Source: an uncultured Clostridia bacterium (GTDB lineage Bacteria; Bacillota; Clostridia; TANB77; CAG-508). Taken from it: DNA of 64,000 bases. Positions 1 to 64,000 of the stretch are shown here, in pieces. Below the pieces are notes generated by a model, which saw only the letters and a program-made list of their open reading frames with translations, ran no database searches and had not been told where the DNA came from. The translations under genes were made by a program, and so were the position numbers. The stretch's first letter is position 1; each line of letters opens with the position of its first letter. The stretch is taken from positions 14,041 to 78,040 of the forward strand of contig CALXVB010000002.1 of the NCBI GenBank assembly GCA_944391855.1, in the 5' to 3' direction.

Positions 1-11
1 CGTTTATTACA

Positions 12-917
12 ATGCTTTTGATAGGAATATTAGTATATAATAAAATAGATGAAAAGTACAAAGATTTTTATATAACTAGTGTTATCCTAGGCCTTATTTC
101 AGTTTTTATGTGTACTATTTATTTTCCTTGGAGATTTATGCCAGACTTTATGTGCACACTTCAATATCCATGGAGATTGTTAGGACTTGCATATTTCTTT
201 TTAGTTCCAGTGTGCGCCATGAATGTATACTACTTATTGAAAGGAATAAACAAGAATTGGTTAAAGAGATTAATATATGCTATAGTTATTGCCATAATAT
301 GTGTATTTACTATTATGGAACTAAACCAATACCCTGTAGATGATACAAGTCAGGATAAAGAATATGAAGATTCTATTTATGCTAACCCACAAATACATTA
401 CTATTCTATTAATAGAGATAACATGCCTGTAAAAGCATTATATGAGCAAGGAGGTTATTGTTTAGATAGGGAAGACAATGTGGTAGTAACACAAGGAAAT
501 GTGGATATTATTTCTGAAACAAAAGAAGCATTCCACATGGAAATAGAGATAGAAAATGGAGAAAAAGATACTATTCTTGAATTACCGTTTTTATTCTATC
601 CTGGATATAGAATAATACTTGAAAATGATGGAAAGCAAACAGAGATAGAATATGTAGAATCTGAAAATGGATTTATCCAAATTACTTTACCAGAAAATGT
701 ACAAAATGGAAAAATAATTACAGATTATACAGCTACTATCTTAGAGAAAGCTGCTTATGCAGTTTCAGGAGTAGGATTAATACTATTTTGTATATATGTA
801 GTTTTTTACAGAAAGAAAGTAAAAAAAGTTGAAGATGAAATAGAAAAGATTGATAATACGGCAAAAAACAACTTAAATGAAGATGAAAGTAATAAAGAGG
901 AGATAAATGAAAACTAA
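12..917 (+). CDS. polytopic membrane protein, 5'-partial (frame open to window start); tandem paralog of the next gene
   Basis: The frame is open to nt 1. Its C-terminal ~75 aa (ELPFLFYPGYRI..GFIQITL..TM) is homologous to the C-terminus of 907..2640 (ELPYIYYLGYNI..GFVAINL..TM). Confidence 0.5.
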   Translation: MLLIGILVYNKIDEKYKDFYITSVILGLISVFMCTIYFPWRFMPDFMCTLQYPWRLLGLAYFFLVPVCAMNVYYLLKGINKNWLKRLIYAIVIAIICVFTIMELNQYPVDDTSQDKEYEDSIYANPQIHYYSINRDNMPVKALYEQGGYCLDREDNVVVTQGNVDIISETKEAFHMEIEIENGEKDTILELPFLFYPGYRIILENDGKQTEIEYVESENGFIQITLPENVQNGKIITDYTATILEKAAYAVSGVGLILFCIYVVFYRKKVKKVEDEIEKIDNTAKNNLNEDESNKEEINEN

Positions 918-2640
918 GTTTAAAACAAAATTAATAGATTATGGAATTATATTAATTTTTGCAATTATTGCTTCGATTCCATTGTTAAACCAAGATTTTA
1001 ATATATATGGTGATGATGGAATCCAGCACATTGCAAGACTTATGGGAACTACGCAAAGCATAGAAAAAGAGCAAATTATTCCTGTTATAATGTCAAACTT
1101 TTGTAATGGTTTTGGATATTCATGGAATATATTTTATAGCCCTCTTACAGCGTTTCTTCCATTAATATTTAGTATATTTACAAATTCATTTGAACTAATA
1201 TTAAAACTATTCATTATATTAGTAGCTTTTCTATCTGGAATCTCAATGTATGAATTTGTAAATAAAATAAGCAAAAATAGATATGCTGGACTAATGTCAG
1301 CAATGGTTTATGTATTTGCACCATACAGGCTAACAGATACATATTTAAGAGTCGCTATATCAGAGCTCACTTCATTTATATTTCTTCCTATTGTATTTCA
1401 TGGAATGTATAATATATTTAATAGTGAAGAAAGAAGCGTAAAAAAAAGCTTGCTACTTACTTTAGGTGCAGCAGGGTTCATAATAACACAATCTGTTATT
1501 GCAATGTATACAGCTATATTTTGCTTGATTTATCTGTTAATAAATATAAAAGAACTAAAAAATAAGCAAGTACTAAAAATGCTTGGAATAAATATAATAC
1601 TGATACTACTTTTAACAAGTTTTCATACAGTTCCGCTTCTAGAACATAAAGTTACTACAGATTATGAAGTATTTAAACCCGGTAGAATGGAAAGAACCGA
1701 TAGCTTAATACAAAATAAATTAGACCCATTAGAACTAATATATACAGCACCAAATCATTTTTGTTTTGAAATAGGATTAGTAAGTATTATTGGATTAGTA
1801 TTAACAATACTAGCACATAAAAAAGTAGAAAAAAGTACAAAGAAATTTTATTGGTTTGCATTAGTATCTGGAATAGTATGTGTAATAATGTCCCTTAACT
1901 TCTTCCCATTTGAAAAGTTACCAGCAATATTAAAAATGTTACAATTTACATTTAGATTATTAGAATTTTCATCATTTTTCTTCGCTGTTTTTGCAGGAAT
2001 AAATTATGCTTTAGTAATTAAAAACTTTAAAATAAGAGACATATTAGTTTTATGTGCTGTTACAATATTATTACTTATGCCTGCATATAACAACTGTGTG
2101 GGATTTGGAAAGATATGGTCAGAAGATAAATTATGGCCAGCGGTAGAAGTAAACGAAAATACAGGAAGAGTACATGCCGGCTGTGCTACATTTGAATATT
2201 TACCAAGTAAGGCATATAATAATATAGACTATATAAAGACAAGAGAGAATAAAGTATATATATTATCAGGAGAGGCTAACATAAGAAATGAAGTAAAAAA
2301 TGGAACTAATATGGTATTTAATGTATCTGAGGTAGAGGAAAATACAGTGCTAGAGTTGCCATATATATACTATTTAGGGTATAATATAGAAGTGAGAATT
2401 GACGGACAAATAACAAAACTTGAAGAATTCGAATCAGACAATGGATTTGTAGCAATTAATTTAGGTAATATTACTGAAGGAGAAATTATTGTAAAATACA
2501 CAGGAACTACTTTAATGCAAATATCATATATAGTGTCTATTGTAACATTTTTGGGTTTAGTAATTTGTCTAATAGTTATAACAGTTAAAAATCATATAAA
2601 TCATAAAAATATTAAAAGCGATAACATAGATAACTTATAA
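907..2640 (+). CDS. large polytopic membrane protein, YfhO/GT-C-like (function uncertain)
   Basis: 577 aa with more than 10 hydrophobic segments. Its ATG overlaps the upstream stop (ATGAAAACTAAG). It shares the C-terminal domain with 12..917. Confidence 0.5.
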   Translation: MKTKFKTKLIDYGIILIFAIIASIPLLNQDFNIYGDDGIQHIARLMGTTQSIEKEQIIPVIMSNFCNGFGYSWNIFYSPLTAFLPLIFSIFTNSFELILKLFIILVAFLSGISMYEFVNKISKNRYAGLMSAMVYVFAPYRLTDTYLRVAISELTSFIFLPIVFHGMYNIFNSEERSVKKSLLLTLGAAGFIITQSVIAMYTAIFCLIYLLINIKELKNKQVLKMLGINIILILLLTSFHTVPLLEHKVTTDYEVFKPGRMERTDSLIQNKLDPLELIYTAPNHFCFEIGLVSIIGLVLTILAHKKVEKSTKKFYWFALVSGIVCVIMSLNFFPFEKLPAILKMLQFTFRLLEFSSFFFAVFAGINYALVIKNFKIRDILVLCAVTILLLMPAYNNCVGFGKIWSEDKLWPAVEVNENTGRVHAGCATFEYLPSKAYNNIDYIKTRENKVYILSGEANIRNEVKNGTNMVFNVSEVEENTVLELPYIYYLGYNIEVRIDGQITKLEEFESDNGFVAINLGNITEGEIIVKYTGTTLMQISYIVSIVTFLGLVICLIVITVKNHINHKNIKSDNIDNL

Positions 2641-2713
2641 ATTACAAAAGAAGTTAATATAAAATAAAGTTAATATAAAAATTAAGATATAGAACTTAAA
2701 TTGGAGGTGCAAA

Positions 2714-4042
2714 ATGAGTAAACCAACAGTAGCAATAGTAGGAAGACCAAATGTAGGCAAATCAACATTTTTTAACTATCTAGCAGGTAAAAGAATATCA
2801 ATAGTAGAAGACACACCAGGGGTTACTCGTGACAGAGTTTATGCAGAAGCAAATTGGAGAGGAAGAAATTTTACTATTATAGATACAGGTGGAATAGAAC
2901 CAAAAGCAGATGATATAATTCTAGCTCAAATGAGAGAGCAGGCAGAACTTGCAATAAGATTGGCAGACGTAATTGTATTTGTAACAGATATTAAGCAAGG
3001 AGTTACTGCAGCAGATAGTGATATAGCTTTAATGCTAAAAAAATCTAAAAAGCCTATTATTTTAGTTTGCAATAAAGCAGACAATTACGGGAAAATGCCA
3101 GACGAAATATATGAATTCTATAATTTAGGACTTGGAGAACCATATAGAGTATCTGCTGCAAATGCAATAGGAATAGGTGACGTACTAGATGCAATATATG
3201 AAAAATTACCACCTATGGAAGATGGTGAATTAGAAGATGATACGATAAAAGTAGCAGTAATAGGAAAACCAAATGTAGGTAAATCTTCTTTAATAAATAA
3301 AATATTAGGAGAAAACAGGGTAATTGTAAGTAATATTGCAGGTACAACAAGAGATGCCATAGATTCAGAATTTGAAAATGAATTTGGAAAATATATATTT
3401 ATAGATACAGCAGGCATTAGAAGAAAAAGCAAAGTATCAGAAAATTTAGAAAAATATAGTGTACTTCGAAGCTTACTTGCAATAGAAAGAGCAGATGTAT
3501 GCCTACTTATGATAGATGCAAATGAAGGCGTCACAGAACAAGACACAAAAATTGCAGGAGAAGCTCATGAAGCAGGTAAAGGCATAATTATATTAGTAAA
3601 TAAATGGGATGAATATAAAAAAGAAAATGGCACATTAGAGCAATATCAAAAAGACGTATATAATAAGCTGTCATATTTATCATATGCACCAATCTTATTT
3701 ATATCTGCTAAAACAGGACAAAGAGTAAATAAATTATTTGAACTAATAAATAGTGTAGCAAGTCAAAATTCTTTAAGAGTTTCCACTTCAACATTAAATC
3801 AAGTCTTAAATGAAGCCATAGCAATAGTTCAACCACCAACAGACAAAGGAAAAAGATTAAGAATTTTTTACATGACACAAGCAAGCACAAAACCACCAAC
3901 ATTCGTAGTGTTTGTAAATGATAAGGATTTATTCCATTTCTCTTATGAAAGATATTTAGTAAATCAAATAAGGAAAGAATTTGGATTAGTTGGCACACCA
4001 ATTAGAATAATTGTAAGAGAAAAAAATGAAAAAGATATATAA
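2714..4042 (+). CDS. der: ribosome biogenesis GTPase Der (EngA)
   Basis: Two GTPase domains with GRPNVGKS and GKPNVGKS P-loops, DTAG and NKxD motifs. RBS GGAGGTG. Confidence 0.95.
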   Translation: MSKPTVAIVGRPNVGKSTFFNYLAGKRISIVEDTPGVTRDRVYAEANWRGRNFTIIDTGGIEPKADDIILAQMREQAELAIRLADVIVFVTDIKQGVTAADSDIALMLKKSKKPIILVCNKADNYGKMPDEIYEFYNLGLGEPYRVSAANAIGIGDVLDAIYEKLPPMEDGELEDDTIKVAVIGKPNVGKSSLINKILGENRVIVSNIAGTTRDAIDSEFENEFGKYIFIDTAGIRRKSKVSENLEKYSVLRSLLAIERADVCLLMIDANEGVTEQDTKIAGEAHEAGKGIIILVNKWDEYKKENGTLEQYQKDVYNKLSYLSYAPILFISAKTGQRVNKLFELINSVASQNSLRVSTSTLNQVLNEAIAIVQPPTDKGKRLRIFYMTQASTKPPTFVVFVNDKDLFHFSYERYLVNQIRKEFGLVGTPIRIIVREKNEKDI

Positions 4043-4166
4043 AAACTATTTTCAAAAAGAAGATTAAAGTATATAATAGCTTCAGAAACATTAAAACAAC
4101 AAAGCATAAATAATAATTGTAATAATTTTAAATAAAAAATTAATTAAAGAAAGGAAATAAAAAATT

Positions 4167-4796
4167 ATGGTAGAAAGTGCAATAATAGCAATAGTAGCCT
4201 ACCTGATTGGTAGTATTAATTTTTCAGTAATATTAAGTAAAAAAATGGCTGGATTTGACGTAAGAGAAAAAGGAAGTGGAAATGCTGGAACGACCAATAT
4301 GTTAAGATCTGTTGGAAAAAAAGCAGCAGCAATAACCTTAGTATGCGATATATTAAAAGGAGTTATTGCAATACTTATAGCAATGTTAATGAATAAAATT
4401 TTCAAAGATTCAAATGGTGCTTTATTAGTACAAATAGCAGGTGTTGCAGTAATACTTGGACATACATTTCCAATTTTCTTTAAATTTAAAGGAGGAAAAG
4501 GTGTTGCAACTTCACTTGGAGTATTAATAATGTCAAACTGGCAAATCGGATTAATATGTTTAGTATTTGCCCTTATATTAATTATTCTTACTCAAATGGT
4601 TTCAGTAGGTTCAATAGCAGCTGCAATACTATATCCAGTACTTACATTATTCATACCACAAAACTATATTATACCAGGTAATTATATAATATATAGTGTG
4701 ATTTTAGCAGTAATTATAGTATTTAATCACAGAGAGAATGTTAAGAGACTATTATCTGGAACTGAGAACAGAATAAGTTTTAAAGGAACAAAATAA
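4167..4796 (+). CDS. plsY: glycerol-3-phosphate acyltransferase PlsY
   Basis: N-terminus IGSINFSVILSK..GSGNAGTTN is the PlsY signature; ~6 TM segments. Confidence 0.9.
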   Translation: MVESAIIAIVAYLIGSINFSVILSKKMAGFDVREKGSGNAGTTNMLRSVGKKAAAITLVCDILKGVIAILIAMLMNKIFKDSNGALLVQIAGVAVILGHTFPIFFKFKGGKGVATSLGVLIMSNWQIGLICLVFALILIILTQMVSVGSIAAAILYPVLTLFIPQNYIIPGNYIIYSVILAVIIVFNHRENVKRLLSGTENRISFKGTK

Positions 4797-4847
4797 TTTA
4801 CAAAAGGGGACGGGCTTGTTTTGTAAAAAATATTTTAGGAGGTATTT

Positions 4848-5831
4848 ATGAAGAAAATATGTGTTATAGGTAGTGGAAGCTGGGGGGCAGCTTTATCAAT
4901 ACATGCAGCAAAAATGGGACATGAAGTAAGGTTATGGTCTTTTAGTAAAGATGAAGCAGAGTTAATTAATAAAGAACATAAATGCAAATTCTTACCAATG
5001 GCAACAATGCCAGAGAATATAATTTGCACAACTGACATAGAAGAGGCTGTTAAAGGAAGTGACATGATATTACATGTTACTCCATCAAAATTTACAAGAG
5101 ATACAATAAAAAAGTATAAAATGTATGTAGAAAATCAACCAATCATTCTATGCTCAAAAGGTTTTGAAGCATCAACACTATATACTCTTAATGAAGTTGT
5201 ACATGAAGAATTGCCTAAAGCTAAAATAGGAGTGTTTACAGGACCAAGCCATGCAGAAGAAGTATCTTTAGGAATACCAACAGCTATAGTAATTGCTTCA
5301 CAAAGCTTAGATGTACAATATTTAGTACAAGATACTCTAATGAACGAGAATATGAGAATATATACAAGTTCTGACGTAAAGGGTGCAGAACTTGGAGGTG
5401 CACTAAAAAATATAATAGCATTCTGTGCTGGAATAGTAGCAGAACTAAATATGGGAGATAATACTTTTGCAGCATTAATAACAAGAGGATTAACTGAAAT
5501 TTCTCGTTTGGGTGTTGCATTAGGAGGAAACCACAATACATTCTATGGATTATCTGGTTTAGGAGATTTAATTGTTACATGTTTAAGTGAACATAGTAGA
5601 AATAGAAGAGCAGGCAGATGCATAGGTAGAGGACTTACAATAGAAGAAACCAAAAAAGAAATAGGGATGACGATTGAAAGTATAGATAATATAGAGGTAG
5701 CATATAAATTAGCACAAAAATACAACATAGAAATGCCTATTGTAAATACAGTATATGACGTTTTATACAATGGTTTAAAACCACGTGAAGCAGTGATTAA
5801 GCTTATGACACGTGATAAAAAATGTGAATAA
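4848..5831 (+). CDS. gpsA: NAD(P)H-dependent glycerol-3-phosphate dehydrogenase
   Basis: GSGSWGAALS Rossmann motif and GpsA-wide similarity; conserved der-plsY-gpsA order. Confidence 0.95.
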   Translation: MKKICVIGSGSWGAALSIHAAKMGHEVRLWSFSKDEAELINKEHKCKFLPMATMPENIICTTDIEEAVKGSDMILHVTPSKFTRDTIKKYKMYVENQPIILCSKGFEASTLYTLNEVVHEELPKAKIGVFTGPSHAEEVSLGIPTAIVIASQSLDVQYLVQDTLMNENMRIYTSSDVKGAELGGALKNIIAFCAGIVAELNMGDNTFAALITRGLTEISRLGVALGGNHNTFYGLSGLGDLIVTCLSEHSRNRRAGRCIGRGLTIEETKKEIGMTIESIDNIEVAYKLAQKYNIEMPIVNTVYDVLYNGLKPREAVIKLMTRDKKCE

Positions 5832-5837
5832 TATTTT

Positions 5838-6140
5838 TTAATATGGGTATCTTTCATAAATATATCTGATAACATTATCTGCATTATTATCATTTATATT
5901 TATAAAAATACCGGAATCTAAACTAATCCACATATTAATCGAATATTTATCATTATTATCAATAAAAGTACCAATAATTTCTGTGATTTCTACAGGATTT
6001 TGGTACTTTTTTTCCCATTCTAATAAATTCATAAATTCGTTTTTCTTGCTATTTAAATTAAAAAAACTATTTAAAAATTTACTAATTTCATCTCTTTTAT
6101 TACTATATAATCTCACTATAACTTCCATAAACAACCTCAA
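5838..6140 (-). CDS. hypothetical protein
   Basis: 100-aa ORF convergent on gpsA; no recognisable motif. Confidence 0.35.
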   Translation of the reverse strand: MRLFMEVIVRLYSNKRDEISKFLNSFFNLNSKKNEFMNLLEWEKKYQNPVEITEIIGTFIDNNDKYSINMWISLDSGIFININDNNADNVIRYIYERYPY

Positions 6141-6285
6141 TTAAAATATATTATTATTATATATAAATAAAAAATAAAAATACTAGAGAATAAAAGGAAA
6201 TTTTTTGGTAATAATATAAAATGATATATGAAGATATTTAAAAATAAAAATATTAAATACAAAAAGAGGAATTAAAGAGGAATTT

Positions 6286-7185
6286 ATGAAAAAATATATT
6301 ATTACTATATTAACATTATTTTTTTTAATTATACTATCGATAACTGGATACTTTGTATATGGAAGTATAAAAGAAAATGAAGCAAATAGTATAGACACTT
6401 TAAAAGAAAAATGTAAAACAGAAATAGAATATGTAGGAGATAATATTATTCTAATAATGAATGAATTAAATAATATATCAAATACTAACACACAGATAGT
6501 AAGTGAAGAAATAGAAGCAAATAGTAGTTCAAATCAAAATAGTTCGGGCGAAGGCAGTGAAAGTAAAGAAGAAAAATCAAATAACCAAAATCAGAGTAGT
6601 GAAAATCAGAAAGATACAATAACATTAAATAATATATCATCTACTAGTATTTTAGAAAAAGACAATATAGACAAAGTAAATTGGGATAGTATTGAGATAA
6701 AAGTGCAAGATATATATTCAGCATGGACTAGCATAATGATAGACTTAAGTGCATTAAATGTAAATAAAGACAATTTATTGGAATTTAACAATAATTTAGA
6801 TAGAATTTCTAAAAGTATAGAAGACAAAAATAAAGCAGAAGCATTAATAAATTCAGCAGAATTATATAATCTACTTACAAAATATGCTAATGAATTTTAT
6901 ACTGATAAAAATGAAGTTTCTTTATTAAATGTAGAATCTTCCATTCTATATTCATATGCAGAGATTGAAAGAGATAATTGGGGTGAAGCAGGAAATTATA
7001 TAACTAAAGCTAAAAATGAATTTTCAAATGTGCTTAATAACCAAATAAACAATATAAATAAAATAGACATCATTAATAAGGCATACGTACTTATTAATGA
7101 ATTAGAAGAAGATTGTAATAATAATGAAAGAAAAATATTTTTAATAAATTATTCAAACTTAATACAAGAATTACAAAATATATAG
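6286..7185 (+). CDS. hypothetical membrane-anchored/secreted protein
   Basis: N-terminal TM/signal segment (IITILTLFFLIILSITGYFVYG), S/N/E-rich low-complexity segment, RBS AAGAGGAA. Confidence 0.6.
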   Translation: MKKYIITILTLFFLIILSITGYFVYGSIKENEANSIDTLKEKCKTEIEYVGDNIILIMNELNNISNTNTQIVSEEIEANSSSNQNSSGEGSESKEEKSNNQNQSSENQKDTITLNNISSTSILEKDNIDKVNWDSIEIKVQDIYSAWTSIMIDLSALNVNKDNLLEFNNNLDRISKSIEDKNKAEALINSAELYNLLTKYANEFYTDKNEVSLLNVESSILYSYAEIERDNWGEAGNYITKAKNEFSNVLNNQINNINKIDIINKAYVLINELEEDCNNNERKIFLINYSNLIQELQNI

Positions 7186-7292
7186 TATGTGAACTTACAA
7201 AATATATGTTATATAACTGCATACAGTAAAAAAGTAAAAATTTTTCGCAATATATAACGTTTGACTATACATTAAAAATATAGTAAAATAAT

Positions 7293-7647
7293 AGAGGAGT
7301 AAACCGAATAGTCGCGTATAGCAAAGTCGAAAGACTGCGTACGAGGAAAGTCCGGGCCCTATAGAGCAATGATGCTGGATAACGTCCAGTGAGGGTAACC
7401 TTAAGGAAAGTGCAACAGAAAACAACCGCTAGACTCGAGTCTAGTAAGGATGAAAAGGTGAGGTAAGAGCTCACCACTAATATGGTGACATATTAGGTTA
7501 GTGTAAACCCCATCAAGGGCAACACCGAGTAAAGAAGGTTAATGGCTGCTCGTCAGTCTTCTTGTATTGGTGGCATGATGCATATAGCAATATATGTACT
7601 AGATAGATGACTATTCAAGACAGAACCCGGCTTATAGATTTACTTTT
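7293..7647 (+). ncRNA. rnpB: RNase P RNA (type B)
   Basis: Universal P4 motif GAGGAAAGTCCGGGC, ..AAGGGCAACACCG.., 3' ACAGAACCCGGCTTA, ends that can pair as P1, followed by a terminator. Confidence 0.85.
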
Positions 7648-7665
7648 TACATTTATTACAATAAA

Positions 7666-7713
7666 CCAAGTGTGGACAAGAGGGACACTCCTTTTCGTCC
7701 ACACTTGGTTTTG
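7666..7713 (+). terminator. rho-independent terminator of rnpB
   Basis: 12-bp stem CCAAGTGTGGAC/GTCCACACTTGG followed by TTTTG. Confidence 0.8.
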
Positions 7714-7795
7714 ATTGTTAATTTTATGTTTTCCCTTTATATTTAAGGAAAAATATTATATAATAAATATAATTCTAAATGAAGGGGGGACAAAA

Positions 7796-8482
7796 TTGAA
7801 TAAAAGAATAATTTCTTTTATTTACCGGTTGTTAGTTATAGCTAGCTTATCTACAGGGATTATACTTAATGTTGTACAAACGACATCTGTAAGTGCAATT
7901 TTGTCATATTATACTTTACAGAGTAATATAATATGTTTAGTTGCATTTGTTAGTTTTGTAATAATATCTGGTATAAATAAGCGATATCAAGATAGTGATA
8001 TATATCATCTAATAAAAGGTGGTATTACAATTGTAATTGCTATCACAGGGATTGTGTATACTATAGCGTTGATGCCAGTTGGATTTGAAATGGATATAAT
8101 AAGAATTAACACTGAAAGGGTTAGCAAATTTCTATCTAATTTTTTAGTTCATCAGGTCTCTCCGATACTAGTGATCTTAGACTACTTTATCTTTGACTGT
8201 AAAGGAAAATATAAGCTATACTACCCAGCTATTTGGCTGTTTATTCCTTTAAACTATTTGAACTATGTATATACATACAGCTCGAAAGGTGGCGAATTCT
8301 TTGGAGTTGGTGGCTCTCGAAAATTTGCATATTTCTTTTTGGACTATAATCAAATAGGCTATAAAGGGGTAGCTGAAGCTATAGTAATTATGATACTATT
8401 TATACTACTTATCTCATACCTTCTTATTCTTGTAGACAACAAGCTTGCAAAACCACGAAACCAAAAGCTAGAAAAAGGCTAG
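7796..8482 (+). CDS. integral membrane protein (Pr6Pr/FAR-17a-like?), probable TTG start
   Basis: GAAGGGGGGA RBS sits 6 nt before an in-frame TTG; ~6 TM helices. Confidence 0.5.
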   Translation: MNKRIISFIYRLLVIASLSTGIILNVVQTTSVSAILSYYTLQSNIICLVAFVSFVIISGINKRYQDSDIYHLIKGGITIVIAITGIVYTIALMPVGFEMDIIRINTERVSKFLSNFLVHQVSPILVILDYFIFDCKGKYKLYYPAIWLFIPLNYLNYVYTYSSKGGEFFGVGGSRKFAYFFLDYNQIGYKGVAEAIVIMILFILLISYLLILVDNKLAKPRNQKLEKG

Positions 8483-8613
8483 AGTAGGGTAATATTTTTA
8501 CCCTACTTATATATTTTTAACAAAAAAACGACAAAATATAATATTTTTCTTCACAATTAAATTTTTTATGCTATAATATTAACGATTATGTATATAAAAA
8601 GGCTGAGGGGCAG

Positions 8614-9990
8614 ATGGGAAAAACACAAAAAGGAAAAGTTTTAAACATTGTTGTTTTGATATGCATTGTAATAATATTCTTAATCTTTCTATTAACAAGA
8701 GTATTTATAAAAGATACATTTCAATATTCAACAATCATAAATGGAATAGATTGTTCGTTTTTAAATATAAAAGATGCAGAGAAAAAGCTAGAAAAAACTA
8801 TGAATAGCGCTACAATAACAATGCTATTTGCAGAAGATAAAAAATACACATGTTTAGGTGCATATTTTGATATAAGCATAGATAATCCAAATTCTTTAAG
8901 AGGAATATTATCAGAACAAAAAGATACAGGCAAAAATGAATATACTATGACAGATTTATACAAAGTAAATGAAGAAAAGGCAAAAAAATATTTAGCTTCT
9001 TTATCAGTTTTTGCAAATAATAATAGTAATAAAGAACCTATAAATGCGTATTTGGAATGGGACAGCGAACAGCAAGAATACTATATAGTTAAAGAAACAT
9101 ATGGAAATAAATTGACTATTGAAACAGCATATAACTATTTATTAAATTCTTTAAGAAATGGTAAAACAGTTATAGACTTTAGAGAAGTAACAGATATAAC
9201 TCCAGATATAACTGCAAATAGCTTAGAACTAAAAAAGCAAATGGAAAACATAAACTCTGTTCTTGATACCACAATAGAGTATGAGCTACATAATGGAGAG
9301 ACATATACATTAGATGCAAAAACAATGAAAGACTGGGTATCAAGAAACGATAAAGGAGAGTATAGTATTGATATAGAGAATAATGTTACTAAATTTGTAG
9401 ATAAACTTGCTAAAAAAGCTAAATACGAATTAACTTCTACAAAGTTTAACGCAACTGGATTAGGAACGATTTCTGTACCATTTGGAAGAGCTACATACGC
9501 TACGGTAAATACAGAAGAAGAAATAGAGAGATTAACCAAACAATTAGAAAGTAAAGAAAGTACAAAATTAGAAGTAATATACAATGATTTACCAGACTAT
9601 TTAAATATTAATACATATATAGAATTGGATTTATCAAGACAAAATGTGTGGATGTACGTAAATGGAGAATGTGTAGTAGACTCTCCTTGTGTAACAGGAA
9701 ATGTGGCTACAGGATATGCTACACCAGCTGGAATATATTATTTAACATACAAAGAAATGAATGCAACACTAGAAGGATATAATGCAGACGGAAGTACATA
9801 TTCATCTCCAGTAACATATTGGATGCCATTTAATGGAGGAATAGGTTTTCACGATGCAAGCTGGAGATACAGCTTTGGTGGAAACATATATATGACAAAT
9901 GGATCACATGGTTGTGTAAACTTGCCATATTGGGCCGCTTCTACAATATATAGCTATATAAATACTTCTATTCCAATAATCATATATTAA
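8614..9990 (+). CDS. L,D-transpeptidase (YkuD-domain) with N-terminal TM anchor
   Basis: C-terminal catalytic motif FHD..SHGCVNL; extended -10 TGCTATAAT upstream. Confidence 0.85.
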   Translation: MGKTQKGKVLNIVVLICIVIIFLIFLLTRVFIKDTFQYSTIINGIDCSFLNIKDAEKKLEKTMNSATITMLFAEDKKYTCLGAYFDISIDNPNSLRGILSEQKDTGKNEYTMTDLYKVNEEKAKKYLASLSVFANNNSNKEPINAYLEWDSEQQEYYIVKETYGNKLTIETAYNYLLNSLRNGKTVIDFREVTDITPDITANSLELKKQMENINSVLDTTIEYELHNGETYTLDAKTMKDWVSRNDKGEYSIDIENNVTKFVDKLAKKAKYELTSTKFNATGLGTISVPFGRATYATVNTEEEIERLTKQLESKESTKLEVIYNDLPDYLNINTYIELDLSRQNVWMYVNGECVVDSPCVTGNVATGYATPAGIYYLTYKEMNATLEGYNADGSTYSSPVTYWMPFNGGIGFHDASWRYSFGGNIYMTNGSHGCVNLPYWAASTIYSYINTSIPIIIY

Positions 9991-10075
9991 AAGTGGAACG
10001 AGGGGGCTTAAGACTCGTTCCGTTTTTGAAACAAGGAGACAGACATAAATTTAGTATTTGAAAGTGGGAGAAAAA

Positions 10076-10474
10076 ATGAAAACAATTTTAATAGTAGATG
10101 ATGAAAATGACATATTAGAGATTATATCAGAATATGCAAAACAAGAAGGGTATACTACTATACTTGCCAAAGACGGAGAGAGTGCATTAAAATCTTTTGA
10201 AGAAAATAGCATAGACCTTGTTGTTCTAGATATTATGTTGCCAGATTTTAATGGATATGAAGTGGCGGATAAAATAAGAAAAATAGAAAATGTACCAATA
10301 ATAATGCTATCTGCTAAAAGTCAAGAAGAGGATAAATTAAAAGGATTTGAACTTGGAATTGTGGACTATGTTACAAAACCGTTTAGCCCAAGAGAACTGA
10401 TGGCAAGAATAAAAGTAAATCTTAATAAAAGTTTAGAAAAAGAGCAAGATAGAGACAAATATAAAAGAAAGTAA
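10076..10474 (+). CDS. stand-alone response-regulator receiver domain (OmpR-family receiver lacking the DNA-binding domain)
   Basis: MKTILIVDDE..DLVVLDIMLPDFNG..IIMLSAK..YVTKPFSPREL; ends after the linker; no kinase nearby. Confidence 0.8.
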   Translation: MKTILIVDDENDILEIISEYAKQEGYTTILAKDGESALKSFEENSIDLVVLDIMLPDFNGYEVADKIRKIENVPIIMLSAKSQEEDKLKGFELGIVDYVTKPFSPRELMARIKVNLNKSLEKEQDRDKYKRK

Positions 10475-10488
10475 TACTTTACTTTCTT

Positions 10489-10797
10489 TTATTCTTTCCA
10501 TTGATGCTTTTTCAAATCCACATGAAATTCATCTTTAAATGTTACACCTTCTTTTTCTAGAAGTTTCTTTTGCTCTATCCAACCTGGTGTAATTCTACCA
10601 CTATGATTTACAACTCTATGGCATGGAAAATTCCCATACATAAATGACATTTTTAGAGCTCTGCCAACAAGTCTAGCATTTTTTTCTTTACCAATTAATC
10701 TTGCTATTTGTCCATAAGTTGCAACATAACCCTTAGGGATTTCTTCTACAACTGAATATATTAAATAAGATAAATCATCATCTAAAGTTAATTTCAT
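10489..10797 (-). CDS. MGMT-family protein (methylated-DNA-protein-cysteine methyltransferase DNA-binding domain, YbaZ-like)
   Basis: ATYGQIA..PCHRVV active-site-like motif. Confidence 0.8.
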   Translation of the reverse strand: MKLTLDDDLSYLIYSVVEEIPKGYVATYGQIARLIGKEKNARLVGRALKMSFMYGNFPCHRVVNHSGRITPGWIEQKKLLEKEGVTFKDEFHVDLKKHQWKE

Positions 10798-10972
10798 ATA
10801 TAATCACCAAAATTATTATATAATAGATTATAATATAATTCAAATATATCAGTATATTATATATATGCCTCAAAAGATACAATTTCTTGTATTTTTCACT
10901 AAAATATGGTATAACTAATTATATTGTTTGTATAAAAAAAGATATGAAAAATTAAAGTAAAGGAAAAATAAT

Positions 10973-22805: not shown

Positions 22806-23900
22806 ATGGTAATAGATATGAATTACTTAAACAAAGTAATAAAGAATATTTTTATACTAATATTAAGCATAATAGCAGTGTATCTAGCTTTTAAACTAGC
22901 TATATTCTATATGCCATTTCTTGTCGCATTTATTTTATCACTTATATTAGAACCAATAATTAGATTATTAATGAAAAAAGTAAAATTAACTAGGAAAGCA
23001 AGTGCTATTATTATATTCATTATAGCTATAGCGATTATTGTTGGACTTTTAATATGGATAATTGCAACTTTAGTTACAGAAACGTCTAATTTGCTTTCAA
23101 ATATTAATATATATATAGATACTGGATATAATATGTTTCAAAACCTTGTTTCCAAAATAGATTTAAGCAAGTTTAATATTCCACAAAATGTAATGGATAT
23201 AATTGAAAACTCTGGTTTAGAATTCTTGGGCACAATAACTGACTGGGTAAAAAGTGTACTTACTAAATTAATACAATTTATAACTTCAGTTCCAACTATT
23301 GGAATATACTGTGCTATTACCTTAATTGCTTTATATTTTATGTGTGTAGATAAAATATATATGATAGACCAACTAGAACACCATTTACCTGAAACGTGGG
23401 TAAAAAGAATAGGCGTACATTTGAAAACACTAATAAAATCTTTGGGAGGATATTTAAAAGCAGAATTTATATTAGTCATAATTTCATTTTTTATATCATT
23501 GATTGGACTATATATTTTCTATTTTTTAGGCTGGAATATTGAATTTCCATTATTAATAGCTCTTGGAATAGCATTTGTAGATGCACTTCCGATATTTGGT
23601 TCTGGTACAATTATGCTGCCATGGGCAGGATTTTTGGCATTCACAGGTGATTTAAAATTAGCCATAGGAATTTTTGTTCTATGGTGCATAATGAGTATTG
23701 TAAGACAACTTTTAGAACCAAAAATCATAAGTGGAAGCATTGGCATCCACCCAATATTCACATTAATTGCAATGTATACAGGTTTTAAATTTATAGGTAT
23801 ATTAGGATTACTATTAGGACCTATCATTCTAATAATACTAAAAAATATATATGGAACATTAATAGATAGGGGAGTAGTAAAGTCAATTTTAGCAAGATAG
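22806..23900 (+). CDS. AI-2E family transporter / sporulation integral membrane protein YtvI-like
   Basis: 8 TM segments; C-terminal LGPIILIILKNIYGTLIDRG is typical of UPF0118. Confidence 0.75.
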   Translation: MVIDMNYLNKVIKNIFILILSIIAVYLAFKLAIFYMPFLVAFILSLILEPIIRLLMKKVKLTRKASAIIIFIIAIAIIVGLLIWIIATLVTETSNLLSNINIYIDTGYNMFQNLVSKIDLSKFNIPQNVMDIIENSGLEFLGTITDWVKSVLTKLIQFITSVPTIGIYCAITLIALYFMCVDKIYMIDQLEHHLPETWVKRIGVHLKTLIKSLGGYLKAEFILVIISFFISLIGLYIFYFLGWNIEFPLLIALGIAFVDALPIFGSGTIMLPWAGFLAFTGDLKLAIGIFVLWCIMSIVRQLLEPKIISGSIGIHPIFTLIAMYTGFKFIGILGLLLGPIILIILKNIYGTLIDRGVVKSILAR

Positions 23901-23904
23901 CCTG

Positions 23905-24012
23905 TGAACTTTAGGGACGTTCTTTAAAGTTCAAAATAGCCTAATTTACAATTAAAAAATTAAAACTCTAATTTAATAAAAAATGAACTTTAAAGAACGT
24001 CCCTAAAGTTCA
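23905..24012. repeat. second MITE-like element: same 29-nt arms in inverted orientation, 50-nt unrelated spacer
   Basis: Arms at 23905-23933 and 23984-24012 are 100% identical to those at 17496. Confidence 0.8.
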
Positions 24013-24019
24013 TTTCTTT

Positions 24020-24565
24020 TTATAATACAGTTGAAGTTGTTACAAAACTGTTATCTGGAGGATATACATATTCATCATTAGGTACATTTACTTCTTTTAT
24101 ATTTTCTATTTCAATAATTGGCATTTCTCCATAATAATCACCTTTTGTAATTATTCCTTCTATTTCTACCCAAGTTCCATCTTCATAATTTTTAGCCACA
24201 TCAGAGTGACATAAAAAACCTACTACAACTGTCTGAAAATCAGAAGACACTATCATATTTCTTGCTATTACAAATTGCTCTTCATTAAAATCATACAATC
24301 TATATACGTAACCAATAAAGTGTATTTTTTGTCCTACATATGTATTTATATCATTATGAATCTGTTGAAGAACATTTGTATAGTTACTAGCTGAAATGTC
24401 GTACACCGTATCTTCTGGGAGGTATGAGTCGTTAGTTTTAAAGAAATTATTAAATATTACCCTATAGCAGATAAAAGCTGTAATTATTAATACTATAATA
24501 CACAATATTCCCATTATTATTTTGGCTGTTTTGTTTCCGTTAATCTTAAAATTGAAAATAAACAT
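24020..24565 (-). CDS. hypothetical membrane-anchored protein
   Basis: N-terminal TM then a beta-rich domain. Confidence 0.5.
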   Translation of the reverse strand: MFIFNFKINGNKTAKIIMGILCIIVLIITAFICYRVIFNNFFKTNDSYLPEDTVYDISASNYTNVLQQIHNDINTYVGQKIHFIGYVYRLYDFNEEQFVIARNMIVSSDFQTVVVGFLCHSDVAKNYEDGTWVEIEGIITKGDYYGEMPIIEIENIKEVNVPNDEYVYPPDNSFVTTSTVL

Positions 24566-24770
24566 AGAATTCTCCTTTTTATAGAATTAAAGTTATGATA
24601 ATAATATATATCTTGATTAATATAATAATATTAATATATATATATAATTATGAATTAAATTATTATGGATTTATTTATAATATAAGATAATTCATAAGAA
24701 GTAATTGACAAAAATAAAATAGTGTTATATAAATTAAATAAGTTTAAAATTTAAAGGGGAGGTAAGTAAA

Positions 24771-25802
24771 ATGGCTGAAAACGAAAACAAGAATAGTGAA
24801 AATACAGAAGTAAATGAAGCAAATAATGTAAACAATGGAAATGCTGAAATTAAGAATGATGAGGGGACTAAAGTCAATGAGACTACTCAAGTAAATCCAG
24901 AGGCTTCAAATAATAATCCCACAGTAAATGTTCAAACAGAAACTTCAAGTAATACTGTAAATACAAGTAATACAAATAATACTAATAACGAGGGTTCTAA
25001 AACAGAAAAGAAAAAATCTAACACAGGATTAATTGTTACTATAATAATATTAGTAGTAATAATAGTAGCGTTAATTGTTGGAGGAATATTTTTATTAGTA
25101 AGTGGTACTTTTAAAGATTTATTAGGCAATTCTAATATATTAGATACTGCTGATACTGTAAATGAAGTAGAAAGTATAAATACAGAAGCTGAAAATCCGA
25201 ATCTTTCAGATTTACTAGGAAATACAAATACTATGAATAATGAAAATACAAACTCTACAGATACTAATTCAGTAGATAATAATACGACTGTTACAGGTTC
25301 TAATGGTACTGCTAGAACTTCATCTTTAGAAAATCCTTTACAAGTAGGCGAGTGGGGAATAGCTTCTAAATATAATACTAATACAAGTTCAAATCAAAAT
25401 GTAAATATTAAAGTTACAAATATTATTAGAGGCGATGGTGCTAAAGCTATGGCACAAGAATATATGTCAAGTGACTATAGCATATATGAATATGAAGAAC
25501 CAGAAGCATATTTAGAGTGGGTTGTTATAGAATATGACGTAGATTTTGCAGATACATATATTCCTGGTGAACTTGGTGCAAGTCCAAATGTTAACGCGAC
25601 AATTTCTGGACCAGATGGTTCATCAATAAAATATAATGGAATTACATATATTACTTCAACATTAGAAATAGGATCGAGAGACTATATACAAACCAAAACA
25701 GGTTCAGGAAAGATATTAACTCAAATTCCTATTGGTTGTACAGATTATATAGTTCAATTTGGTGTATATAATGGTACTACAGCATATTTTCAAGGCAAAT
25801 AA
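24771..25802 (+). CDS. hypothetical membrane-anchored protein with N/T/S-rich linker (DUF4352-like C-terminal domain?)
   Basis: GGAGG RBS, N-rich low-complexity segment, one TM, ~200-aa C-terminal domain. Confidence 0.55.
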   Translation: MAENENKNSENTEVNEANNVNNGNAEIKNDEGTKVNETTQVNPEASNNNPTVNVQTETSSNTVNTSNTNNTNNEGSKTEKKKSNTGLIVTIIILVVIIVALIVGGIFLLVSGTFKDLLGNSNILDTADTVNEVESINTEAENPNLSDLLGNTNTMNNENTNSTDTNSVDNNTTVTGSNGTARTSSLENPLQVGEWGIASKYNTNTSSNQNVNIKVTNIIRGDGAKAMAQEYMSSDYSIYEYEEPEAYLEWVVIEYDVDFADTYIPGELGASPNVNATISGPDGSSIKYNGITYITSTLEIGSRDYIQTKTGSGKILTQIPIGCTDYIVQFGVYNGTTAYFQGK

Positions 25803-25960
25803 TATATAAAAATTTGTAAAAGAATTGTATGAAATTTGTATAAAGAGATAAAACGCAAGCCGTTTTATCTCTTTTTTCTTTTATTTCAGGTTGATATTTT
25901 AATAAAAAAGTGATATAGTAACAAAGAATAATTTAACAGAGAGAAAGGAAAGAATACAAA

Positions 25961-28705
25961 ATGGGTTTATTTAAATCATATAGCGAAAAAGAAGTAAAAA
26001 GAATTATGCCATTAGTCAAGAAAATTAATGACTTGGAAGAAGATATACAAAAATTATCTGATAGTGAGTTAAGAAATAAAACTTCTGAATTTAAAAAAAG
26101 ATTAAAAGAAGGAGAAACATTAGATGATTTACTACCAGAGGCTTTTGCTGTGGTAAGAGAAGCTTCAAAAAGAGTATTAGGTATGAGACATTTCGATGTA
26201 CAATTAATAGGTGGGATTATCTTACACCAAGGTAGAATTGCCGAAATGAAAACTGGTGAGGGTAAAACTTTAGTTGCAACTCTTCCTGTATACTTAAATT
26301 CGTTAACAGAGAAGGGAGTTCACGTAATCACAGTTAATGATTACCTAGCAAAAAGAGATAGTGAATGGATGGGAAAAGTATATAAATTTTTAGGCTTAAC
26401 TGTAGGTTTAGCAATAGCTGGAATGAATCCTAGTGAAAAACAAAAAGCATATAATTGTGATGTAACATACGGAACTAACAACGAATTTGGATTTGATTAT
26501 TTAAGAGATAACATGGTTATATACAAAAACCAATTAGTACAAAGAAAATTAAATTATGCAATAGTGGATGAGATTGATAGTATATTAATAGATGAAGCAC
26601 GTACACCTCTTATTATTTCAGGTAGAGGTTCACAGTCTTCTGATTTATACAAAAAAGCAGATAATTTTGTTAGAAAATTAACCCCAAAAGTTATTGTGGA
26701 AGAAGACGTTAAAAATTATGAACAAGCAGAGGATAATGAAAAATACGACTATATAGTAGACTTAAAAGCTAAATCTGCTTCACTTACTCAAAAAGGTATT
26801 AAAAAAGCAGAGCGAGAATTTGGACTAGAAAACTTCAATGATATCGAAAATTCAGAATTAGTACATAATGTAAACCAAGCATTACGAGCTCATGGAATTA
26901 TGAAAAAAGATATAGACTATATTGTAAAAGATGGAGAAGTTCTAATTGTTGATGAATTTACTGGTCGTATTATGTATGGAAGAAGATATAACAATGGACT
27001 TCACCAAGCAATAGAAGCAAAAGAACATGTAAAAATAGCTGATGAATCTAAAACTTTAGCTACAATTACATTCCAAAATTATTTTAGAATGTACGATAAA
27101 TTATCTGGTATGACAGGTACTGCAATGACAGAAGAGGCGGAATTTGAAGAAATATACAAATTAGACGTTATAGAAATTCCAACAAACAAGCCAATGATAA
27201 GAATAGATCATCCAGATATAATATATAAAAATGAAAATGCTAAATATAGAGCTGTAATTGAAGATATAAAAGAAAGTCACAAAAAAGGTCAACCAGTTTT
27301 AGTTGGTACAGTTTCAATTGAGAAATCAGAAAAGTTAAGTAAATTACTTACAAAAGAAGGAATTAAACATGAAGTATTAAATGCTAAATTCCATGAGAAA
27401 GAAGCTTCTATAGTAGCACAAGCAGGTAAATTTGGAAGTGTTACAATAGCTACAAACATGGCAGGTCGTGGTACTGATATTATGCTTGGAGGAAATAGTG
27501 AATTTTTAGCAAAACAAGAAATGGCAAAATTACAATATACTCCAGAACTAATAGAACAATCAACTACATTTAATGAGACTGATGATGAAGAAATACTAGA
27601 AGCTAGAAAGAAATATAAAGAATTAGAAGAAAAATTTGCTAAAGAGATAAAAGAAGAAAAAGAAAAGGTAATAGCAGCCGGAGGTCTTAAAATAATCGGT
27701 ACAGAAAGACATGAATCAAGAAGAATAGATAACCAGTTAAGAGGACGTAGTGGTCGTCAAGGAGATCCGGGTGAATCTAAATTCTATATTGGCTTAGATG
27801 ACGATTTAATGAAAATCTTTGGTGGAGATATGATTACTAACTTATACAACACATTAGGTGCAGATGAAAACATGCCGATTCAGTCTAAAATGCTATCTAA
27901 AGCTGTTGAAAATGCTCAAAAGAAAGTAGAAGGACGTAATTTTACAATAAGAAAAAATGTACTTCAATATGATGACGTTATGAATACTCAAAGAGAAATC
28001 ATATACAAACAAAGAAGAGAAGTATTAGATGGTGAAAACTTAAAAAATAGCATAGAGAAAATAATTGATAATGTTGCTAGTAGATTAGTTGACTCATATA
28101 CTACTGAAGACGGAATAAATAAAGAAGCATTAATGCAAGATATTTCTACCACATTTGGAATAACAAATTTAGATTCACTAAATAAAGAGAAAATAAATAG
28201 TGATAATGTAAGTAAAGAATTGATAGAAGCAGCTCATAATAAATATGATGAAAAAGAAAAAGAATTTGGTGAAAATGTTTTAAGAGAACTTGAAAGAGTT
28301 GTAATGCTAAAAATAGTTGATGAAAGATGGATGGACCACATAGACGCAATGGATGAATTAAAAGATGGTATTGGTCTTCGTGCTTATGGTCAAAAAGATC
28401 CTGTTGTACAATATAGAATAGAAGGGTTTGACATGTTTGACCAAATGATTGCAGACATTCAACTAAATGTTGTAAAAGTATTAATGAACGCAAGAAAGAG
28501 GGAAGGACTACCAAATAGACAGGAATCTGTAAAAATTACAGGAGAAGGTCTAGAAAGTAGCAATATGTCTTTAAAAGATAATTCGCCAAAACAAGAAAAA
28601 ACTCACACACCTATAGTAAACACAGAGCCAAAAGTAGGAAGAAATGACCCTTGTCCTTGTGGTTCAGGTAAAAAATATAAGAATTGCTGCGGTAAAAATG
28701 CATAA
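25961..28705 (+). CDS. secA: preprotein translocase ATPase SecA
   Basis: 914 aa with DEAD motor motifs and the C-terminal SEC-C zinc finger [14 protein letters not shown]. Confidence 0.97.
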
Positions 28706-28994
28706 TACCAAGGGTTACAGAGTTTCTAAAAATAAAAAAACAGTAAAAAATTAGTAAACTATTGCCAAATTGTTGTCAAACTAAAATAAAATCTCTGAAA
28801 TCATTGAAAATACTGGAATTTATCTTGGCGACAGAACTGACGACAAATTGAATACGATGTTTAATACTAAAAAGCTAACATATAAAGTGTTAGCTTATTT
28901 TTTAATTTACAATTAATAAATATTTCTATATTAAAAAGGGAAAATAAATAATTATAATAAATATAATAAAAACTTATTTTCCCTTAAACATCTT

Positions 28995-29426
28995 TCACCA
29001 AAGGATTCTGTAATTACAGACAGTTGAAGGATCTAATTCTTCTGCCTGATGCCATCTCCAAAATCCATCATCATCTATATAACCATAAGAATAGTCTATT
29101 GGTGTTGGACATATATAATAGCCTTTAGCAGAAACCCAATCCTTAACGGAAGAAATTAGTGGGAACGGAAGAATAAATTCCGCTATATAATTCCCATTAT
29201 TTATATGCTCATACAAACTATTGAGAATAAATAGTTTTTGAAGATATACTTTATCTTCAAAGGAAAGACTTTCGGGTGAGGCAGAATTAAGATATTCAAA
29301 ATCTTTGAGTTCTTTATCAACCAAAGATAACAATTTTCTTTTCTTTCTATTTTTATATCGATGGCTAATTTCTGAATATCTTCGTGCATCATGAAAGTCT
29401 AGCAAAGTAACATTCCGTTCTAACAT
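28995..29426 (-). CDS. hypothetical protein (first gene inside the island)
   Basis: 143-aa ORF. Confidence 0.45.
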   Translation of the reverse strand: MLERNVTLLDFHDARRYSEISHRYKNRKKRKLLSLVDKELKDFEYLNSASPESLSFEDKVYLQKLFILNSLYEHINNGNYIAEFILPFPLISSVKDWVSAKGYYICPTPIDYSYGYIDDDGFWRWHQAEELDPSTVCNYRILW

Positions 29427-29711
29427 ATTAAATCATCCTTTCTTAAAATTCACTGTACATGGTTACATAATAATTATTACACAAATATATTAGAAAGTCA
29501 AGGAAAATAAAACAATCAGACGAAAATTGTTATATAATTTTTTGAATTCTAATCTAATAGTTCCTATATATTTTTGTAGAGTACAATTAGATTGATTATA
29601 AATGGATAAAATAACAAAAAAGAAAAGAAGATATAAAAAGAAAAAACAATAAAAATATTGAAGCTTTATGTAAAATGTGCTAATATATAATTGTAAACTT
29701 TTTGGATAAGA

Positions 29712-29753
29712 AATAGCAATTAATTAATGAAATTGTATTAATTAATTGCTATT
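29712..29753. promoter_or_regulatory. perfect 17-bp inverted repeat AATAGCAATTAATTAAT-N8-ATTAATTAATTGCTATT between the extended -10 (TGCTAATATATAAT) and cdsB-like start: putative repressor operator
   Basis: Perfect palindrome with no downstream T-run, so operator-like rather than a terminator. Confidence 0.5.
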
Positions 29754-29807
29754 TCAGAAGTTCAAAAAAAAATATACAGCATGGTCATAAAAAAGGAGGA
29801 AAATATT

Positions 29808-31097
29808 ATGACTAATAAACAAAAAGAATTGATGGGTAACTTATTACGGAGTAACTTGTTAGTTTCAACAGGTTGCACAGAACCAATTGCTATAGCCTAT
29901 GCAGCAGCAGTAGCAAGAACTTATTTGAATGAAGAACCTGCAGATATTACATTGCATATTAGTAAAAATATGGCTAAAAATGCAATGGATGCTGGAATTC
30001 CAAATTCAAAATATACAGGTACAGCATTTGTAGCTTCGCTTGGAGCCTTATATGCTAATCCAAAAGATGGTTTTCAATTGCTTGAAAATCTTTCGGATGA
30101 ACAGCATAAAGTGGCAAATCATTTTGCAAAAGAACATGTAAATATCGAAATTGCCGATACAGACAAAGCATTGTATATTGAAGTAGAAATGCAAGGAATT
30201 AAAGTTAAGGCTTCTAGAGATCCCTGTCGATGTTGTAATACTGTTAAGTTAATTGTAACTGATGGACATACTAATGTCAATTTGATTGAAGTAAATGGTG
30301 AAAAAGTATTTGAGTTTAGCATTGACGAATCTACTTCTGAAAGTAAAAATACGGAGAAAATAGATTTTTCTATGAAAGAAGTGTTCGAATATGCAGAAGA
30401 ACTTGAAGATTTACAGATTTTCCAAAAAGCTCTTGACTTAAACAAAAAATTAAGTGAAGTTGGTAAAAGAGATAATTGGGGGTTGAATGTTGGAAAAATA
30501 AAACCTTTCGGTGAAGACACTGCTTTGTCAAGAATTATATCTTCAACAACTTCGGCGATTGATGCAAGAATGGCAGGTGCTCCATATCCCGCTATGGCTT
30601 GTACAGGAAGTGGTAATCAAGGAATTTCCACAACTATACCAGTTTATCAAGCTGGTATCGAGCTTAATGCTAGTATGGATAAAATTTTACGAGCAATAGC
30701 AATAAGCGATTTGACAGCCATCTTTGTAAAGAGAAACTTAAATGTTCTTTCTTACTTATGTGGTGCAGTAATAGCAAGTTGTGGATCTTCTGCAGGAATC
30801 ACTTATTTGCTGGGAGGAGATTATGAAGATGCAGAATATGCAGTAAAAAATGTTTTAGCATCTGTTACTGGAATGTTCTGTGATGGGGCTAAAAGCACGT
30901 GTGCTATGAAGGTCTTGGTTTGTTCCACAATGGCTGTTTATGCAGCTAATATGGCAATGTTAAGTAATAGTAAAATTACACAGAAAATCGGAATCGCTAG
31001 AGAAAGTCTTATAGATACAATAAAAAATGTATCTATACTGGAAAGCGAAACCTCACAAACCATGGATGATACAATAATGAAAATTATTGTAAAGTGA
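29808..31097 (+). CDS. L-cysteine desulfidase family protein (CdsB/YhaM, UPF0597)
   Basis: STGCTEPIAIAYAAA motif; AAGGAGGAAA RBS; holds the only in-frame CGG codon seen (LLRSN, 29851). Confidence 0.7.
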   Translation: MTNKQKELMGNLLRSNLLVSTGCTEPIAIAYAAAVARTYLNEEPADITLHISKNMAKNAMDAGIPNSKYTGTAFVASLGALYANPKDGFQLLENLSDEQHKVANHFAKEHVNIEIADTDKALYIEVEMQGIKVKASRDPCRCCNTVKLIVTDGHTNVNLIEVNGEKVFEFSIDESTSESKNTEKIDFSMKEVFEYAEELEDLQIFQKALDLNKKLSEVGKRDNWGLNVGKIKPFGEDTALSRIISSTTSAIDARMAGAPYPAMACTGSGNQGISTTIPVYQAGIELNASMDKILRAIAISDLTAIFVKRNLNVLSYLCGAVIASCGSSAGITYLLGGDYEDAEYAVKNVLASVTGMFCDGAKSTCAMKVLVCSTMAVYAANMAMLSNSKITQKIGIARESLIDTIKNVSILESETSQTMDDTIMKIIVK

Positions 31098-31117
31098 AAT
31101 GTAAAATTTGAACTTCG

Positions 31118-31150
31118 AATTGGGTGTCCTATTAGGGCACCCAATTCAAG
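31118..31150 (+). terminator. rho-independent terminator after cdsB-like
   Basis: GAATTGGGTGTCC-tatta-GGGCACCCAATTC hairpin. Confidence 0.75.
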
Positions 31151-31212
31151 TGTAAAAGAATAAAAAGTTAAAAGTTAAATAAAAAGCTAAATAAAAAAAG
31201 TTAAAAATAGTG

Positions 31213-31241
31213 TTGACAAAAATAATTAAAAATCATATAAT
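31213..31241 (+). promoter_or_regulatory. perfect sigma-A consensus promoter TTGACA-N17-TATAAT
   Basis: An exact match to both hexamers with a 17-nt spacer. Confidence 0.7.
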
Positions 31242-31273
31242 AAAATAAATCAAGAAAGAAAGGAAAGATATAA

Positions 31274-31318
31274 ATGATATTAATAAATATAATCTCTAAT
31301 TGCTGTTGTATGAATTAA
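31274..31318 (+). CDS. 14-aa leader peptide MILINIISNCCCMN with three consecutive Cys codons (attenuator leader)
   Basis: RBS AAAGGAAAG; TGC TGT TGT at 31301-31309. Overlapping stem 31310-31354, then a terminator. Lies upstream of the cysK-like gene. Confidence 0.5.
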   Translation: MILINIISNCCCMN

Positions 31319-31393
31319 TACTCTGTCTATTGTAGACATGAGTATTAAAATTCATGCCTACAGAGAGATTATATTTTATAAGATAAATTATAA

Positions 31394-31432
31394 AACTATG
31401 TGGGCATTTTTAATACTACACATAGTTTTTTT
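31394..31432 (+). terminator. attenuator terminator: 9-bp stem AACTATGTG/CACATAGTT, 15-nt loop, T7
   Basis: Segment 31340-31358 can alternatively pair with the terminator loop and 5' flank (GGCATTTTTAATACT). Confidence 0.7.
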
Positions 31433-31474
31433 ATTGTTATATATAAAAATAAAAAAAGATTTAGGAGGGTTAAT

Positions 31475-32446
31475 ATGTTTAAAAAGAATGAATTTATAGG
31501 AAATACACCAATGATAAAAATAATTTATAAATATAATGGTAAGATAAAAAAAATATTTGTTAAACTAGAATATTTTAATTTAACTGGAAGTATTAAAGAT
31601 AGAGTGGCTTTTTATATAATTAATAATGCTAAAAAAAGAGGAAAATTAAAAGATGGAATGGCAATAGTCGAAGCAACAAGTGGAAATACAGGTATCGCAC
31701 TATCAGCATTAGGAACTTACTATAAACATCCAGTATATATTTTTATGCCTGATTGGGCAAGTAAAGAAAGAATTAAATTAATGGAAGGATATGGTGCTAA
31801 AGTATTTTTGATTTCAAAAGAAGATGGAGGATTTATAAGGTGTGTAAATGAAGCAAAAAAATTATCTAAAGAACTAGATGGCTATTTGTCTAATCAATTT
31901 GCGAATGAAGATAATTATTTAGCTCATTATGAAACTACCGGAGAAGAAATATTAAATCAAATCCCAGAAAAAATAGGAGGTTTTGTATCTGGTATAGGTA
32001 CAGGAGGAACTTTGATGGGAATAGGAGATAAATTAAAAGAAAAATATAATAATATATATATAACAGCTATTGAACCAGATAAAATGCCTATACTATCTGG
32101 TGGAAAAATATTAGGACAACACAAAATAGAAGGAATTGGTGATGATTTTGTTCCAGAATTAGTAGATAAAAATAAAATTGATAAAATTATACAAATAAAT
32201 GATGATGATGCAATTAACATGTCTAGAAAATTATCAAGACAATTAGGAATAGGAGTTGGAATTTCATCTGGTGCAAATTTGATTGGTAGTATATTGCTTT
32301 CAGATGAAATAGAAGATAATGTAGTTACAGTGTTTGCCGATGATAATAAGAAATATTTATCCACAGACTTGTTTAAAGACATCGATAATAATAAAGAATT
32401 TATTTCCAACAATGTTGAATTATTAAGTTATGAAGAGTTGCATTAA
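31475..32446 (+). CDS. cysteine synthase family PLP enzyme (CysK/CysM-like)
   Basis: SIKDR lysine motif, TSGNTGIA, GTGGT, SSGAN. The ORF-track start at 31400 lies inside the terminator; real start ATG 31475 with AGGAGGG RBS. Confidence 0.85.
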   Translation: MFKKNEFIGNTPMIKIIYKYNGKIKKIFVKLEYFNLTGSIKDRVAFYIINNAKKRGKLKDGMAIVEATSGNTGIALSALGTYYKHPVYIFMPDWASKERIKLMEGYGAKVFLISKEDGGFIRCVNEAKKLSKELDGYLSNQFANEDNYLAHYETTGEEILNQIPEKIGGFVSGIGTGGTLMGIGDKLKEKYNNIYITAIEPDKMPILSGGKILGQHKIEGIGDDFVPELVDKNKIDKIIQINDDDAINMSRKLSRQLGIGVGISSGANLIGSILLSDEIEDNVVTVFADDNKKYLSTDLFKDIDNNKEFISNNVELLSYEELH

Positions 32447-32724
32447 GTAAAATATTTGATAGTTTTGTAATAATAATAAAACTGTAACAATAAAAATATA
32501 ATAATTAAATTAACAATAAAAGAAAATAAGTATAAAATATATAAGTAATTAGTGGAAATCTTGAGAAATAACTATGATTATGATATAATAACAGTATTCA
32601 ATCATATAGTTATTGCCTAAAAAATTTTAGGCGATGAATTAAAATACATCGTTTAAACTTTTAAGGTAATACTATCTGTTTGTAAGCAACTCAAAAAAAG
32701 CAAATTTTAAGGAGGTCATTAACA

Positions 32725-34197
32725 ATGAAAATCACAAACTCTATGAGCGGAAAAAAAGAAGAATTTGTACCTTTAAAAGAGGGCGAAGTAAAAATGTATG
32801 CTTGCGGTATCACTGTATATGATTTAAGCCACATTGGTCATGCTAGGCAAGCAATCGACTATGCTATGATTACGGATTATCTCAGGTATAGGGGATATCA
32901 CGTAACATACGTACGTAATTATACTGATGTTGATGACAAAATCATCATAAAAGCTAATGAGTTAGGGAAAAATGCTTTGGATTTTTCTGGAGAGCAGATT
33001 CTTGAGACTGAGAAGGACATGAAAGCATTACATGTTACAGATGCAGATATAAAGACTAAAGCATCTGAGTATATTCCACAAATTATAAAATTTGTGGAAG
33101 GTCTTATCGAAAAAGGTCATGCATATGCAACAAAGAATGGAGATGTTTATTTTTCAGTAAAGACAGATAGTGAATATGGGAAATTATCTCATAGAAAAGT
33201 AGAGGAACTGCGAAATGGTGTACGTGTCGAACTAGACGAAGAAAAAGAGGATCCAGTTGACTTTGCTTTGTGGAAAGCTGCAAAACCTGGAGAGATTTAT
33301 TGGGAATCTCCTTGGGGAAAAGGAAGACCAGGTTGGCATATTGAATGCTCAGCTATGGCTTTAGATACTCTTGGAGAAACAATTGATATTCATGGTGGAG
33401 GAAGAGATTTAGTATTTCCACATCACGAAAATGAAATTGCACAAAGTGAATCTTTGACAGGCAAACCTTTTGCAAAATACTGGAGTCATTGCGGTCTGAT
33501 AAAGATCAATGGACAAAAAATGGGAAAATCGTTGGGAAATTCCTTAACAATAAGGGATGCTTTAGCAAAGTATAATTATGAAGTGATTAAATGCACTATA
33601 CTTTCTAAACACTACACATCAGATATTGATTTGCATGATAGCGATTTTCAGCTTGCAGAAGGTCATATGTACTATTTTTATAGTACAATCAAAGCAATGG
33701 AAAATTTTATTTCTAGCAATGGGGGAGATGCTACATCTGAAATTCTCGAAGACGAAATTCCAAATACTATCATTTCTAAATTTATTGAAGTGATGGATGA
33801 TGACTTTAACTCAGCAGTAGCAATTGCAAATTTGCACACAATCTTCAAATATGCAAATAACTTAATGAAATCTGCCAAGAAAGCAAACAAACAGATAGTA
33901 GCCAATACTTTGGCAAAGGCTTTGAAAGATTTGAAAAGTGTTTACAAAATTTTAGGCTTTTTTGAGCAAGAACCAGAGAGATTCCTTTTAGAAATGAAGG
34001 AAAAATACCTTAAAGAGCTTAATATCGATGTAGACGAGGTTGAAACCCAGATTTTAAAGAGAGCAGAGGCTAAAAAGAGAAAGGACTTTGAAACAGCTGA
34101 TGCAATTAGAAATGAGCTTGAAGCAAAAGGTATTCTTTTGAAGGATACTAGGGAAGGTACTGTCTGGGATTTGAAAATGCTTTATAACTTTAATTAA
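32725..34197 (+). CDS. cysS: cysteinyl-tRNA synthetase
   Basis: HIGH (SHIGHAR), KMGKS (KMGKSLGN), zinc ligands, full anticodon-binding domain; AAGGAGGT RBS. Confidence 0.95.
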   Translation: MKITNSMSGKKEEFVPLKEGEVKMYACGITVYDLSHIGHARQAIDYAMITDYLRYRGYHVTYVRNYTDVDDKIIIKANELGKNALDFSGEQILETEKDMKALHVTDADIKTKASEYIPQIIKFVEGLIEKGHAYATKNGDVYFSVKTDSEYGKLSHRKVEELRNGVRVELDEEKEDPVDFALWKAAKPGEIYWESPWGKGRPGWHIECSAMALDTLGETIDIHGGGRDLVFPHHENEIAQSESLTGKPFAKYWSHCGLIKINGQKMGKSLGNSLTIRDALAKYNYEVIKCTILSKHYTSDIDLHDSDFQLAEGHMYYFYSTIKAMENFISSNGGDATSEILEDEIPNTIISKFIEVMDDDFNSAVAIANLHTIFKYANNLMKSAKKANKQIVANTLAKALKDLKSVYKILGFFEQEPERFLLEMKEKYLKELNIDVDEVETQILKRAEAKKRKDFETADAIRNELEAKGILLKDTREGTVWDLKMLYNFN

Positions 34198-34215
34198 AAA
34201 GTTGTAAGGTGAAAT

Positions 34216-34260
34216 CTATTGATTAGATTGAGGAAATTTTTCCTCAATCTAATCAATATT
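34216..34260 (+). terminator. long hairpin after cysS (16-bp stem ATTGATTAGATTGAGG/CCTCAATCTAATCAAT)
   Basis: Perfect inverted repeat with a weak T-tract. Confidence 0.5.
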
Positions 34261-34267
34261 ATATAAT

Positions 34268-34342
34268 GGTGTTGTAGCCAAGCGGTAAGGCATGAGTCTG
34301 CAAAACTCTGATTCGTCGGTTCGAATCCGTCCAACACCTCCA
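34268..34342 (+). tRNA. tRNA-Cys (GCA), somewhat divergent
   Basis: Acceptor GGTGTTG/CAACACC, D-arm GCCAAGCGGTAAGGC (same as B. subtilis tRNA-Cys), loop CU-GCA-AA, T-loop TTCGAAT, discriminator U, CCA. There are U-U mismatches in the anticodon and T stems. Confidence 0.8.
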
Positions 34343-34363
34343 AAAAAGTTTAAATAAAAAAAT

Positions 34364-34396
34364 AAAGAATTTGTCAATTCTTTATTTTTTTATTTA
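34364..34396 (+). terminator. rho-independent terminator
   Basis: AAAGAATTGTCAATTCTTT + T-run. Confidence 0.7.
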
Positions 34397-34485
34397 TATA
34401 TTAAATTAATTGATATCAATACTTTTAAAAATAATTATATAACTAAAGATAATAATAACATTAGTAAATAAAATTATGACATAAT

Positions 34486-34514
34486 TTGACAAAAAACAAA
34501 AAAAACAGTATAAT
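34486..34514 (+). promoter_or_regulatory. second perfect TTGACA-N17-TATAAT promoter, driving the small ORF and the radical-SAM operon
   Basis: Exact consensus. Confidence 0.65.
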
Positions 34515-34558
34515 ATCACTGGATTTAGCGAATTTTTATATTAAGATAGGAGTAAAAA

Positions 34559-34648
34559 ATGATAATTAGAATGATTAATAATGTAAGATATTTCAATAAA
34601 AATAAAATTGATAACATTTTCTGTACTATTTTTGTGCCTAAATTCTAA
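34559..34648 (+). CDS. 29-aa small ORF MIIRMINNVRYFNKNKIDNIFCTIFVPKF: candidate precursor peptide or regulatory uORF
   Basis: AGGAG RBS 6 nt upstream; own promoter; followed by hairpin 34656-34690; sits immediately 5' of the rSAM operon. Confidence 0.35.
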   Translation: MIIRMINNVRYFNKNKIDNIFCTIFVPKF

Positions 34649-34655
34649 AAAATAA

Positions 34656-34690
34656 AGAGTCAAGGATTTTCTTTGACTCTTTGTTTTTTT
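34656..34690 (+). terminator. terminator/attenuator between the small ORF and the operon
   Basis: AAGAGTCAA-ggattttct-TTGACTCTT + T8. Confidence 0.7.
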
Positions 34691-34730
34691 TAGAATAAAA
34701 TAAATATTAATTTAAGTTAGGAGTGATTTT

Positions 34731-35768
34731 ATGATAAAGGGAATAAAAACAAAAAATATCAAACCAATAGTTAGGAAAAGAATGGATAAACTTGTACAGA
34801 AGTTAAAAGCAAAACCTGAAGTTGAAGGCATAGTTTATTTAAGTGGACTTGCAAATACGGAATACAAAGATTTTATCGATGAATACTCTGATATAGATAT
34901 TGGAATTTTTCTTAATGTTGATAGAGAACATTTACCTAATTGGTTGCCACCATTCTCATTTTATATTGTTATAACAGATCAAGATGGTTTTGATAAGACA
35001 ATGGAAGTGAATTTTCATCAAAAAATTTATGATGAAGAAAAAAATTCACAATGGCATGATTATAAGAAAGAATTTTATAAATATGCTTGTGAGATTGTTT
35101 TTGATAGAAACGGAAGGATAGAAAAGTTAATTAATGAAAAAACAGTTTTTACAGAAGAATATAGAAAACTATTACTATCTCATTTATTATCAAGGATTTA
35201 TTGGATGGTAGAAATTAATCCATTAAATGCAGTAAAAAGAGGATTAATTTTTAATGGAGAAGATTTATTGAATCAAGGATTAAATTATGTAACTGACCTC
35301 CTTTATGTCTATGATAAAAAATTCCCACCTGCTGCAAAATGGAAAATATCTCTATTAGGCAATTTAGACTTCTGTCCAAATAATATAGAAAAAAGAATTG
35401 AAAATTGCTTTATAGTGAATGAAATTTCAGAAGAAGATGTTTTAAGAAGAAGAAAAGAAATGCTTTCAATAACTAAGGAAATAGAAAATAAAGTATTTGA
35501 AGAAGGTCTTTTTAAGTCTACTGAAGATTACATAGAATATGAATATAAAAATTGGAATGCACAGCAAAAACAGTTAAAAGATATTACACAGTATGACATA
35601 ATTGTTTCAAAATTTAACGATATTTCTACAGAAGAAAGAAAAATACTAAAGGGTATATTATGTGAATATTTTATTACAAATTTAGAAGATTTAACTAAAA
35701 TATCAACTGAAGAATTAAATGAAATACAAAAGAATCTATTACATAAAATAATTAAAAAAATTAATTAA
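34731..35768 (+). CDS. nucleotidyltransferase-fold protein (ANT(6)/AadK-like N-terminus)
   Basis: IVYLSGLANTEYKDFIDEYSDIDIGIF resembles the GSRAN..D.DI motif of ANT(6). Confidence 0.5.
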   Translation: MIKGIKTKNIKPIVRKRMDKLVQKLKAKPEVEGIVYLSGLANTEYKDFIDEYSDIDIGIFLNVDREHLPNWLPPFSFYIVITDQDGFDKTMEVNFHQKIYDEEKNSQWHDYKKEFYKYACEIVFDRNGRIEKLINEKTVFTEEYRKLLLSHLLSRIYWMVEINPLNAVKRGLIFNGEDLLNQGLNYVTDLLYVYDKKFPPAAKWKISLLGNLDFCPNNIEKRIENCFIVNEISEEDVLRRRKEMLSITKEIENKVFEEGLFKSTEDYIEYEYKNWNAQQKQLKDITQYDIIVSKFNDISTEERKILKGILCEYFITNLEDLTKISTEELNEIQKNLLHKIIKKIN

Positions 35769-35809
35769 AATTAATAATTTATTACGTTAAATAAGAGGGG
35801 AAATGAAAA

Positions 35810-37153
35810 ATGGAAATAAAAAATGAAACAAATAATGAATTTTATTTAGGAAGAAAATCTATTTTTATACCAATTGTTTTTTTGATTATTAGCATAATAG
35901 TTTTAGTTATATTGAAGAGAGCTTCTCTAAAAACTTTTTGGATAATCGGATTTTTTGCTATATTTTTAACATATTTGTTATCAAAAAATAAAAAAGAATT
36001 TGGAAATAAATGTGTTGAAAATTTAAAAAGTAATACTTTATTGACTTATGTTCTTATCTTTATTTTGGCAGGAATATTATCCAGTATATTAAAAGTAACA
36101 GGAGTTTCAAATGCCCTTTTAACAATTTTTATAAATACTGGTGTTGGTCCGGAATTTATACCTGCTATAATGTTTATTATATGTTGCTTAATATCTACTT
36201 TTATTGGTACAAATACTGGTACATATTCTATAGTAGTACCTATTTTTCTACCAATTGCAGTGTCATTAAATTGTAACCCTGCTTTAGCACTAGGAGCTAT
36301 CATGTGTGGAGGAGGTTTTGGTGATAATTTATCACCAATATCAGATACTACAATAATTTCCGTGAATACCATGAAAGTTAATTTGCTTGACACATTAAAG
36401 GTAAGAGTAAAAACATCTTTAGGTTGTGCATTATTATCAACAGTGATCTTTATAATTCTAGGTCATTTACTAATTACAAATCCAACAAATAATATTGAAA
36501 CTTATGCAAATGATTCGTTGATGCCATTATTAATGCTAATAGTCTTTGTGTTAATGATGTTTTTATTGCTAAAAAAGAATGACTTAATTTCAGTTTTATT
36601 AATATGTGATGTGTTTGCAATTATTTTAGCTATGGTATTTGGATTTGTATCTTTTGGAGATATGTTTAGTCAAAATAGTCCTATAATTTCTGGCATAGAA
36701 GGTGTTTTTGGAGTTATTGTATTTTGGATTTTCTTGTTTATATTAACTGAATTTATACCTACAGATATGTTGGAGGAATATATTAATAAAAAAGTAAAAA
36801 ATAGTAAAAGCCCTTCTCGAACTAATGGACTAGCTGCTTTAACTATAATTTCATCAATATTGTTGATATCTAATAATACTGCTGCAATGTCTTTACTTAG
36901 CAAGTTCATAGACAAATGCTTTAAAAATAAGACACAAATAGAAAAAGCAAATATATTTGATGGACTTTCATGTGCTACATCTACCTTAATACCATATAAT
37001 ACAGCTGTTATGTTAATGATTAGCCTTGCATATGGAACAGGTTGTTTACCTGAAAGTTTTTCACCTATTTCAATAGTTATGTTTTCAATAAATAGTATGT
37101 TATTGCTAATTACATATACATTTAAATCTATATATGATCCTAAAAAAGATTAA
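35810..37153 (+). CDS. NhaC-family membrane transporter (Na+/H+ antiporter family)
   Basis: ~11 TM segments; motif GGGFGDNLSPISDTTI. Confidence 0.7.
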   Translation: MEIKNETNNEFYLGRKSIFIPIVFLIISIIVLVILKRASLKTFWIIGFFAIFLTYLLSKNKKEFGNKCVENLKSNTLLTYVLIFILAGILSSILKVTGVSNALLTIFINTGVGPEFIPAIMFIICCLISTFIGTNTGTYSIVVPIFLPIAVSLNCNPALALGAIMCGGGFGDNLSPISDTTIISVNTMKVNLLDTLKVRVKTSLGCALLSTVIFIILGHLLITNPTNNIETYANDSLMPLLMLIVFVLMMFLLLKKNDLISVLLICDVFAIILAMVFGFVSFGDMFSQNSPIISGIEGVFGVIVFWIFLFILTEFIPTDMLEEYINKKVKNSKSPSRTNGLAALTIISSILLISNNTAAMSLLSKFIDKCFKNKTQIEKANIFDGLSCATSTLIPYNTAVMLMISLAYGTGCLPESFSPISIVMFSINSMLLLITYTFKSIYDPKKD

Positions 37154-37194
37154 AGGAGGCATAATAAAATTGAAGTATTATAGGAGAAAAGATT

Positions 37195-37914
37195 ATGTTT
37201 TTGAAAAATAAAAAAGATTTGGATTTAGTTATTTTTGATTTTGATGGAACTTTAGTAGATTCCAATGGAGTTAATAATGAAATAGATATTGAACTAGTTC
37301 GCTCTTTCAAAGAAAGGAAAAATCCAGACGAAATTATAAAAGAAAGAGACTATATTTTAAAAACTAAAACAAATGGAGATATATATGTAAATTATTGCCA
37401 ATATTTAAAAGAAAAATATAATTTGGATTTGCTAGCAGAGGAAATACTTGAAATTCGTAGAAAAATATCAAAAAAATTTTTAAGGAATGTAAAATATAAA
37501 CCTGGTGCTGATATAATAATAAAATTAATAAAAGAACAAAAAATAAAATTAGCATTAGCAACAGTTTCAAGTTTGCAATCATTAAATATTTATTTTTATG
37601 AAAATGAAAACATAATAAAAAAATGTGATTTACAAAATTATTTTGATTTAATCGTTACAAAAGATGATGTTATTTATAAAAAACCAAATCCAGAAGTCTA
37701 TAATAAAATAATAAATAAATTTAATATTACAAATTTATCAAAATGTATAGTAATTGAAGATTCATTAAATGGGGTTATTGCAGCGAAAAGAGCAAATCTT
37801 AATGTTATAGCAATTTATGATAAATATTCTGATAAAGATAGAGAAAAAATAAATGAAATTGCAGATTACAATGTGAAAAACTTTGAGGAATTAATAGCCT
37901 TATTTAAGAACTAA
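37195..37914 (+). CDS. HAD-superfamily hydrolase/phosphatase
   Basis: Motif I LVIFDFDGTLVDS; motif IV ..EDSLNG. Confidence 0.8.
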   Translation: MFLKNKKDLDLVIFDFDGTLVDSNGVNNEIDIELVRSFKERKNPDEIIKERDYILKTKTNGDIYVNYCQYLKEKYNLDLLAEEILEIRRKISKKFLRNVKYKPGADIIIKLIKEQKIKLALATVSSLQSLNIYFYENENIIKKCDLQNYFDLIVTKDDVIYKKPNPEVYNKIINKFNITNLSKCIVIEDSLNGVIAAKRANLNVIAIYDKYSDKDREKINEIADYNVKNFEELIALFKN

Positions 37915-37933
37915 TAAAGGGAGGAGATTTAAA

Positions 37934-38935
37934 ATGATATCACCATGTGTATTTAAACAAAGAAAAAGTGATAATTATGTAACATTTATTGAAATAACAA
38001 ATTGTTGCAATATGAAATGTAAACATTGTATGAATGGATCAAACGATAAAGAGATTAACAAAGGATTTTCAATCGAAAATATAAAGAAACTATTAGAAGA
38101 ACTTTACGAAAATAAGACAGAAAAAATTTATATATCTGGAGGAGAACCTCTATTATATCCATATATAGATGATGTGATTTTATATGCTAATTCTTTGGGA
38201 ATGAAAGTAACACTTGCAACTAATGGATTAGAGATTCCTAAACATTTAGATGCAATAAAAAAAGGAGTTCAATTAGTTTCAGTTAGTCTTGATGGAATTG
38301 GGAAAACACATGATAAATTTAGAGGTGTTCAAGGATCATACGAAAACTGTATAGAAGTTTTAAAGTTATTAAAAGAAAACAATGTAAAAACTAAAATAAG
38401 TGCAATGATATGGAAAGAGAATATAGAAGAATTGGAGGATATGATTATTTTAGCTAAATCTTGTGGTGTTTCAAAAATTAATTTTGCATTCATGTTACCA
38501 GAAGGAAGAGCAAAGTTAGATGAAACAATTAAAGTGCCTGATAATAGATATAGAGAAATATTCGATAAAATGGAAAAATTAATAAAGAAATATGCAAAAG
38601 AGGACTTTGAAATAAGATTTAGAAGAACTGATGTGCTAGATAAAAATAGTTTAGACTGTCCAGGGGGAAAAAATTTAATGCATATAGATGTAAATGGTAA
38701 GGTATCTCCTTGTTCTTGGATAGCTAAATTAGATAAAGAAAATGAATTTTCATCATATTGGCCTAAAAGTAGTATTAGCGAATGTATAAAAAAATTTGAT
38801 GCTTTTGATAATTGTAAAAAAACAAGAAAAGATAAATTTGGATACTGTGGTTGTATTGCACTTGCTAATATGTATAATGGTAATTTTTTAGCAGAAGATC
38901 CATTAAATAAAGTTTTAAAAGAAAGTAGGAGATAA
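37934..38935 (+). CDS. radical SAM enzyme with C-terminal SPASM/twitch domain (rSAM-1)
   Basis: CNMKCKHC (CX3CX2C), GGEP, C-terminal Cys cluster. Confidence 0.85.
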   Translation: MISPCVFKQRKSDNYVTFIEITNCCNMKCKHCMNGSNDKEINKGFSIENIKKLLEELYENKTEKIYISGGEPLLYPYIDDVILYANSLGMKVTLATNGLEIPKHLDAIKKGVQLVSVSLDGIGKTHDKFRGVQGSYENCIEVLKLLKENNVKTKISAMIWKENIEELEDMIILAKSCGVSKINFAFMLPEGRAKLDETIKVPDNRYREIFDKMEKLIKKYAKEDFEIRFRRTDVLDKNSLDCPGGKNLMHIDVNGKVSPCSWIAKLDKENEFSSYWPKSSISECIKKFDAFDNCKKTRKDKFGYCGCIALANMYNGNFLAEDPLNKVLKESRR

Positions 38936-38938
38936 ATT

Positions 38939-39676
38939 ATGGACAAATATGCAATAATAACTGGTGTATCTTCTGGAATTGGGGAATGCATAGCAAAAAA
39001 ATTTATAGAAGATAACATACATGTTTTTGGAATAGATGAAAACCAACCAAAAAATAAAAAAATCGATTTTTTTGAATGTGATATTAGGGATGAAGAAAAA
39101 ATAATAGATATTTTTAACAAAATTAGTAAAAAAACAAAATATATCAATTGTTTAATAAATTCAGCAGGTATTTTTTGTTATAGTGAAAGAAATTTAATAG
39201 AAAATCTTTCAAAAACAGAATGGCAAAGCGTTATTGATGTAAATTTAACAGGTACATTTTTAATAACAAAGCATTCAATACCATTATTAAAAAAATCATC
39301 AAATGGCAACATTATAAATTTGAGCTCTGAACAAGTTGTTTTACCTCAAATAAAGAGTGCACCATATGCAGTTACTAAAGCTGCCATAGAAATGTTCTCT
39401 AAAATATTAGCACTTGAACTAATTGATTCAAAAGTCAGAGTCAATACTATAGCTCTAGCATCTGTAAAAACTAATTTTTTAAAAAGATACAAAAAAGATG
39501 ATGAGATTATAAAGAAAATGATGGAAGCTACAGATAAAAATATGCCTTTTGGTATTATTGATCCATATGATGTATATAAATTAGTTAGATATTTAATAGA
39601 AGAAGATACTAAAATTACAGGACAAACTATTCTTATTGATAGCGGAGTTATATTATCTGCTAATAAAAAGAAATAG
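38939..39676 (+). CDS. SDR-family short-chain dehydrogenase/reductase
   Basis: TGVSSGIG glycine motif; YxxxK (YAVTK). Confidence 0.85.
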   Translation: MDKYAIITGVSSGIGECIAKKFIEDNIHVFGIDENQPKNKKIDFFECDIRDEEKIIDIFNKISKKTKYINCLINSAGIFCYSERNLIENLSKTEWQSVIDVNLTGTFLITKHSIPLLKKSSNGNIINLSSEQVVLPQIKSAPYAVTKAAIEMFSKILALELIDSKVRVNTIALASVKTNFLKRYKKDDEIIKKMMEATDKNMPFGIIDPYDVYKLVRYLIEEDTKITGQTILIDSGVILSANKKK

Positions 39677-39739
39677 TTTGTAGTTGTAAGATAAAAATAA
39701 TAGAATGTTTTTGAAAAAATGAGAAAGGAATGAATTGTA

Positions 39740-40927
39740 ATGAAAAAAGTGGAATATGATTTAGATGGGAAGAATAAACTGTATTTTTTTCCAGAGTATA
39801 ATAGATTTACTTTTAATGATCCTAACCCTGAAATTGTAGCTGATTATTATAGTGATTCATTAGTAAAATTAAGATTAGAAATCTCTCATTTATGTAACGG
39901 AAGATGTAAGTATTGTTTAGTTTATGGAAATAATGTGGAAAAAGCAGAAATTTTGAATGTTAAAGAATTCTGGAAATACCTTGTAAGTCAAGAGTGGTTT
40001 AAAAACATAAAAAAAATTTTCATTATTGGAGGAGAGCCTTTACTTCATTTTGAAGAAATATCATATATTATAGATAATTTTAATGGAAAAATTAGTTTTT
40101 CCACAAATGGTACATTAATAACTAAAGATATGGCTAAGAAATTTTCAAAATCGAATGTAAAGGTGTATATATCACTTGATGGACCAGAATTTGAAGATAA
40201 TATTAATAGAGTATATATAAACCAAGAATTTATGTATCCAGATATTATAAAAGGAATAAATTTGCTTAAAGAATATAATGTGAAATTTGGTATTTTTATG
40301 GTTGCTACTCCAGAAACAGTAAAGAAAGCAACAAATATGATTTTAAAATTAGATGAAAAATATTCACCAATAAGAATTGGATATAATCTTCCACATTGGA
40401 CTCCAGATTATGAAAATAACGGTCTAGCAGAAGAATTTAGAGATGTGTTATTAGAACTTTATAAAAATAGAAAAAAATTAAAAGCAGAGATTCCTCAATT
40501 AAAATGGAGATTAAATCCTTTGTGTGAAGGAAAAGTTAAGAAATTTTCATGTGGATTACATACTACTCAGACAACAATTTTACCAGATAAATCAATTATA
40601 AGATGCTCAAAAATTGATAATGAAAACGATAATTTAAAATTACGTGTTACGAATGAATTACTTGATAAAAATTCACCAATAGAATTGGCAAAAGACAAAA
40701 AATCTAATTGTTCAAAATGTATTGCATTATCATGTTGTGGAGGAGGATGTCCTTTTGATGGAATGAAAAGATTCAATTGCCTAACAGATAGAAGAGAATG
40801 TGTAATTACACCTCCACTTGTCAATATGGCTATAAATAATGTTGTTGAAAAATTTAAGAGTCAGGAAATTAAAGTTCCAAATGGATTAATAAAACCTGAT
40901 ATAATCAATAAATTAATTTGGAGTTGA
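39740..40927 (+). CDS. radical SAM/SPASM enzyme with ~45-aa N-terminal extension (rSAM-2)
   Basis: CNGRCKYC; C-terminal CSKCIALSCCGGGCPFDG. Confidence 0.85.
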   Translation: MKKVEYDLDGKNKLYFFPEYNRFTFNDPNPEIVADYYSDSLVKLRLEISHLCNGRCKYCLVYGNNVEKAEILNVKEFWKYLVSQEWFKNIKKIFIIGGEPLLHFEEISYIIDNFNGKISFSTNGTLITKDMAKKFSKSNVKVYISLDGPEFEDNINRVYINQEFMYPDIIKGINLLKEYNVKFGIFMVATPETVKKATNMILKLDEKYSPIRIGYNLPHWTPDYENNGLAEEFRDVLLELYKNRKKLKAEIPQLKWRLNPLCEGKVKKFSCGLHTTQTTILPDKSIIRCSKIDNENDNLKLRVTNELLDKNSPIELAKDKKSNCSKCIALSCCGGGCPFDGMKRFNCLTDRRECVITPPLVNMAINNVVEKFKSQEIKVPNGLIKPDIINKLIWS

Positions 40928-41613
40928 GATTTTATAAAATGAAGGAAAAGATAAATGAAATAAAAAAAATTATGTTAGGACATATTCCAATTAATATATC
41001 TATAGTAGTTATAACACCACTGTCTTCAACATTTTATAAATTATGTAAAAGGTTAGATATAAAAGAAAAATATGATAATGGCTTTTTTGAAAATTGCATT
41101 TTTAGACTTAATTATGAAGAAGATAAAAGGGGAATATTAATTTTATCACCACAAGGAATTGCTTCCAAGGATATAATCGAATTGTTTTCCAATATTAATA
41201 TTTTGTTTTTTGGTTTAGCAGGAAGTCTAAATAAAAAATATGAGATTGGAAGCTTTGTAGAAGTTATATTAGCTGAAGATGAGTATGGAGAAATTTCAAA
41301 ACTTAATACAATAGGAAAAAAAGAAATGGTAAAATGTGGCTATTCTCCATGTTTACTTGGTGAAATTGAAAAGAAATATTGTGAATTTGCTAGGAATGAA
41401 AATTGTGATGTTGTAGATATGGAAACTACTTATTGTGCAAAAACGGCAATTGAAAGAAATAATAGATTTGTATCATTATTATTAATATCAGACATTCCAA
41501 AAGTAATTAACTTTTGGGAGTTATCAGATATAGAACGTAATAAACTTAAAGAAGGTAGAAAAGATGCAATAAATGAAATAATAAATTATATAAATATTTT
41601 AATAAAGGAGTAG
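40918..41613 (+). CDS. PNP/MTAN-superfamily nucleosidase-like protein (likely start ATG 40939)
   Basis: ILSPQGIASKD..FFGLAGSL and VVDMETTYCA resemble the MTA/SAH nucleosidase DMESAA motif. Confidence 0.5.
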   Translation: MELRFYKMKEKINEIKKIMLGHIPINISIVVITPLSSTFYKLCKRLDIKEKYDNGFFENCIFRLNYEEDKRGILILSPQGIASKDIIELFSNINILFFGLAGSLNKKYEIGSFVEVILAEDEYGEISKLNTIGKKEMVKCGYSPCLLGEIEKKYCEFARNENCDVVDMETTYCAKTAIERNNRFVSLLLISDIPKVINFWELSDIERNKLKEGRKDAINEIINYINILIKE

Positions 41614-41617
41614 AAAA

Positions 41618-42520
41618 ATGAGTGATGAAATAGTTATAAAATATATAGAAACAACAAGTAAATGTAATTATGCTTGTCCAATATGTGTTAAAAGAACAAG
41701 AAATTGTAATATGAATATTGAAGAGTTTTATAAAATAGTCGATAGAAATATTGAGTTATTTCACAAAAAGCCTATTTGGCTTGATCTTAATGGCGAACCA
41801 CTAGTAGATCCTTACTTTTTTGATAGGGTAAAATATATGCAGAGTAAAGGACTTAAGACTAGAATATCCACTAATGGTGCATTATTAAATAAAGAAAATA
41901 TAGAAAAAATTGTAGACTCAGGTATGAATTATATTGTTGTATCAGTTGGAACTTTAAATCCATCAGTATATAAACAAATAAGAGGAATTGATAATTTATC
42001 TAAAGTTTTAAATAATTTGGATAACTTGAAAAAGTATGTTGATAAGACACATGCTAACACTGAACTTCAAGCTGTTATGATAGATACAGGAACTAATTTA
42101 GATAGAGAAGAATTTATTAAATATTTTCATGATCGTGGGATTAATGTCGCATTCCATAATTTTACTAATAGAGCCCATAGTATAGAAATGGATTTAAATC
42201 CTAAAAGTAGAGATTTTAGTACATATGAAAGAGGAGAGTGCAAGGGATTAAAACGTAATATAATAATTCTTAGTAATTGTGAAGTTATAACTTGCTGTTG
42301 TGATTTTTTAGCCAGAAATTCTTTGGGGAATTTAAGGGATTATGACTATTCTGTAAAAAAATTAGTTGAAAATGGGAATTTAGATCAATTAATTTCTGAT
42401 TTACGAAACCATATATATAAAGGATCTTGCAAGGATTGTTCTGATTGGATATATTATCAAGAAAATGCAACAGAAGAATATGTTACAGTGTATCCAGTAA
42501 ATAAAACAACATCTAATTAA
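41618..42520 (+). CDS. radical SAM enzyme with C-terminal Cys-rich (SPASM/twitch-like) domain (rSAM-3)
   Basis: CNYACPIC; C-terminal CEVITCCCDF..CKDCSDW. Confidence 0.8.
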   Translation: MSDEIVIKYIETTSKCNYACPICVKRTRNCNMNIEEFYKIVDRNIELFHKKPIWLDLNGEPLVDPYFFDRVKYMQSKGLKTRISTNGALLNKENIEKIVDSGMNYIVVSVGTLNPSVYKQIRGIDNLSKVLNNLDNLKKYVDKTHANTELQAVMIDTGTNLDREEFIKYFHDRGINVAFHNFTNRAHSIEMDLNPKSRDFSTYERGECKGLKRNIIILSNCEVITCCCDFLARNSLGNLRDYDYSVKKLVENGNLDQLISDLRNHIYKGSCKDCSDWIYYQENATEEYVTVYPVNKTTSN

Positions 42521-42549
42521 GTTATAGAATATATACTATAATCATAAAA

Positions 42550-42598
42550 ATAGAGGAAAATTAAATTTTATTTTGAAAATCCTCTATTTTTTTATAAT
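42550..42598 (+). terminator. operon terminator
   Basis: AATAGAGGAAAAT..ATTTTGAAAATCCTCTATT + T7. Confidence 0.75.
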
Positions 42599-42709
42599 AT
42601 AAATATATTTTTGTACATATTATATAGATTTTCTATTACTTTATTAAAAAACTCATTAAATTCTAGATAATAATAAAAATAATGATATAAAACATAAAAT
42701 AAATATTTA

Positions 42710-42930
42710 GGATCTGTCAAAGATACAAGAGTTTTTAGTTATGCCACAAAAATATTAAGAAATGGGGTAGAGATAAAAGATGTTGCTGAATATTAGGACA
42801 TAATAATATAGAAACAACAGAAAATTACTATATATCTAGTTCTAAAAAATTTAGAAAAAATGCAAATGATATATTTGAAAAAATAACTTTTTCTAACACT
42901 ATACAAGAAATAGCTAATTATATATATTAA
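42710..42930 (+). pseudogene. 3' remnant (~70 codons) of a tyrosine recombinase/integrase with an internal frameshift near 42787
   Basis: Translates as ..GSVKDTRVFSYATKILRNGVEIKDVAEY/LGHNNIETTENYYISS.. (R..H..GH..Y catalytic block); no N-terminal portion. Confidence 0.7.
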
Positions 42931-43190
42931 TTTGACAAACTGAAACTTACGTGGTATATTATCAATGAAATATACTGAGTAGGCTTTTTTAAATTATATT
43001 TCAGATCATAGCATTAATGGTAAATAAAAATATGTTGGCGACATTGTTGCCAATTTGTTGCCAGAAATATAACAAAAATAGTAAAAATAATATAATAAAT
43101 ACTATATATATTCTTTACATTAATTTTTCTAAACACAGAAATATCAATAGTATTGATAATATTATAAATACTGATAATACTAAATTTTCC

Positions 43191-43244
43191 ACTACTTGTG
43201 GTTCGGGCAAAAAGTATAAAAATTGTTGTGGAAGAAATGGATAA
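43191..43244 (+). pseudogene. diverged duplicate of the secA 3' end (SEC-C zinc finger ..[15 protein letters not shown])
   Basis: ~75% nt identity to secA 28650-28705; the upstream part of ORF 43017..43244 is low-complexity AT-rich filler. Confidence 0.55.
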
Positions 43245-43246
43245 AT

Positions 43247-43498
43247 ATGATAAAAATAGTATTTAATAAAGAAAAAAACAAATCGGTAGCATATGATAAT
43301 AATATTCAAATTGGTGAGTGTGACTTTGAAGAGATAGGTGGCAGTACATGGAATATTGTCCATACAGAAGTAGATAATTCTTATCAAGGTCAGGGAATTG
43401 CTAGAAAATTAGTTGAAATTATTATTGAAAATGCCAAAATAAATAAAAAAACTTTAACTGCTGATTGTTCTTATGCAAAAAAGATTATAGATAAGTAA
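43247..43498 (+). CDS. small GNAT-family N-acetyltransferase
   Basis: HTEVDNSYQGQGIARKLVE acetyl-CoA binding motif. Confidence 0.7.
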   Translation: MIKIVFNKEKNKSVAYDNNIQIGECDFEEIGGSTWNIVHTEVDNSYQGQGIARKLVEIIIENAKINKKTLTADCSYAKKIIDK

Positions 43499-43579
43499 TA
43501 AATTGGGGTGGTGAAAATCACTCCTTAATCTTTGACAAAATAATCTATATATGCTATATTAACATTGTTAAAATAAAAA

Positions 43580-44708
43580 ATGGAGAGTGATTTAATGATA
43601 GATTTTGACTCTACAACTACTGAACTTTCTAATCTTAGTTCTAAATTAACCGAAATTGGTGATTCACTTTGACATTTCTAGTTTAGAAAAAGAATTAAAA
43701 GAATTAGAAAAAGAGACTACTAGCCAAGAATTTTGGGAAAACCAACAAAATACTTCAAAAGTATTAAAAAGAATTACAGAAATAAAAAATAAGATCGAAG
43801 AATATAAGGTGACTAATAATAACTTAGATAATCTCATAGATTTAGTAGAACTATTAAAAATAGAAAAAGATGAGCAATTAGAAGCCGAGTTAGAAAAAAA
43901 CATGCTGGCTCTAAAAAAAGACATAGATAAACTTGAAATATCTACACTTCTTTCTGGAAAGTATGATATTAATAATGCAATTATAACTCTTCATCCCGGG
44001 GCAGGTGGAACTGAAGCACAGGATTGGGTAGAAATGCTATACAGAATGTATACAAGATGGGCAAATGCAAATGGATACAAGGTAGAAGAGTTAGATTATC
44101 TCCCTGGAGATGAGGCAGGAATAAAAAGTGTAACATTTCTAGTATCTGGAGATTATGCTTATGGATATTTAAAAGGAGAACAAGGTGTACACAGGCTTGT
44201 TAGAATTTCTCCTTTTGATTCAGGAGGAAGAAGACATACTTCATTTGCTTCTGTCGAAGTTCTTCCAGAAATTTCAGAAGATATTGAAGTAGATATAAAT
44301 CCAGATGATTTAAAAGTGGACACATATAGAGCATCTGGTGCAGGTGGCCAACACATAAATAAAACTTCTTCTGCAGTTAGAATTACACATATTCCTACTA
44401 ACATAGTGGTAGCATGCCAAACTGAAAGGTCTCAAATACAAAATAGGGAAACAGCCATGAAAATGCTTAAATCTAAACTATTACATTTAAAAGAACAAGA
44501 ACATAAAGAAACCATTGATGAATTAAAAGGTATACAAATGGATATTGCCTGGGGAAGCCAAATACGCTCATATGTATTTTGTCCATATACAATGGTAAAA
44601 GACCACAGAACAAATTACGAAGTAGGTAATGTAGATAGTGTAATGAACGGAGATTTAAATGGATTTATTGATAGTTATTTAAAATATATTAAGAAAGGAA
44701 AACCATAA
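43580..44708 (+). CDS. prfB: peptide chain release factor 2 with the canonical programmed +1 frameshift (CUU UGA C at 43667-43673)
   Basis: Frame 0 gives MESDLMIDFDSTTTELSNLSSKLTEIGDSL*. The +1 frame continues DISSLEKE.. through GGQ (SGAGGQHINK) and SPF. SD-like GGUGAU precedes the site. Confidence 0.95.
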
Positions 44709-44802
44709 AAGAACATATTAACTATAAATTTAATAAAATATATTATAGGCAAAATATAATTATATTTAAGCCTTGTACATTTATATATAAGGACTGTTTA
44801 TA

Positions 44803-45984
44803 ATGGAAACTATAGTCTTAAAATTTGGAGGAAGCTCTACTGCAGACAATATAAAATTAAATATTGTTGCAAACAAAATTATTGATTTTTATAATAAGAA
44901 AAACAAAGTTATTGTTGTTGTTTCAGCACAAGGAAAAACAACAGATAATTTAATAAAAGAGGCAAAAGAATTATCATACGAGCCAGATAAAAGAGAAATG
45001 GATGTACTACTTAGTACAGGAGAACAAATGTCAAGCTCAAAACTAGCAATATTGCTTAATCGACTAGGATATAATGCTGTTTCTCTAACTGGATGGCAAG
45101 CAGGAATTTATACCTCGAACATAAATGAAGAAGCTAAAATTGAATACATTAATACCGAAAGAATTAAACAAGAGCTAGATAATGGAAATATTGTGATAAT
45201 AGCAGGTTTTCAAGGAATAAATGATAAAAAAGATATCACAACTTTGGGTAGAGGAGGTTCTGATACAACAGCTGTAGCAGTAGCAGCAGCTATGAAAGCA
45301 GACCACTGTTATATATTCTCTGACGTAGATGGAGTGTACTCTACTGACCCTAATAAAATTACTGATGCTAAAAAGATAGAAGAATTATCATATGATGAAA
45401 TGCTTGATTTGTCTAACGAAGGCGCAAAAGTATTGCACAATAGATGTGTAGAAATTGCACAAAAATTTAATGTATTGATAGAAACAGGTTCAACATTTAA
45501 TAATAATTTTGGAACACAAATAAATAATAAAATAGAAGAAAGCGCAGTAAAAAGCATAGTAAAAAATGATAATTTATTCTTGATAACTTTAAAATATGAA
45601 AACTATAATGCAGACATGTTAAATAAACTATATTTCACTTTATTAAATAATGGAATTATACCAACAAACATGATAAATAACAGTATTAATAGTTTTAATG
45701 TAAGCTTTACAATAAAATCAGCAGATTTAGGAAAATTCCAAGAATTATTAGGAGATGAATTAAAAGATTTTACTTCATCATTTACTAATATATCAAGAAT
45801 TTCCCTTGTCGGATATGGAATAATGAATAATGAAAACATTATAAAGAAAACATTAGAGTTATTAAATATAAACTCTGTAGACATATTTTCTATGCAATTA
45901 GAAGAATGTAAATTATCAATTATGACCAAAGAAAAAGTAAATAACAAATTGTTAGAACAGTTACATCATGAATTAATAGTTTAA
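44803..45984 (+). CDS. aspartate kinase
   Basis: LKFGGSS..VVVSAQGKTTD kinase N-terminus; ACT-like C-terminal half. Confidence 0.9.
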   Translation: METIVLKFGGSSTADNIKLNIVANKIIDFYNKKNKVIVVVSAQGKTTDNLIKEAKELSYEPDKREMDVLLSTGEQMSSSKLAILLNRLGYNAVSLTGWQAGIYTSNINEEAKIEYINTERIKQELDNGNIVIIAGFQGINDKKDITTLGRGGSDTTAVAVAAAMKADHCYIFSDVDGVYSTDPNKITDAKKIEELSYDEMLDLSNEGAKVLHNRCVEIAQKFNVLIETGSTFNNNFGTQINNKIEESAVKSIVKNDNLFLITLKYENYNADMLNKLYFTLLNNGIIPTNMINNSINSFNVSFTIKSADLGKFQELLGDELKDFTSSFTNISRISLVGYGIMNNENIIKKTLELLNINSVDIFSMQLEECKLSIMTKEKVNNKLLEQLHHELIV

Positions 45985-46001
45985 AATTAGACAAAGAGGT
46001 C

Positions 46002-46034
46002 AACGTGGACTACTTCATATTTGTCCACGTTAAT
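46002..46034 (+). terminator. rho-independent terminator
   Basis: CAACGTGGAC..GTCCACGTTA hairpin. Confidence 0.75.
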
Positions 46035-46091
46035 TTTAATAAATTAAGAGAGGAGATTTATGGAATATTACAATCCATATAAAAGTAACAA

Positions 46092-47081
46092 ATGGCATTT
46101 TATTCATATATCTTTTCAGCAAATTATAAAAGATTTTTTAATAACATAAAAAAAGTAGCAGAAAAGGAACATAAAAGCTTTATAAAAATGGTATTCGATA
46201 CAGGATACTGTGTATTTAGATATGGATTTGGACTTACAGATTATTTAAATTATCAATTATATAATAAAAATAAATCTGAAAGAAAGAAATATTTAAGCAC
46301 TAAAAAAGAAAATAAATTTTATGAGATAGTATCTCCAAGTGCATATAAACAAAGATATACAATAAAACCTAATTTTTTAGAAGATTTCAAAAAATATACA
46401 AAAAGAGACTTCTTTGTACCTAAAGAAGGAAATTTTGACGAATTTATAAATTTTTTAGAAAAACATGAGGTATTCATGTCTAAACCATACGACGGGCTTG
46501 GTGGCGCTGACGTAAAAAAAGAATATGCTAAAAATATAGAAAACAAAGAAGAATATTTTAATAATGCAATACAAAATAGAATATTTCTAGAAGAATTAGT
46601 AGTTCAGCATCCTGAAATGAATAAATTATGTAGTACAAGTGTAAACACTATGCGTATAATGACTTTTAACAATCATGGTAATCCACGAATACTTTGGATG
46701 GGATTAAGAGTTGGAAATGGAATAAATGCTATCGACAATTTTCATGCTAAAGGCATGGCTGTAAATATTGATATAAATACTGGAAAACTTGTAGGAAATG
46801 CCATAGACAAGGATTTAAATGAATATATAGAACATCCAACTACACATATAAAATTTAACGGATTTCAAATTCCTTGCTTTGAAGAAGCAAAAAAAATGGT
46901 ACTAGAAGCAAGCCTTGAAAGTGACAAAATATTAGTTGTAGGTTGGGACGTAGCTATATCTGATAAAGGACCAGTTATAATAGAAGGAAATAGGAGACCA
47001 GGATTTGATATAGTACAAGTCTTATCCGGTGGAAGAGTTGATATTGTAGACAATGTACTAGCAGATATGAATGAACTATAG
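46092..47081 (+). CDS. sugar-transfer-associated ATP-grasp family protein
   Basis: ATP-grasp C-terminal half; family-typical aromatic N-terminus. Its stop TAG is embedded in a solo 29-nt repeat arm. Confidence 0.65.
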   Translation: MAFYSYIFSANYKRFFNNIKKVAEKEHKSFIKMVFDTGYCVFRYGFGLTDYLNYQLYNKNKSERKKYLSTKKENKFYEIVSPSAYKQRYTIKPNFLEDFKKYTKRDFFVPKEGNFDEFINFLEKHEVFMSKPYDGLGGADVKKEYAKNIENKEEYFNNAIQNRIFLEELVVQHPEMNKLCSTSVNTMRIMTFNNHGNPRILWMGLRVGNGINAIDNFHAKGMAVNIDINTGKLVGNAIDKDLNEYIEHPTTHIKFNGFQIPCFEEAKKMVLEASLESDKILVVGWDVAISDKGPVIIEGNRRPGFDIVQVLSGGRVDIVDNVLADMNEL

Positions 47082-47100
47082 GGACGTTCTTTAAAGTTCA
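47072..47100. repeat. solo copy (1 mismatch) of the 29-nt palindromic unit
   Basis: TGAACTATAGGGACGTTCTTTAAAGTTCA. Confidence 0.75.
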
Positions 47101-47233
47101 TTTCTTTAAATTGGACAAGAGTAGTAAATAACTACTTTTATTCAATTTATTTTTTTGTTCTAAAAAAGACAAGTTGTGAATATAATATTCTATAGATTAA
47201 GCACATAAAATGTGTGTAAATGGAGGTATATAT

Positions 47234-47542
47234 ATGACCATAGATGAGAGAAAAAATAATAATCTTTCAAATAATAATCCTGTTCAAAATCTAGTATTGG
47301 AAAATAGAGAAAAGTTGAGCATATCAGGTGTTTTAGACGTCTTAAGCTTTGATGACCAAATAGTAATACTAGAAACAGAACTTGGTTTATTAACAGTAAA
47401 AGGAGAAAACCTACGAATAAATAAATTAAGCTTGGACACTGCTGACGTGATAGTTGATGGCGAAATATACAATTTAGGTTATAGCGAAAAAAACCTAGAT
47501 AAAAAGAGTGGGGGAGGAATATTAGGAAAAATCTTTAAATAG
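47234..47542 (+). CDS. yabP: sporulation protein YabP
   Basis: ..LSISGVLDVLSFDDQIVILET..LTVKGENLRI..; GGAGGT RBS. Confidence 0.85.
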   Translation: MTIDERKNNNLSNNNPVQNLVLENREKLSISGVLDVLSFDDQIVILETELGLLTVKGENLRINKLSLDTADVIVDGEIYNLGYSEKNLDKKSGGGILGKIFK

Positions 47543-47553
47543 GGGGAATATAA

Positions 47554-48021
47554 TTGAATGAAATTTATATTTTTTCTTTATTTATTCTAACTGGAATGAT
47601 AATTGGAATATTATTTGACATTTTTAGAATATTTAGGAAGAATTTTAAAACTATAGACTCTATTACATATATTCAGGATTTTCTTTTTTGGATTCTTACA
47701 GGTATAATACTTTTATATAGTATTTTTGCATTTAATAATGGAGAATTACGAGGATATATTTTTGTTGGTATAATCTTAGGTATATTTTTGTATATGTTAA
47801 TTTTAAGTAAACCGTTCGTAAGAATATCTAGTAAAATAATTAGCTTAATGAAAAAAATATTATCTGTTCCAATAAATTTTTTAAATAAATATGTTATAAA
47901 ACCATTATCAAACTTATTGTCCAGATTATTAAATTGGATTAAAAAAATTATTAAAGTAAATATTCCTAAAATAAATCTAAAAAATAAGAAAAATGACAAA
48001 TTATCTAATAAAATTCAATAA
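47554..48021 (+). CDS. yabQ: spore cortex biosynthesis protein YabQ
   Basis: Small membrane protein immediately after yabP; conserved synteny. Confidence 0.7.
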   Translation: MNEIYIFSLFILTGMIIGILFDIFRIFRKNFKTIDSITYIQDFLFWILTGIILLYSIFAFNNGELRGYIFVGIILGIFLYMLILSKPFVRISSKIISLMKKILSVPINFLNKYVIKPLSNLLSRLLNWIKKIIKVNIPKINLKNKKNDKLSNKIQ

Positions 48022-48076
48022 ATTTAGAAGGATTTTCTGGAAAAATGTAGAAAAAAATATATAGATTAATTCTGGA

Positions 48077-48370
48077 GTGAAAATACATATGAAAAATAAA
48101 AAAATGAATAATTTGTTGAAAAAAATATTAGTATTAATATTTATTATATATTTTGTTTATACAATAATAGCACAGCAAAAAACTTTAAATACTTATGCAC
48201 AAGAAAAAGATAAATGTAATGAAGATATTGAAGTTGCACAAGAAGAGCAACAAGAATTACAAGAAATGAAAGAAAATATAAATTCTGATGAATATATAGA
48301 GCAAATTGCAAGAGAAAAATTAGGTATGTACTATCCTAATGAAAGAGTTTATATTGATATCGAAAAATAA
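48077..48370 (+). CDS. divIC: septum formation initiator DivIC/FtsB family
   Basis: N-terminal TM + coiled coil; follows yabP-yabQ. Confidence 0.8.
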   Translation: MKIHMKNKKMNNLLKKILVLIFIIYFVYTIIAQQKTLNTYAQEKDKCNEDIEVAQEEQQELQEMKENINSDEYIEQIAREKLGMYYPNERVYIDIEK

Positions 48371-48502
48371 AAATTACTAAAAAGTATAAGAGGCATTTAG
48401 ATGCCTCCATATTTGCTTTTTTCAATTTATTTAATTTCTCATAAATTTTCACAATTAAAAACAAATAACAATTATAATAAAATTATATATAGGGGGCTTA
48501 AT

Positions 48503-49852
48503 ATGGATTTAAAAGATTATACCTTAGTAGAATTACGCCAATTAGCTAAAGAACGTGGCGTTAAAAATGTTTCAAAATTAAAGAAAGAAGAATTGTTAGA
48601 TTTTTTAAATAATATGAATGATAAAAAAGAAGATAGTAAAACAATAGACAATAACTCTACTGTTGAAGAAACAGAAGTAGTAGATGAAAATAGAGCTGAA
48701 GAGTTTAATTCTTTAGGATATAAATTAACTAATAATGGAGATAAAATTGTTGAAGGAATCTTAGAAGTCCTTCCTGATGGATATGGCTTCTTAAGAGGAG
48801 ACAATTATCTATCAACTGCAGATGATGTATATATTTCACCTGTTCAAATTAGAAGATTTAGATTAGATAATGGAGATAAGATAACAGGAATTGCTAGAAT
48901 GCCAAAAGAAGGTGAGAAATTCCCAGCATTAATTTTCGTAGGAAAAGTAAATGGTGATGCACCAGAAATGGCTTTTAAAAGGAAAAAATTTGATGACCTT
49001 ACACCTATCCATCCAAACGAAAGGATACATTTAGAAACGGCACCTAATGAATATGCAATGAGAATTATAGATTTAATGTCTCCAATAGGTAAAGGGCAAA
49101 GAGGTATGATTGTTGCGCCTCCTAAAGTTGGAAAAACTACTCTTTTAAAGAAAATAGCAAATAGTATTTCAATAAATAACCCAGAAGTAGAATTAATCGT
49201 ACTTTTAATAGATGAAAGGCCAGAAGAAGTTACAGACATGCGCCGTTCAATAAAAGGAGACGTAATATATTCTACATTTGATGAATTACCAGAGCACCAT
49301 GTAAAAGTTGCAGAAATTGTATTAGAAAGAGCTAAAAGACTAACAGAACAAAATAAAGACGTAGTTATATTGTTGGATAGTATAACAAGGCTTGCTAGAG
49401 CATACAATTTAGTTATTCCTTCTTCTGGAAGAACATTATCTGGCGGTTTAGATCCAAGTGCATTACATAAACCAAAAAAATTCTTTGGCGCTGCTAGAAA
49501 TATAGAAAATGGGGGAAGCCTTACAATTCTTGCTACGGCCTTAATAGAGACAGGAAGTAGAATGGATGATGTAATTTTCGAAGAATTTAAAGGAACAGGA
49601 AACATGGAAGTTCATCTTGATAGAGGATTATCGGAAAAGAGAATTTTCCCAGCTATTGATATAAATAAATCTGGTACTAGACGTGAAGAATTATTATTAT
49701 CGCCAAAAGAATTAGAAGTAGTATTTGCTTTAAGAAAAGCAATGTCAACAAAATCTGTATCTGACGTAACAGAAGAATTAATTGAACAAATGATGCTAAC
49801 TAAAAGTAATGAAGAGTTTTTAGATAAGATATCTAACTTTTTAAAACTATAA
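48503..49852 (+). CDS. rho: transcription termination factor Rho
   Basis: Rho N-terminal and CSD-like domains, Walker A ([10 protein letters not shown]), Q/R loops; AGGGGGCT RBS. Confidence 0.95.
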
Positions 49853-51016
49853 AATTAAATTAATATATATAATACAATTAAAAATACAATAAAAAGGAAA
49901 TTAAGTAATAATTATTTGCTTGATTTCTTTTTTATTTTTGAGGTAGGAAGGAGTAGTGTAATAAGTACCAAAAAACGGAAAGTTCTAATTGCACAAAATG
50001 ATAGTTTTGCGCAATTTGGTATAGGGGGCAAAAATATATAACTACATACATGGCTATTTCTTGTAATCCCTGCTATTAGCCTTATACAAAGCTTTTATAC
50101 TCATTTATTTAGACTAATAACTATATTACTTTCGTATTAAATCCCCTTAAAACTGATTCTGAAGCCTCATTATTTTGGTTGGATTTTTTTTCATTATTGT
50201 AACCAGTTTTTTTATTCAAAAAAATTATAAGATTTTTATTTTTTCTTCAAAATTTTTAAAAACCTTATATTTCAGTATTTTGCCTATTTTTGCAGACAAC
50301 AAACTATATGTCCAAAAAATAAAAACGCCTTAAAATCGATTCTCGTGCGTCATATTTTTGGCACTTTTCTTGTAATTATTATATCTCTTACTATATACTA
50401 TAATTTGCATATTTATATCATATTTTAGAGCATTTATTTTATTATTATTATATTTTATCAAGCATTTATATATCTTTAAATAATTTACTTATATTTATAG
50501 ACGAATAATTTTATTACTTTATTATTAAATTGCCTTAAAATCGATTTTAGAGCTTCATAAATATATTACTAATATTCAATTTCAAAATACAAATTATAAT
50601 AAATACTATTATAAAAATATTGTATTAAATGTTATTAAATATTTTAAATTTCATATTATAACAAATGTTCGTTTTTAAATATTTTTAATATAATTTGTAA
50701 ATCTAAAACTTTGCACAAAATTTATAATTTAATTTTTATTTACAATTTATTTTTTACTTGATTTATAATTTAAAATTATTTTTATTTGTCTTTTATATAT
50801 TTTCTTCAAATTTATAATTAATTTATTTAGTATAATAAATTATAGAAAATAAAATTTTATTTAATATATTTTTATAATTTTTATATATTAAAAAATGTGC
50901 TATTCCCCCCTACTCTACGTTTTATCAAATGAAAAAAGATTAGTTATAAAAGATTAGTTATATTTCAAACTAATCTATTAATTGTAAGCTGTCTTTCTAA
51001 TATTGGATGTATATAC
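49853..51016. repeat. 1.16-kb AT-rich ORF-free region with internal repeats
   Basis: Three copies (50146, 50329, 50534) of CCTTAAAAYYGATTYT..GC.TCAT at ~190-nt spacing. TTTATAATTTA iterons at 50700-50830. Tandem AAAGATTAGTTATA x2 plus inverted copy at 50936-50985. Confidence 0.6.
50003..50073. repeat. direct repeat R1 (~70 bp), ~88% identical to R2 at 52118-52187
   Basis: AGTTTTGCGCAAT..GGTATAGGGGGCAAAAATATATAAC..CATGG.CATTTCTTGTAATCCCTGC. Confidence 0.75.
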
Positions 51017-51286
51017 CTAAAACCAAATATTATACATATATTCTAGTAATTCTTCACATAATTCATAATCACTAGATTCAGCAATAACAGCATCTATATC
51101 ACAATAAGGACATAAAGCTGTCTTCGTACCTGATTTTTCTTCAATCCATTCTTTTATTTCTTTAGGATTATATATTCTTAAACAATAAAAACATCCACAT
51201 TTATTTGAATTGTTCAATTCTTCCTCATTATTAATTGAATGACCATATGCTTTATCTGCATATCTTTCAAGTTTCCACTTTTCCAT
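51017..51286 (-). CDS. small 4-Cys (zinc-ribbon-like) hypothetical protein
   Basis: CGCFYC..CPYCD. Confidence 0.45.
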   Translation of the reverse strand: MEKWKLERYADKAYGHSINNEEELNNSNKCGCFYCLRIYNPKEIKEWIEEKSGTKTALCPYCDIDAVIAESSDYELCEELLEYMYNIWF

Positions 51287-51350
51287 ATATTCTCTCCCAC
51301 AACTTACTATTTTACTTATTATATTTTAAACATTTTTCTTCTAATCTATT

Positions 51351-51872
51351 CTATACTGTTTCGAGATTATATGACCAATTTTGAATTCTTCTATCTTCAA
51401 GCATTAAGTTAAAACTATACTTAATTTCTTTATATGTAATTTTATCTCCAGTAGTAACATCAATTTTCATAATAACAGGCATTGATTCCATATAGTTAGC
51501 TTTGAAAGTTATTCTATATCCACCATAATCATCATCTTCTCTAATTAACTCTATTTTCTGTACTTCAAATGTAATTCCATCATCAATTTTTATATTGCAA
51601 ATTTCGTTAATTATATTTGAAATATTTTCTTCAGTTAATTTGAATCCTTTAATTGTTGTATCCATGTCCATAGTTGTTCTACTATCAATTCCAAGCATAG
51701 CAGAGATTAGCATTCCACCTTTTAGAATAAAATTATCTTTGTATTTGGAAATAGAGATTCTTTCAAGTAATCTTTCAAGCATATATGTTTGTAATACAGA
51801 TTGTGCCGAAACTTTATTTTCTTTTGCAATATTATTAATAATTGCTTTTAGACTCATTGCATTTCTTTTCAT
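51351..51872 (-). pseudogene. AbiEii/AbiGii-family nucleotidyltransferase toxin, C-terminally truncated (173 of ~290 aa)
   Basis: MKRNAMSLKAIINNIAKENKVSAQSVLQTYMLERLLERIS..FILKGG..DMDTTI is the family signature; it ends after ..NLETV. Confidence 0.75.
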
Positions 51873-52117
51873 CCGAGCACCTCCATATATTGAGCCAATA
51901 TTTTTTCTATTTTAAATTTTGTTGCATATTCTGATAATAAAATAAGGTTTTTATCTTTTCTTTTCATATATTCGTTTAATGCTGTATTAAAAATTTGTAA
52001 ATCGATTTTATTCCTATCTCTAATAATATCACAAATGGTTCTTTCAATATTATAAATTCTTATTGCCAAATCATCATCCAATTTTAAACATGTATAATTT
52101 TTGGTTTGTATTATCAA
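51869..52117 (-). pseudogene. AbiEi-family antitoxin, C-terminal fragment only
   Basis: IERTICDIIRDRNKIDLQIF..EYATKFKIEKIL hallmark motif. 4-nt overlap with the AbiEii start. The upstream part of the ORF is encoded by repeat R2. Confidence 0.6.
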
Positions 52118-52187
52118 AGTTTTGCGCAATAAGGTATAGGGGCAAAAATATATAACCATGCACATGGTCATTTCTTGTAATCCCTGC
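52118..52187. repeat. direct repeat R2 (partner of R1)
   Basis: See R1. Confidence 0.75.
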
Positions 52188-52211
52188 CATTTCTATTAAA
52201 AATCGTAATAT

Positions 52212-52877
52212 TTAAACTATTTCTCTCATTGAAGTAGATTCTACTTTTCCATCCTCATCAAATTCTATTAAAAGGTCATAATAATGTTTTGTTGTAAAAA
52301 TATTATACTTTCCCCAAATTACTCCTTCATATAAAATTCCTGCATTATATGTATAGTATAAAGTATTGCCTTTATATTCTGTGGTGCCATCTGGTTCTCC
52401 AAGTAGTATAGCAACTTTTTCTTTTGACAAACCTATAAGACTGTTATTATCATCATATTGTTCCATTTCTAAATATAAATTATCAGGATTTTGACGTTCT
52501 TTAAATAAAAAATCTCCTAAAAAACACATTAATAGAGCAATAATAATTGCTGCTATTATCATCAAAATTATGAATTTTTTATTTTTCCTCATGCCAATAT
52601 AGATTGCAATATACAAACACATTATTATGATAGTGTAATAATAAATTTCATAAAGTAGCATAGTTATACACAAGTTGAAAAATTCATAAGAAGTATCCGC
52701 AATAACGGATCCAAGCATTTGTATTGGTATAGTTATTGCCGTACAGCCTATAATTATTCCTATTAAGGAGTTTGCTATAATCTTACCACCTTTTAAGCTT
52801 TTTCTTAAGCTATATATCCATATACAAAAAATTGCTGGTATTCCTATAACTATTAACATATATAAATTCCAATTCAT
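52212..52877 (-). CDS. hypothetical membrane protein (4 TM + C-terminal soluble domain)
   Basis: 221-aa ORF. Confidence 0.55.
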   Translation of the reverse strand: MNWNLYMLIVIGIPAIFCIWIYSLRKSLKGGKIIANSLIGIIIGCTAITIPIQMLGSVIADTSYEFFNLCITMLLYEIYYYTIIIMCLYIAIYIGMRKNKKFIILMIIAAIIIALLMCFLGDFLFKERQNPDNLYLEMEQYDDNNSLIGLSKEKVAILLGEPDGTTEYKGNTLYYTYNAGILYEGVIWGKYNIFTTKHYYDLLIEFDEDGKVESTSMREIV

Positions 52878-53057
52878 TTTATATCACCTATATTTTTACC
52901 TAAATATTATTAGTTTCATACTCTCATTACAATATATATAATATCACATTTTTTATATGTTTCCAATAAATATGTATAATTTTCGCAATGTAATAAAAAA
53001 TTGGTTGCTTTTATTTGATTATTAGTATATATTATGTATATACGAGGTGAAAATTTT

Positions 53058-54051
53058 ATGATTAATTCTGACTTAAATCCTGAATTTATAAATTCATTTT
53101 TAGACTATTCAGCTGTCGTTTTAAATAAATCTATTAATTCTGTTAAAGAATACAGTTATGATTTAAATATGTTTTTTAAATATATGAAAATTCATTTTAA
53201 GCTAACCAAGGAAACAGATTTTAATAAAATATATATTAGAGATTTCGACTTACAAACTGTAAAGAAAATAACTACTAATGACATAAATGCTTTTTTATCA
53301 TACCTTGCATTAAGTATGCGGAAGTAAACCTGCTACAAGAGCCAGAAAAATATCTACAATACGAATATTTTTTGCCTATCTTTATGACCAAAAAATGATA
53401 AAAGAAAATCCAGCTATAGGAATTAAAACTCCAAAGCAGGAAAAACGTATGCCTAAATATCTATCTTTAGAGGATAGTAAAAGACTTCTAAATGTTACTG
53501 CAGACGAGAATGACGAAAACAAAGAAAGAGATTATGCTATCATTACACTATTTCTTAATTGCGGTCTACGTTTATCTGAATTAGTAGGAATAAATATATC
53601 TAACATCGATTTTAGTGAAAATAGATTAACTGTAATAGGTAAAGGTAATAAAGAGCGTACTATATACTTAAATGAAGCTTGCATAAATGCAATTACGAAA
53701 TATATGTCTGTGCGTCCTAAAGAAGGCGTTAAAATGGATTCTAAAGCTTCTAATAAGGCATTATTTTTAAGTAAAAGGAAGGAAAGAATAAGCAATCGAA
53801 CTGTACAATATATAGTAGAAAGAGAATTACTAAAAGCAGGACTAGATACTTCTAAGTATTCAACACATAAATTAAGACATACTGCTGCTACTTTAATGTA
53901 TCAATATGGAAAAGTAGATATTAGAGCTCTGCAAGAATTATTAGGACACGAAAGCATTGCTACAACAGAAATATATACTCATGTAAGTAATGAGCAAGTA
54001 CGAGATGCAGTTGAAAGTAATCCATTAAATGATGAATATAAAAAGAATTAA
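53058..54051 (+). CDS. XerC/XerD-like tyrosine recombinase, readable only with a +1 shift (extra C at 53319)
   Basis: Skipping C53319 gives ..FLSYLALSMGSKPATRARKISTIRIFFAYLYDQKMIKENPA... Catalytic R..HxxR..Y residues lie in the 53395..54051 part. Confidence 0.85.
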
Positions 54052-54136
54052 TAAATATTATAATTTCCATACCAGCACTTCACTTTACATAACAACATAT
54101 TATATATAAATATGTTATGAAAGGAAGTGTTATTTA

Positions 54137-64000: not shown

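Follow-up and report, generated by a model that had tools for sequence, protein, structure and literature searches.

In an uncultured Clostridia bacterium, the segment between secA and prfB is, with a probability of roughly 0.85, the trace left by an integrative element that inserted site-specifically into the SEC-C zinc-finger codons at the end of secA, an essential secretion gene. The window analysed here is a 64,000-nt stretch of a metagenome-derived genome (GCA_944391855.1, contig CALXVB010000002.1, positions 14,041-78,040, forward strand), and coordinates refer to positions in it (Table 1). The island comprises 14,539 bp (28666-43204) between two copies of CTTGTGGTTC; a paired att structure, an empty-site allele, kinship with a family of elements, discrete steps of decay and a hot spot across relatives document its history. 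The original prediction from the sequence is supported overall and is essentially right with three refinements. It had placed the end of secA at 28705 and the start of prfB at 43580, both of which are confirmed (43580 or 43595 for prfB, which carries the usual CTT TGA C programmed +1 frameshift at 43667-73), and had recognised cysteine-metabolism and rSAM genes between them, as Pfam and NCBIfam bear out. The two border genes are indeed often close neighbours, being adjacent in distant Clostridia and in L017.

Table 1. Features of the secA-prfB region, in window coordinates
Feature	Position	Strand	Details
secA	25961-28705	+	914 aa; Pfam SecA_DEAD, P-loop_SecA, SecA_SW, SEC-C
attL core CTTGTGGTTC	28656-28665	+	direct repeat; left junction
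surrogate secA 3' end, element-borne	28666-28705	+	9 mismatches to native copy, all past core
left-arm repeat cluster, candidate arm-type Int sites	28762-28850	+	TTGCCAAATTGTTGTCAAA (28762-80), TTGGCGACAGAACTGACGACAAATTG (28825-50)
intrinsic-terminator-like hairpin and T-run	28872-28906	+	after surrogate secA tail
143-aa ORF	28995-29426	-	outside conserved block; no Pfam/PHROG match
conserved 13.2-kb cargo block	29510-42680	+	Pfam and NCBIfam gene calls
SDH_alpha/Cys-desulfidase-like	29781-31097	+	first gene of cargo block
cysK-like (PALP)	31475-32446	+	cargo block
cysS	32725-34197	+	cargo block
tRNA-Cys (GCA)	34268-34342	+	only tRNA in window
hyp345	34731-35768	+	cargo block
NhaC-like transporter	35810-37153	+	cargo block
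HAD hydrolase	37195-37914	+	cargo block
rSAM (first of three)	37934-38935	+	cargo block
SDR	38939-39676	+	cargo block
rSAM (second of three)	39740-40927	+	cargo block
PNP_UDP-like	40939-41613	+	cargo block
rSAM (third of three)	41618-42520	+	last gene of cargo block
phosphodiesterase-family (PF01663) internal gene fragment	42680-42745	+	64/67 nt identical to L115 14148-14214
tyrosine integrase C-terminal remnant	42737-42930	+	codons ~359-424, incl. LGH..ETTENYY; tblastn to L013 Int
outward-facing sigma-70-like promoter, predicted	42932-42960	+	TTGACA-17-TG-TATATT, 11/12 match
right arm	43019-43194	+	three tandem repeats (43035-43065), end ..TTTCCACTA; conserved in 18 instances
attR core CTTGTGGTTC	43195-43204	+	right junction
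displaced native secA 3' end	43205-43244	+	100% identical to L010 secA end
junk 75-aa ORF	43017-43244	+	reading frame; arm sequence fused to displaced secA end
83-aa GNAT (Acetyltransf_CG) gene	43247-43498	+	flank, outside island
prfB	43595-44708	+	flank; start 43580/43595; promoter-like site 43532-60

The 10-nt core is identical at both junctions and lies inside a 50-nt duplicate of the last codons of secA. The second SEC-C copy (43195-43244; Pfam SEC-C, E = 1.4e-5) matches 28656-28705 at 41 of 50 positions, or 82%; a copy had been predicted at 43191-43244 with ~75% identity, so its existence stands while its extent and similarity are corrected. As also foreseen, it is fused to junk, since the tail is translated behind unrelated sequence in a 75-aa ORF, a frame that contains stop codons in L015, L018, and L035. 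The metagenome contig L010 represents the empty site, with 0 mismatches to window positions 28360-28665 and 43195-44620 (1,722 nt). As this match is complete as far as 28665 and resumes at 43195, the L010 secA ends with the copy that is displaced in the window; the gene (...CCGRNG*) runs directly into the acetyltransferase gene and then prfB, and its GRNG* tail is 100% identical to the displaced copy. An empty secA-prfB junction, which the original prediction proposed to look for in relatives, is also found in eight contigs of a sister species at 87-91% nucleotide identity (including L125-L127), all with the order secA(GRNG)-GNAT-prfB, and in empty sites the GNAT gene begins 2 nt after secA. 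The predicted integration at the secA 3' end by an element carrying a replacement end can thus be seen directly from the L010 allele. In the window, the secA frame stays open to a GKNA* end in place of the native GRNG*, and its SEC-C motif is complete; its last 13 codons and stop (28666-28705) come from the island. We place the crossover within CTTGTGGTTC because this is the only stretch identical across attL, attR, and the empty site; the exact crossover point would lie in this core region.

In the mechanism that we propose, an arm-binding tyrosine integrase (Arm-DNA-bind_4, SAM-like, and catalytic domains), aided by an HTH_17 Xis, would exchange strands within CWTGTGG / CTTGTGGTTC, which corresponds to the Pro-Cys-Gly codons. 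The left end of the element would supply 13 replacement codons and a stop, followed by arm-type Int sites and then a terminator, so that secA would be kept intact with a new tail in which GKNA replaces GRNG. The native tail would be displaced 14.5 kb downstream, where it would adjoin a right end ordered int, outward promoter, arm sites, and core.

What remains of the integrase in the window is about 64 last codons, frameshifted and adjoining the attR-side arm; compared with the L002 and L007 alleles, neither of which is frameshifted, one nucleotide is missing near 42789. The original prediction of a frameshifted tyrosine integrase C-terminus at 42710-42930 was correct in identity and frameshift but not in extent, which is 42737-42930. 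The stretch 42680-42745 is not integrase sequence but a fragment of a phosphodiesterase-family gene (64/67 nt to L115), and its junction with int passes through an 8-nt microhomology, AGTTATGC. In L115, which belongs to a lineage of the same species, the cargo block is followed by the phosphodiesterase gene and then by a longer int fragment (from codon ~238, the fetched stretch covering codons ~238-275), and the comparison indicates that the window form derives from such a form by two deletions. An intact int occupies the equivalent position in L096, L100, and L013. The int remnant and the right arm match the intact relatives L096 and L013, and the int 3' end and arm of L096 and L100 share 85% nucleotide identity with window positions 42737-43245, over 514 nt in L096. 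L096 and L013 both have a Xis gene and an int gene whose product, a tyrosine integrase of 423-424 aa, includes an arm-DNA-binding domain; in L013 the Xis is of the HTH_17 type and the Int measures 424 aa (Arm-DNA-bind_4, Phage_int_SAM_3, Phage_integrase). From the L013 int it is ~315 nt downstream to a truncated SEC-C remnant, and a further ~840 nt to prfB.

Searches of the island ORFs with Pfam, NCBIfam, and PHROGs returned no xis, relaxase, T4SS, or phage gene, and the function-unassigned ORFs had no PHROG matches. A conjugation module was absent from the window island and from the fetched parts of L013 and L096, there was no DNA match among 50,697 phage records, and the right-arm pattern was absent from IMG/VR. 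The 143-aa ORF, which was found only in L104 of the same lineage, may be the last element gene. The present copy is no longer self-mobile, with int truncated and frameshifted and the xis, transfer, and phage genes gone, and the sequence reads as that of a dead, CIME-like element with intact att sites and arms, an integrase remnant, and no recombination or transfer genes. Since both att sites and arms are intact, a related Int/Xis acting in trans could in principle still excise it.

Related sequence blocks at the two borders had been described at 28755-28847 and 43030-43061 as rearranged in order. The blocks are present, at 28762-28780, 28825-28850, and 43035-43065, but they are most likely arm-type Int-binding sites in both arms and not rearrangements. 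The exact 9-mer TTGGCGACA occurs just twice in 64 kb, at 28825 and 43035, once inside each end (chance expectation 0.07; at least two occurrences in 0 of 100 shuffles). The right-arm tandem repeats read TTGGCGACA / TTGTTGCCAA / TTTGTTGCCAGA, and in both arms the repeats sit 100-170 nt from the core. Other Int lineages share this layout but use repeats of their own, such as GTCCAC in L013, L022, L098, and L101, and the both-arm arrangement recurs with GTACGCA in phage L132. The sequence of the right arm (~175 nt) is conserved across 18 instances, with 4 other GTDB species and 11 metagenome contigs represented, while the sequence before it diverges; the arm always abuts TGYGG and a SEC-C remnant that differs from host to host in its synonymous codons. 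A counterpart of the left arm was found among the fetched loci only in L104, of the same lineage, so its candidate role is drawn from its similarity to the right arm. Two terminator-like hairpins were found against 0.2 expected, and L018 and L130 have similar hairpins downstream of their arm repeats. The predicted promoter, which may function outward, lies directly 3' of the int stop codon, a position checked for the window, L096/L100, and L013 alone; a similar TTGAC(A/T)-17-nt-TA-rich motif occurs in the intact L096 and L100 and also in L015, L035, and L013.

The gap between secA and prfB varies from ~100 nt to >10 kb in close relatives, and remnants occur in 7 GTDB loci. Tandem arms or elements are present in L092, L096, L098, and L035, and SecA tails differ among proteins that are otherwise 95-100% identical, insertion altering the last 3-4 residues. 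The gap is an insertion hot spot across a family of uncultured gut Clostridia, with tandem relics and swapped SecA tails, and several mobile-element lineages use the same secA site in related gut bacteria.

The cargo has a native composition: its GC content is 26.5% versus 27-29% in the flanks, its GC3 is 0.163 versus 0.156, and the codon-usage correlation, a check that the original prediction had suggested, is 0.94. The block is 97% identical in L115-L118 and 80% identical in L119/L120, with other flanks. Identity among the cysS homologues falls off without a break (98, 94, 90, 85%...), as it does for SecA and PrfB, and cysS diverges in step with housekeeping genes. With its native composition and its conservation in relatives, the cargo does not appear evidently foreign, and the island interior may never have been "brought in", given this composition and the housekeeping-like divergence of cysS. 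The only cysS and tRNA-Cys seen for the species are the island copies, with no second cysS in the 64-kb window, which is awkward both for a recently mobile segment and for an empty-site strain; a single-copy cysS would nevertheless not refute insertion, since empty-site alleles exist. The 3' end of the tRNA-Cys is a second polymorphic junction, where L107-L110 and L001 part from the window immediately beyond the CCA.

A serious possibility, which we hold to be slightly short of an even chance, is that a secA element already in place took up the block (cysS, tRNA-Cys, the rSAM cluster, and the phosphodiesterase gene) from the chromosome, by capture or translocation, and that essential genes now lie between its att sites. 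This could have come about through aberrant excision, through illegitimate recombination, or through recombination of element copies with one another. The native composition of the block fits capture, as do its non-element neighbours in L119/L120 and the core context of cysS in L113 (asnS-like, cysS, ksgA, nusA); the microhomology at the deletion junction shows that illegitimate recombination acts at the locus, and an empty-site strain must keep cysS somewhere else. However, all four contigs L115-L118 break just left of the block (~135-150 nt upstream), and the block could equally be old cargo that has co-diverged with closely related hosts. That a horizontally acquired island delivered the whole 14.5 kb at once as foreign cargo seems to us rather unlikely. 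Such an island would be att-bounded and polymorphic within the species, as observed, and recombinases lie beside the cysS-rSAM block in several relatives: L123/L124 have tyrosine integrases there, L121/L122 have serine recombinases, and L115 has an int fragment; but GC, GC3, and codon usage are close to those of the flanks, the cysS series is as continuous as those of SecA and PrfB, the block and the phosphodiesterase gene are also linked in a species at 80% nucleotide identity, and the window holds no second cysS.

Neither an integration-free origin of the second SEC-C copy nor an assembly artefact has any appreciable probability. SEC-C motifs are common at the C-terminus of many small proteins and the window has no intact integrase, so the copy might be the tail of an unrelated small SEC-C gene or a local duplication, with the intervening genes in ancestral order; this is refuted by L010, whose secA end is 100% identical to the copy and continues identically into the flank, and by the sister-species empty sites, and it is also at odds with the adjacency of secA and prfB in distant Clostridia and L017 and with the arm before the copy, which is kept in 18 unrelated contexts. 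In a metagenome-derived genome with many related contigs breaking near the arms (L004, L008, L009), one might suspect that two loci had been fused at a short repeat into a chimeric contig, but the junctions recur in independent assemblies, the left in the NCBI MAG contig L104 and the right in L001, L002, L005, L006, L102, and L103, which differ in sample and assembler, and the longest exact match between the 50-nt repeat copies is just the 10-nt core.

The integration mechanism is a known one, and the secA target site appears to be new. CIMEs and ICE/CIME accretion are known at the fda 3' end in Streptococcus thermophilus (ICESt1/ICESt3 family). Like those, the element studied here has attL and attR related to those of autonomous elements without working recombination or transfer genes, a position at a housekeeping gene's 3' end, which the element restores, and tandem accretion at one site. 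It differs in its target (secA SEC-C codons, not fda), in its hosts (uncultured low-GC gut Clostridia), in the lack of a conjugation module in any fetched member of the secA-site family, and in a cargo that includes an aminoacyl-tRNA synthetase and a tRNA. With the islands and prophages that lambda-type tyrosine integrases insert into the 3' ends of tRNA, tmRNA, and conserved genes, it shares a core within imperfect gene-end duplicates, an int beside one att (intact in L096, L100, and L013, a remnant in the window), an N-terminal arm-binding domain in the Int of intact relatives together with repeats in both arms that are candidate arm sites, and the coexistence of empty and occupied alleles in a population. 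Unlike those targets, the secA attB is a protein-coding zinc-finger motif, conserved enough in nucleotide sequence for several Int lineages, and insertion changes the last 3-4 SecA residues.

The integrase domains (Pfam PF14657, PF14659, PF00589), the HTH_17 Xis, and a sigma70_r4 protein upstream recall Tn916/Tn1549, and the best solved-structure match of the secA-site Int is the Tn1549 Int, a weak and partial match (PDB, E ~1e-8). In contrast to Tn916/Tn1549, integration at secA is strictly site-specific, not into AT-rich bent DNA, and no Tn916-type conjugation genes are present here. The secA-site Int has at most 34% identity to any annotated phage integrase. The IMG/VR temperate phages L132-L134 carry an attP with a SEC-C tail and an Int 38-39% identical to that of L096/L013; a different Int lineage that uses the same secA attB is phage-borne. 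They are true phages of higher GC in which int is convergent with the SEC-C piece, whereas the window element has no phage genes and other arm repeats; among the genes of L132 are those for tail proteins, a replisome organizer, and a repressor. In all three, a truncated SEC-C piece lies beside Int and is flanked on both sides by the lineage-specific GTACGCA repeats.

Window DNA, from an uncultured gut bacterium of the Clostridia, is low in GC (~28%). Among GTDB species representatives, its PrfB finds the best matches at 82-84% identity in MAGs labelled 'uncultured Clostridia/Clostridium sp.', one of which is a closed 1.57-Mb chromosome. secA and prfB, which the original prediction took to be often close neighbours, are indeed adjacent in more distant Clostridia (L072-L086). 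We searched for contigs encoding the exact product of the small acetyltransferase gene at 43247-43498; island-type contigs were returned together with a single metagenome contig, L010, in which the secA tail runs straight into the acetyltransferase gene. L010 1-306 matches window 28360-28665 at 100% and L010 297-1722 matches window 43195-44620 at 100%, with the switch between alleles falling in the common 10-mer CTTGTGGTTC. The window carries a 50-nt direct repeat (28656-28705 and 43195-43244) that is 82% identical, not ~75% as first estimated for the second SEC-C copy, and the downstream copy translates as a SEC-C tail behind junk. The match pattern with L010 therefore identifies the downstream copy as the native secA end (GRNG*), the GKNA* copy now on secA as having arrived with the insert, and the insert as 14,539 bp. 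Because the longest exact match between the two repeat copies is the 10-nt core, a k-mer assembler could not have made L010 by jumping through the repeat. The order secA(GRNG)-acetyltransferase-prfB is also found on 8 contigs, up to 110 kb long, of a sister lineage, which we reject as the same species since its DNA is 87-91% identical to that of the window lineage despite a 97% identical SecA. The left junction of the occupied allele recurs in L104, an NCBI MAG, and the right junction in L001, L002, L005, L006, L102 and L103, all independent assemblies. Island-bearing strains are represented by ERR4096533 and by MAG GCA_944392625.1, an empty-site strain by SRR34436978 and an L115-type strain by ERZ24773479. 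Thus every part noticed in the original prediction is present, and its reading of an element that entered the 3' end of secA with a replacement end is supported by the empty site in L010, with the insert-free junction also seen in the sister species.

Two smaller points concern the right boundary. A 75-aa ORF at 43017-43244 was considered as a gene and rejected, because stop codons interrupt it in the relatives L015, L018 and L035. Only 2 nt separate the secA stop from the acetyltransferase gene in empty sites (window 43242-43249), a spacing that suggests translational coupling; in the window this gene follows the displaced SEC-C remnant, and such coupling to secA would therefore be lost.

The integrase family was identified from relatives with intact genes. 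Upstream of prfB, L013 encodes a Xis-like HTH_17 protein of 80 aa together with an integrase of 424 aa that has Arm-DNA-bind_4, Phage_int_SAM_3 and Phage_integrase domains, preceded further upstream by a sigma70_r4 protein; some 315 nt downstream of the integrase gene comes a truncated SEC-C remnant, itself ~840 nt upstream of prfB. The window fragment corresponds to the last ~64 residues of this integrase. Scanning metagenome contigs with the right-border 26-mer TTGGCGACATTGTTGCCAATTTGTTG gave 11 contigs, among them L096, where xis is intact and a 423-aa int leads into the same arm and a SEC-C remnant, and L100, which begins at codon ~177 of an L096-type int and continues in the same way. Window 42737-43245 is 85% identical to L096 at the nucleotide level over 514 nt. 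Alignment of 18 right arms reveals a conserved part, GGTAAAT...TTGGCGACATTGTTGCCAATTTGTTGCC... through TTTCCACTAC(A/T), followed by TGYGG and a SEC-C remnant in which synonymous Ser codons (TCG/TCA or AGT/AGC) vary with the host; the sequences upstream of the arms are unrelated except where int is present. This pattern of conservation places the right end of the element at 43194-43196 and requires strands to be exchanged within C(A/T)TGTGG or immediately past it. Many copies have TTCCAC-N5-GTGGAA at the junction, which forms a perfect inverted repeat of 6 nt and could plausibly be a pair of core-type sites. Among annotated phage integrases, those of C. difficile phiCD24-1 and others come closest, at 34% identity; of solved structures, Tn1549 Int is the nearest but matches weakly, and a right-arm 27-mer gave 0 matches in IMG/VR.

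The sequence blocks that the original prediction named at the two borders are real and are found on both. The 64 kb contain two exact copies of the 9-mer TTGGCGACA (28825 and 43035; chance expectation 0.07, with 0 of 100 shuffles reaching 2), in the same orientation, with the left copy starting 160 nt past the end of the attL core and the right copy 160 nt before the start of the attR core. Together with TTG(T/C)CAA-type units, there are ~4 such repeats on the left and 3 on the right. Other integrase lineages at the secA site have the same layout with different repeats on both sides of the SEC-C piece: GTCCAC in L013, L022, L098, L101, L112 and L130, and GTACGCA in the phage contig L132. The blocks had been described as rearranged; given the arm-binding domain of the intact integrases, they are better read as putative arm-type Int sites than as rearranged debris. 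We regard this assignment as probable and go no further, because among the fetched loci the window left arm recurs only within its own lineage. Besides the promoter-like site after the int stop (see table), similar TTGAC(A/T)-17-TA-rich motifs were read by eye in L013, L015 and L035 as well as in the intact L096 and L100; the position directly past the int stop was checked for the window, L096/L100 and L013 only. It is reasonable to propose that the element terminates secA transcription at the hairpin and re-initiates into the downstream genes from a compensating promoter. In a circular form, the outward promoter would instead read across attP, and the predicted circular junction would join 43150-43204 to 28666-28720, reading ..TTTCCACTACTTGTGGTTCAGGTAAAAAATATAAG...

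Features of the secA-prfB stretch and a recurrent sequence, in window positions
Feature	Position	Remarks
secA	25961-28705	tail GKNA*
Candidate arm-site motifs		TTGGCGACA and TTGTTGCCA
Terminator-like hairpin	28872-28896, T-run to 28906	after surrogate tail and arm repeats
143-aa ORF	28995-29426	minus strand; first after secA
SDH_alpha (cysteine-desulfidase-like) gene		second after secA
cysK-like PALP gene		third after secA, ahead of cysS
cysS, then tRNA-Cys		after the cysK-like PALP gene
345-aa gene (hyp345)	34731-35768	after tRNA-Cys; then NhaC-like transporter, then HAD hydrolase
Three radical-SAM/SPASM enzymes		interleaved with SDR and PNP_UDP-like protein; last in the gene order
Promoter-like site TTGACA-17-TG-TATATT	42932-42960	outward-facing, directly after int stop; 11/12 match
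prfB promoter-like site	43532-43560	prfB's own
prfB	start 43580/43595	usual CTT TGA C frameshift
Recurrent ~30-48-nt sequence	17495-17525, 17588-17618, 23905-23933, 23967-24014, ~47070-47115	intergenic

The 13.2-kb gene block inside these ends is compositionally native. Its GC content is 26.7% versus 27-29% in the flanks, its GC3 is 0.163 versus 0.156, and its codon frequencies show a correlation of 0.94. Identities of cysS homologues fall off continuously (98, 94, 90, 88, 85, 82, 77% and so on), like those of SecA and PrfB. The block context is found in 13 of 13 contigs with the exact cysS product and in all contigs with the 98% variant, and cysS and the eight-gene rSAM cluster are linked in several species. 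In L119/L120 (80% nucleotide identity), RNase-J-like and GH15-like genes lie to the left of the block and a phosphodiesterase gene to the right; in L121/L122 two large serine recombinases follow the cysS-rSAM cluster; in L123/L124 the cluster is preceded by a split cysS and followed by an intact cysS and tyrosine integrases. L113 has cysS alone, between an asnS-like gene and ksgA-nusA, and in L112 (cysS 94%) a GTCCAC-type arm and a remnant of the int N-terminus separate it from a secA tail 2.9 kb upstream. A tblastx search of the window for a second cysS or an asnS-ksgA locus found noise only. The block may have been cargo from the start or may have been captured from the chromosome. What was called an island is a decayed shell, bounded by att sites, that encloses a native-like cysS/tRNA-Cys/rSAM block. 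The last eight island proteins (hyp345 through PNP_UDP-like/rSAM) all stay below the NCBIfam curated cut-offs, so we assign the rSAM cluster no pathway. hyp345 has no match in Pfam, NCBIfam or PHROGs, and the 143-aa ORF has none in Pfam or PHROGs.

Several side observations concern the same genes. The eight-gene cluster (34731-42520) always adjoins cysS across the species of L119-L124. At the 3' end of tRNA-Cys (34342-34350), L107-L110, contigs of the window lineage, diverge from the window right after CCA into two different sequences, and L001 joins the window from another sequence just before a hairpin at 34351, so that this tRNA end looks like a second strain-variable insertion site, inside the island. 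The leader of the cysK-like gene (31207-31475) has a TTGACA-17-TATAAT promoter at 31213, a long inverted repeat (31269-31297/31364-31392) and a terminator-like hairpin at ~31393-31436, and a counterpart with 77% conservation precedes cysS in L113; the leader has no Rfam match, T-box included, and may be an undescribed Cys-responsive element. An Rfam search of 28600-34800 for a riboswitch or T-box upstream of the cys genes, at the gathering threshold and at E <= 1, returned the tRNA only.

The window copy is not autonomous. Its integrase remnant is real, with true coordinates 42737-42930 rather than 42710-42930, and has lost 1 nt near 42789, a change not shared by L002 or L007. Searches of this copy found neither xis, relaxase or T4SS genes nor phage genes, and megablast of the whole island against known phages and plasmids gave nothing relevant. 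Sequence at 42680-42745, taken in part for integrase in the original prediction, is an internal piece of a phosphodiesterase-family gene (PF01663; 64/67 identical) that follows the same gene block in L115; it joins int at codon ~360 via the 8-nt microhomology AGTTATGC. Contigs L115-L118 are 97% identical to window 29510-42680 and have the order block, phosphodiesterase gene, int fragment from codon ~238; the L115-type int stretch seen (codons ~238-275) is 90% identical to L096 int in nucleotides, and the left flank of the block has no homology to the window, L119/L120 or any other locus. By this comparison, the window form descends from an L115-like form by two deletions, and its decay was stepwise. 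Both att sites and both arms are intact while all mobility genes have been lost, which matches what defines a cis-mobilizable element (CIME), a concept that reportedly comes from work on ICESt1/ICESt3.

The family as a whole has a hot spot between secA and prfB. From the secA stop to prfB, close relatives show spacings of ~100 nt (L017), 1.4-9.5 kb or up to >10 kb, and truncated SEC-C remnants precede prfB in L011, L013, L015, L018, L022, L025 and L035. L092 has two right arms 3.4 kb apart; L096, a second element with its own sigma/xis/int past the remnant; L098, a ~260-nt arm-only relic between two remnants; and L035, an int N-terminal remnant past the SEC-C remnant. These tandem arrangements show repeated integration at the reconstituted site. 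Further strains of the sister species have small islands of other kinds, with flavodoxin and epimerase genes or with GNAT/DUF402, His_Phos_1 and int fragments. Across 120 SecA homologues that share at least 89% identity, the body hardly changes and the last residues vary (GKNA, GRNQ, GRNG, GK, GKNT, GRNA, GKNQ, GRNT, GRNK, GKNS), even among 98-100% identical proteins, as expected if elements keep replacing the tail. In the closed 1.57-Mb chromosome OZ007016.1 (L012, 9655-10001), a GKNQ* tail is followed by the TAATATCAATACTTTCAGAGATT motif, which marks many element left ends, with prfB within ~300 nt of the secA end and no SEC-C remnant; either an element has been almost wholly deleted there, or TAATATCAATACTTTCAGAGATT is native downstream sequence that donates the elements' surrogate ends.

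Temperate phages use the same site. The nearest IMG/VR integrases are 38-39% identical, and a truncated SEC-C piece is present in each of the three best contigs (L132-L134). In L132, whose genes include those for tail proteins, a replisome organizer and a repressor, direct reading places this piece ~600 nt from int with its own repeats on both sides; in other words, it is an attP with a surrogate secA tail. Taken with the element data, at least three integrase lineages use the secA attB; besides temperate phages, the users may be IME-like (integrative mobilizable) elements of two kinds. We found no description of the secA 3' end as an attachment site in the full-text literature searched, which is not proof of novelty. 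The mechanism is of a known, textbook kind, which makes the finding more useful than surprising; the target site seems new. The list of element and phage attachment sites gains a zinc-finger motif within the coding sequence of an essential, universal gene, and a truncated SEC-C remnant upstream of prfB becomes a marker for such elements in small-genome uncultured gut Clostridia. Our results also document stepwise decay from an element to an att-bounded shell holding housekeeping genes (cysS, tRNA-Cys), and highlight that native-composition essential cargo in MAG 'islands' is compatible with an integrative origin of the borders. The full joint reading, in which the SEC-C 3' end of secA is a general att site (at least three lineages, relic arrays, SecA tail swaps) and the species' only cysS and tRNA-Cys lie on a dead att-bounded segment excisable by related Int/Xis, is tentative, and we give it roughly a 30% chance; if it is true, essential translation genes lie on a segment that related Int/Xis could excise.

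Three further observations lie elsewhere in the window. The recurrent ~30-48-nt sequence listed in the table, noticed in blastn side matches of L003 and L004, occurs in both orientations at 90-97% identity and resembles a dispersed palindromic repeat of the REP type. At ~53941 (+) there is a XerC/D-like tyrosine recombinase motif (RALQELLGHESIATTEIYTHV) that recurs in the fetched prfB neighbourhoods of many relatives, so that it marks a housekeeping recombinase outside the island. Window 10973-11288 has a 78-84% amino acid match (tblastx) to a ResIII/DEAD fragment adjoining phage-type integrases in L123 and may be another mobile-element relic.

Follow-up and report, generated by a model that had tools for sequence, protein, structure and literature searches.

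The locus under study comprises, in this order, a sigma-70-type promoter, a Shine-Dalgarno (SD) site, a short open reading frame (sORF) of 14 codons, a long hairpin, an intrinsic terminator and a gene for an enzyme of the CysK/CysM family (Table 1). All positions refer to the window, i.e. the whole 64-kb stretch of DNA that was analysed; the ATG of the regulated gene is given at 31475 as a correction. An earlier, sequence-only reading of the window had pointed out a perfect TTGACA-N17-TATAAT promoter driving a 14-codon ORF with its own ribosome-binding site upstream of a cysteine synthase gene. Promoter, ORF and ribosome-binding site were all found at this place; the observation is correct, and goes well past chance expectation.

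Table 1. Positions in the window of the features of the leader and of the gene that follows it.
Feature	Positions	Strand	Remarks
Sigma-70-type promoter	31213-31241	+	TTGACA 31213-31218, 17-nt spacer, TATAAT 31236-31241
SD site of leader ORF, AAAGGAAAG	31259-31267	+	6 nt before ATG
Leader ORF, 14 codons plus stop, MILINIISNCCCMN	31274-31318	+	ATG 31274, TAA 31316-31318
Helix P0, 5' arm	31286-31297	+	sORF codons 5-8; pairs with 31364-31375; inverted repeat, RNAalifold consensus, compensatory changes
Regulatory Cys codons, TGC-TGT-TGT	31301-31309	+	5' side of helix P1, paired to the switch strand
Conserved inner hairpin	31316-31347	+	-13.3 kcal/mol; first three nt are the sORF stop UAA
Switch strand ('region 2'), CAUGCCUACAG	31353-31363	+	three mutually exclusive partners
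Helix P0, 3' arm	31364-31375	+	inverted repeat, RNAalifold consensus, compensatory changes
Intrinsic terminator	31392-31432	+	11-bp stem 31392-31402/31419-31429, 16-nt loop, seven Ts 31426-31432
Antiterminator partner, UGUGGGCAU	31399-31407	+	top 4 nt of terminator 5' arm plus 5 loop nt
SD site of regulated gene, AGGAGGG	31463-31469	+	outside the switch structures
Regulated gene, 323-aa PLP-dependent CysK/CysM-family enzyme, Fn1055-like	31475-32446	+	Pfam PALP, E = 8.5e-63

The designation of the regulated gene as a cysteine synthase gene could be retained only in part. The enzyme does belong to the CysK/CysM family, and it has both the SIKDR motif with the PLP-lysine and the TSGNTG loop. However, it falls below the NCBIfam cut-offs for the cysKM subfamily (TIGR01136, 309.1 bits against 344.15) as well as for the CysK equivalog (TIGR01139, 295.5 bits against 350.95), and its best solved relative is Fn1055 from Fusobacterium nucleatum (5B53, E = 8e-95; the next one, 7e-67). 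In vitro, Fn1055 converts cysteine into serine and H2S, i.e. it degrades cysteine (PMC9865163). As to the neighbourhood, a YhaM/CyuA-like gene with an SDH_alpha domain is located immediately upstream, and neither cysE nor any other sulphur-assimilation gene was found within 18-46 kb of the window.

Nineteen distinct leaders of this kind were found, all of them in metagenome-assembled genomes of uncultured gut Clostridia. Fifteen are located upstream of a cysK-like gene and four (L084, L085, L086 and L089) upstream of cysS; at one locus (L071), cysS follows 76 nt after the cysK-like gene. The leaders were recovered by nhmmer with E-values from 1e-22 to 1e-40, while the adjacent proteins are 66-91% identical. 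Inspection of cysK orthologues, which the sequence-only reading had proposed, covered 80 species-level loci for the orthologous enzyme; the leader was located at 14 of them, the remaining 66 being devoid of it. It is present as a single copy in the window, and nhmmer detected no copy elsewhere in the 80 loci. Neither the leader nor a Cys-rich sORF is present upstream of Fusobacterium Fn1055 and of two more Fn1055-like genes (L090-L092). A metagenome scan with a pattern that excluded the sORF returned only four matches, and a poly-Cys sORF was present in all four. All 19 leaders keep the SD site, the ATG, the Cys-codon run, a near in-frame stop, the hairpin, the antiterminator complementarity and the terminator.

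The promoter matches the consensus at all 12 positions. Two such perfect sites occur in the window, against 0.02 expected from shuffled sequences, and a 12/12 promoter is found at equal distance in 14 of the 19 leaders, with the end of the -10 box 30-34 nt before the ATG of the sORF. Transcription is predicted to start at about 31248, which would leave the sORF a 5' untranslated region of roughly 25 nt. All 19 leaders have a purine tract of the GGA/GGAG/AGGG type 6-13 nt 5' of the ATG, which itself forms an invariant column of the alignment, and insertions and deletions within the sORF occur only in multiples of three. Three or four consecutive Cys codons are present in 17 of the 19 leaders (the other two encode CYC and CCFC), at sORF positions 9-13, and the stop codon follows the last Cys codon by 0-3 codons in every case. 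TGC and TGT are used synonymously, and in the first Cys codon the third position covaries with the base it pairs with (columns 51:122), the pair being U-A in 13 leaders and C-G in three. It should be noted that a Cys-codon run is no statistical oddity by itself and was rejected as such, as the window contains, on both strands, seven (TGY)3 runs versus about two in shuffles; the significance of the run lies in its conserved context. These features suggest that the sORF is translated and that ribosomes would stall on its Cys codons.

Promoter, SD site, ORF and terminator formally make up a complete small transcription unit, and the sORF might accordingly be an independent small gene that encodes a Cys-rich micropeptide and ends at a terminator of its own, the downstream gene being separately promoted. 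Yet the peptide is conserved only at N-C-C-C, its N-terminal residues and its length being variable, and the promoter scan shows no site, and hence no strong promoter, in the 42 nt (31433-31474) that separate the terminator from the gene. In addition, the unit accompanies two different Cys-related genes in otherwise differing genomic contexts. A micropeptide gene thus appears exceedingly unlikely.

The 141-nt leader folds with -39.2 kcal/mol, compared with -20.9 +/- 3.1 kcal/mol for shuffled sequences (z = -5.9). Its full hairpin pairs 31286-31329 with 31333-31375 and has the Cys codons inside. The stem described by the sequence-only reading (31310-31322 with 31340-31354) is present, but it is merely the middle part of this longer hairpin, and the Cys run, which was said to sit immediately 5' of the stem, lies instead within the anti-antiterminator, paired with the switch strand. 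Helix P0 extends the base of the hairpin, and compensatory changes are seen at six of the 10 pairs in helices 2 and 3. One pair of the inner hairpin (columns 78:95) alternates between G-C, in seven leaders, and A-U, in 11. The 5' arm of the inner hairpin begins with AAUACUC; its distance from the start of the stop codon was measured in 16 leaders and is 1-4 nt in each of them. The loop and 3' arm of the inner hairpin (31330-31340) have the switch strand as a second possible partner, with which they form helix P1'.

The switch strand can pair with the Cys codons and the end of the sORF (P1), with 31330-31340 (P1') or with the antiterminator partner in the terminator. In each of these three helices, standard pairs make up 88-92% of the alignment cells, against 19-62% when the partner is slid. 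An alternative pairing of 31340-31358 with the terminator loop and its flank had also been proposed. This pairing is real in the window, where 10 perfect bp (31341-31350 with 31408-31417) and an ATGCC/GGCAT match are found and the complementarity of the antiterminator partner runs on to 31417; however, only 31354-31362 with 31399-31407 is conserved. The long antiterminator is shared by this leader and its nearest relative (L002), and was rejected as a general element in favour of the 9-bp core. The core duplex has an energy of -13.6 kcal/mol, and the extended duplex one of -21.1 kcal/mol. In three leaders, the C-G pair between 31357 and the terminator-loop base 31404 is replaced by U-A.

The intrinsic terminator, which had been placed at 31394-31432, was confirmed with the limits of Table 1. 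It has a folding energy of -10.8 kcal/mol, 98.6% of its cells are paired over the 19 leaders, two of its pairs show compensatory changes, and it is backed by ViennaRNA as well as by the alignment. A simple terminator scan returned no site, but this reflects its rules on loop length and G-C content, as the terminator has a loop of more than 8 nt and few G-C pairs in its stem, and does not speak against the terminator.

When the 19-leader alignment is considered as a whole, 90.5% of the cells of the terminated state are paired and 13 pairs show compensatory changes. None of 500 shuffles matched either the percentage paired or the covariation score, and slid controls reached 30-55%. The antiterminator is paired at 91.8% (24-62% when slid) and P1' at 89% (19-48% when slid), comparisons that are inflated because both helices were derived from the same sequences. 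The covariation events are few, namely one in the antiterminator, where the terminator-loop base covaries with the switch strand, and two compensatory pairs in P1', one of which involves a base left as a bulge by the inner hairpin; the support comes mostly from conservation.

The comparison of the alternative structures suggested by the sequence-only reading was carried out with the ribosome modelled at different positions. With the A site on a Cys codon and the transcript extended to the terminator loop, the antiterminator was predicted in 19 of 19 leaders, whereas the free leader gave the terminator in 19 of 19. With the A site on the stop codon, P1' and the terminator were obtained in 18 of 19. 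At equilibrium, with the full transcript and a stalled ribosome, the antiterminator is still preferred in only 10 of the 19 leaders, and the model depends, for this reason, on co-transcriptional kinetics.

Taken together, the data point to a ribosome-mediated transcription attenuator that would read the supply of Cys-tRNA(Cys), a reading to which we assign a probability of roughly 85%. The trpL/hisL-style attenuation keyed to cysteine that had been claimed from the window is supported by the 19 homologous leaders, found at the cysK-family gene and at cysS. According to the proposed mechanism, transcription would start near 31248, and the leader ORF would be translated while the polymerase is still on the leader. 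When cysteine is plentiful, the ribosome would clear the three Cys codons, arrive at the UAA and melt the 5' arm of the inner hairpin, so that the freed 31330-31340 segment could capture the switch strand as P1'. Once the ribosome has left, the complete P0/P1 hairpin (-37 kcal/mol) would re-form instead. Either way, the switch strand would be sequestered, the terminator would fold, and transcription would stop before the gene. When charged tRNA(Cys) is scarce, the ribosome would stall with a Cys codon in the A site and cover the normal partner of the switch strand. Since a ribosome stalled there would leave the inner hairpin intact, the P1' partner would be locked away; with the Cys codons covered as well, the switch strand would be free as 31399-31407 emerges. 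The two would pair as the antiterminator, taking up the top and the loop of the terminator stem, and the CysK-family gene would be transcribed; in the relatives, cysS would be under the same leader. The timing of these events, the part that P1' plays and the way in which the leader actually responds to cysteine are inferences.

T-box control follows this logic for cysS, which it induces in response to a shortage of charged tRNA(Cys). It is also the logic of the uORFC-8-2 motif of Rhodobacterales (PMC8632094). The cysteine-degrading activity of Fn1055, however, sits uneasily with induction by shortage, unless the reaction runs towards synthesis in vivo. The opposite logic, with read-through at cysteine excess and termination upon stalling, would suit a cysteine-degrading, H2S-producing enzyme like Fn1055, which is the closest characterised homologue and makes serine and H2S from cysteine in vitro, and the YhaM/CyuA-like SDH_alpha-domain gene next to it could be cited in its favour. 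We consider this very unlikely, because the predicted structures behave in the opposite way (antiterminator upon a stall in 19/19 leaders, terminator with the ribosome at the stop codon in 18/19), and because in four species the leader precedes cysS, for which only induction at low charged tRNA(Cys) is sensible.

Known RNA families were searched as well. The sequence-only reading had seen neither a T-box nor an S-box in the leader, and Rfam bears this out, with no match to either even at E <= 10: the T-box model (RF00230) reached its gathering score nowhere in the window and gave no match up to E = 10 in 31050-31550, and the SAM/S-box riboswitch covariance models gave no match. With all other Rfam families, the leader showed only chance-level matches at E <= 10. 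The leader family is absent from Rfam 15, and 20 leader-less orthologous loci gave no Rfam match either. The trpB motif (RF04312) was discarded as a candidate, as it scored 20.4 bits (E = 2.2) against a gathering score of 59 and its alignment was mostly on the terminator. A UGGG in the antiterminator, considered as a T-box-like acceptor-end binding site, was dropped because all other T-box features are absent.

The inner hairpin, the bulged AAUUG and the terminator stem are nearly nucleotide-invariant among the leaders, despite the 66-91% identity of the proteins. This invariance, together with a weak similarity (E = 2.2) to the trpB motif, an orphan riboswitch candidate, might indicate a riboswitch, or a protein- or tRNA-binding RNA, in which a ligand or factor stabilizes the inner hairpin and the switch strand and the sORF is incidental or only modulatory. 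Much of the nucleotide conservation, however, is explained by the fact that each segment must pair with two or three alternative partners. Moreover, an SD site, an invariant ATG, triplet-only indels, an in-frame Cys run and an adjacent stop would not be expected in an untranslated RNA, and the leader has neither a multi-helix junction nor a pocket-like architecture. As T-box features were not found and the trpB score is far from its gathering value (20.4 against 59), we regard a ligand-binding leader of this kind as quite unlikely. On the other hand, the inner hairpin and the AAUUG bulge are more conserved than base pairing alone demands, and they may be subject to a further constraint.

If the leader is an attenuator, two additional proposals can be made, either or both of which may hold, although we consider them tentative and somewhat doubtful. 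One is a three-way position sensor, in which the inner hairpin and P1' may allow the RNA to tell a ribosome stalled at the Cys codons from one that has moved 1-4 codons further, to the stop; such position sensing may replace the steric masking of segment 2 used in trpL-type leaders. The other, which follows from the regulatory logic, is that cysteine is the product, in vivo, of the Fn1055-like 'CysK2' enzymes in gut Clostridia. They might make it directly from serine (or O-acetylserine) and the abundant sulphide of the gut.

In Clostridia, the control of amino-acid and tRNA-synthetase genes is usually ascribed to T-boxes, riboswitches and repressors, and the present leader would add a conserved example of classical leader-peptide attenuation, in which one cysteine-keyed leader serves both a biosynthetic-type enzyme and cysS. 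Fn1055-like CysK2 enzymes occur widely among gut anaerobes, and gut-microbiome surveys currently class them with the H2S producers that degrade cysteine; the leader offers a regulatory clue to their physiological direction. The apparent third alternative helix, reading the position of the ribosome, would be a refinement of the attenuation model. Finally, a covariance model built from the 19 leaders would allow leaders and their sORFs to be annotated in gut metagenome-assembled genomes.

Cysteine-keyed attenuation is not without precedent, since it has been described in Rhodobacterales, where it is predicted, and in mycobacteria, where it has been tested; the mechanism is known elsewhere, and a literature search found no example of it from the present bacterial group. 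The leader resembles the trpL, hisL, pheL, thrL, leuL and ilvL leaders of Proteobacteria in its SD-led short ORF with a run of cognate codons, in the location of these codons in segment 1 of a set of 1:2, 2:3 and 3:4 helices, and in the intrinsic terminator before the structural gene, with the antiterminator favoured by a stalled ribosome. It differs in that it occurs in Clostridia and would sense cysteine, and it shows no sequence relationship to those leaders and no match to their Rfam families. In addition, a ribosome terminating at the stop codon would not reach far enough to cover segment 2, and the inner hairpin and P1' appear to substitute for this. With the trpB motif, which consists of a hairpin and a terminator and has its antiterminator in the right shoulder of P1 (PMC11109978), the leader shares this outline.

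In Rhodobacterales, cysS is preceded by the uORFC-8-2 motif, for which ribosome-mediated attenuation keyed to Cys codons has been predicted (Brewer et al. 2021, PMC8632094). Similarly to the present leader, it has Cys codons in the first stem, an intrinsic terminator next, and predicted control over cysS (four leaders here). As described, however, it is set apart by its alpha-proteobacterial hosts, by two tandem Cys codons, usually codons 14-15, instead of three or four at positions 9-13, and by its exclusive association with cysS, whereas the leader described here mostly precedes a cysK-family gene. In mycobacteria, polycysteine leaderless short ORFs, predicted earlier (Seliverstov et al. 2005, PMC1262725), were shown experimentally to mediate cysteine attenuation (Canestrari et al. 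2020, 10.1101/834739). There too, Cys runs sense cysteine through stalling and control cysteine-metabolism genes at several loci, which form a regulon defined by the ribosome. Those ORFs are leaderless, while the present one is led by an SD site; furthermore, stalling unmasks a sequestered ribosome-binding site in mycobacteria, whereas here the output would be at the terminator, the SD site of the gene being outside the structures. With the Cys T-boxes of Firmicutes (at cysS/cysES and cysK), finally, the leader shares its niche, i.e. a terminator/antiterminator leader that would raise Cys-gene expression at low levels of charged tRNA(Cys), but the uncharged tRNA would be sensed indirectly, via the translating ribosome, and not by RNA-tRNA binding.

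The promoter, SD sequence, short ORF (sORF) with its Cys codons and terminator proposed in the sequence-only reading were all found at 31213-31432 as described there.

Features of the leader and its neighbourhood in the window
Feature	Position	Strand	Basis or remark
Promoter, TTGACA and TATAAT with 17-nt spacer	31213-31218, 31236-31241	+	sequence match
Leader SD, purine-rich	31259-31267	+	sequence
Leader ORF, 14 codons, MILINIISNCCCMN	ATG 31274, TAA stop 31316-31318	+	sequence
Cys codons TGC-TGT-TGT	31301-31309	+	sequence
Switch strand, CAUGCCUACA(G/A)	31353-31363	+	pairs directly with Cys codons
Antiterminator partner, UGUGGGCAU	31399-31407	+	four top bases of terminator 5' arm and five loop bases
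Terminator, 11-bp stem, 16-nt loop, then seven Ts	31392-31402 / 31419-31429	+	sequence
Regulated gene, 323 codons, preceded by AGGAGGG ribosome-binding site	start 31475	+	sequence
SDH_alpha-domain protein, 438 aa	29781-31097		just upstream of leader; PF03313 (serine-dehydratase alpha chain), no NCBIfam match
cysS promoter, near-consensus TTGAGA-17-TATAAT with upstream TG	32561-32589
cysS	32725-34197		downstream of cysK-like gene; own promoter
tRNA-Cys(GCA) gene	34268-34342		directly after cysS

The leader, present in a single copy in the window, has a predicted folding energy of -39.2 kcal/mol, compared with -20.9 +/- 3.1 kcal/mol for shuffled sequences (z = -5.9). Perfect TTGACA-N17-TATAAT promoters number two per 64 kb against 0.02 expected, that of the leader being one of them; (TGY)3 runs occur seven times in the window, so that such a run alone is not significant. 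The proposed stem 31310-31322/31340-31354 is present, but as the middle of a hairpin of about 90 nt, which begins at codon 5 of the ORF and encloses the Cys codons, and not as a complete stem. Similarly, the alternative pairing of this region (31341-31350 with 31408-31417) is real in the window and in its closest relative, but other relatives lack it. Screening of the leader against Rfam at E <= 10 gave only chance-level matches, with no T-box or S-box, in agreement with the original reading; identity with either was rejected on this basis, and identity with the trpB-motif RNA was also rejected. Across the whole window, Rfam detected only RNase P RNA (bacterial class A, 7296-7650, 293 bits) and tRNA.

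The search for the same leader upstream of cysK orthologues, suggested in the sequence-only reading, was performed on 80 loci obtained by an enzyme-alignment scan with one genome per GTDB species, all but a few labelled as uncultured gut Clostridia. A homologous cysK-linked leader was found in 14 of them (nhmmer E-values 1e-22 to 1e-40), adjoining proteins 66-100% identical. The other 66 lacked the leader, and Rfam matched nothing in 20 of these leader-less loci. In some loci (L005, 2940-2990; L022, 2900-2975), the leader terminator (AACTATGTG...CACATAGTTTTT) is kept just before the gene, in L022 about 35 nt downstream of a perfect promoter, and the sORF and hairpin are missing; leaders of this kind may have decayed or be under another type of control. 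It should be noted that the public contig of locus L001 (CALXXG010000142.1), whose sequence matches this part of the window exactly, bears the label "uncultured Rickettsiales bacterium"; labels of the related loci are nearly all Clostridia, Clostridium or other Firmicutes, and this one probably arose from an error in binning or classification.

Metagenome contigs were scanned with a pattern built from the hairpin, switch strand and terminator only, the ORF being deliberately left out. All four matches nevertheless contained a poly-Cys sORF, and in one (L084) the leader precedes cysS and not a cysK-like gene. Among five further CysRS homologues, three (L085, L086 and L089) also have the leader upstream of cysS; in L071, cysS lies 76 nt after the cysK-like gene.

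The alignment of 19 distinct leaders showed the signature of a translated ORF. The ATG column is invariant and preceded in every leader, by 6-13 nt, by a GGA/GGAG-type tract; indels between ATG and stop are without exception multiples of three; and the stop (TAA/TAG) falls 0-3 codons past the final Cys codon. A perfect 12/12 promoter is present in 14 of the 19, the -10 box mostly ending 30-34 nt upstream of the ATG. The peptides, 12-15 residues long, are free in sequence and number at the N-terminus, while the N-C-C-C(C) motif is conserved, Asn being invariant and the Cys codons alternating between TGC and TGT; the run is interrupted only in L008 (C-Y-C, 2812-2983) and L086 (C-C-F-C, 2249-2417). 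The AAUUG at 31298-31302 (alignment columns 43-50), composed of the Asn AAU and the two bases UG that open the Cys run, is invariant in all 19 despite being a predicted bulge in the long hairpin. Given this coding signature and the simple architecture of the leader, it is difficult to see the element as a riboswitch, or as an RNA that binds a factor, in which the ORF would be incidental. Nor does an independent micropeptide gene fit, considering that the peptide is variable, that a downstream promoter is missing, and that the unit occurs, in differing contexts, with two separate Cys genes.

The RNAalifold consensus consists of the long hairpin and the terminator. For this terminated state, 90.5% of the alignment cells are paired, and 13 pairs show compensatory changes; none of 500 shuffles matched the percentage paired or the covariation score, and slid controls gave 30-55%. 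In the helix between Cys codons and switch strand (P1), the first Cys codon covaries at its third position with the base opposite (U-A in 13 leaders, C-G in three). The antiterminator helix is 91.8% paired (slid controls 24-62%), and three leaders combine C-to-U in the switch strand with a matching G-to-A at a base of the terminator loop. A third partner of the switch strand, 31330-31340 in the loop and 3' arm of the conserved inner hairpin, can form the helix P1' (89% paired against 19-48% for slid controls), with two compensatory pairs, one at a base bulged in the inner hairpin. Where the switch strand has changed A to G (L012, L030, L086), wobble with U is retained in all three partners. 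L008, besides its interrupted Cys run (C-Y-C), has the same G-to-A change within UUGUAG of its inner hairpin, both switch-strand partners being weakened in parallel. A large part of the nucleotide conservation, which is unusually high, can be put down to these overlapping pairing constraints.

In the ribosome model, mRNA was unpairable to 12 nt beyond the first P-site base, and the remaining RNA was folded. The free full-length leader was predicted to form the long hairpin and terminator in 19/19 leaders; with the A site on a Cys codon and the transcript extended to the terminator loop, the inner hairpin and antiterminator formed in 19/19; and with the A site on the stop codon, the full transcript formed P1' and the terminator in 18/19. 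Predicted energies in the window (kcal/mol) are -37.0 for the P0/P1 hairpin, -13.3 for the inner hairpin, -12.5 for P1', -10.8 for the terminator, and -13.6 for the antiterminator duplex core (-21.1 with local extension). For the full transcript with a stalled ribosome at equilibrium, the antiterminator was still favoured in only 10 of the 19 leaders, so that, on this model, the outcome must be set kinetically, as in other attenuators.

Shortage of Cys-tRNA would thus stall the ribosome on the Cys codons, freeing the switch strand while the inner hairpin keeps the P1' partner locked away; formation of the antiterminator would then allow the gene to be transcribed. With sufficient cysteine, P1' or P1 would take up the switch strand and leave the terminator free to act. 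Because the inner hairpin begins with the stop-codon triplet, a ribosome there would melt its 5' arm. From sequence, conservation and thermodynamics, we estimate the probability of a ribosome-mediated attenuator at roughly 0.85; for the specific role of P1', the chances appear about even.

The 438-aa SDH_alpha protein presumably resembles the YhaM/CyuA cysteine-desulfidase type; the gene order is then desulfidase-like, cysK-like, cysS, tRNA-Cys, and a desulfidase-like gene also precedes the leader of locus L002. The cysS 5' UTR (about 130 nt) contains a hairpin at about 32623-32644 and no T-box. Because no clear terminator was found between the cysK-like gene and cysS (32447-32724), attenuator read-through could also reach cysS and the tRNA-Cys gene. 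No cysE or other sulfur genes were found within 18-46 kb. The second perfect promoter site (34486-34514) is followed by AGGAG, a 29-codon ORF (34559-34648, MIIRMINNVRYFNKNKIDNIFCTIFVPKF), then a hairpin that includes G+C and ends in a T-run (about 34656-34693) and a 345-aa ORF with its own SD (34731-35768; no Pfam or NCBIfam match); the stretch 34486-34730 has the look of a further unit of leader ORF and terminator, or of a gene for a small protein.

By Pfam (PALP), the regulated protein belongs among the PLP enzymes of CysK/CysM type; it scores under the curated NCBIfam cut-offs for cysK, cysM and the cysKM subfamily. By far its nearest solved relative is 5B53 (E = 8e-95; next match 7e-67), that of Fn1055 from Fusobacterium nucleatum, which in vitro converts cysteine and water into serine and H2S (PMC9865163; PMC9600241). 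The leader was absent from the Fusobacterium Fn1055 orthologues checked. A cysteine-degrading enzyme would suit a reversed logic, with excess cysteine inducing the gene, but this contradicts the predicted structures and is also opposed by the association with cysS. Induction by cysteine shortage, as the attenuator predicts, implies instead that Fn1055-like enzymes probably make cysteine in these bacteria.

The leader appears to work like those of the trpL/hisL class, all of whose defining features that can be assessed in a sequence are present, and the cysteine-keyed attenuation originally proposed is supported with the refinements described. No such leader was found described in the literature for Clostridia or other Firmicutes, and the family is absent from Rfam 15. 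Two aspects go beyond routine attenuation, namely P1' as an apparent device reading ribosome position, and the implied induction of Fn1055-like enzymes by cysteine shortage. Cysteine-keyed attenuation as such is already known from Rhodobacterales and mycobacteria. In the former, the uORFC-8-2 motif upstream of cysS combines two Cys codons with an intrinsic terminator and has been predicted only (PMC8632094). In the latter, polycysteine attenuation was predicted earlier (PMC1262725), and polycysteine leaderless sORFs were shown experimentally to unmask a ribosome-binding site (10.1101/834739); their output involves no terminator, whereas that of the Clostridia leader would rely on an intrinsic one.

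Follow-up and report, generated by a model that had tools for sequence, protein, structure and literature searches.

DUF4037 has been assigned to the C-terminal HEPN clade of the aminoglycoside nucleotidyltransferases (PMC3710099), and the 4'-thiothymidine system follows a logic of radical SAM enzyme, kinase and NTPase resistance (PMC12691670). In the ErmCL leader, Ile6 and Ile9 are critical for arrest (PMC5499644). Here we describe a locus from an uncultured gut Clostridium, lying in a window of 64,000 nucleotides (the whole stretch of DNA that was analysed). With slightly better than even confidence, we read it as an accessory, horizontally assembled two-unit operon, which would serve a small-molecule pathway of nucleoside or pentose-phosphate type, regulated by an attenuator coupled to translation.

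All eight ORFs were present on the + strand at 34731-42520 (Table 1). The set is a genuine operon, with intergenic distances from g1 to g8 of 41, 41, 19, 3 and 63 nt, an overlap (or 11 nt) and 4 nt. The original prediction had described tight packing on one strand with gaps below 65 nt, bounded by a consensus promoter and a strong terminator, and both points hold (gaps of 3-63 nt and one overlap; 12 of 12 promoter positions; terminator z -4.4). The g7 start called by gene callers in related contigs was ATG 40939 (224 aa) and not TTG 40918. The g1 promoter was kept in the related loci L020, L021 and L033; promoter-like sites in this AT-rich DNA were not enriched (67 seen vs 79 expected). No operon protein reached the cutoff of a curated family, and the predicted domains were recovered in Pfam as an NhaC-type Na_H_antiporter, HAD_2, three Radical_SAM, adh_short and a weak PNP_UDP_1.

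Table 1. Features of the locus and its flanks (window coordinates).
Feature	Position	Strand	Remarks
cysS	32725-34197	+	type A cysteinyl-tRNA synthetase, 490 aa; Pfam tRNA-synt_1e, DALR_2, CysS_C
tRNA-Cys (GCA)	34268-34342	+	ARAGORN, Rfam
Hairpin after tRNA-Cys	~34351-34396	+	-17.4 kcal/mol, z -6.9
Promoter	34486-34514	+	sigma-70-type, TTGACA-17-TATAAT; 12/12 positions match
Leader ORF	34559-34648	+	29 codons, MIIRMINNVRYFNKNKIDNIFCTIFVPKF; AGGAG ribosome-binding site
Intrinsic terminator / attenuator	34647-34692	+	-22.1 kcal/mol, z -7.0; begins at leader stop codon
g1	34731-35768	+	nucleotidyltransferase, ANT(4')/KNTase/LinB fold; Pol-beta NTase + DUF4037/HEPN-like C-domain
g2	35810-37153	+	NhaC-family secondary transporter
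g3	37195-37914	+	HAD-IA phosphatase; opens portable six-gene module
g4	37934-38935	+	radical SAM enzyme; Cys-rich C-terminal auxiliary-cluster domain
g5	38939-39676	+	classical SDR oxidoreductase
g6	39740-40927	+	radical SAM enzyme; canonical seven-Cys SPASM motif
g7	40939-41613	+	MTAN / futalosine-hydrolase / PNP-fold enzyme; alternative TTG start 40918
g8	41618-42520	+	radical SAM enzyme; seven extra conserved Cys (SPASM-like variant)
Operon-end intrinsic terminator	42546-42594	+	-14.8 kcal/mol, z -4.4, then T-run
Tyrosine recombinase remnant	42717-42905	+	C-terminal, frameshifted; two frames joined

The first unit comprises g1 and g2. The predicted nucleotidyltransferase g1 had no Pfam match at the default threshold, and the assignment was upheld by its AlphaFold model (pLDDT 91.8), which resembles kanamycin/lincosamide nucleotidyltransferases (Foldseek PDB matches 3c18, 3jyy, 6nmk and 1kny; E 2e-7 to 6e-6) with 13-17% sequence identity to known ANT enzymes and moderate TM scores. 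The motif G..SDxD is invariant, PF13228 is present in g1 homologues, and the family is small (only 26 clusters in a word-index search, 6 GTDB species). For g2, Na_H_antiporter scored 75 bits and TIGR00931 NhaC 86.6 bits vs a cutoff of 370, so that it is not an NhaC equivalog. The two genes were always paired, g2 following g1 in the window, L011, L016, L020-L023, L033 and L035, and the eight-gene arrangement was stable down to 70% g1 identity. A cysS gene flanked g1 in 10 of 11 independent contexts, with two different cysS types in some, and g1-g2 adjoined cysS without the other six genes in L011-14 and L022. The place of the pair in other genomes is immediately downstream of the cysS gene. CysRS types A and B, 36-39% identical to each other, stand on either side of the operon in L033/34; L016-18 and L035 show this arrangement in decayed form. 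The predicted link to cysteine genes was thus confirmed as a genomic association with cysS only. The window cysS belongs to the lineage's common type (>120 clusters at >=76% identity) and shares 66% identity with the cysS that follows the operon in L016 and L035. In the window, L020 and L033, cyuA and cysK are also found upstream. The contig of L004 diverges from the window precisely at 34343/34344.

The second unit, g3-g8, was found elsewhere without g1, g2 and cysS (L025/26, L027/28, L030/31 and L032; 59-76% aa identity, 59-63% for g3). Downstream of the module, these module-only loci encode a PfkB kinase, which matches ribose-1-phosphate kinases best, though weakly, together with His_Phos_1, NUDIX or metallophosphoesterase proteins. 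The module is preceded there by a recombinase of the tyrosine or serine type or by a LysR regulator, and one locus adjoins a PnuC-type nucleoside transporter. A distant variant (L029) has a PLP decarboxylase and a Gfo/Idh/MocA oxidoreductase. In the window, the joined recombinase frames matched positions 135-169 of the 172-position Pfam profile Phage_integrase, with a score of 31 bits (cutoff 27.1), and operon GC was lower (25% vs 28-30%); from the sequence, both appear to be signs of horizontal acquisition. No att repeats delimiting an island were found. As a counterpoint to the favoured reading, the union of g1-g2 with g3-g8 could be fortuitous co-transcription rather than a single pathway.

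Within the module, g3 matched HAD_2 at 91.8 bits (best NCBIfam model hexitol phosphatase HxpB, 92.6 vs cutoff 191) and g5 matched adh_short at 150.7 bits and reached no NCBIfam cutoff. The g7 model (pLDDT 94.3) had H. pylori MTAN/futalosine hydrolase, MTAP and PNP as its top PDB matches (TM about 0.7, identity about 14%). Its DME and SD motifs are invariant and correspond in the alignment to M173/E174 and S196/D197 of MTAN, so that the ribose-binding Met-Glu and purine-binding Ser-Asp are kept; the family has 65 clusters in the database. Its role may be the mere removal of inhibitory 5'-deoxyadenosine.

The original prediction of three radical SAM/SPASM enzymes stood in part. Radical_SAM was found in g4 (100.5 bits), g6 (67 bits) and g8 (61 bits), and Pfam SPASM was below cutoff in all three (18.7 vs 21.5 in g8). 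Auxiliary clusters are nevertheless supported, because extra Cys are family-conserved: 4-6 in g4 (C5, C242, C260, C307, besides C25/C29/C32), 7 in g6 (C271, C289, C324, C327, C333, C337, C354, besides C52/C56/C59; all kept in 9/9 sequences) and 7 in g8. The best NCBIfam models were AhbD for g4 (145, cutoff 500; also NirJ2) and PapB for g6 (105 vs cutoff 340). The g8 type is represented by only 9 sequences at E <= 1e-30 among 1.84 billion proteins. Three such enzymes are, as a further counterpoint, commoner in peptide maturation than in sugar chemistry.

The short ORF upstream of g1 does have its own RBS (AGGAG) and a terminator before the enzymes (hairpin z -7.0), as predicted. We found it in only three close species (window, L020 and L033; 29, 29 and 31 codons), always at the g1 promoter and not with the radical SAM genes elsewhere, where co-occurrence had been sought. 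Another sequence takes its place in L021; in L016/L035, g1 follows so closely on a cysS_B gene or its remnant that the ORF would not fit, and all module-only loci (L025, L027/28, L030, L032) lack it. An open 29-codon frame has a chance of about 3% from composition. The ORF has changed far more quickly than the genes around it (62% aa identity vs 89% for g1), and the three versions share the C-terminus (S/T)IFV(S/P)K, encoded by a 19-nt invariant stretch. That element may function as RNA and not as codons, since RNAalifold places it in a long-range helix. Equivalent hairpins follow in L020 (-16.0) and L033 (-16.4) with stem sequences that differ among species, and in all three the leader stop codon lies <=6 nt from the core stem. 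Each leader has at least one Cys codon, and together they are enriched in Cys codons (6/89 vs a background of 1.2-1.4%), mostly owing to one of the three; the L033 peptide holds 4 Cys in 31 residues, like sactipeptide or ranthipeptide precursors, which is another counterpoint to the favoured reading. No riboswitch or T-box was found at the locus. From these sequence features the ORF looks like a regulatory leader rather than a peptide precursor.

We weighed four other explanations. The original prediction offered a RiPP or peptide-derived cofactor, in which the 29-aa ORF would be the precursor, g4, g6 and g8 its maturases, and the hairpin would set the precursor:enzyme stoichiometry. A small ORF with RBS and terminator upstream of SPASM-type enzymes, PapB (a ranthipeptide maturase) as best model of g6, contacts of g4 with mycofactocin, PQQ and sactipeptide models and the Cys-rich L033 version speak for it. 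We consider it scarcely probable: in the NCBIfam comparison the maturase models, among them mycofactocin, PQQ and PapB, were all far under cutoff (3- to 8-fold), the CX3CX2C motif begins as early as residue 25 in g4, 52 in g6 and 16 in g8, leaving no N-terminal room for the RRE domain that had been suggested, and neither a protease nor a peptide exporter was found in the operon. Moreover, the ORF goes with the g1 promoter and is conserved only in its last ~6 residues, which coincide with the nucleotide-invariant element, and in other loci the module is accompanied by kinases, NUDIX hydrolases and phosphatases. It is very improbable, too, that g1-g2 is an inducible antibiotic-resistance pair under a drug-sensing arrest peptide, with an unrelated radical SAM module co-transcribed by chance. 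The LinB/ANT(4') fold of g1, the weak similarity of g2 to Tet(35) and a leader-terminator layout usual for inducible resistance genes would agree with this, as would the C-terminal IFV of the leader (about 0.7% by chance in a 29-mer), which resembles the ErmCL arrest sequence, in full IFVI. The low identity and moderate TM scores against ANT enzymes, the absence of any AMR model match and the persistence of the eight-gene order argue against it, and the tight cysS linkage is left unaccounted for.

That linkage is part of the case for a producer and immunity locus, in which g3-g8 would make a nucleoside-type antimetabolite against cysteinyl-tRNA synthetase, self-protection would come from g1 (inactivating nucleotidylation), g2 (efflux), an alkaline-phosphatase-family phosphodiesterase (PDE) of relatives and the second CysRS type, and leader Cys codons would sense Cys-tRNA charging. 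The cysS flanks, the two bracketing CysRS types, the antibiotic-NTase fold, the Cys-codon enrichment and the occurrence of cysS-g1-(PDE)-g2 without the module, as expected of an immunity-only set, are consistent with it, and both aaRS copies and radical SAM enzymes have precedents in nucleoside-antibiotic clusters (albomycin; 4'-thiothymidine, PMC12691670). It seems improbable all the same, since the window has a single cysS of the ordinary type, type B has decayed to a pseudogene or disappeared in several genomes that carry the operon and so is dispensable, module-only loci lack cysS, g1 and g2, and an activating phosphodiesterase makes poor sense in immunity-only genomes; one aaRS-inhibitor review names CysRS only in its aaRS class listing and not as a target (PMC7916415). 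Finally, salvage or catabolism is unlikely, though worth keeping in mind: g2 would import an exogenous, possibly sulfur-bearing nucleoside, g7 would remove its base, the radical SAM enzymes, SDR and phosphatase would degrade or recycle the sugar, and leader and cysS neighbourhood would tie expression to cysteine status. Most NhaC-family carriers import or exchange their substrates, g2 not being an NhaC equivalog, and the PnuC-type neighbour, the kinase resembling ribose-1-phosphate kinases of nucleoside catabolism and the upstream cyuA and cysK point the same way; three radical SAM enzymes are, however, costly and unusual for catabolism, most copies of the module have neither a transporter nor a regulator of their own, its rarity and its linkage to recombinases are like those of accessory cargo, and neither riboswitch nor T-box accompanies it.

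For the two-unit small-molecule operon that we favour, the genes present, their folds, the separate occurrence of the two units, the link with cysS and the conserved leader and terminator are direct observations; we infer substrate class, step order, transport direction and the sign of regulation as follows. Transcription would start at the one consensus promoter and run through a leader that is translated up to a stop codon at the edge of the intrinsic terminator. The conserved geometry suggests that a ribosome completing the leader would melt the terminator and allow read-through, and that one stalled upstream, e.g. at the leader Cys codon(s), would let it form. The module substrate is most likely a small molecule and not a peptide, derived from adenosine or pentose phosphate; the modified sugar or nucleoside that had been predicted as an alternative fits the PfkB kinase, NUDIX, histidine phosphatase and metallophosphoesterase partners elsewhere. 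The protein g1 would be an O-nucleotidyltransferase acting on a small molecule and g2 its partner transporter; in the window version, the substrate or product would be nucleotidylated by g1 and transported by g2. An adenosyl-containing intermediate would arise by addition of the SAM-derived 5'-deoxyadenosyl radical to the substrate, or a nucleoside would be imported, and g7, as N-glycosidase or phosphorylase, would take off the adenine. The SDR and the remaining radical SAM enzymes would then carry out redox steps and a rearrangement on the pentose skeleton that is left, its phosphorylation state being fixed by the phosphatase, with the PfkB kinase in other genomes. Addition of 5'-deoxyadenosyl followed by base removal, proposed here from the genes, would be as in MqnE/MqnB and HpnH/HpnG.

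Two units are fused in this operon, the nucleotidyltransferase (NTase) and NhaC-family carrier pair g1-g2 and the six-gene radical-SAM (rSAM) module g3-g8 (HAD phosphatase, rSAM, SDR, rSAM, MTAN-fold enzyme and rSAM), and we recovered both units separately among the related loci of other genomes and metagenomes (L numbers). The full eight-gene order was present in the window species, in L020, L021 and L033/34 (g1 identities of 89%, 85% and 81%, respectively), and in L035/36 (72%) and L016-18 (70%). The pair alone was found as cysS-g1-NhaC followed by housekeeping genes (L022), as cysS-g1-PglZ/phosphodiesterase (PDE)-NhaC (L011-14) and as UPF0182-g1-PDE-NhaC (L023). The module-only loci, reached through homologues of g7, carried g3-g8 at 59-76% identity without g1, g2 or cysS. 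Their 3' side was occupied by a PfkB kinase together with a histidine phosphatase, a NUDIX hydrolase or a metallophosphoesterase, whereas on their 5' side L025 had a tyrosine integrase, L027/28 a serine recombinase and L030 a LysR regulator. A PnuC-type transporter adjoined the copy in L032, and a distant variant had an added PLP decarboxylase and Gfo/Idh/MocA oxidoreductase (L029). The best matches, weak ones, were ribose-1-phosphate kinases for the PfkB kinases and CobC for the histidine phosphatase. The module was restricted to uncultured, low-GC gut Clostridia; plasmid and phage records held no close match to it (distant rSAMs only, 24-30% identity) and IMG/VR held none. We favour, with moderate confidence, an accessory small-molecule pathway encoded by a fused operon behind a leader attenuator.

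The original prediction described eight ORFs, a promoter, a small upstream ORF and two terminators at this locus, and every one of these parts was found (see table). The window has a GC content of ~27% and carries the clostridial sporulation genes YabP and YabQ, which points to a Clostridium-like source of low GC; contigs from human or animal gut metagenomes and one uncultured MAG contained segments identical to it. The GC content of the operon is 25%, versus 28-30% in its flanks. The tyrosine recombinase remnant suggests past mobility of the region; a search for att direct repeats around the operon gave AT-rich chance repeats only, and the tRNA-Cys 3' end had no second copy. Some carriers had broken operon genes (g2 in L033/34, the SDR in L025/26), which fits an accessory system in flux. 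A PDE of the alkaline phosphatase superfamily, absent from the window, recurred near both units, either between g1 and g2 (L011/L023), after g8 (L033/34) or 5 kb from the module (L030), and was 35-49% identical between loci.

Features of the operon, its surroundings and related loci (window positions unless a locus is named)
Feature	Position	Description
RNase P RNA, class A	7296-7650	full length, 293 bits
Cysteine genes	29781-32446	SDH_alpha/CyuA-type cysteine desulfidase-like and PALP-family cysK-like, ahead of cysS
Operon promoter	34486-34514	TTGACA-17-TATAAT, 12/12 match
Leader ORF	34559-34648	29 codons, ribosome-binding site AGGAG
Leader terminator	34647-34692	hairpin and U-tract, -22.1 kcal/mol, z -7.0
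Operon g1-g8	34731-42520	+ strand, 8 ORFs, gaps of 3-63 nt or overlap
Operon terminator	42546-42594	-14.8 kcal/mol, z -4.4
Tyrosine recombinase remnant	42717-42905	C-terminal, frameshifted, directly past operon terminator; still passes Pfam Phage_integrase cutoff
prfB promoter	43532-43560	near-consensus
prfB (release factor 2)	43580-44708	30-codon and 350-codon ORFs overlapping at CTT TGA C
prfB frameshift site	~43667-43673	classical programmed +1 site
PF14397 gene	46092-47081	'sugar-transfer associated ATP-grasp', 3.5 kb past operon
PF14397 domain	L024:11895-13043	after a distant g1-like gene
Left flank differing from window	L004:1039-1170	ABC-transporter membrane gene, minus strand
PDE	L011:11288-12391
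PDE	L030:18707-19858
PDE	L033:18043-19215
g2, frameshifted	L033:11050-12379	same in L034
SDR, split	L025:8054-8798	same in L026
cysS_B	L016:8561-9982	TAA replaces conserved Gln codon (L017, L018 same); intact cysS_A after operon
CysRS type A		488-491 aa; upstream in window, L020, L021, L033; downstream in L016, L035
CysRS type B		471-485 aa; immediately 5' of g1 in L011, L022, L016; downstream of operon, behind PDE, in L033/34
g4, best NCBIfam		AhbD, 145 (cutoff 500)
g6, best NCBIfam		PapB, 105 (cutoff 340)
g8, best NCBIfam		tungsten-cofactor maturase, 94 (cutoff 380)

Several other observations concern the surroundings of the operon. In the metagenome contig L004, g1-g7 are 100% identical to the window and the left flank differs, the two parting at 34343/34344, exactly the tRNA-Cys 3' end; a second insertion site would explain this, as would chimeric assembly at the 3x coverage. 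The MAG contig L019 (GTDB CALXXG010000142.1), 100% identical to window positions 29781-36200, is recorded as 'uncultured Rickettsiales bacterium', a label that looks wrong given the sporulation genes and GC content of the window. The cyuA-(cysK)-cysS order is also present in L020 and L033. The occurrence of PF14397 both near the operon and in L024 may be a coincidence.

Conservation of the window's promoter extends to L020, L021 and L033, and a leader ORF is kept in three species: 29 codons in the window, 29 in L020 (MIIKMINNTKSFKKNKCNKINYSIFVSKF) and 31 in L033 (MEKSNISFFKLINFAECLCSIFVSKCIKCDK). A terminator follows it in all three, with a different stem sequence at the same position, and the leader stop codon lies at most 6 nt from the core stem in each. 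Within the peptide, only a C-terminal (S/T)IFV(S/P)K is shared; the 19-nt stretch coding for it does not vary, synonymous positions included. RNAalifold on the three sequences paired this stretch weakly with the leader 5' end (a long-range helix of -7.1 kcal/mol with one compensatory pair) and gave no clear antiterminator. The ORF changes much faster than the genes around it (62% identity versus 89%). Cys codons account for 6 of the 89 codons in the three leaders (1-4 each, 4 of the 6 in a single leader), compared with 1.2-1.4% in the window's proteins (p ~0.001-0.007). Co-occurrence of the peptide with the rSAM genes had been proposed as a check of the precursor reading, and it was not seen: the ORF was confined to the window, L020 and L033. 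It was absent from L021, which has another ORF, of 16 codons, and lacks the hairpin, from L016 and L035, where g1 comes directly after a cysS_B gene or its remnant, and from every module-only locus, none of which held a related small ORF. The leader is therefore found with one g1-promoter type only and belongs to that region, not to the rSAM genes.

From this arrangement of sequence elements, we read the small ORF as the probable translated leader of a transcription attenuator. On reaching the leader stop codon, a ribosome would mask the terminator's 5' arm and so promote read-through; one held upstream would leave that arm uncovered, and read-through would not be favoured. Searches of the leaders and of the region 5' of cysS, in the window and eight related loci, detected neither a riboswitch nor a T-box, and a motif scan of JGI metagenomes for further leader copies returned 8 matches, all of them chance, with no operon genes near. 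The IFV of the leaders recalls the ErmCL arrest peptide (PMC5499644), a resemblance that may serve as a lead only. The leader is compact and, as a candidate attenuator responding to cysteine or to translation, testable.

A cysS gene lay beside g1 in 10 of the 11 independent contexts. The CysRS genes at these loci fall into two types that share 36-40% identity. The operon of L033/34 lies between the two types, and so do those of L016-18 and L035, there in decayed form; the window operon has one cysS only, of the common type A. Type A, with >120 clusters at >=76% identity and 7,835 at E <= 1e-100, is the CysRS ordinarily found in the lineage. The type B gene had an in-frame stop in three independent contigs (L016-18) and was a remnant in L035, and the pseudogene appears fixed in the L016-18 species. 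Integration at a fixed cysS_A-tRNA-Cys site was considered as the source of the adjacency and rejected: an operon-less relative has cysS_A between valS and spoIIAA and no tRNA-Cys, and therefore the adjacency is no by-product of such a site. Distant g1 relatives (30-34% identity) occurred in clusters with a CysRS-like gene and amino-acid ligases, racemases or BtrH/ACP genes. The link may reflect co-regulation by cysteine or Cys-tRNA status, or CysRS may be a partner enzyme or the product's target. None of the described systems known to us explains why an enzyme of drug-NTase fold and an NhaC carrier repeatedly adjoin cysS, in some cases between two CysRS types; the link is a concrete handle on accessory functions tied to aminoacyl-tRNA synthetases (aaRS), and the part most worth following.

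The proteins were annotated at source as 'hypothetical protein' or had no name. Searches of Pfam, NCBIfam and PADLOC gave no above-cutoff match beyond the superfamily level, and none of the eight proteins reached an NCBIfam cutoff. In particular, Pfam and NCBIfam assigned g2 to the NhaC type, g3 to HAD-IA phosphatases, g4, g6 and g8 to radical SAM and g5 to classical SDRs, with a weak PNP_UDP_1 match for g7 and no match for g1 at default thresholds. The carrier g2 remained under the TIGR00931 NhaC equivalog cutoff (86.6 bits, cutoff 370) and reached the Pfam superfamily-level model (75 bits, cutoff 23).

Because sequence searches of g1 and g7 against PDB matched nothing, structures were predicted for both. 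The AlphaFold model of g1 (pLDDT 91.8) matched the ANT(4') kanamycin NTase, the LinB lincosamide NTase and the structural-genomics NTase 3c18 (Foldseek hits 3c18, 3jyy, 6nmk and 1kny at E 2e-7 to 6e-6), with the Pol-beta NTase fold and helical C-domain of the ANT(4')/LinB superfamily, and the catalytic motif G..SDxD (G39, S53, D54, D56) was invariant among g1 homologues. Relatives of g1 carry DUF4037, assigned by Anantharaman et al. to the aminoglycoside-NT C-terminal HEPN clade (PMC3710099). Homologues of g1 were rare, amounting to 26 clusters in a word-index search of a 5.8-billion-protein set and to 6 GTDB species, and g2 followed g1 in all cases but two distant ones.

The model of g7 (pLDDT 94.3) resembled MTAN/futalosine hydrolase (that of H. 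pylori among the best), MTAP and PNP at TM ~0.7 and ~14% identity, and its invariant DME and SD motifs reproduce the Met-Glu and purine-N7 Ser-Asp of the PNP_UDP_1 fold of MtnN/Pfs and MqnB. In an alignment with E. coli MTAN, M161/E162 correspond to the ribose-binding M173/E174 and S184/D185 to the purine-binding S196/D197. The MTAN-like call made earlier for g7 agrees in fold and in binding motifs. The N-terminal GAMEEE loop of MTAN, with its water-activating Glu12, is replaced by an invariant TPL(K/S)ST, so that both a hydrolase and a phosphorylase are possible; on sequence and model, g7 is a candidate base-removing MTAN-fold enzyme of either kind. Its score against NF005522 was 18.7 (cutoff 161), phmmer against PDB gave no match, and about 65 protein clusters were homologous to it.

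All three rSAMs had been called SPASM enzymes: the auxiliary-cluster cysteines are indeed conserved (g6 has the canonical SPASM motif of seven Cys, g8 has seven additional Cys and g4 has 4-6), whereas the Pfam SPASM cutoff was missed by each of them. The best matches of g4 were AhbD/NirJ and, in PDB, BlsE; the type represented by g8 is rare, 1.84 billion proteins yielding 9 representatives at E <= 1e-30. AprD4/AprD3 deoxygenation uses an rSAM and SDR pair, which the pairing in the operon recalls. A viperin-like defence role (pVip) was rejected, as the match was confined to the rSAM core (PADLOC pVip 57-87 bits; NCBIfam viperin 80, cutoff 180) and the C-termini are SPASM-type.

With an MTAN-fold enzyme, a sugar/nucleoside kinase, a NUDIX hydrolase and phosphatases of three kinds as its partners, and lacking any peptide apparatus, the module points to a nucleoside/pentose-phosphate pathway, and on these grounds we prefer the small-molecule product that had been offered as the second option. 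The main reading of the original prediction, a RiPP or peptide-derived cofactor, deserves scarcely any credence and should be dropped: g4, g6 and g8 do possess the SPASM/twitch auxiliary cysteines of such maturases, but the small ORF is not a precursor gene conserved with the rSAM genes, no RRE/PqqD domain was found and no maturase model was reached at its curated cutoff (PapB 105/340, mycofactocin MftC 92/265, PqqE 91/381, AlbA 78/850). The CX3CX2C motifs start at residues 25, 52 and 16, leaving no room for an N-terminal RRE domain of 80-100 aa, and we found at the operon no PqqD match, stand-alone small RRE gene, protease or peptide exporter.

Within the preferred small-molecule reading, a specific sequence of radical adenosylation followed by adenine removal is perhaps what the enzymes perform, a doubtful proposal made by analogy. 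Unlikely, too, is a salvage or catabolic route. We regard as decidedly improbable that g3-g8 make, by non-peptide SPASM chemistry, an adenosine- or ribose-derived antimetabolite directed at CysRS, with the NTase, the NhaC carrier, the PDE and the second CysRS type as an immunity or handling set and a leader sensing Cys-tRNA charging; CysRS could then be either target or partner. To our knowledge, no natural-product system is directed at CysRS, and this one, from uncultured gut Clostridia, would be the first. That g1-g2 is a resistance pair of inducible type, joined to the module by chance, is highly improbable: g1 shares with ANT(4')/KNTase and LinB/Lnu the two-domain fold (Pol-beta NTase and HEPN-like helical) and the G..S..DxD motif, but differs from them in its 13-17% identity, its ~90 additional C-terminal residues and its conserved neighbours, cysS and the NhaC carrier instead of resistance cassettes, and it matched none of the AMR models in NCBIfam.

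If the three unclassified SPASM/twitch rSAMs act on a small molecule and not on a peptide, as appears to be the case, they would widen the known chemistry of the subfamily, and genome-mining tools may file such a product class under RiPP clusters. The product of a rare mobile module in gut Clostridia could also matter for gut competition or metabolism.

Among known systems, the leader resembles trp/his-type (codon sensing) and pyrBI-type (ribosome-RNAP coupling) attenuators in its short translated ORF followed at once by an intrinsic terminator, in its enrichment for codons of one amino acid (Cys) and in a stop codon placed so that a terminating ribosome would overlap the stem; unlike them, it has no clear antiterminator, just 1-4 Cys codons and three examples in all. 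The rSAMs share the CX3CX2C core and C-terminal auxiliary Fe-S cysteines of the non-peptide SPASM/twitch enzymes BtrN, BlsE, AhbD/NirJ and anSME-like proteins, but score 3- to 5-fold under every equivalog cutoff, and the genes supporting the substrates of BtrN/BlsE/AhbD-type enzymes (tetrapyrroles, aminoglycoside cyclitols, cytosylglucuronate) are absent at the operon. MqnE/MqnB, in the futalosine route to menaquinone, and HpnH/HpnG, in the formation of the hopanoid side chain, carry out radical adenosylation and then adenine removal, and by analogy their logic would come closest, followed by that of rSAM nucleoside-antibiotic clusters such as thmA-C. As with MqnE/MqnB and HpnH/HpnG, an rSAM and a dedicated PNP_UDP_1/MTAN-fold enzyme share one cluster, and additional rSAMs may rework the ribose-derived part. 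Unlike MqnE, MqnC and HpnH, g4, g6 and g8 are of SPASM/twitch type and those models were not among their best NCBIfam matches; MqnA, MqnC, MqnD and MqnE were all missing from the best 25 matches of each of the eight proteins, and the operon has no chorismate or hopanoid genes. The thmA-C cluster (4'-thiothymidine) needs no more than an rSAM, a kinase and a nucleotide hydrolase (PMC12691670). The albomycin abm and thmA-C clusters, small and mobile like this module, likewise combine an rSAM, a nucleoside/sugar kinase and a nucleotide hydrolase or phosphatase, and the albomycin locus, too, has an aaRS copy. The module differs in that it has no detectable homology to their rSAMs, its window version lacks the kinase, and the CysRS adjacent in the window is the ordinary type of the lineage. 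We found no paper describing this gene set, and the module, its fusion to the cysS-linked NTase and carrier pair, and the leader are undescribed in the model libraries and literature searched; an rSAM-rich small-molecule cluster on a mobile module is itself of a kind already known.
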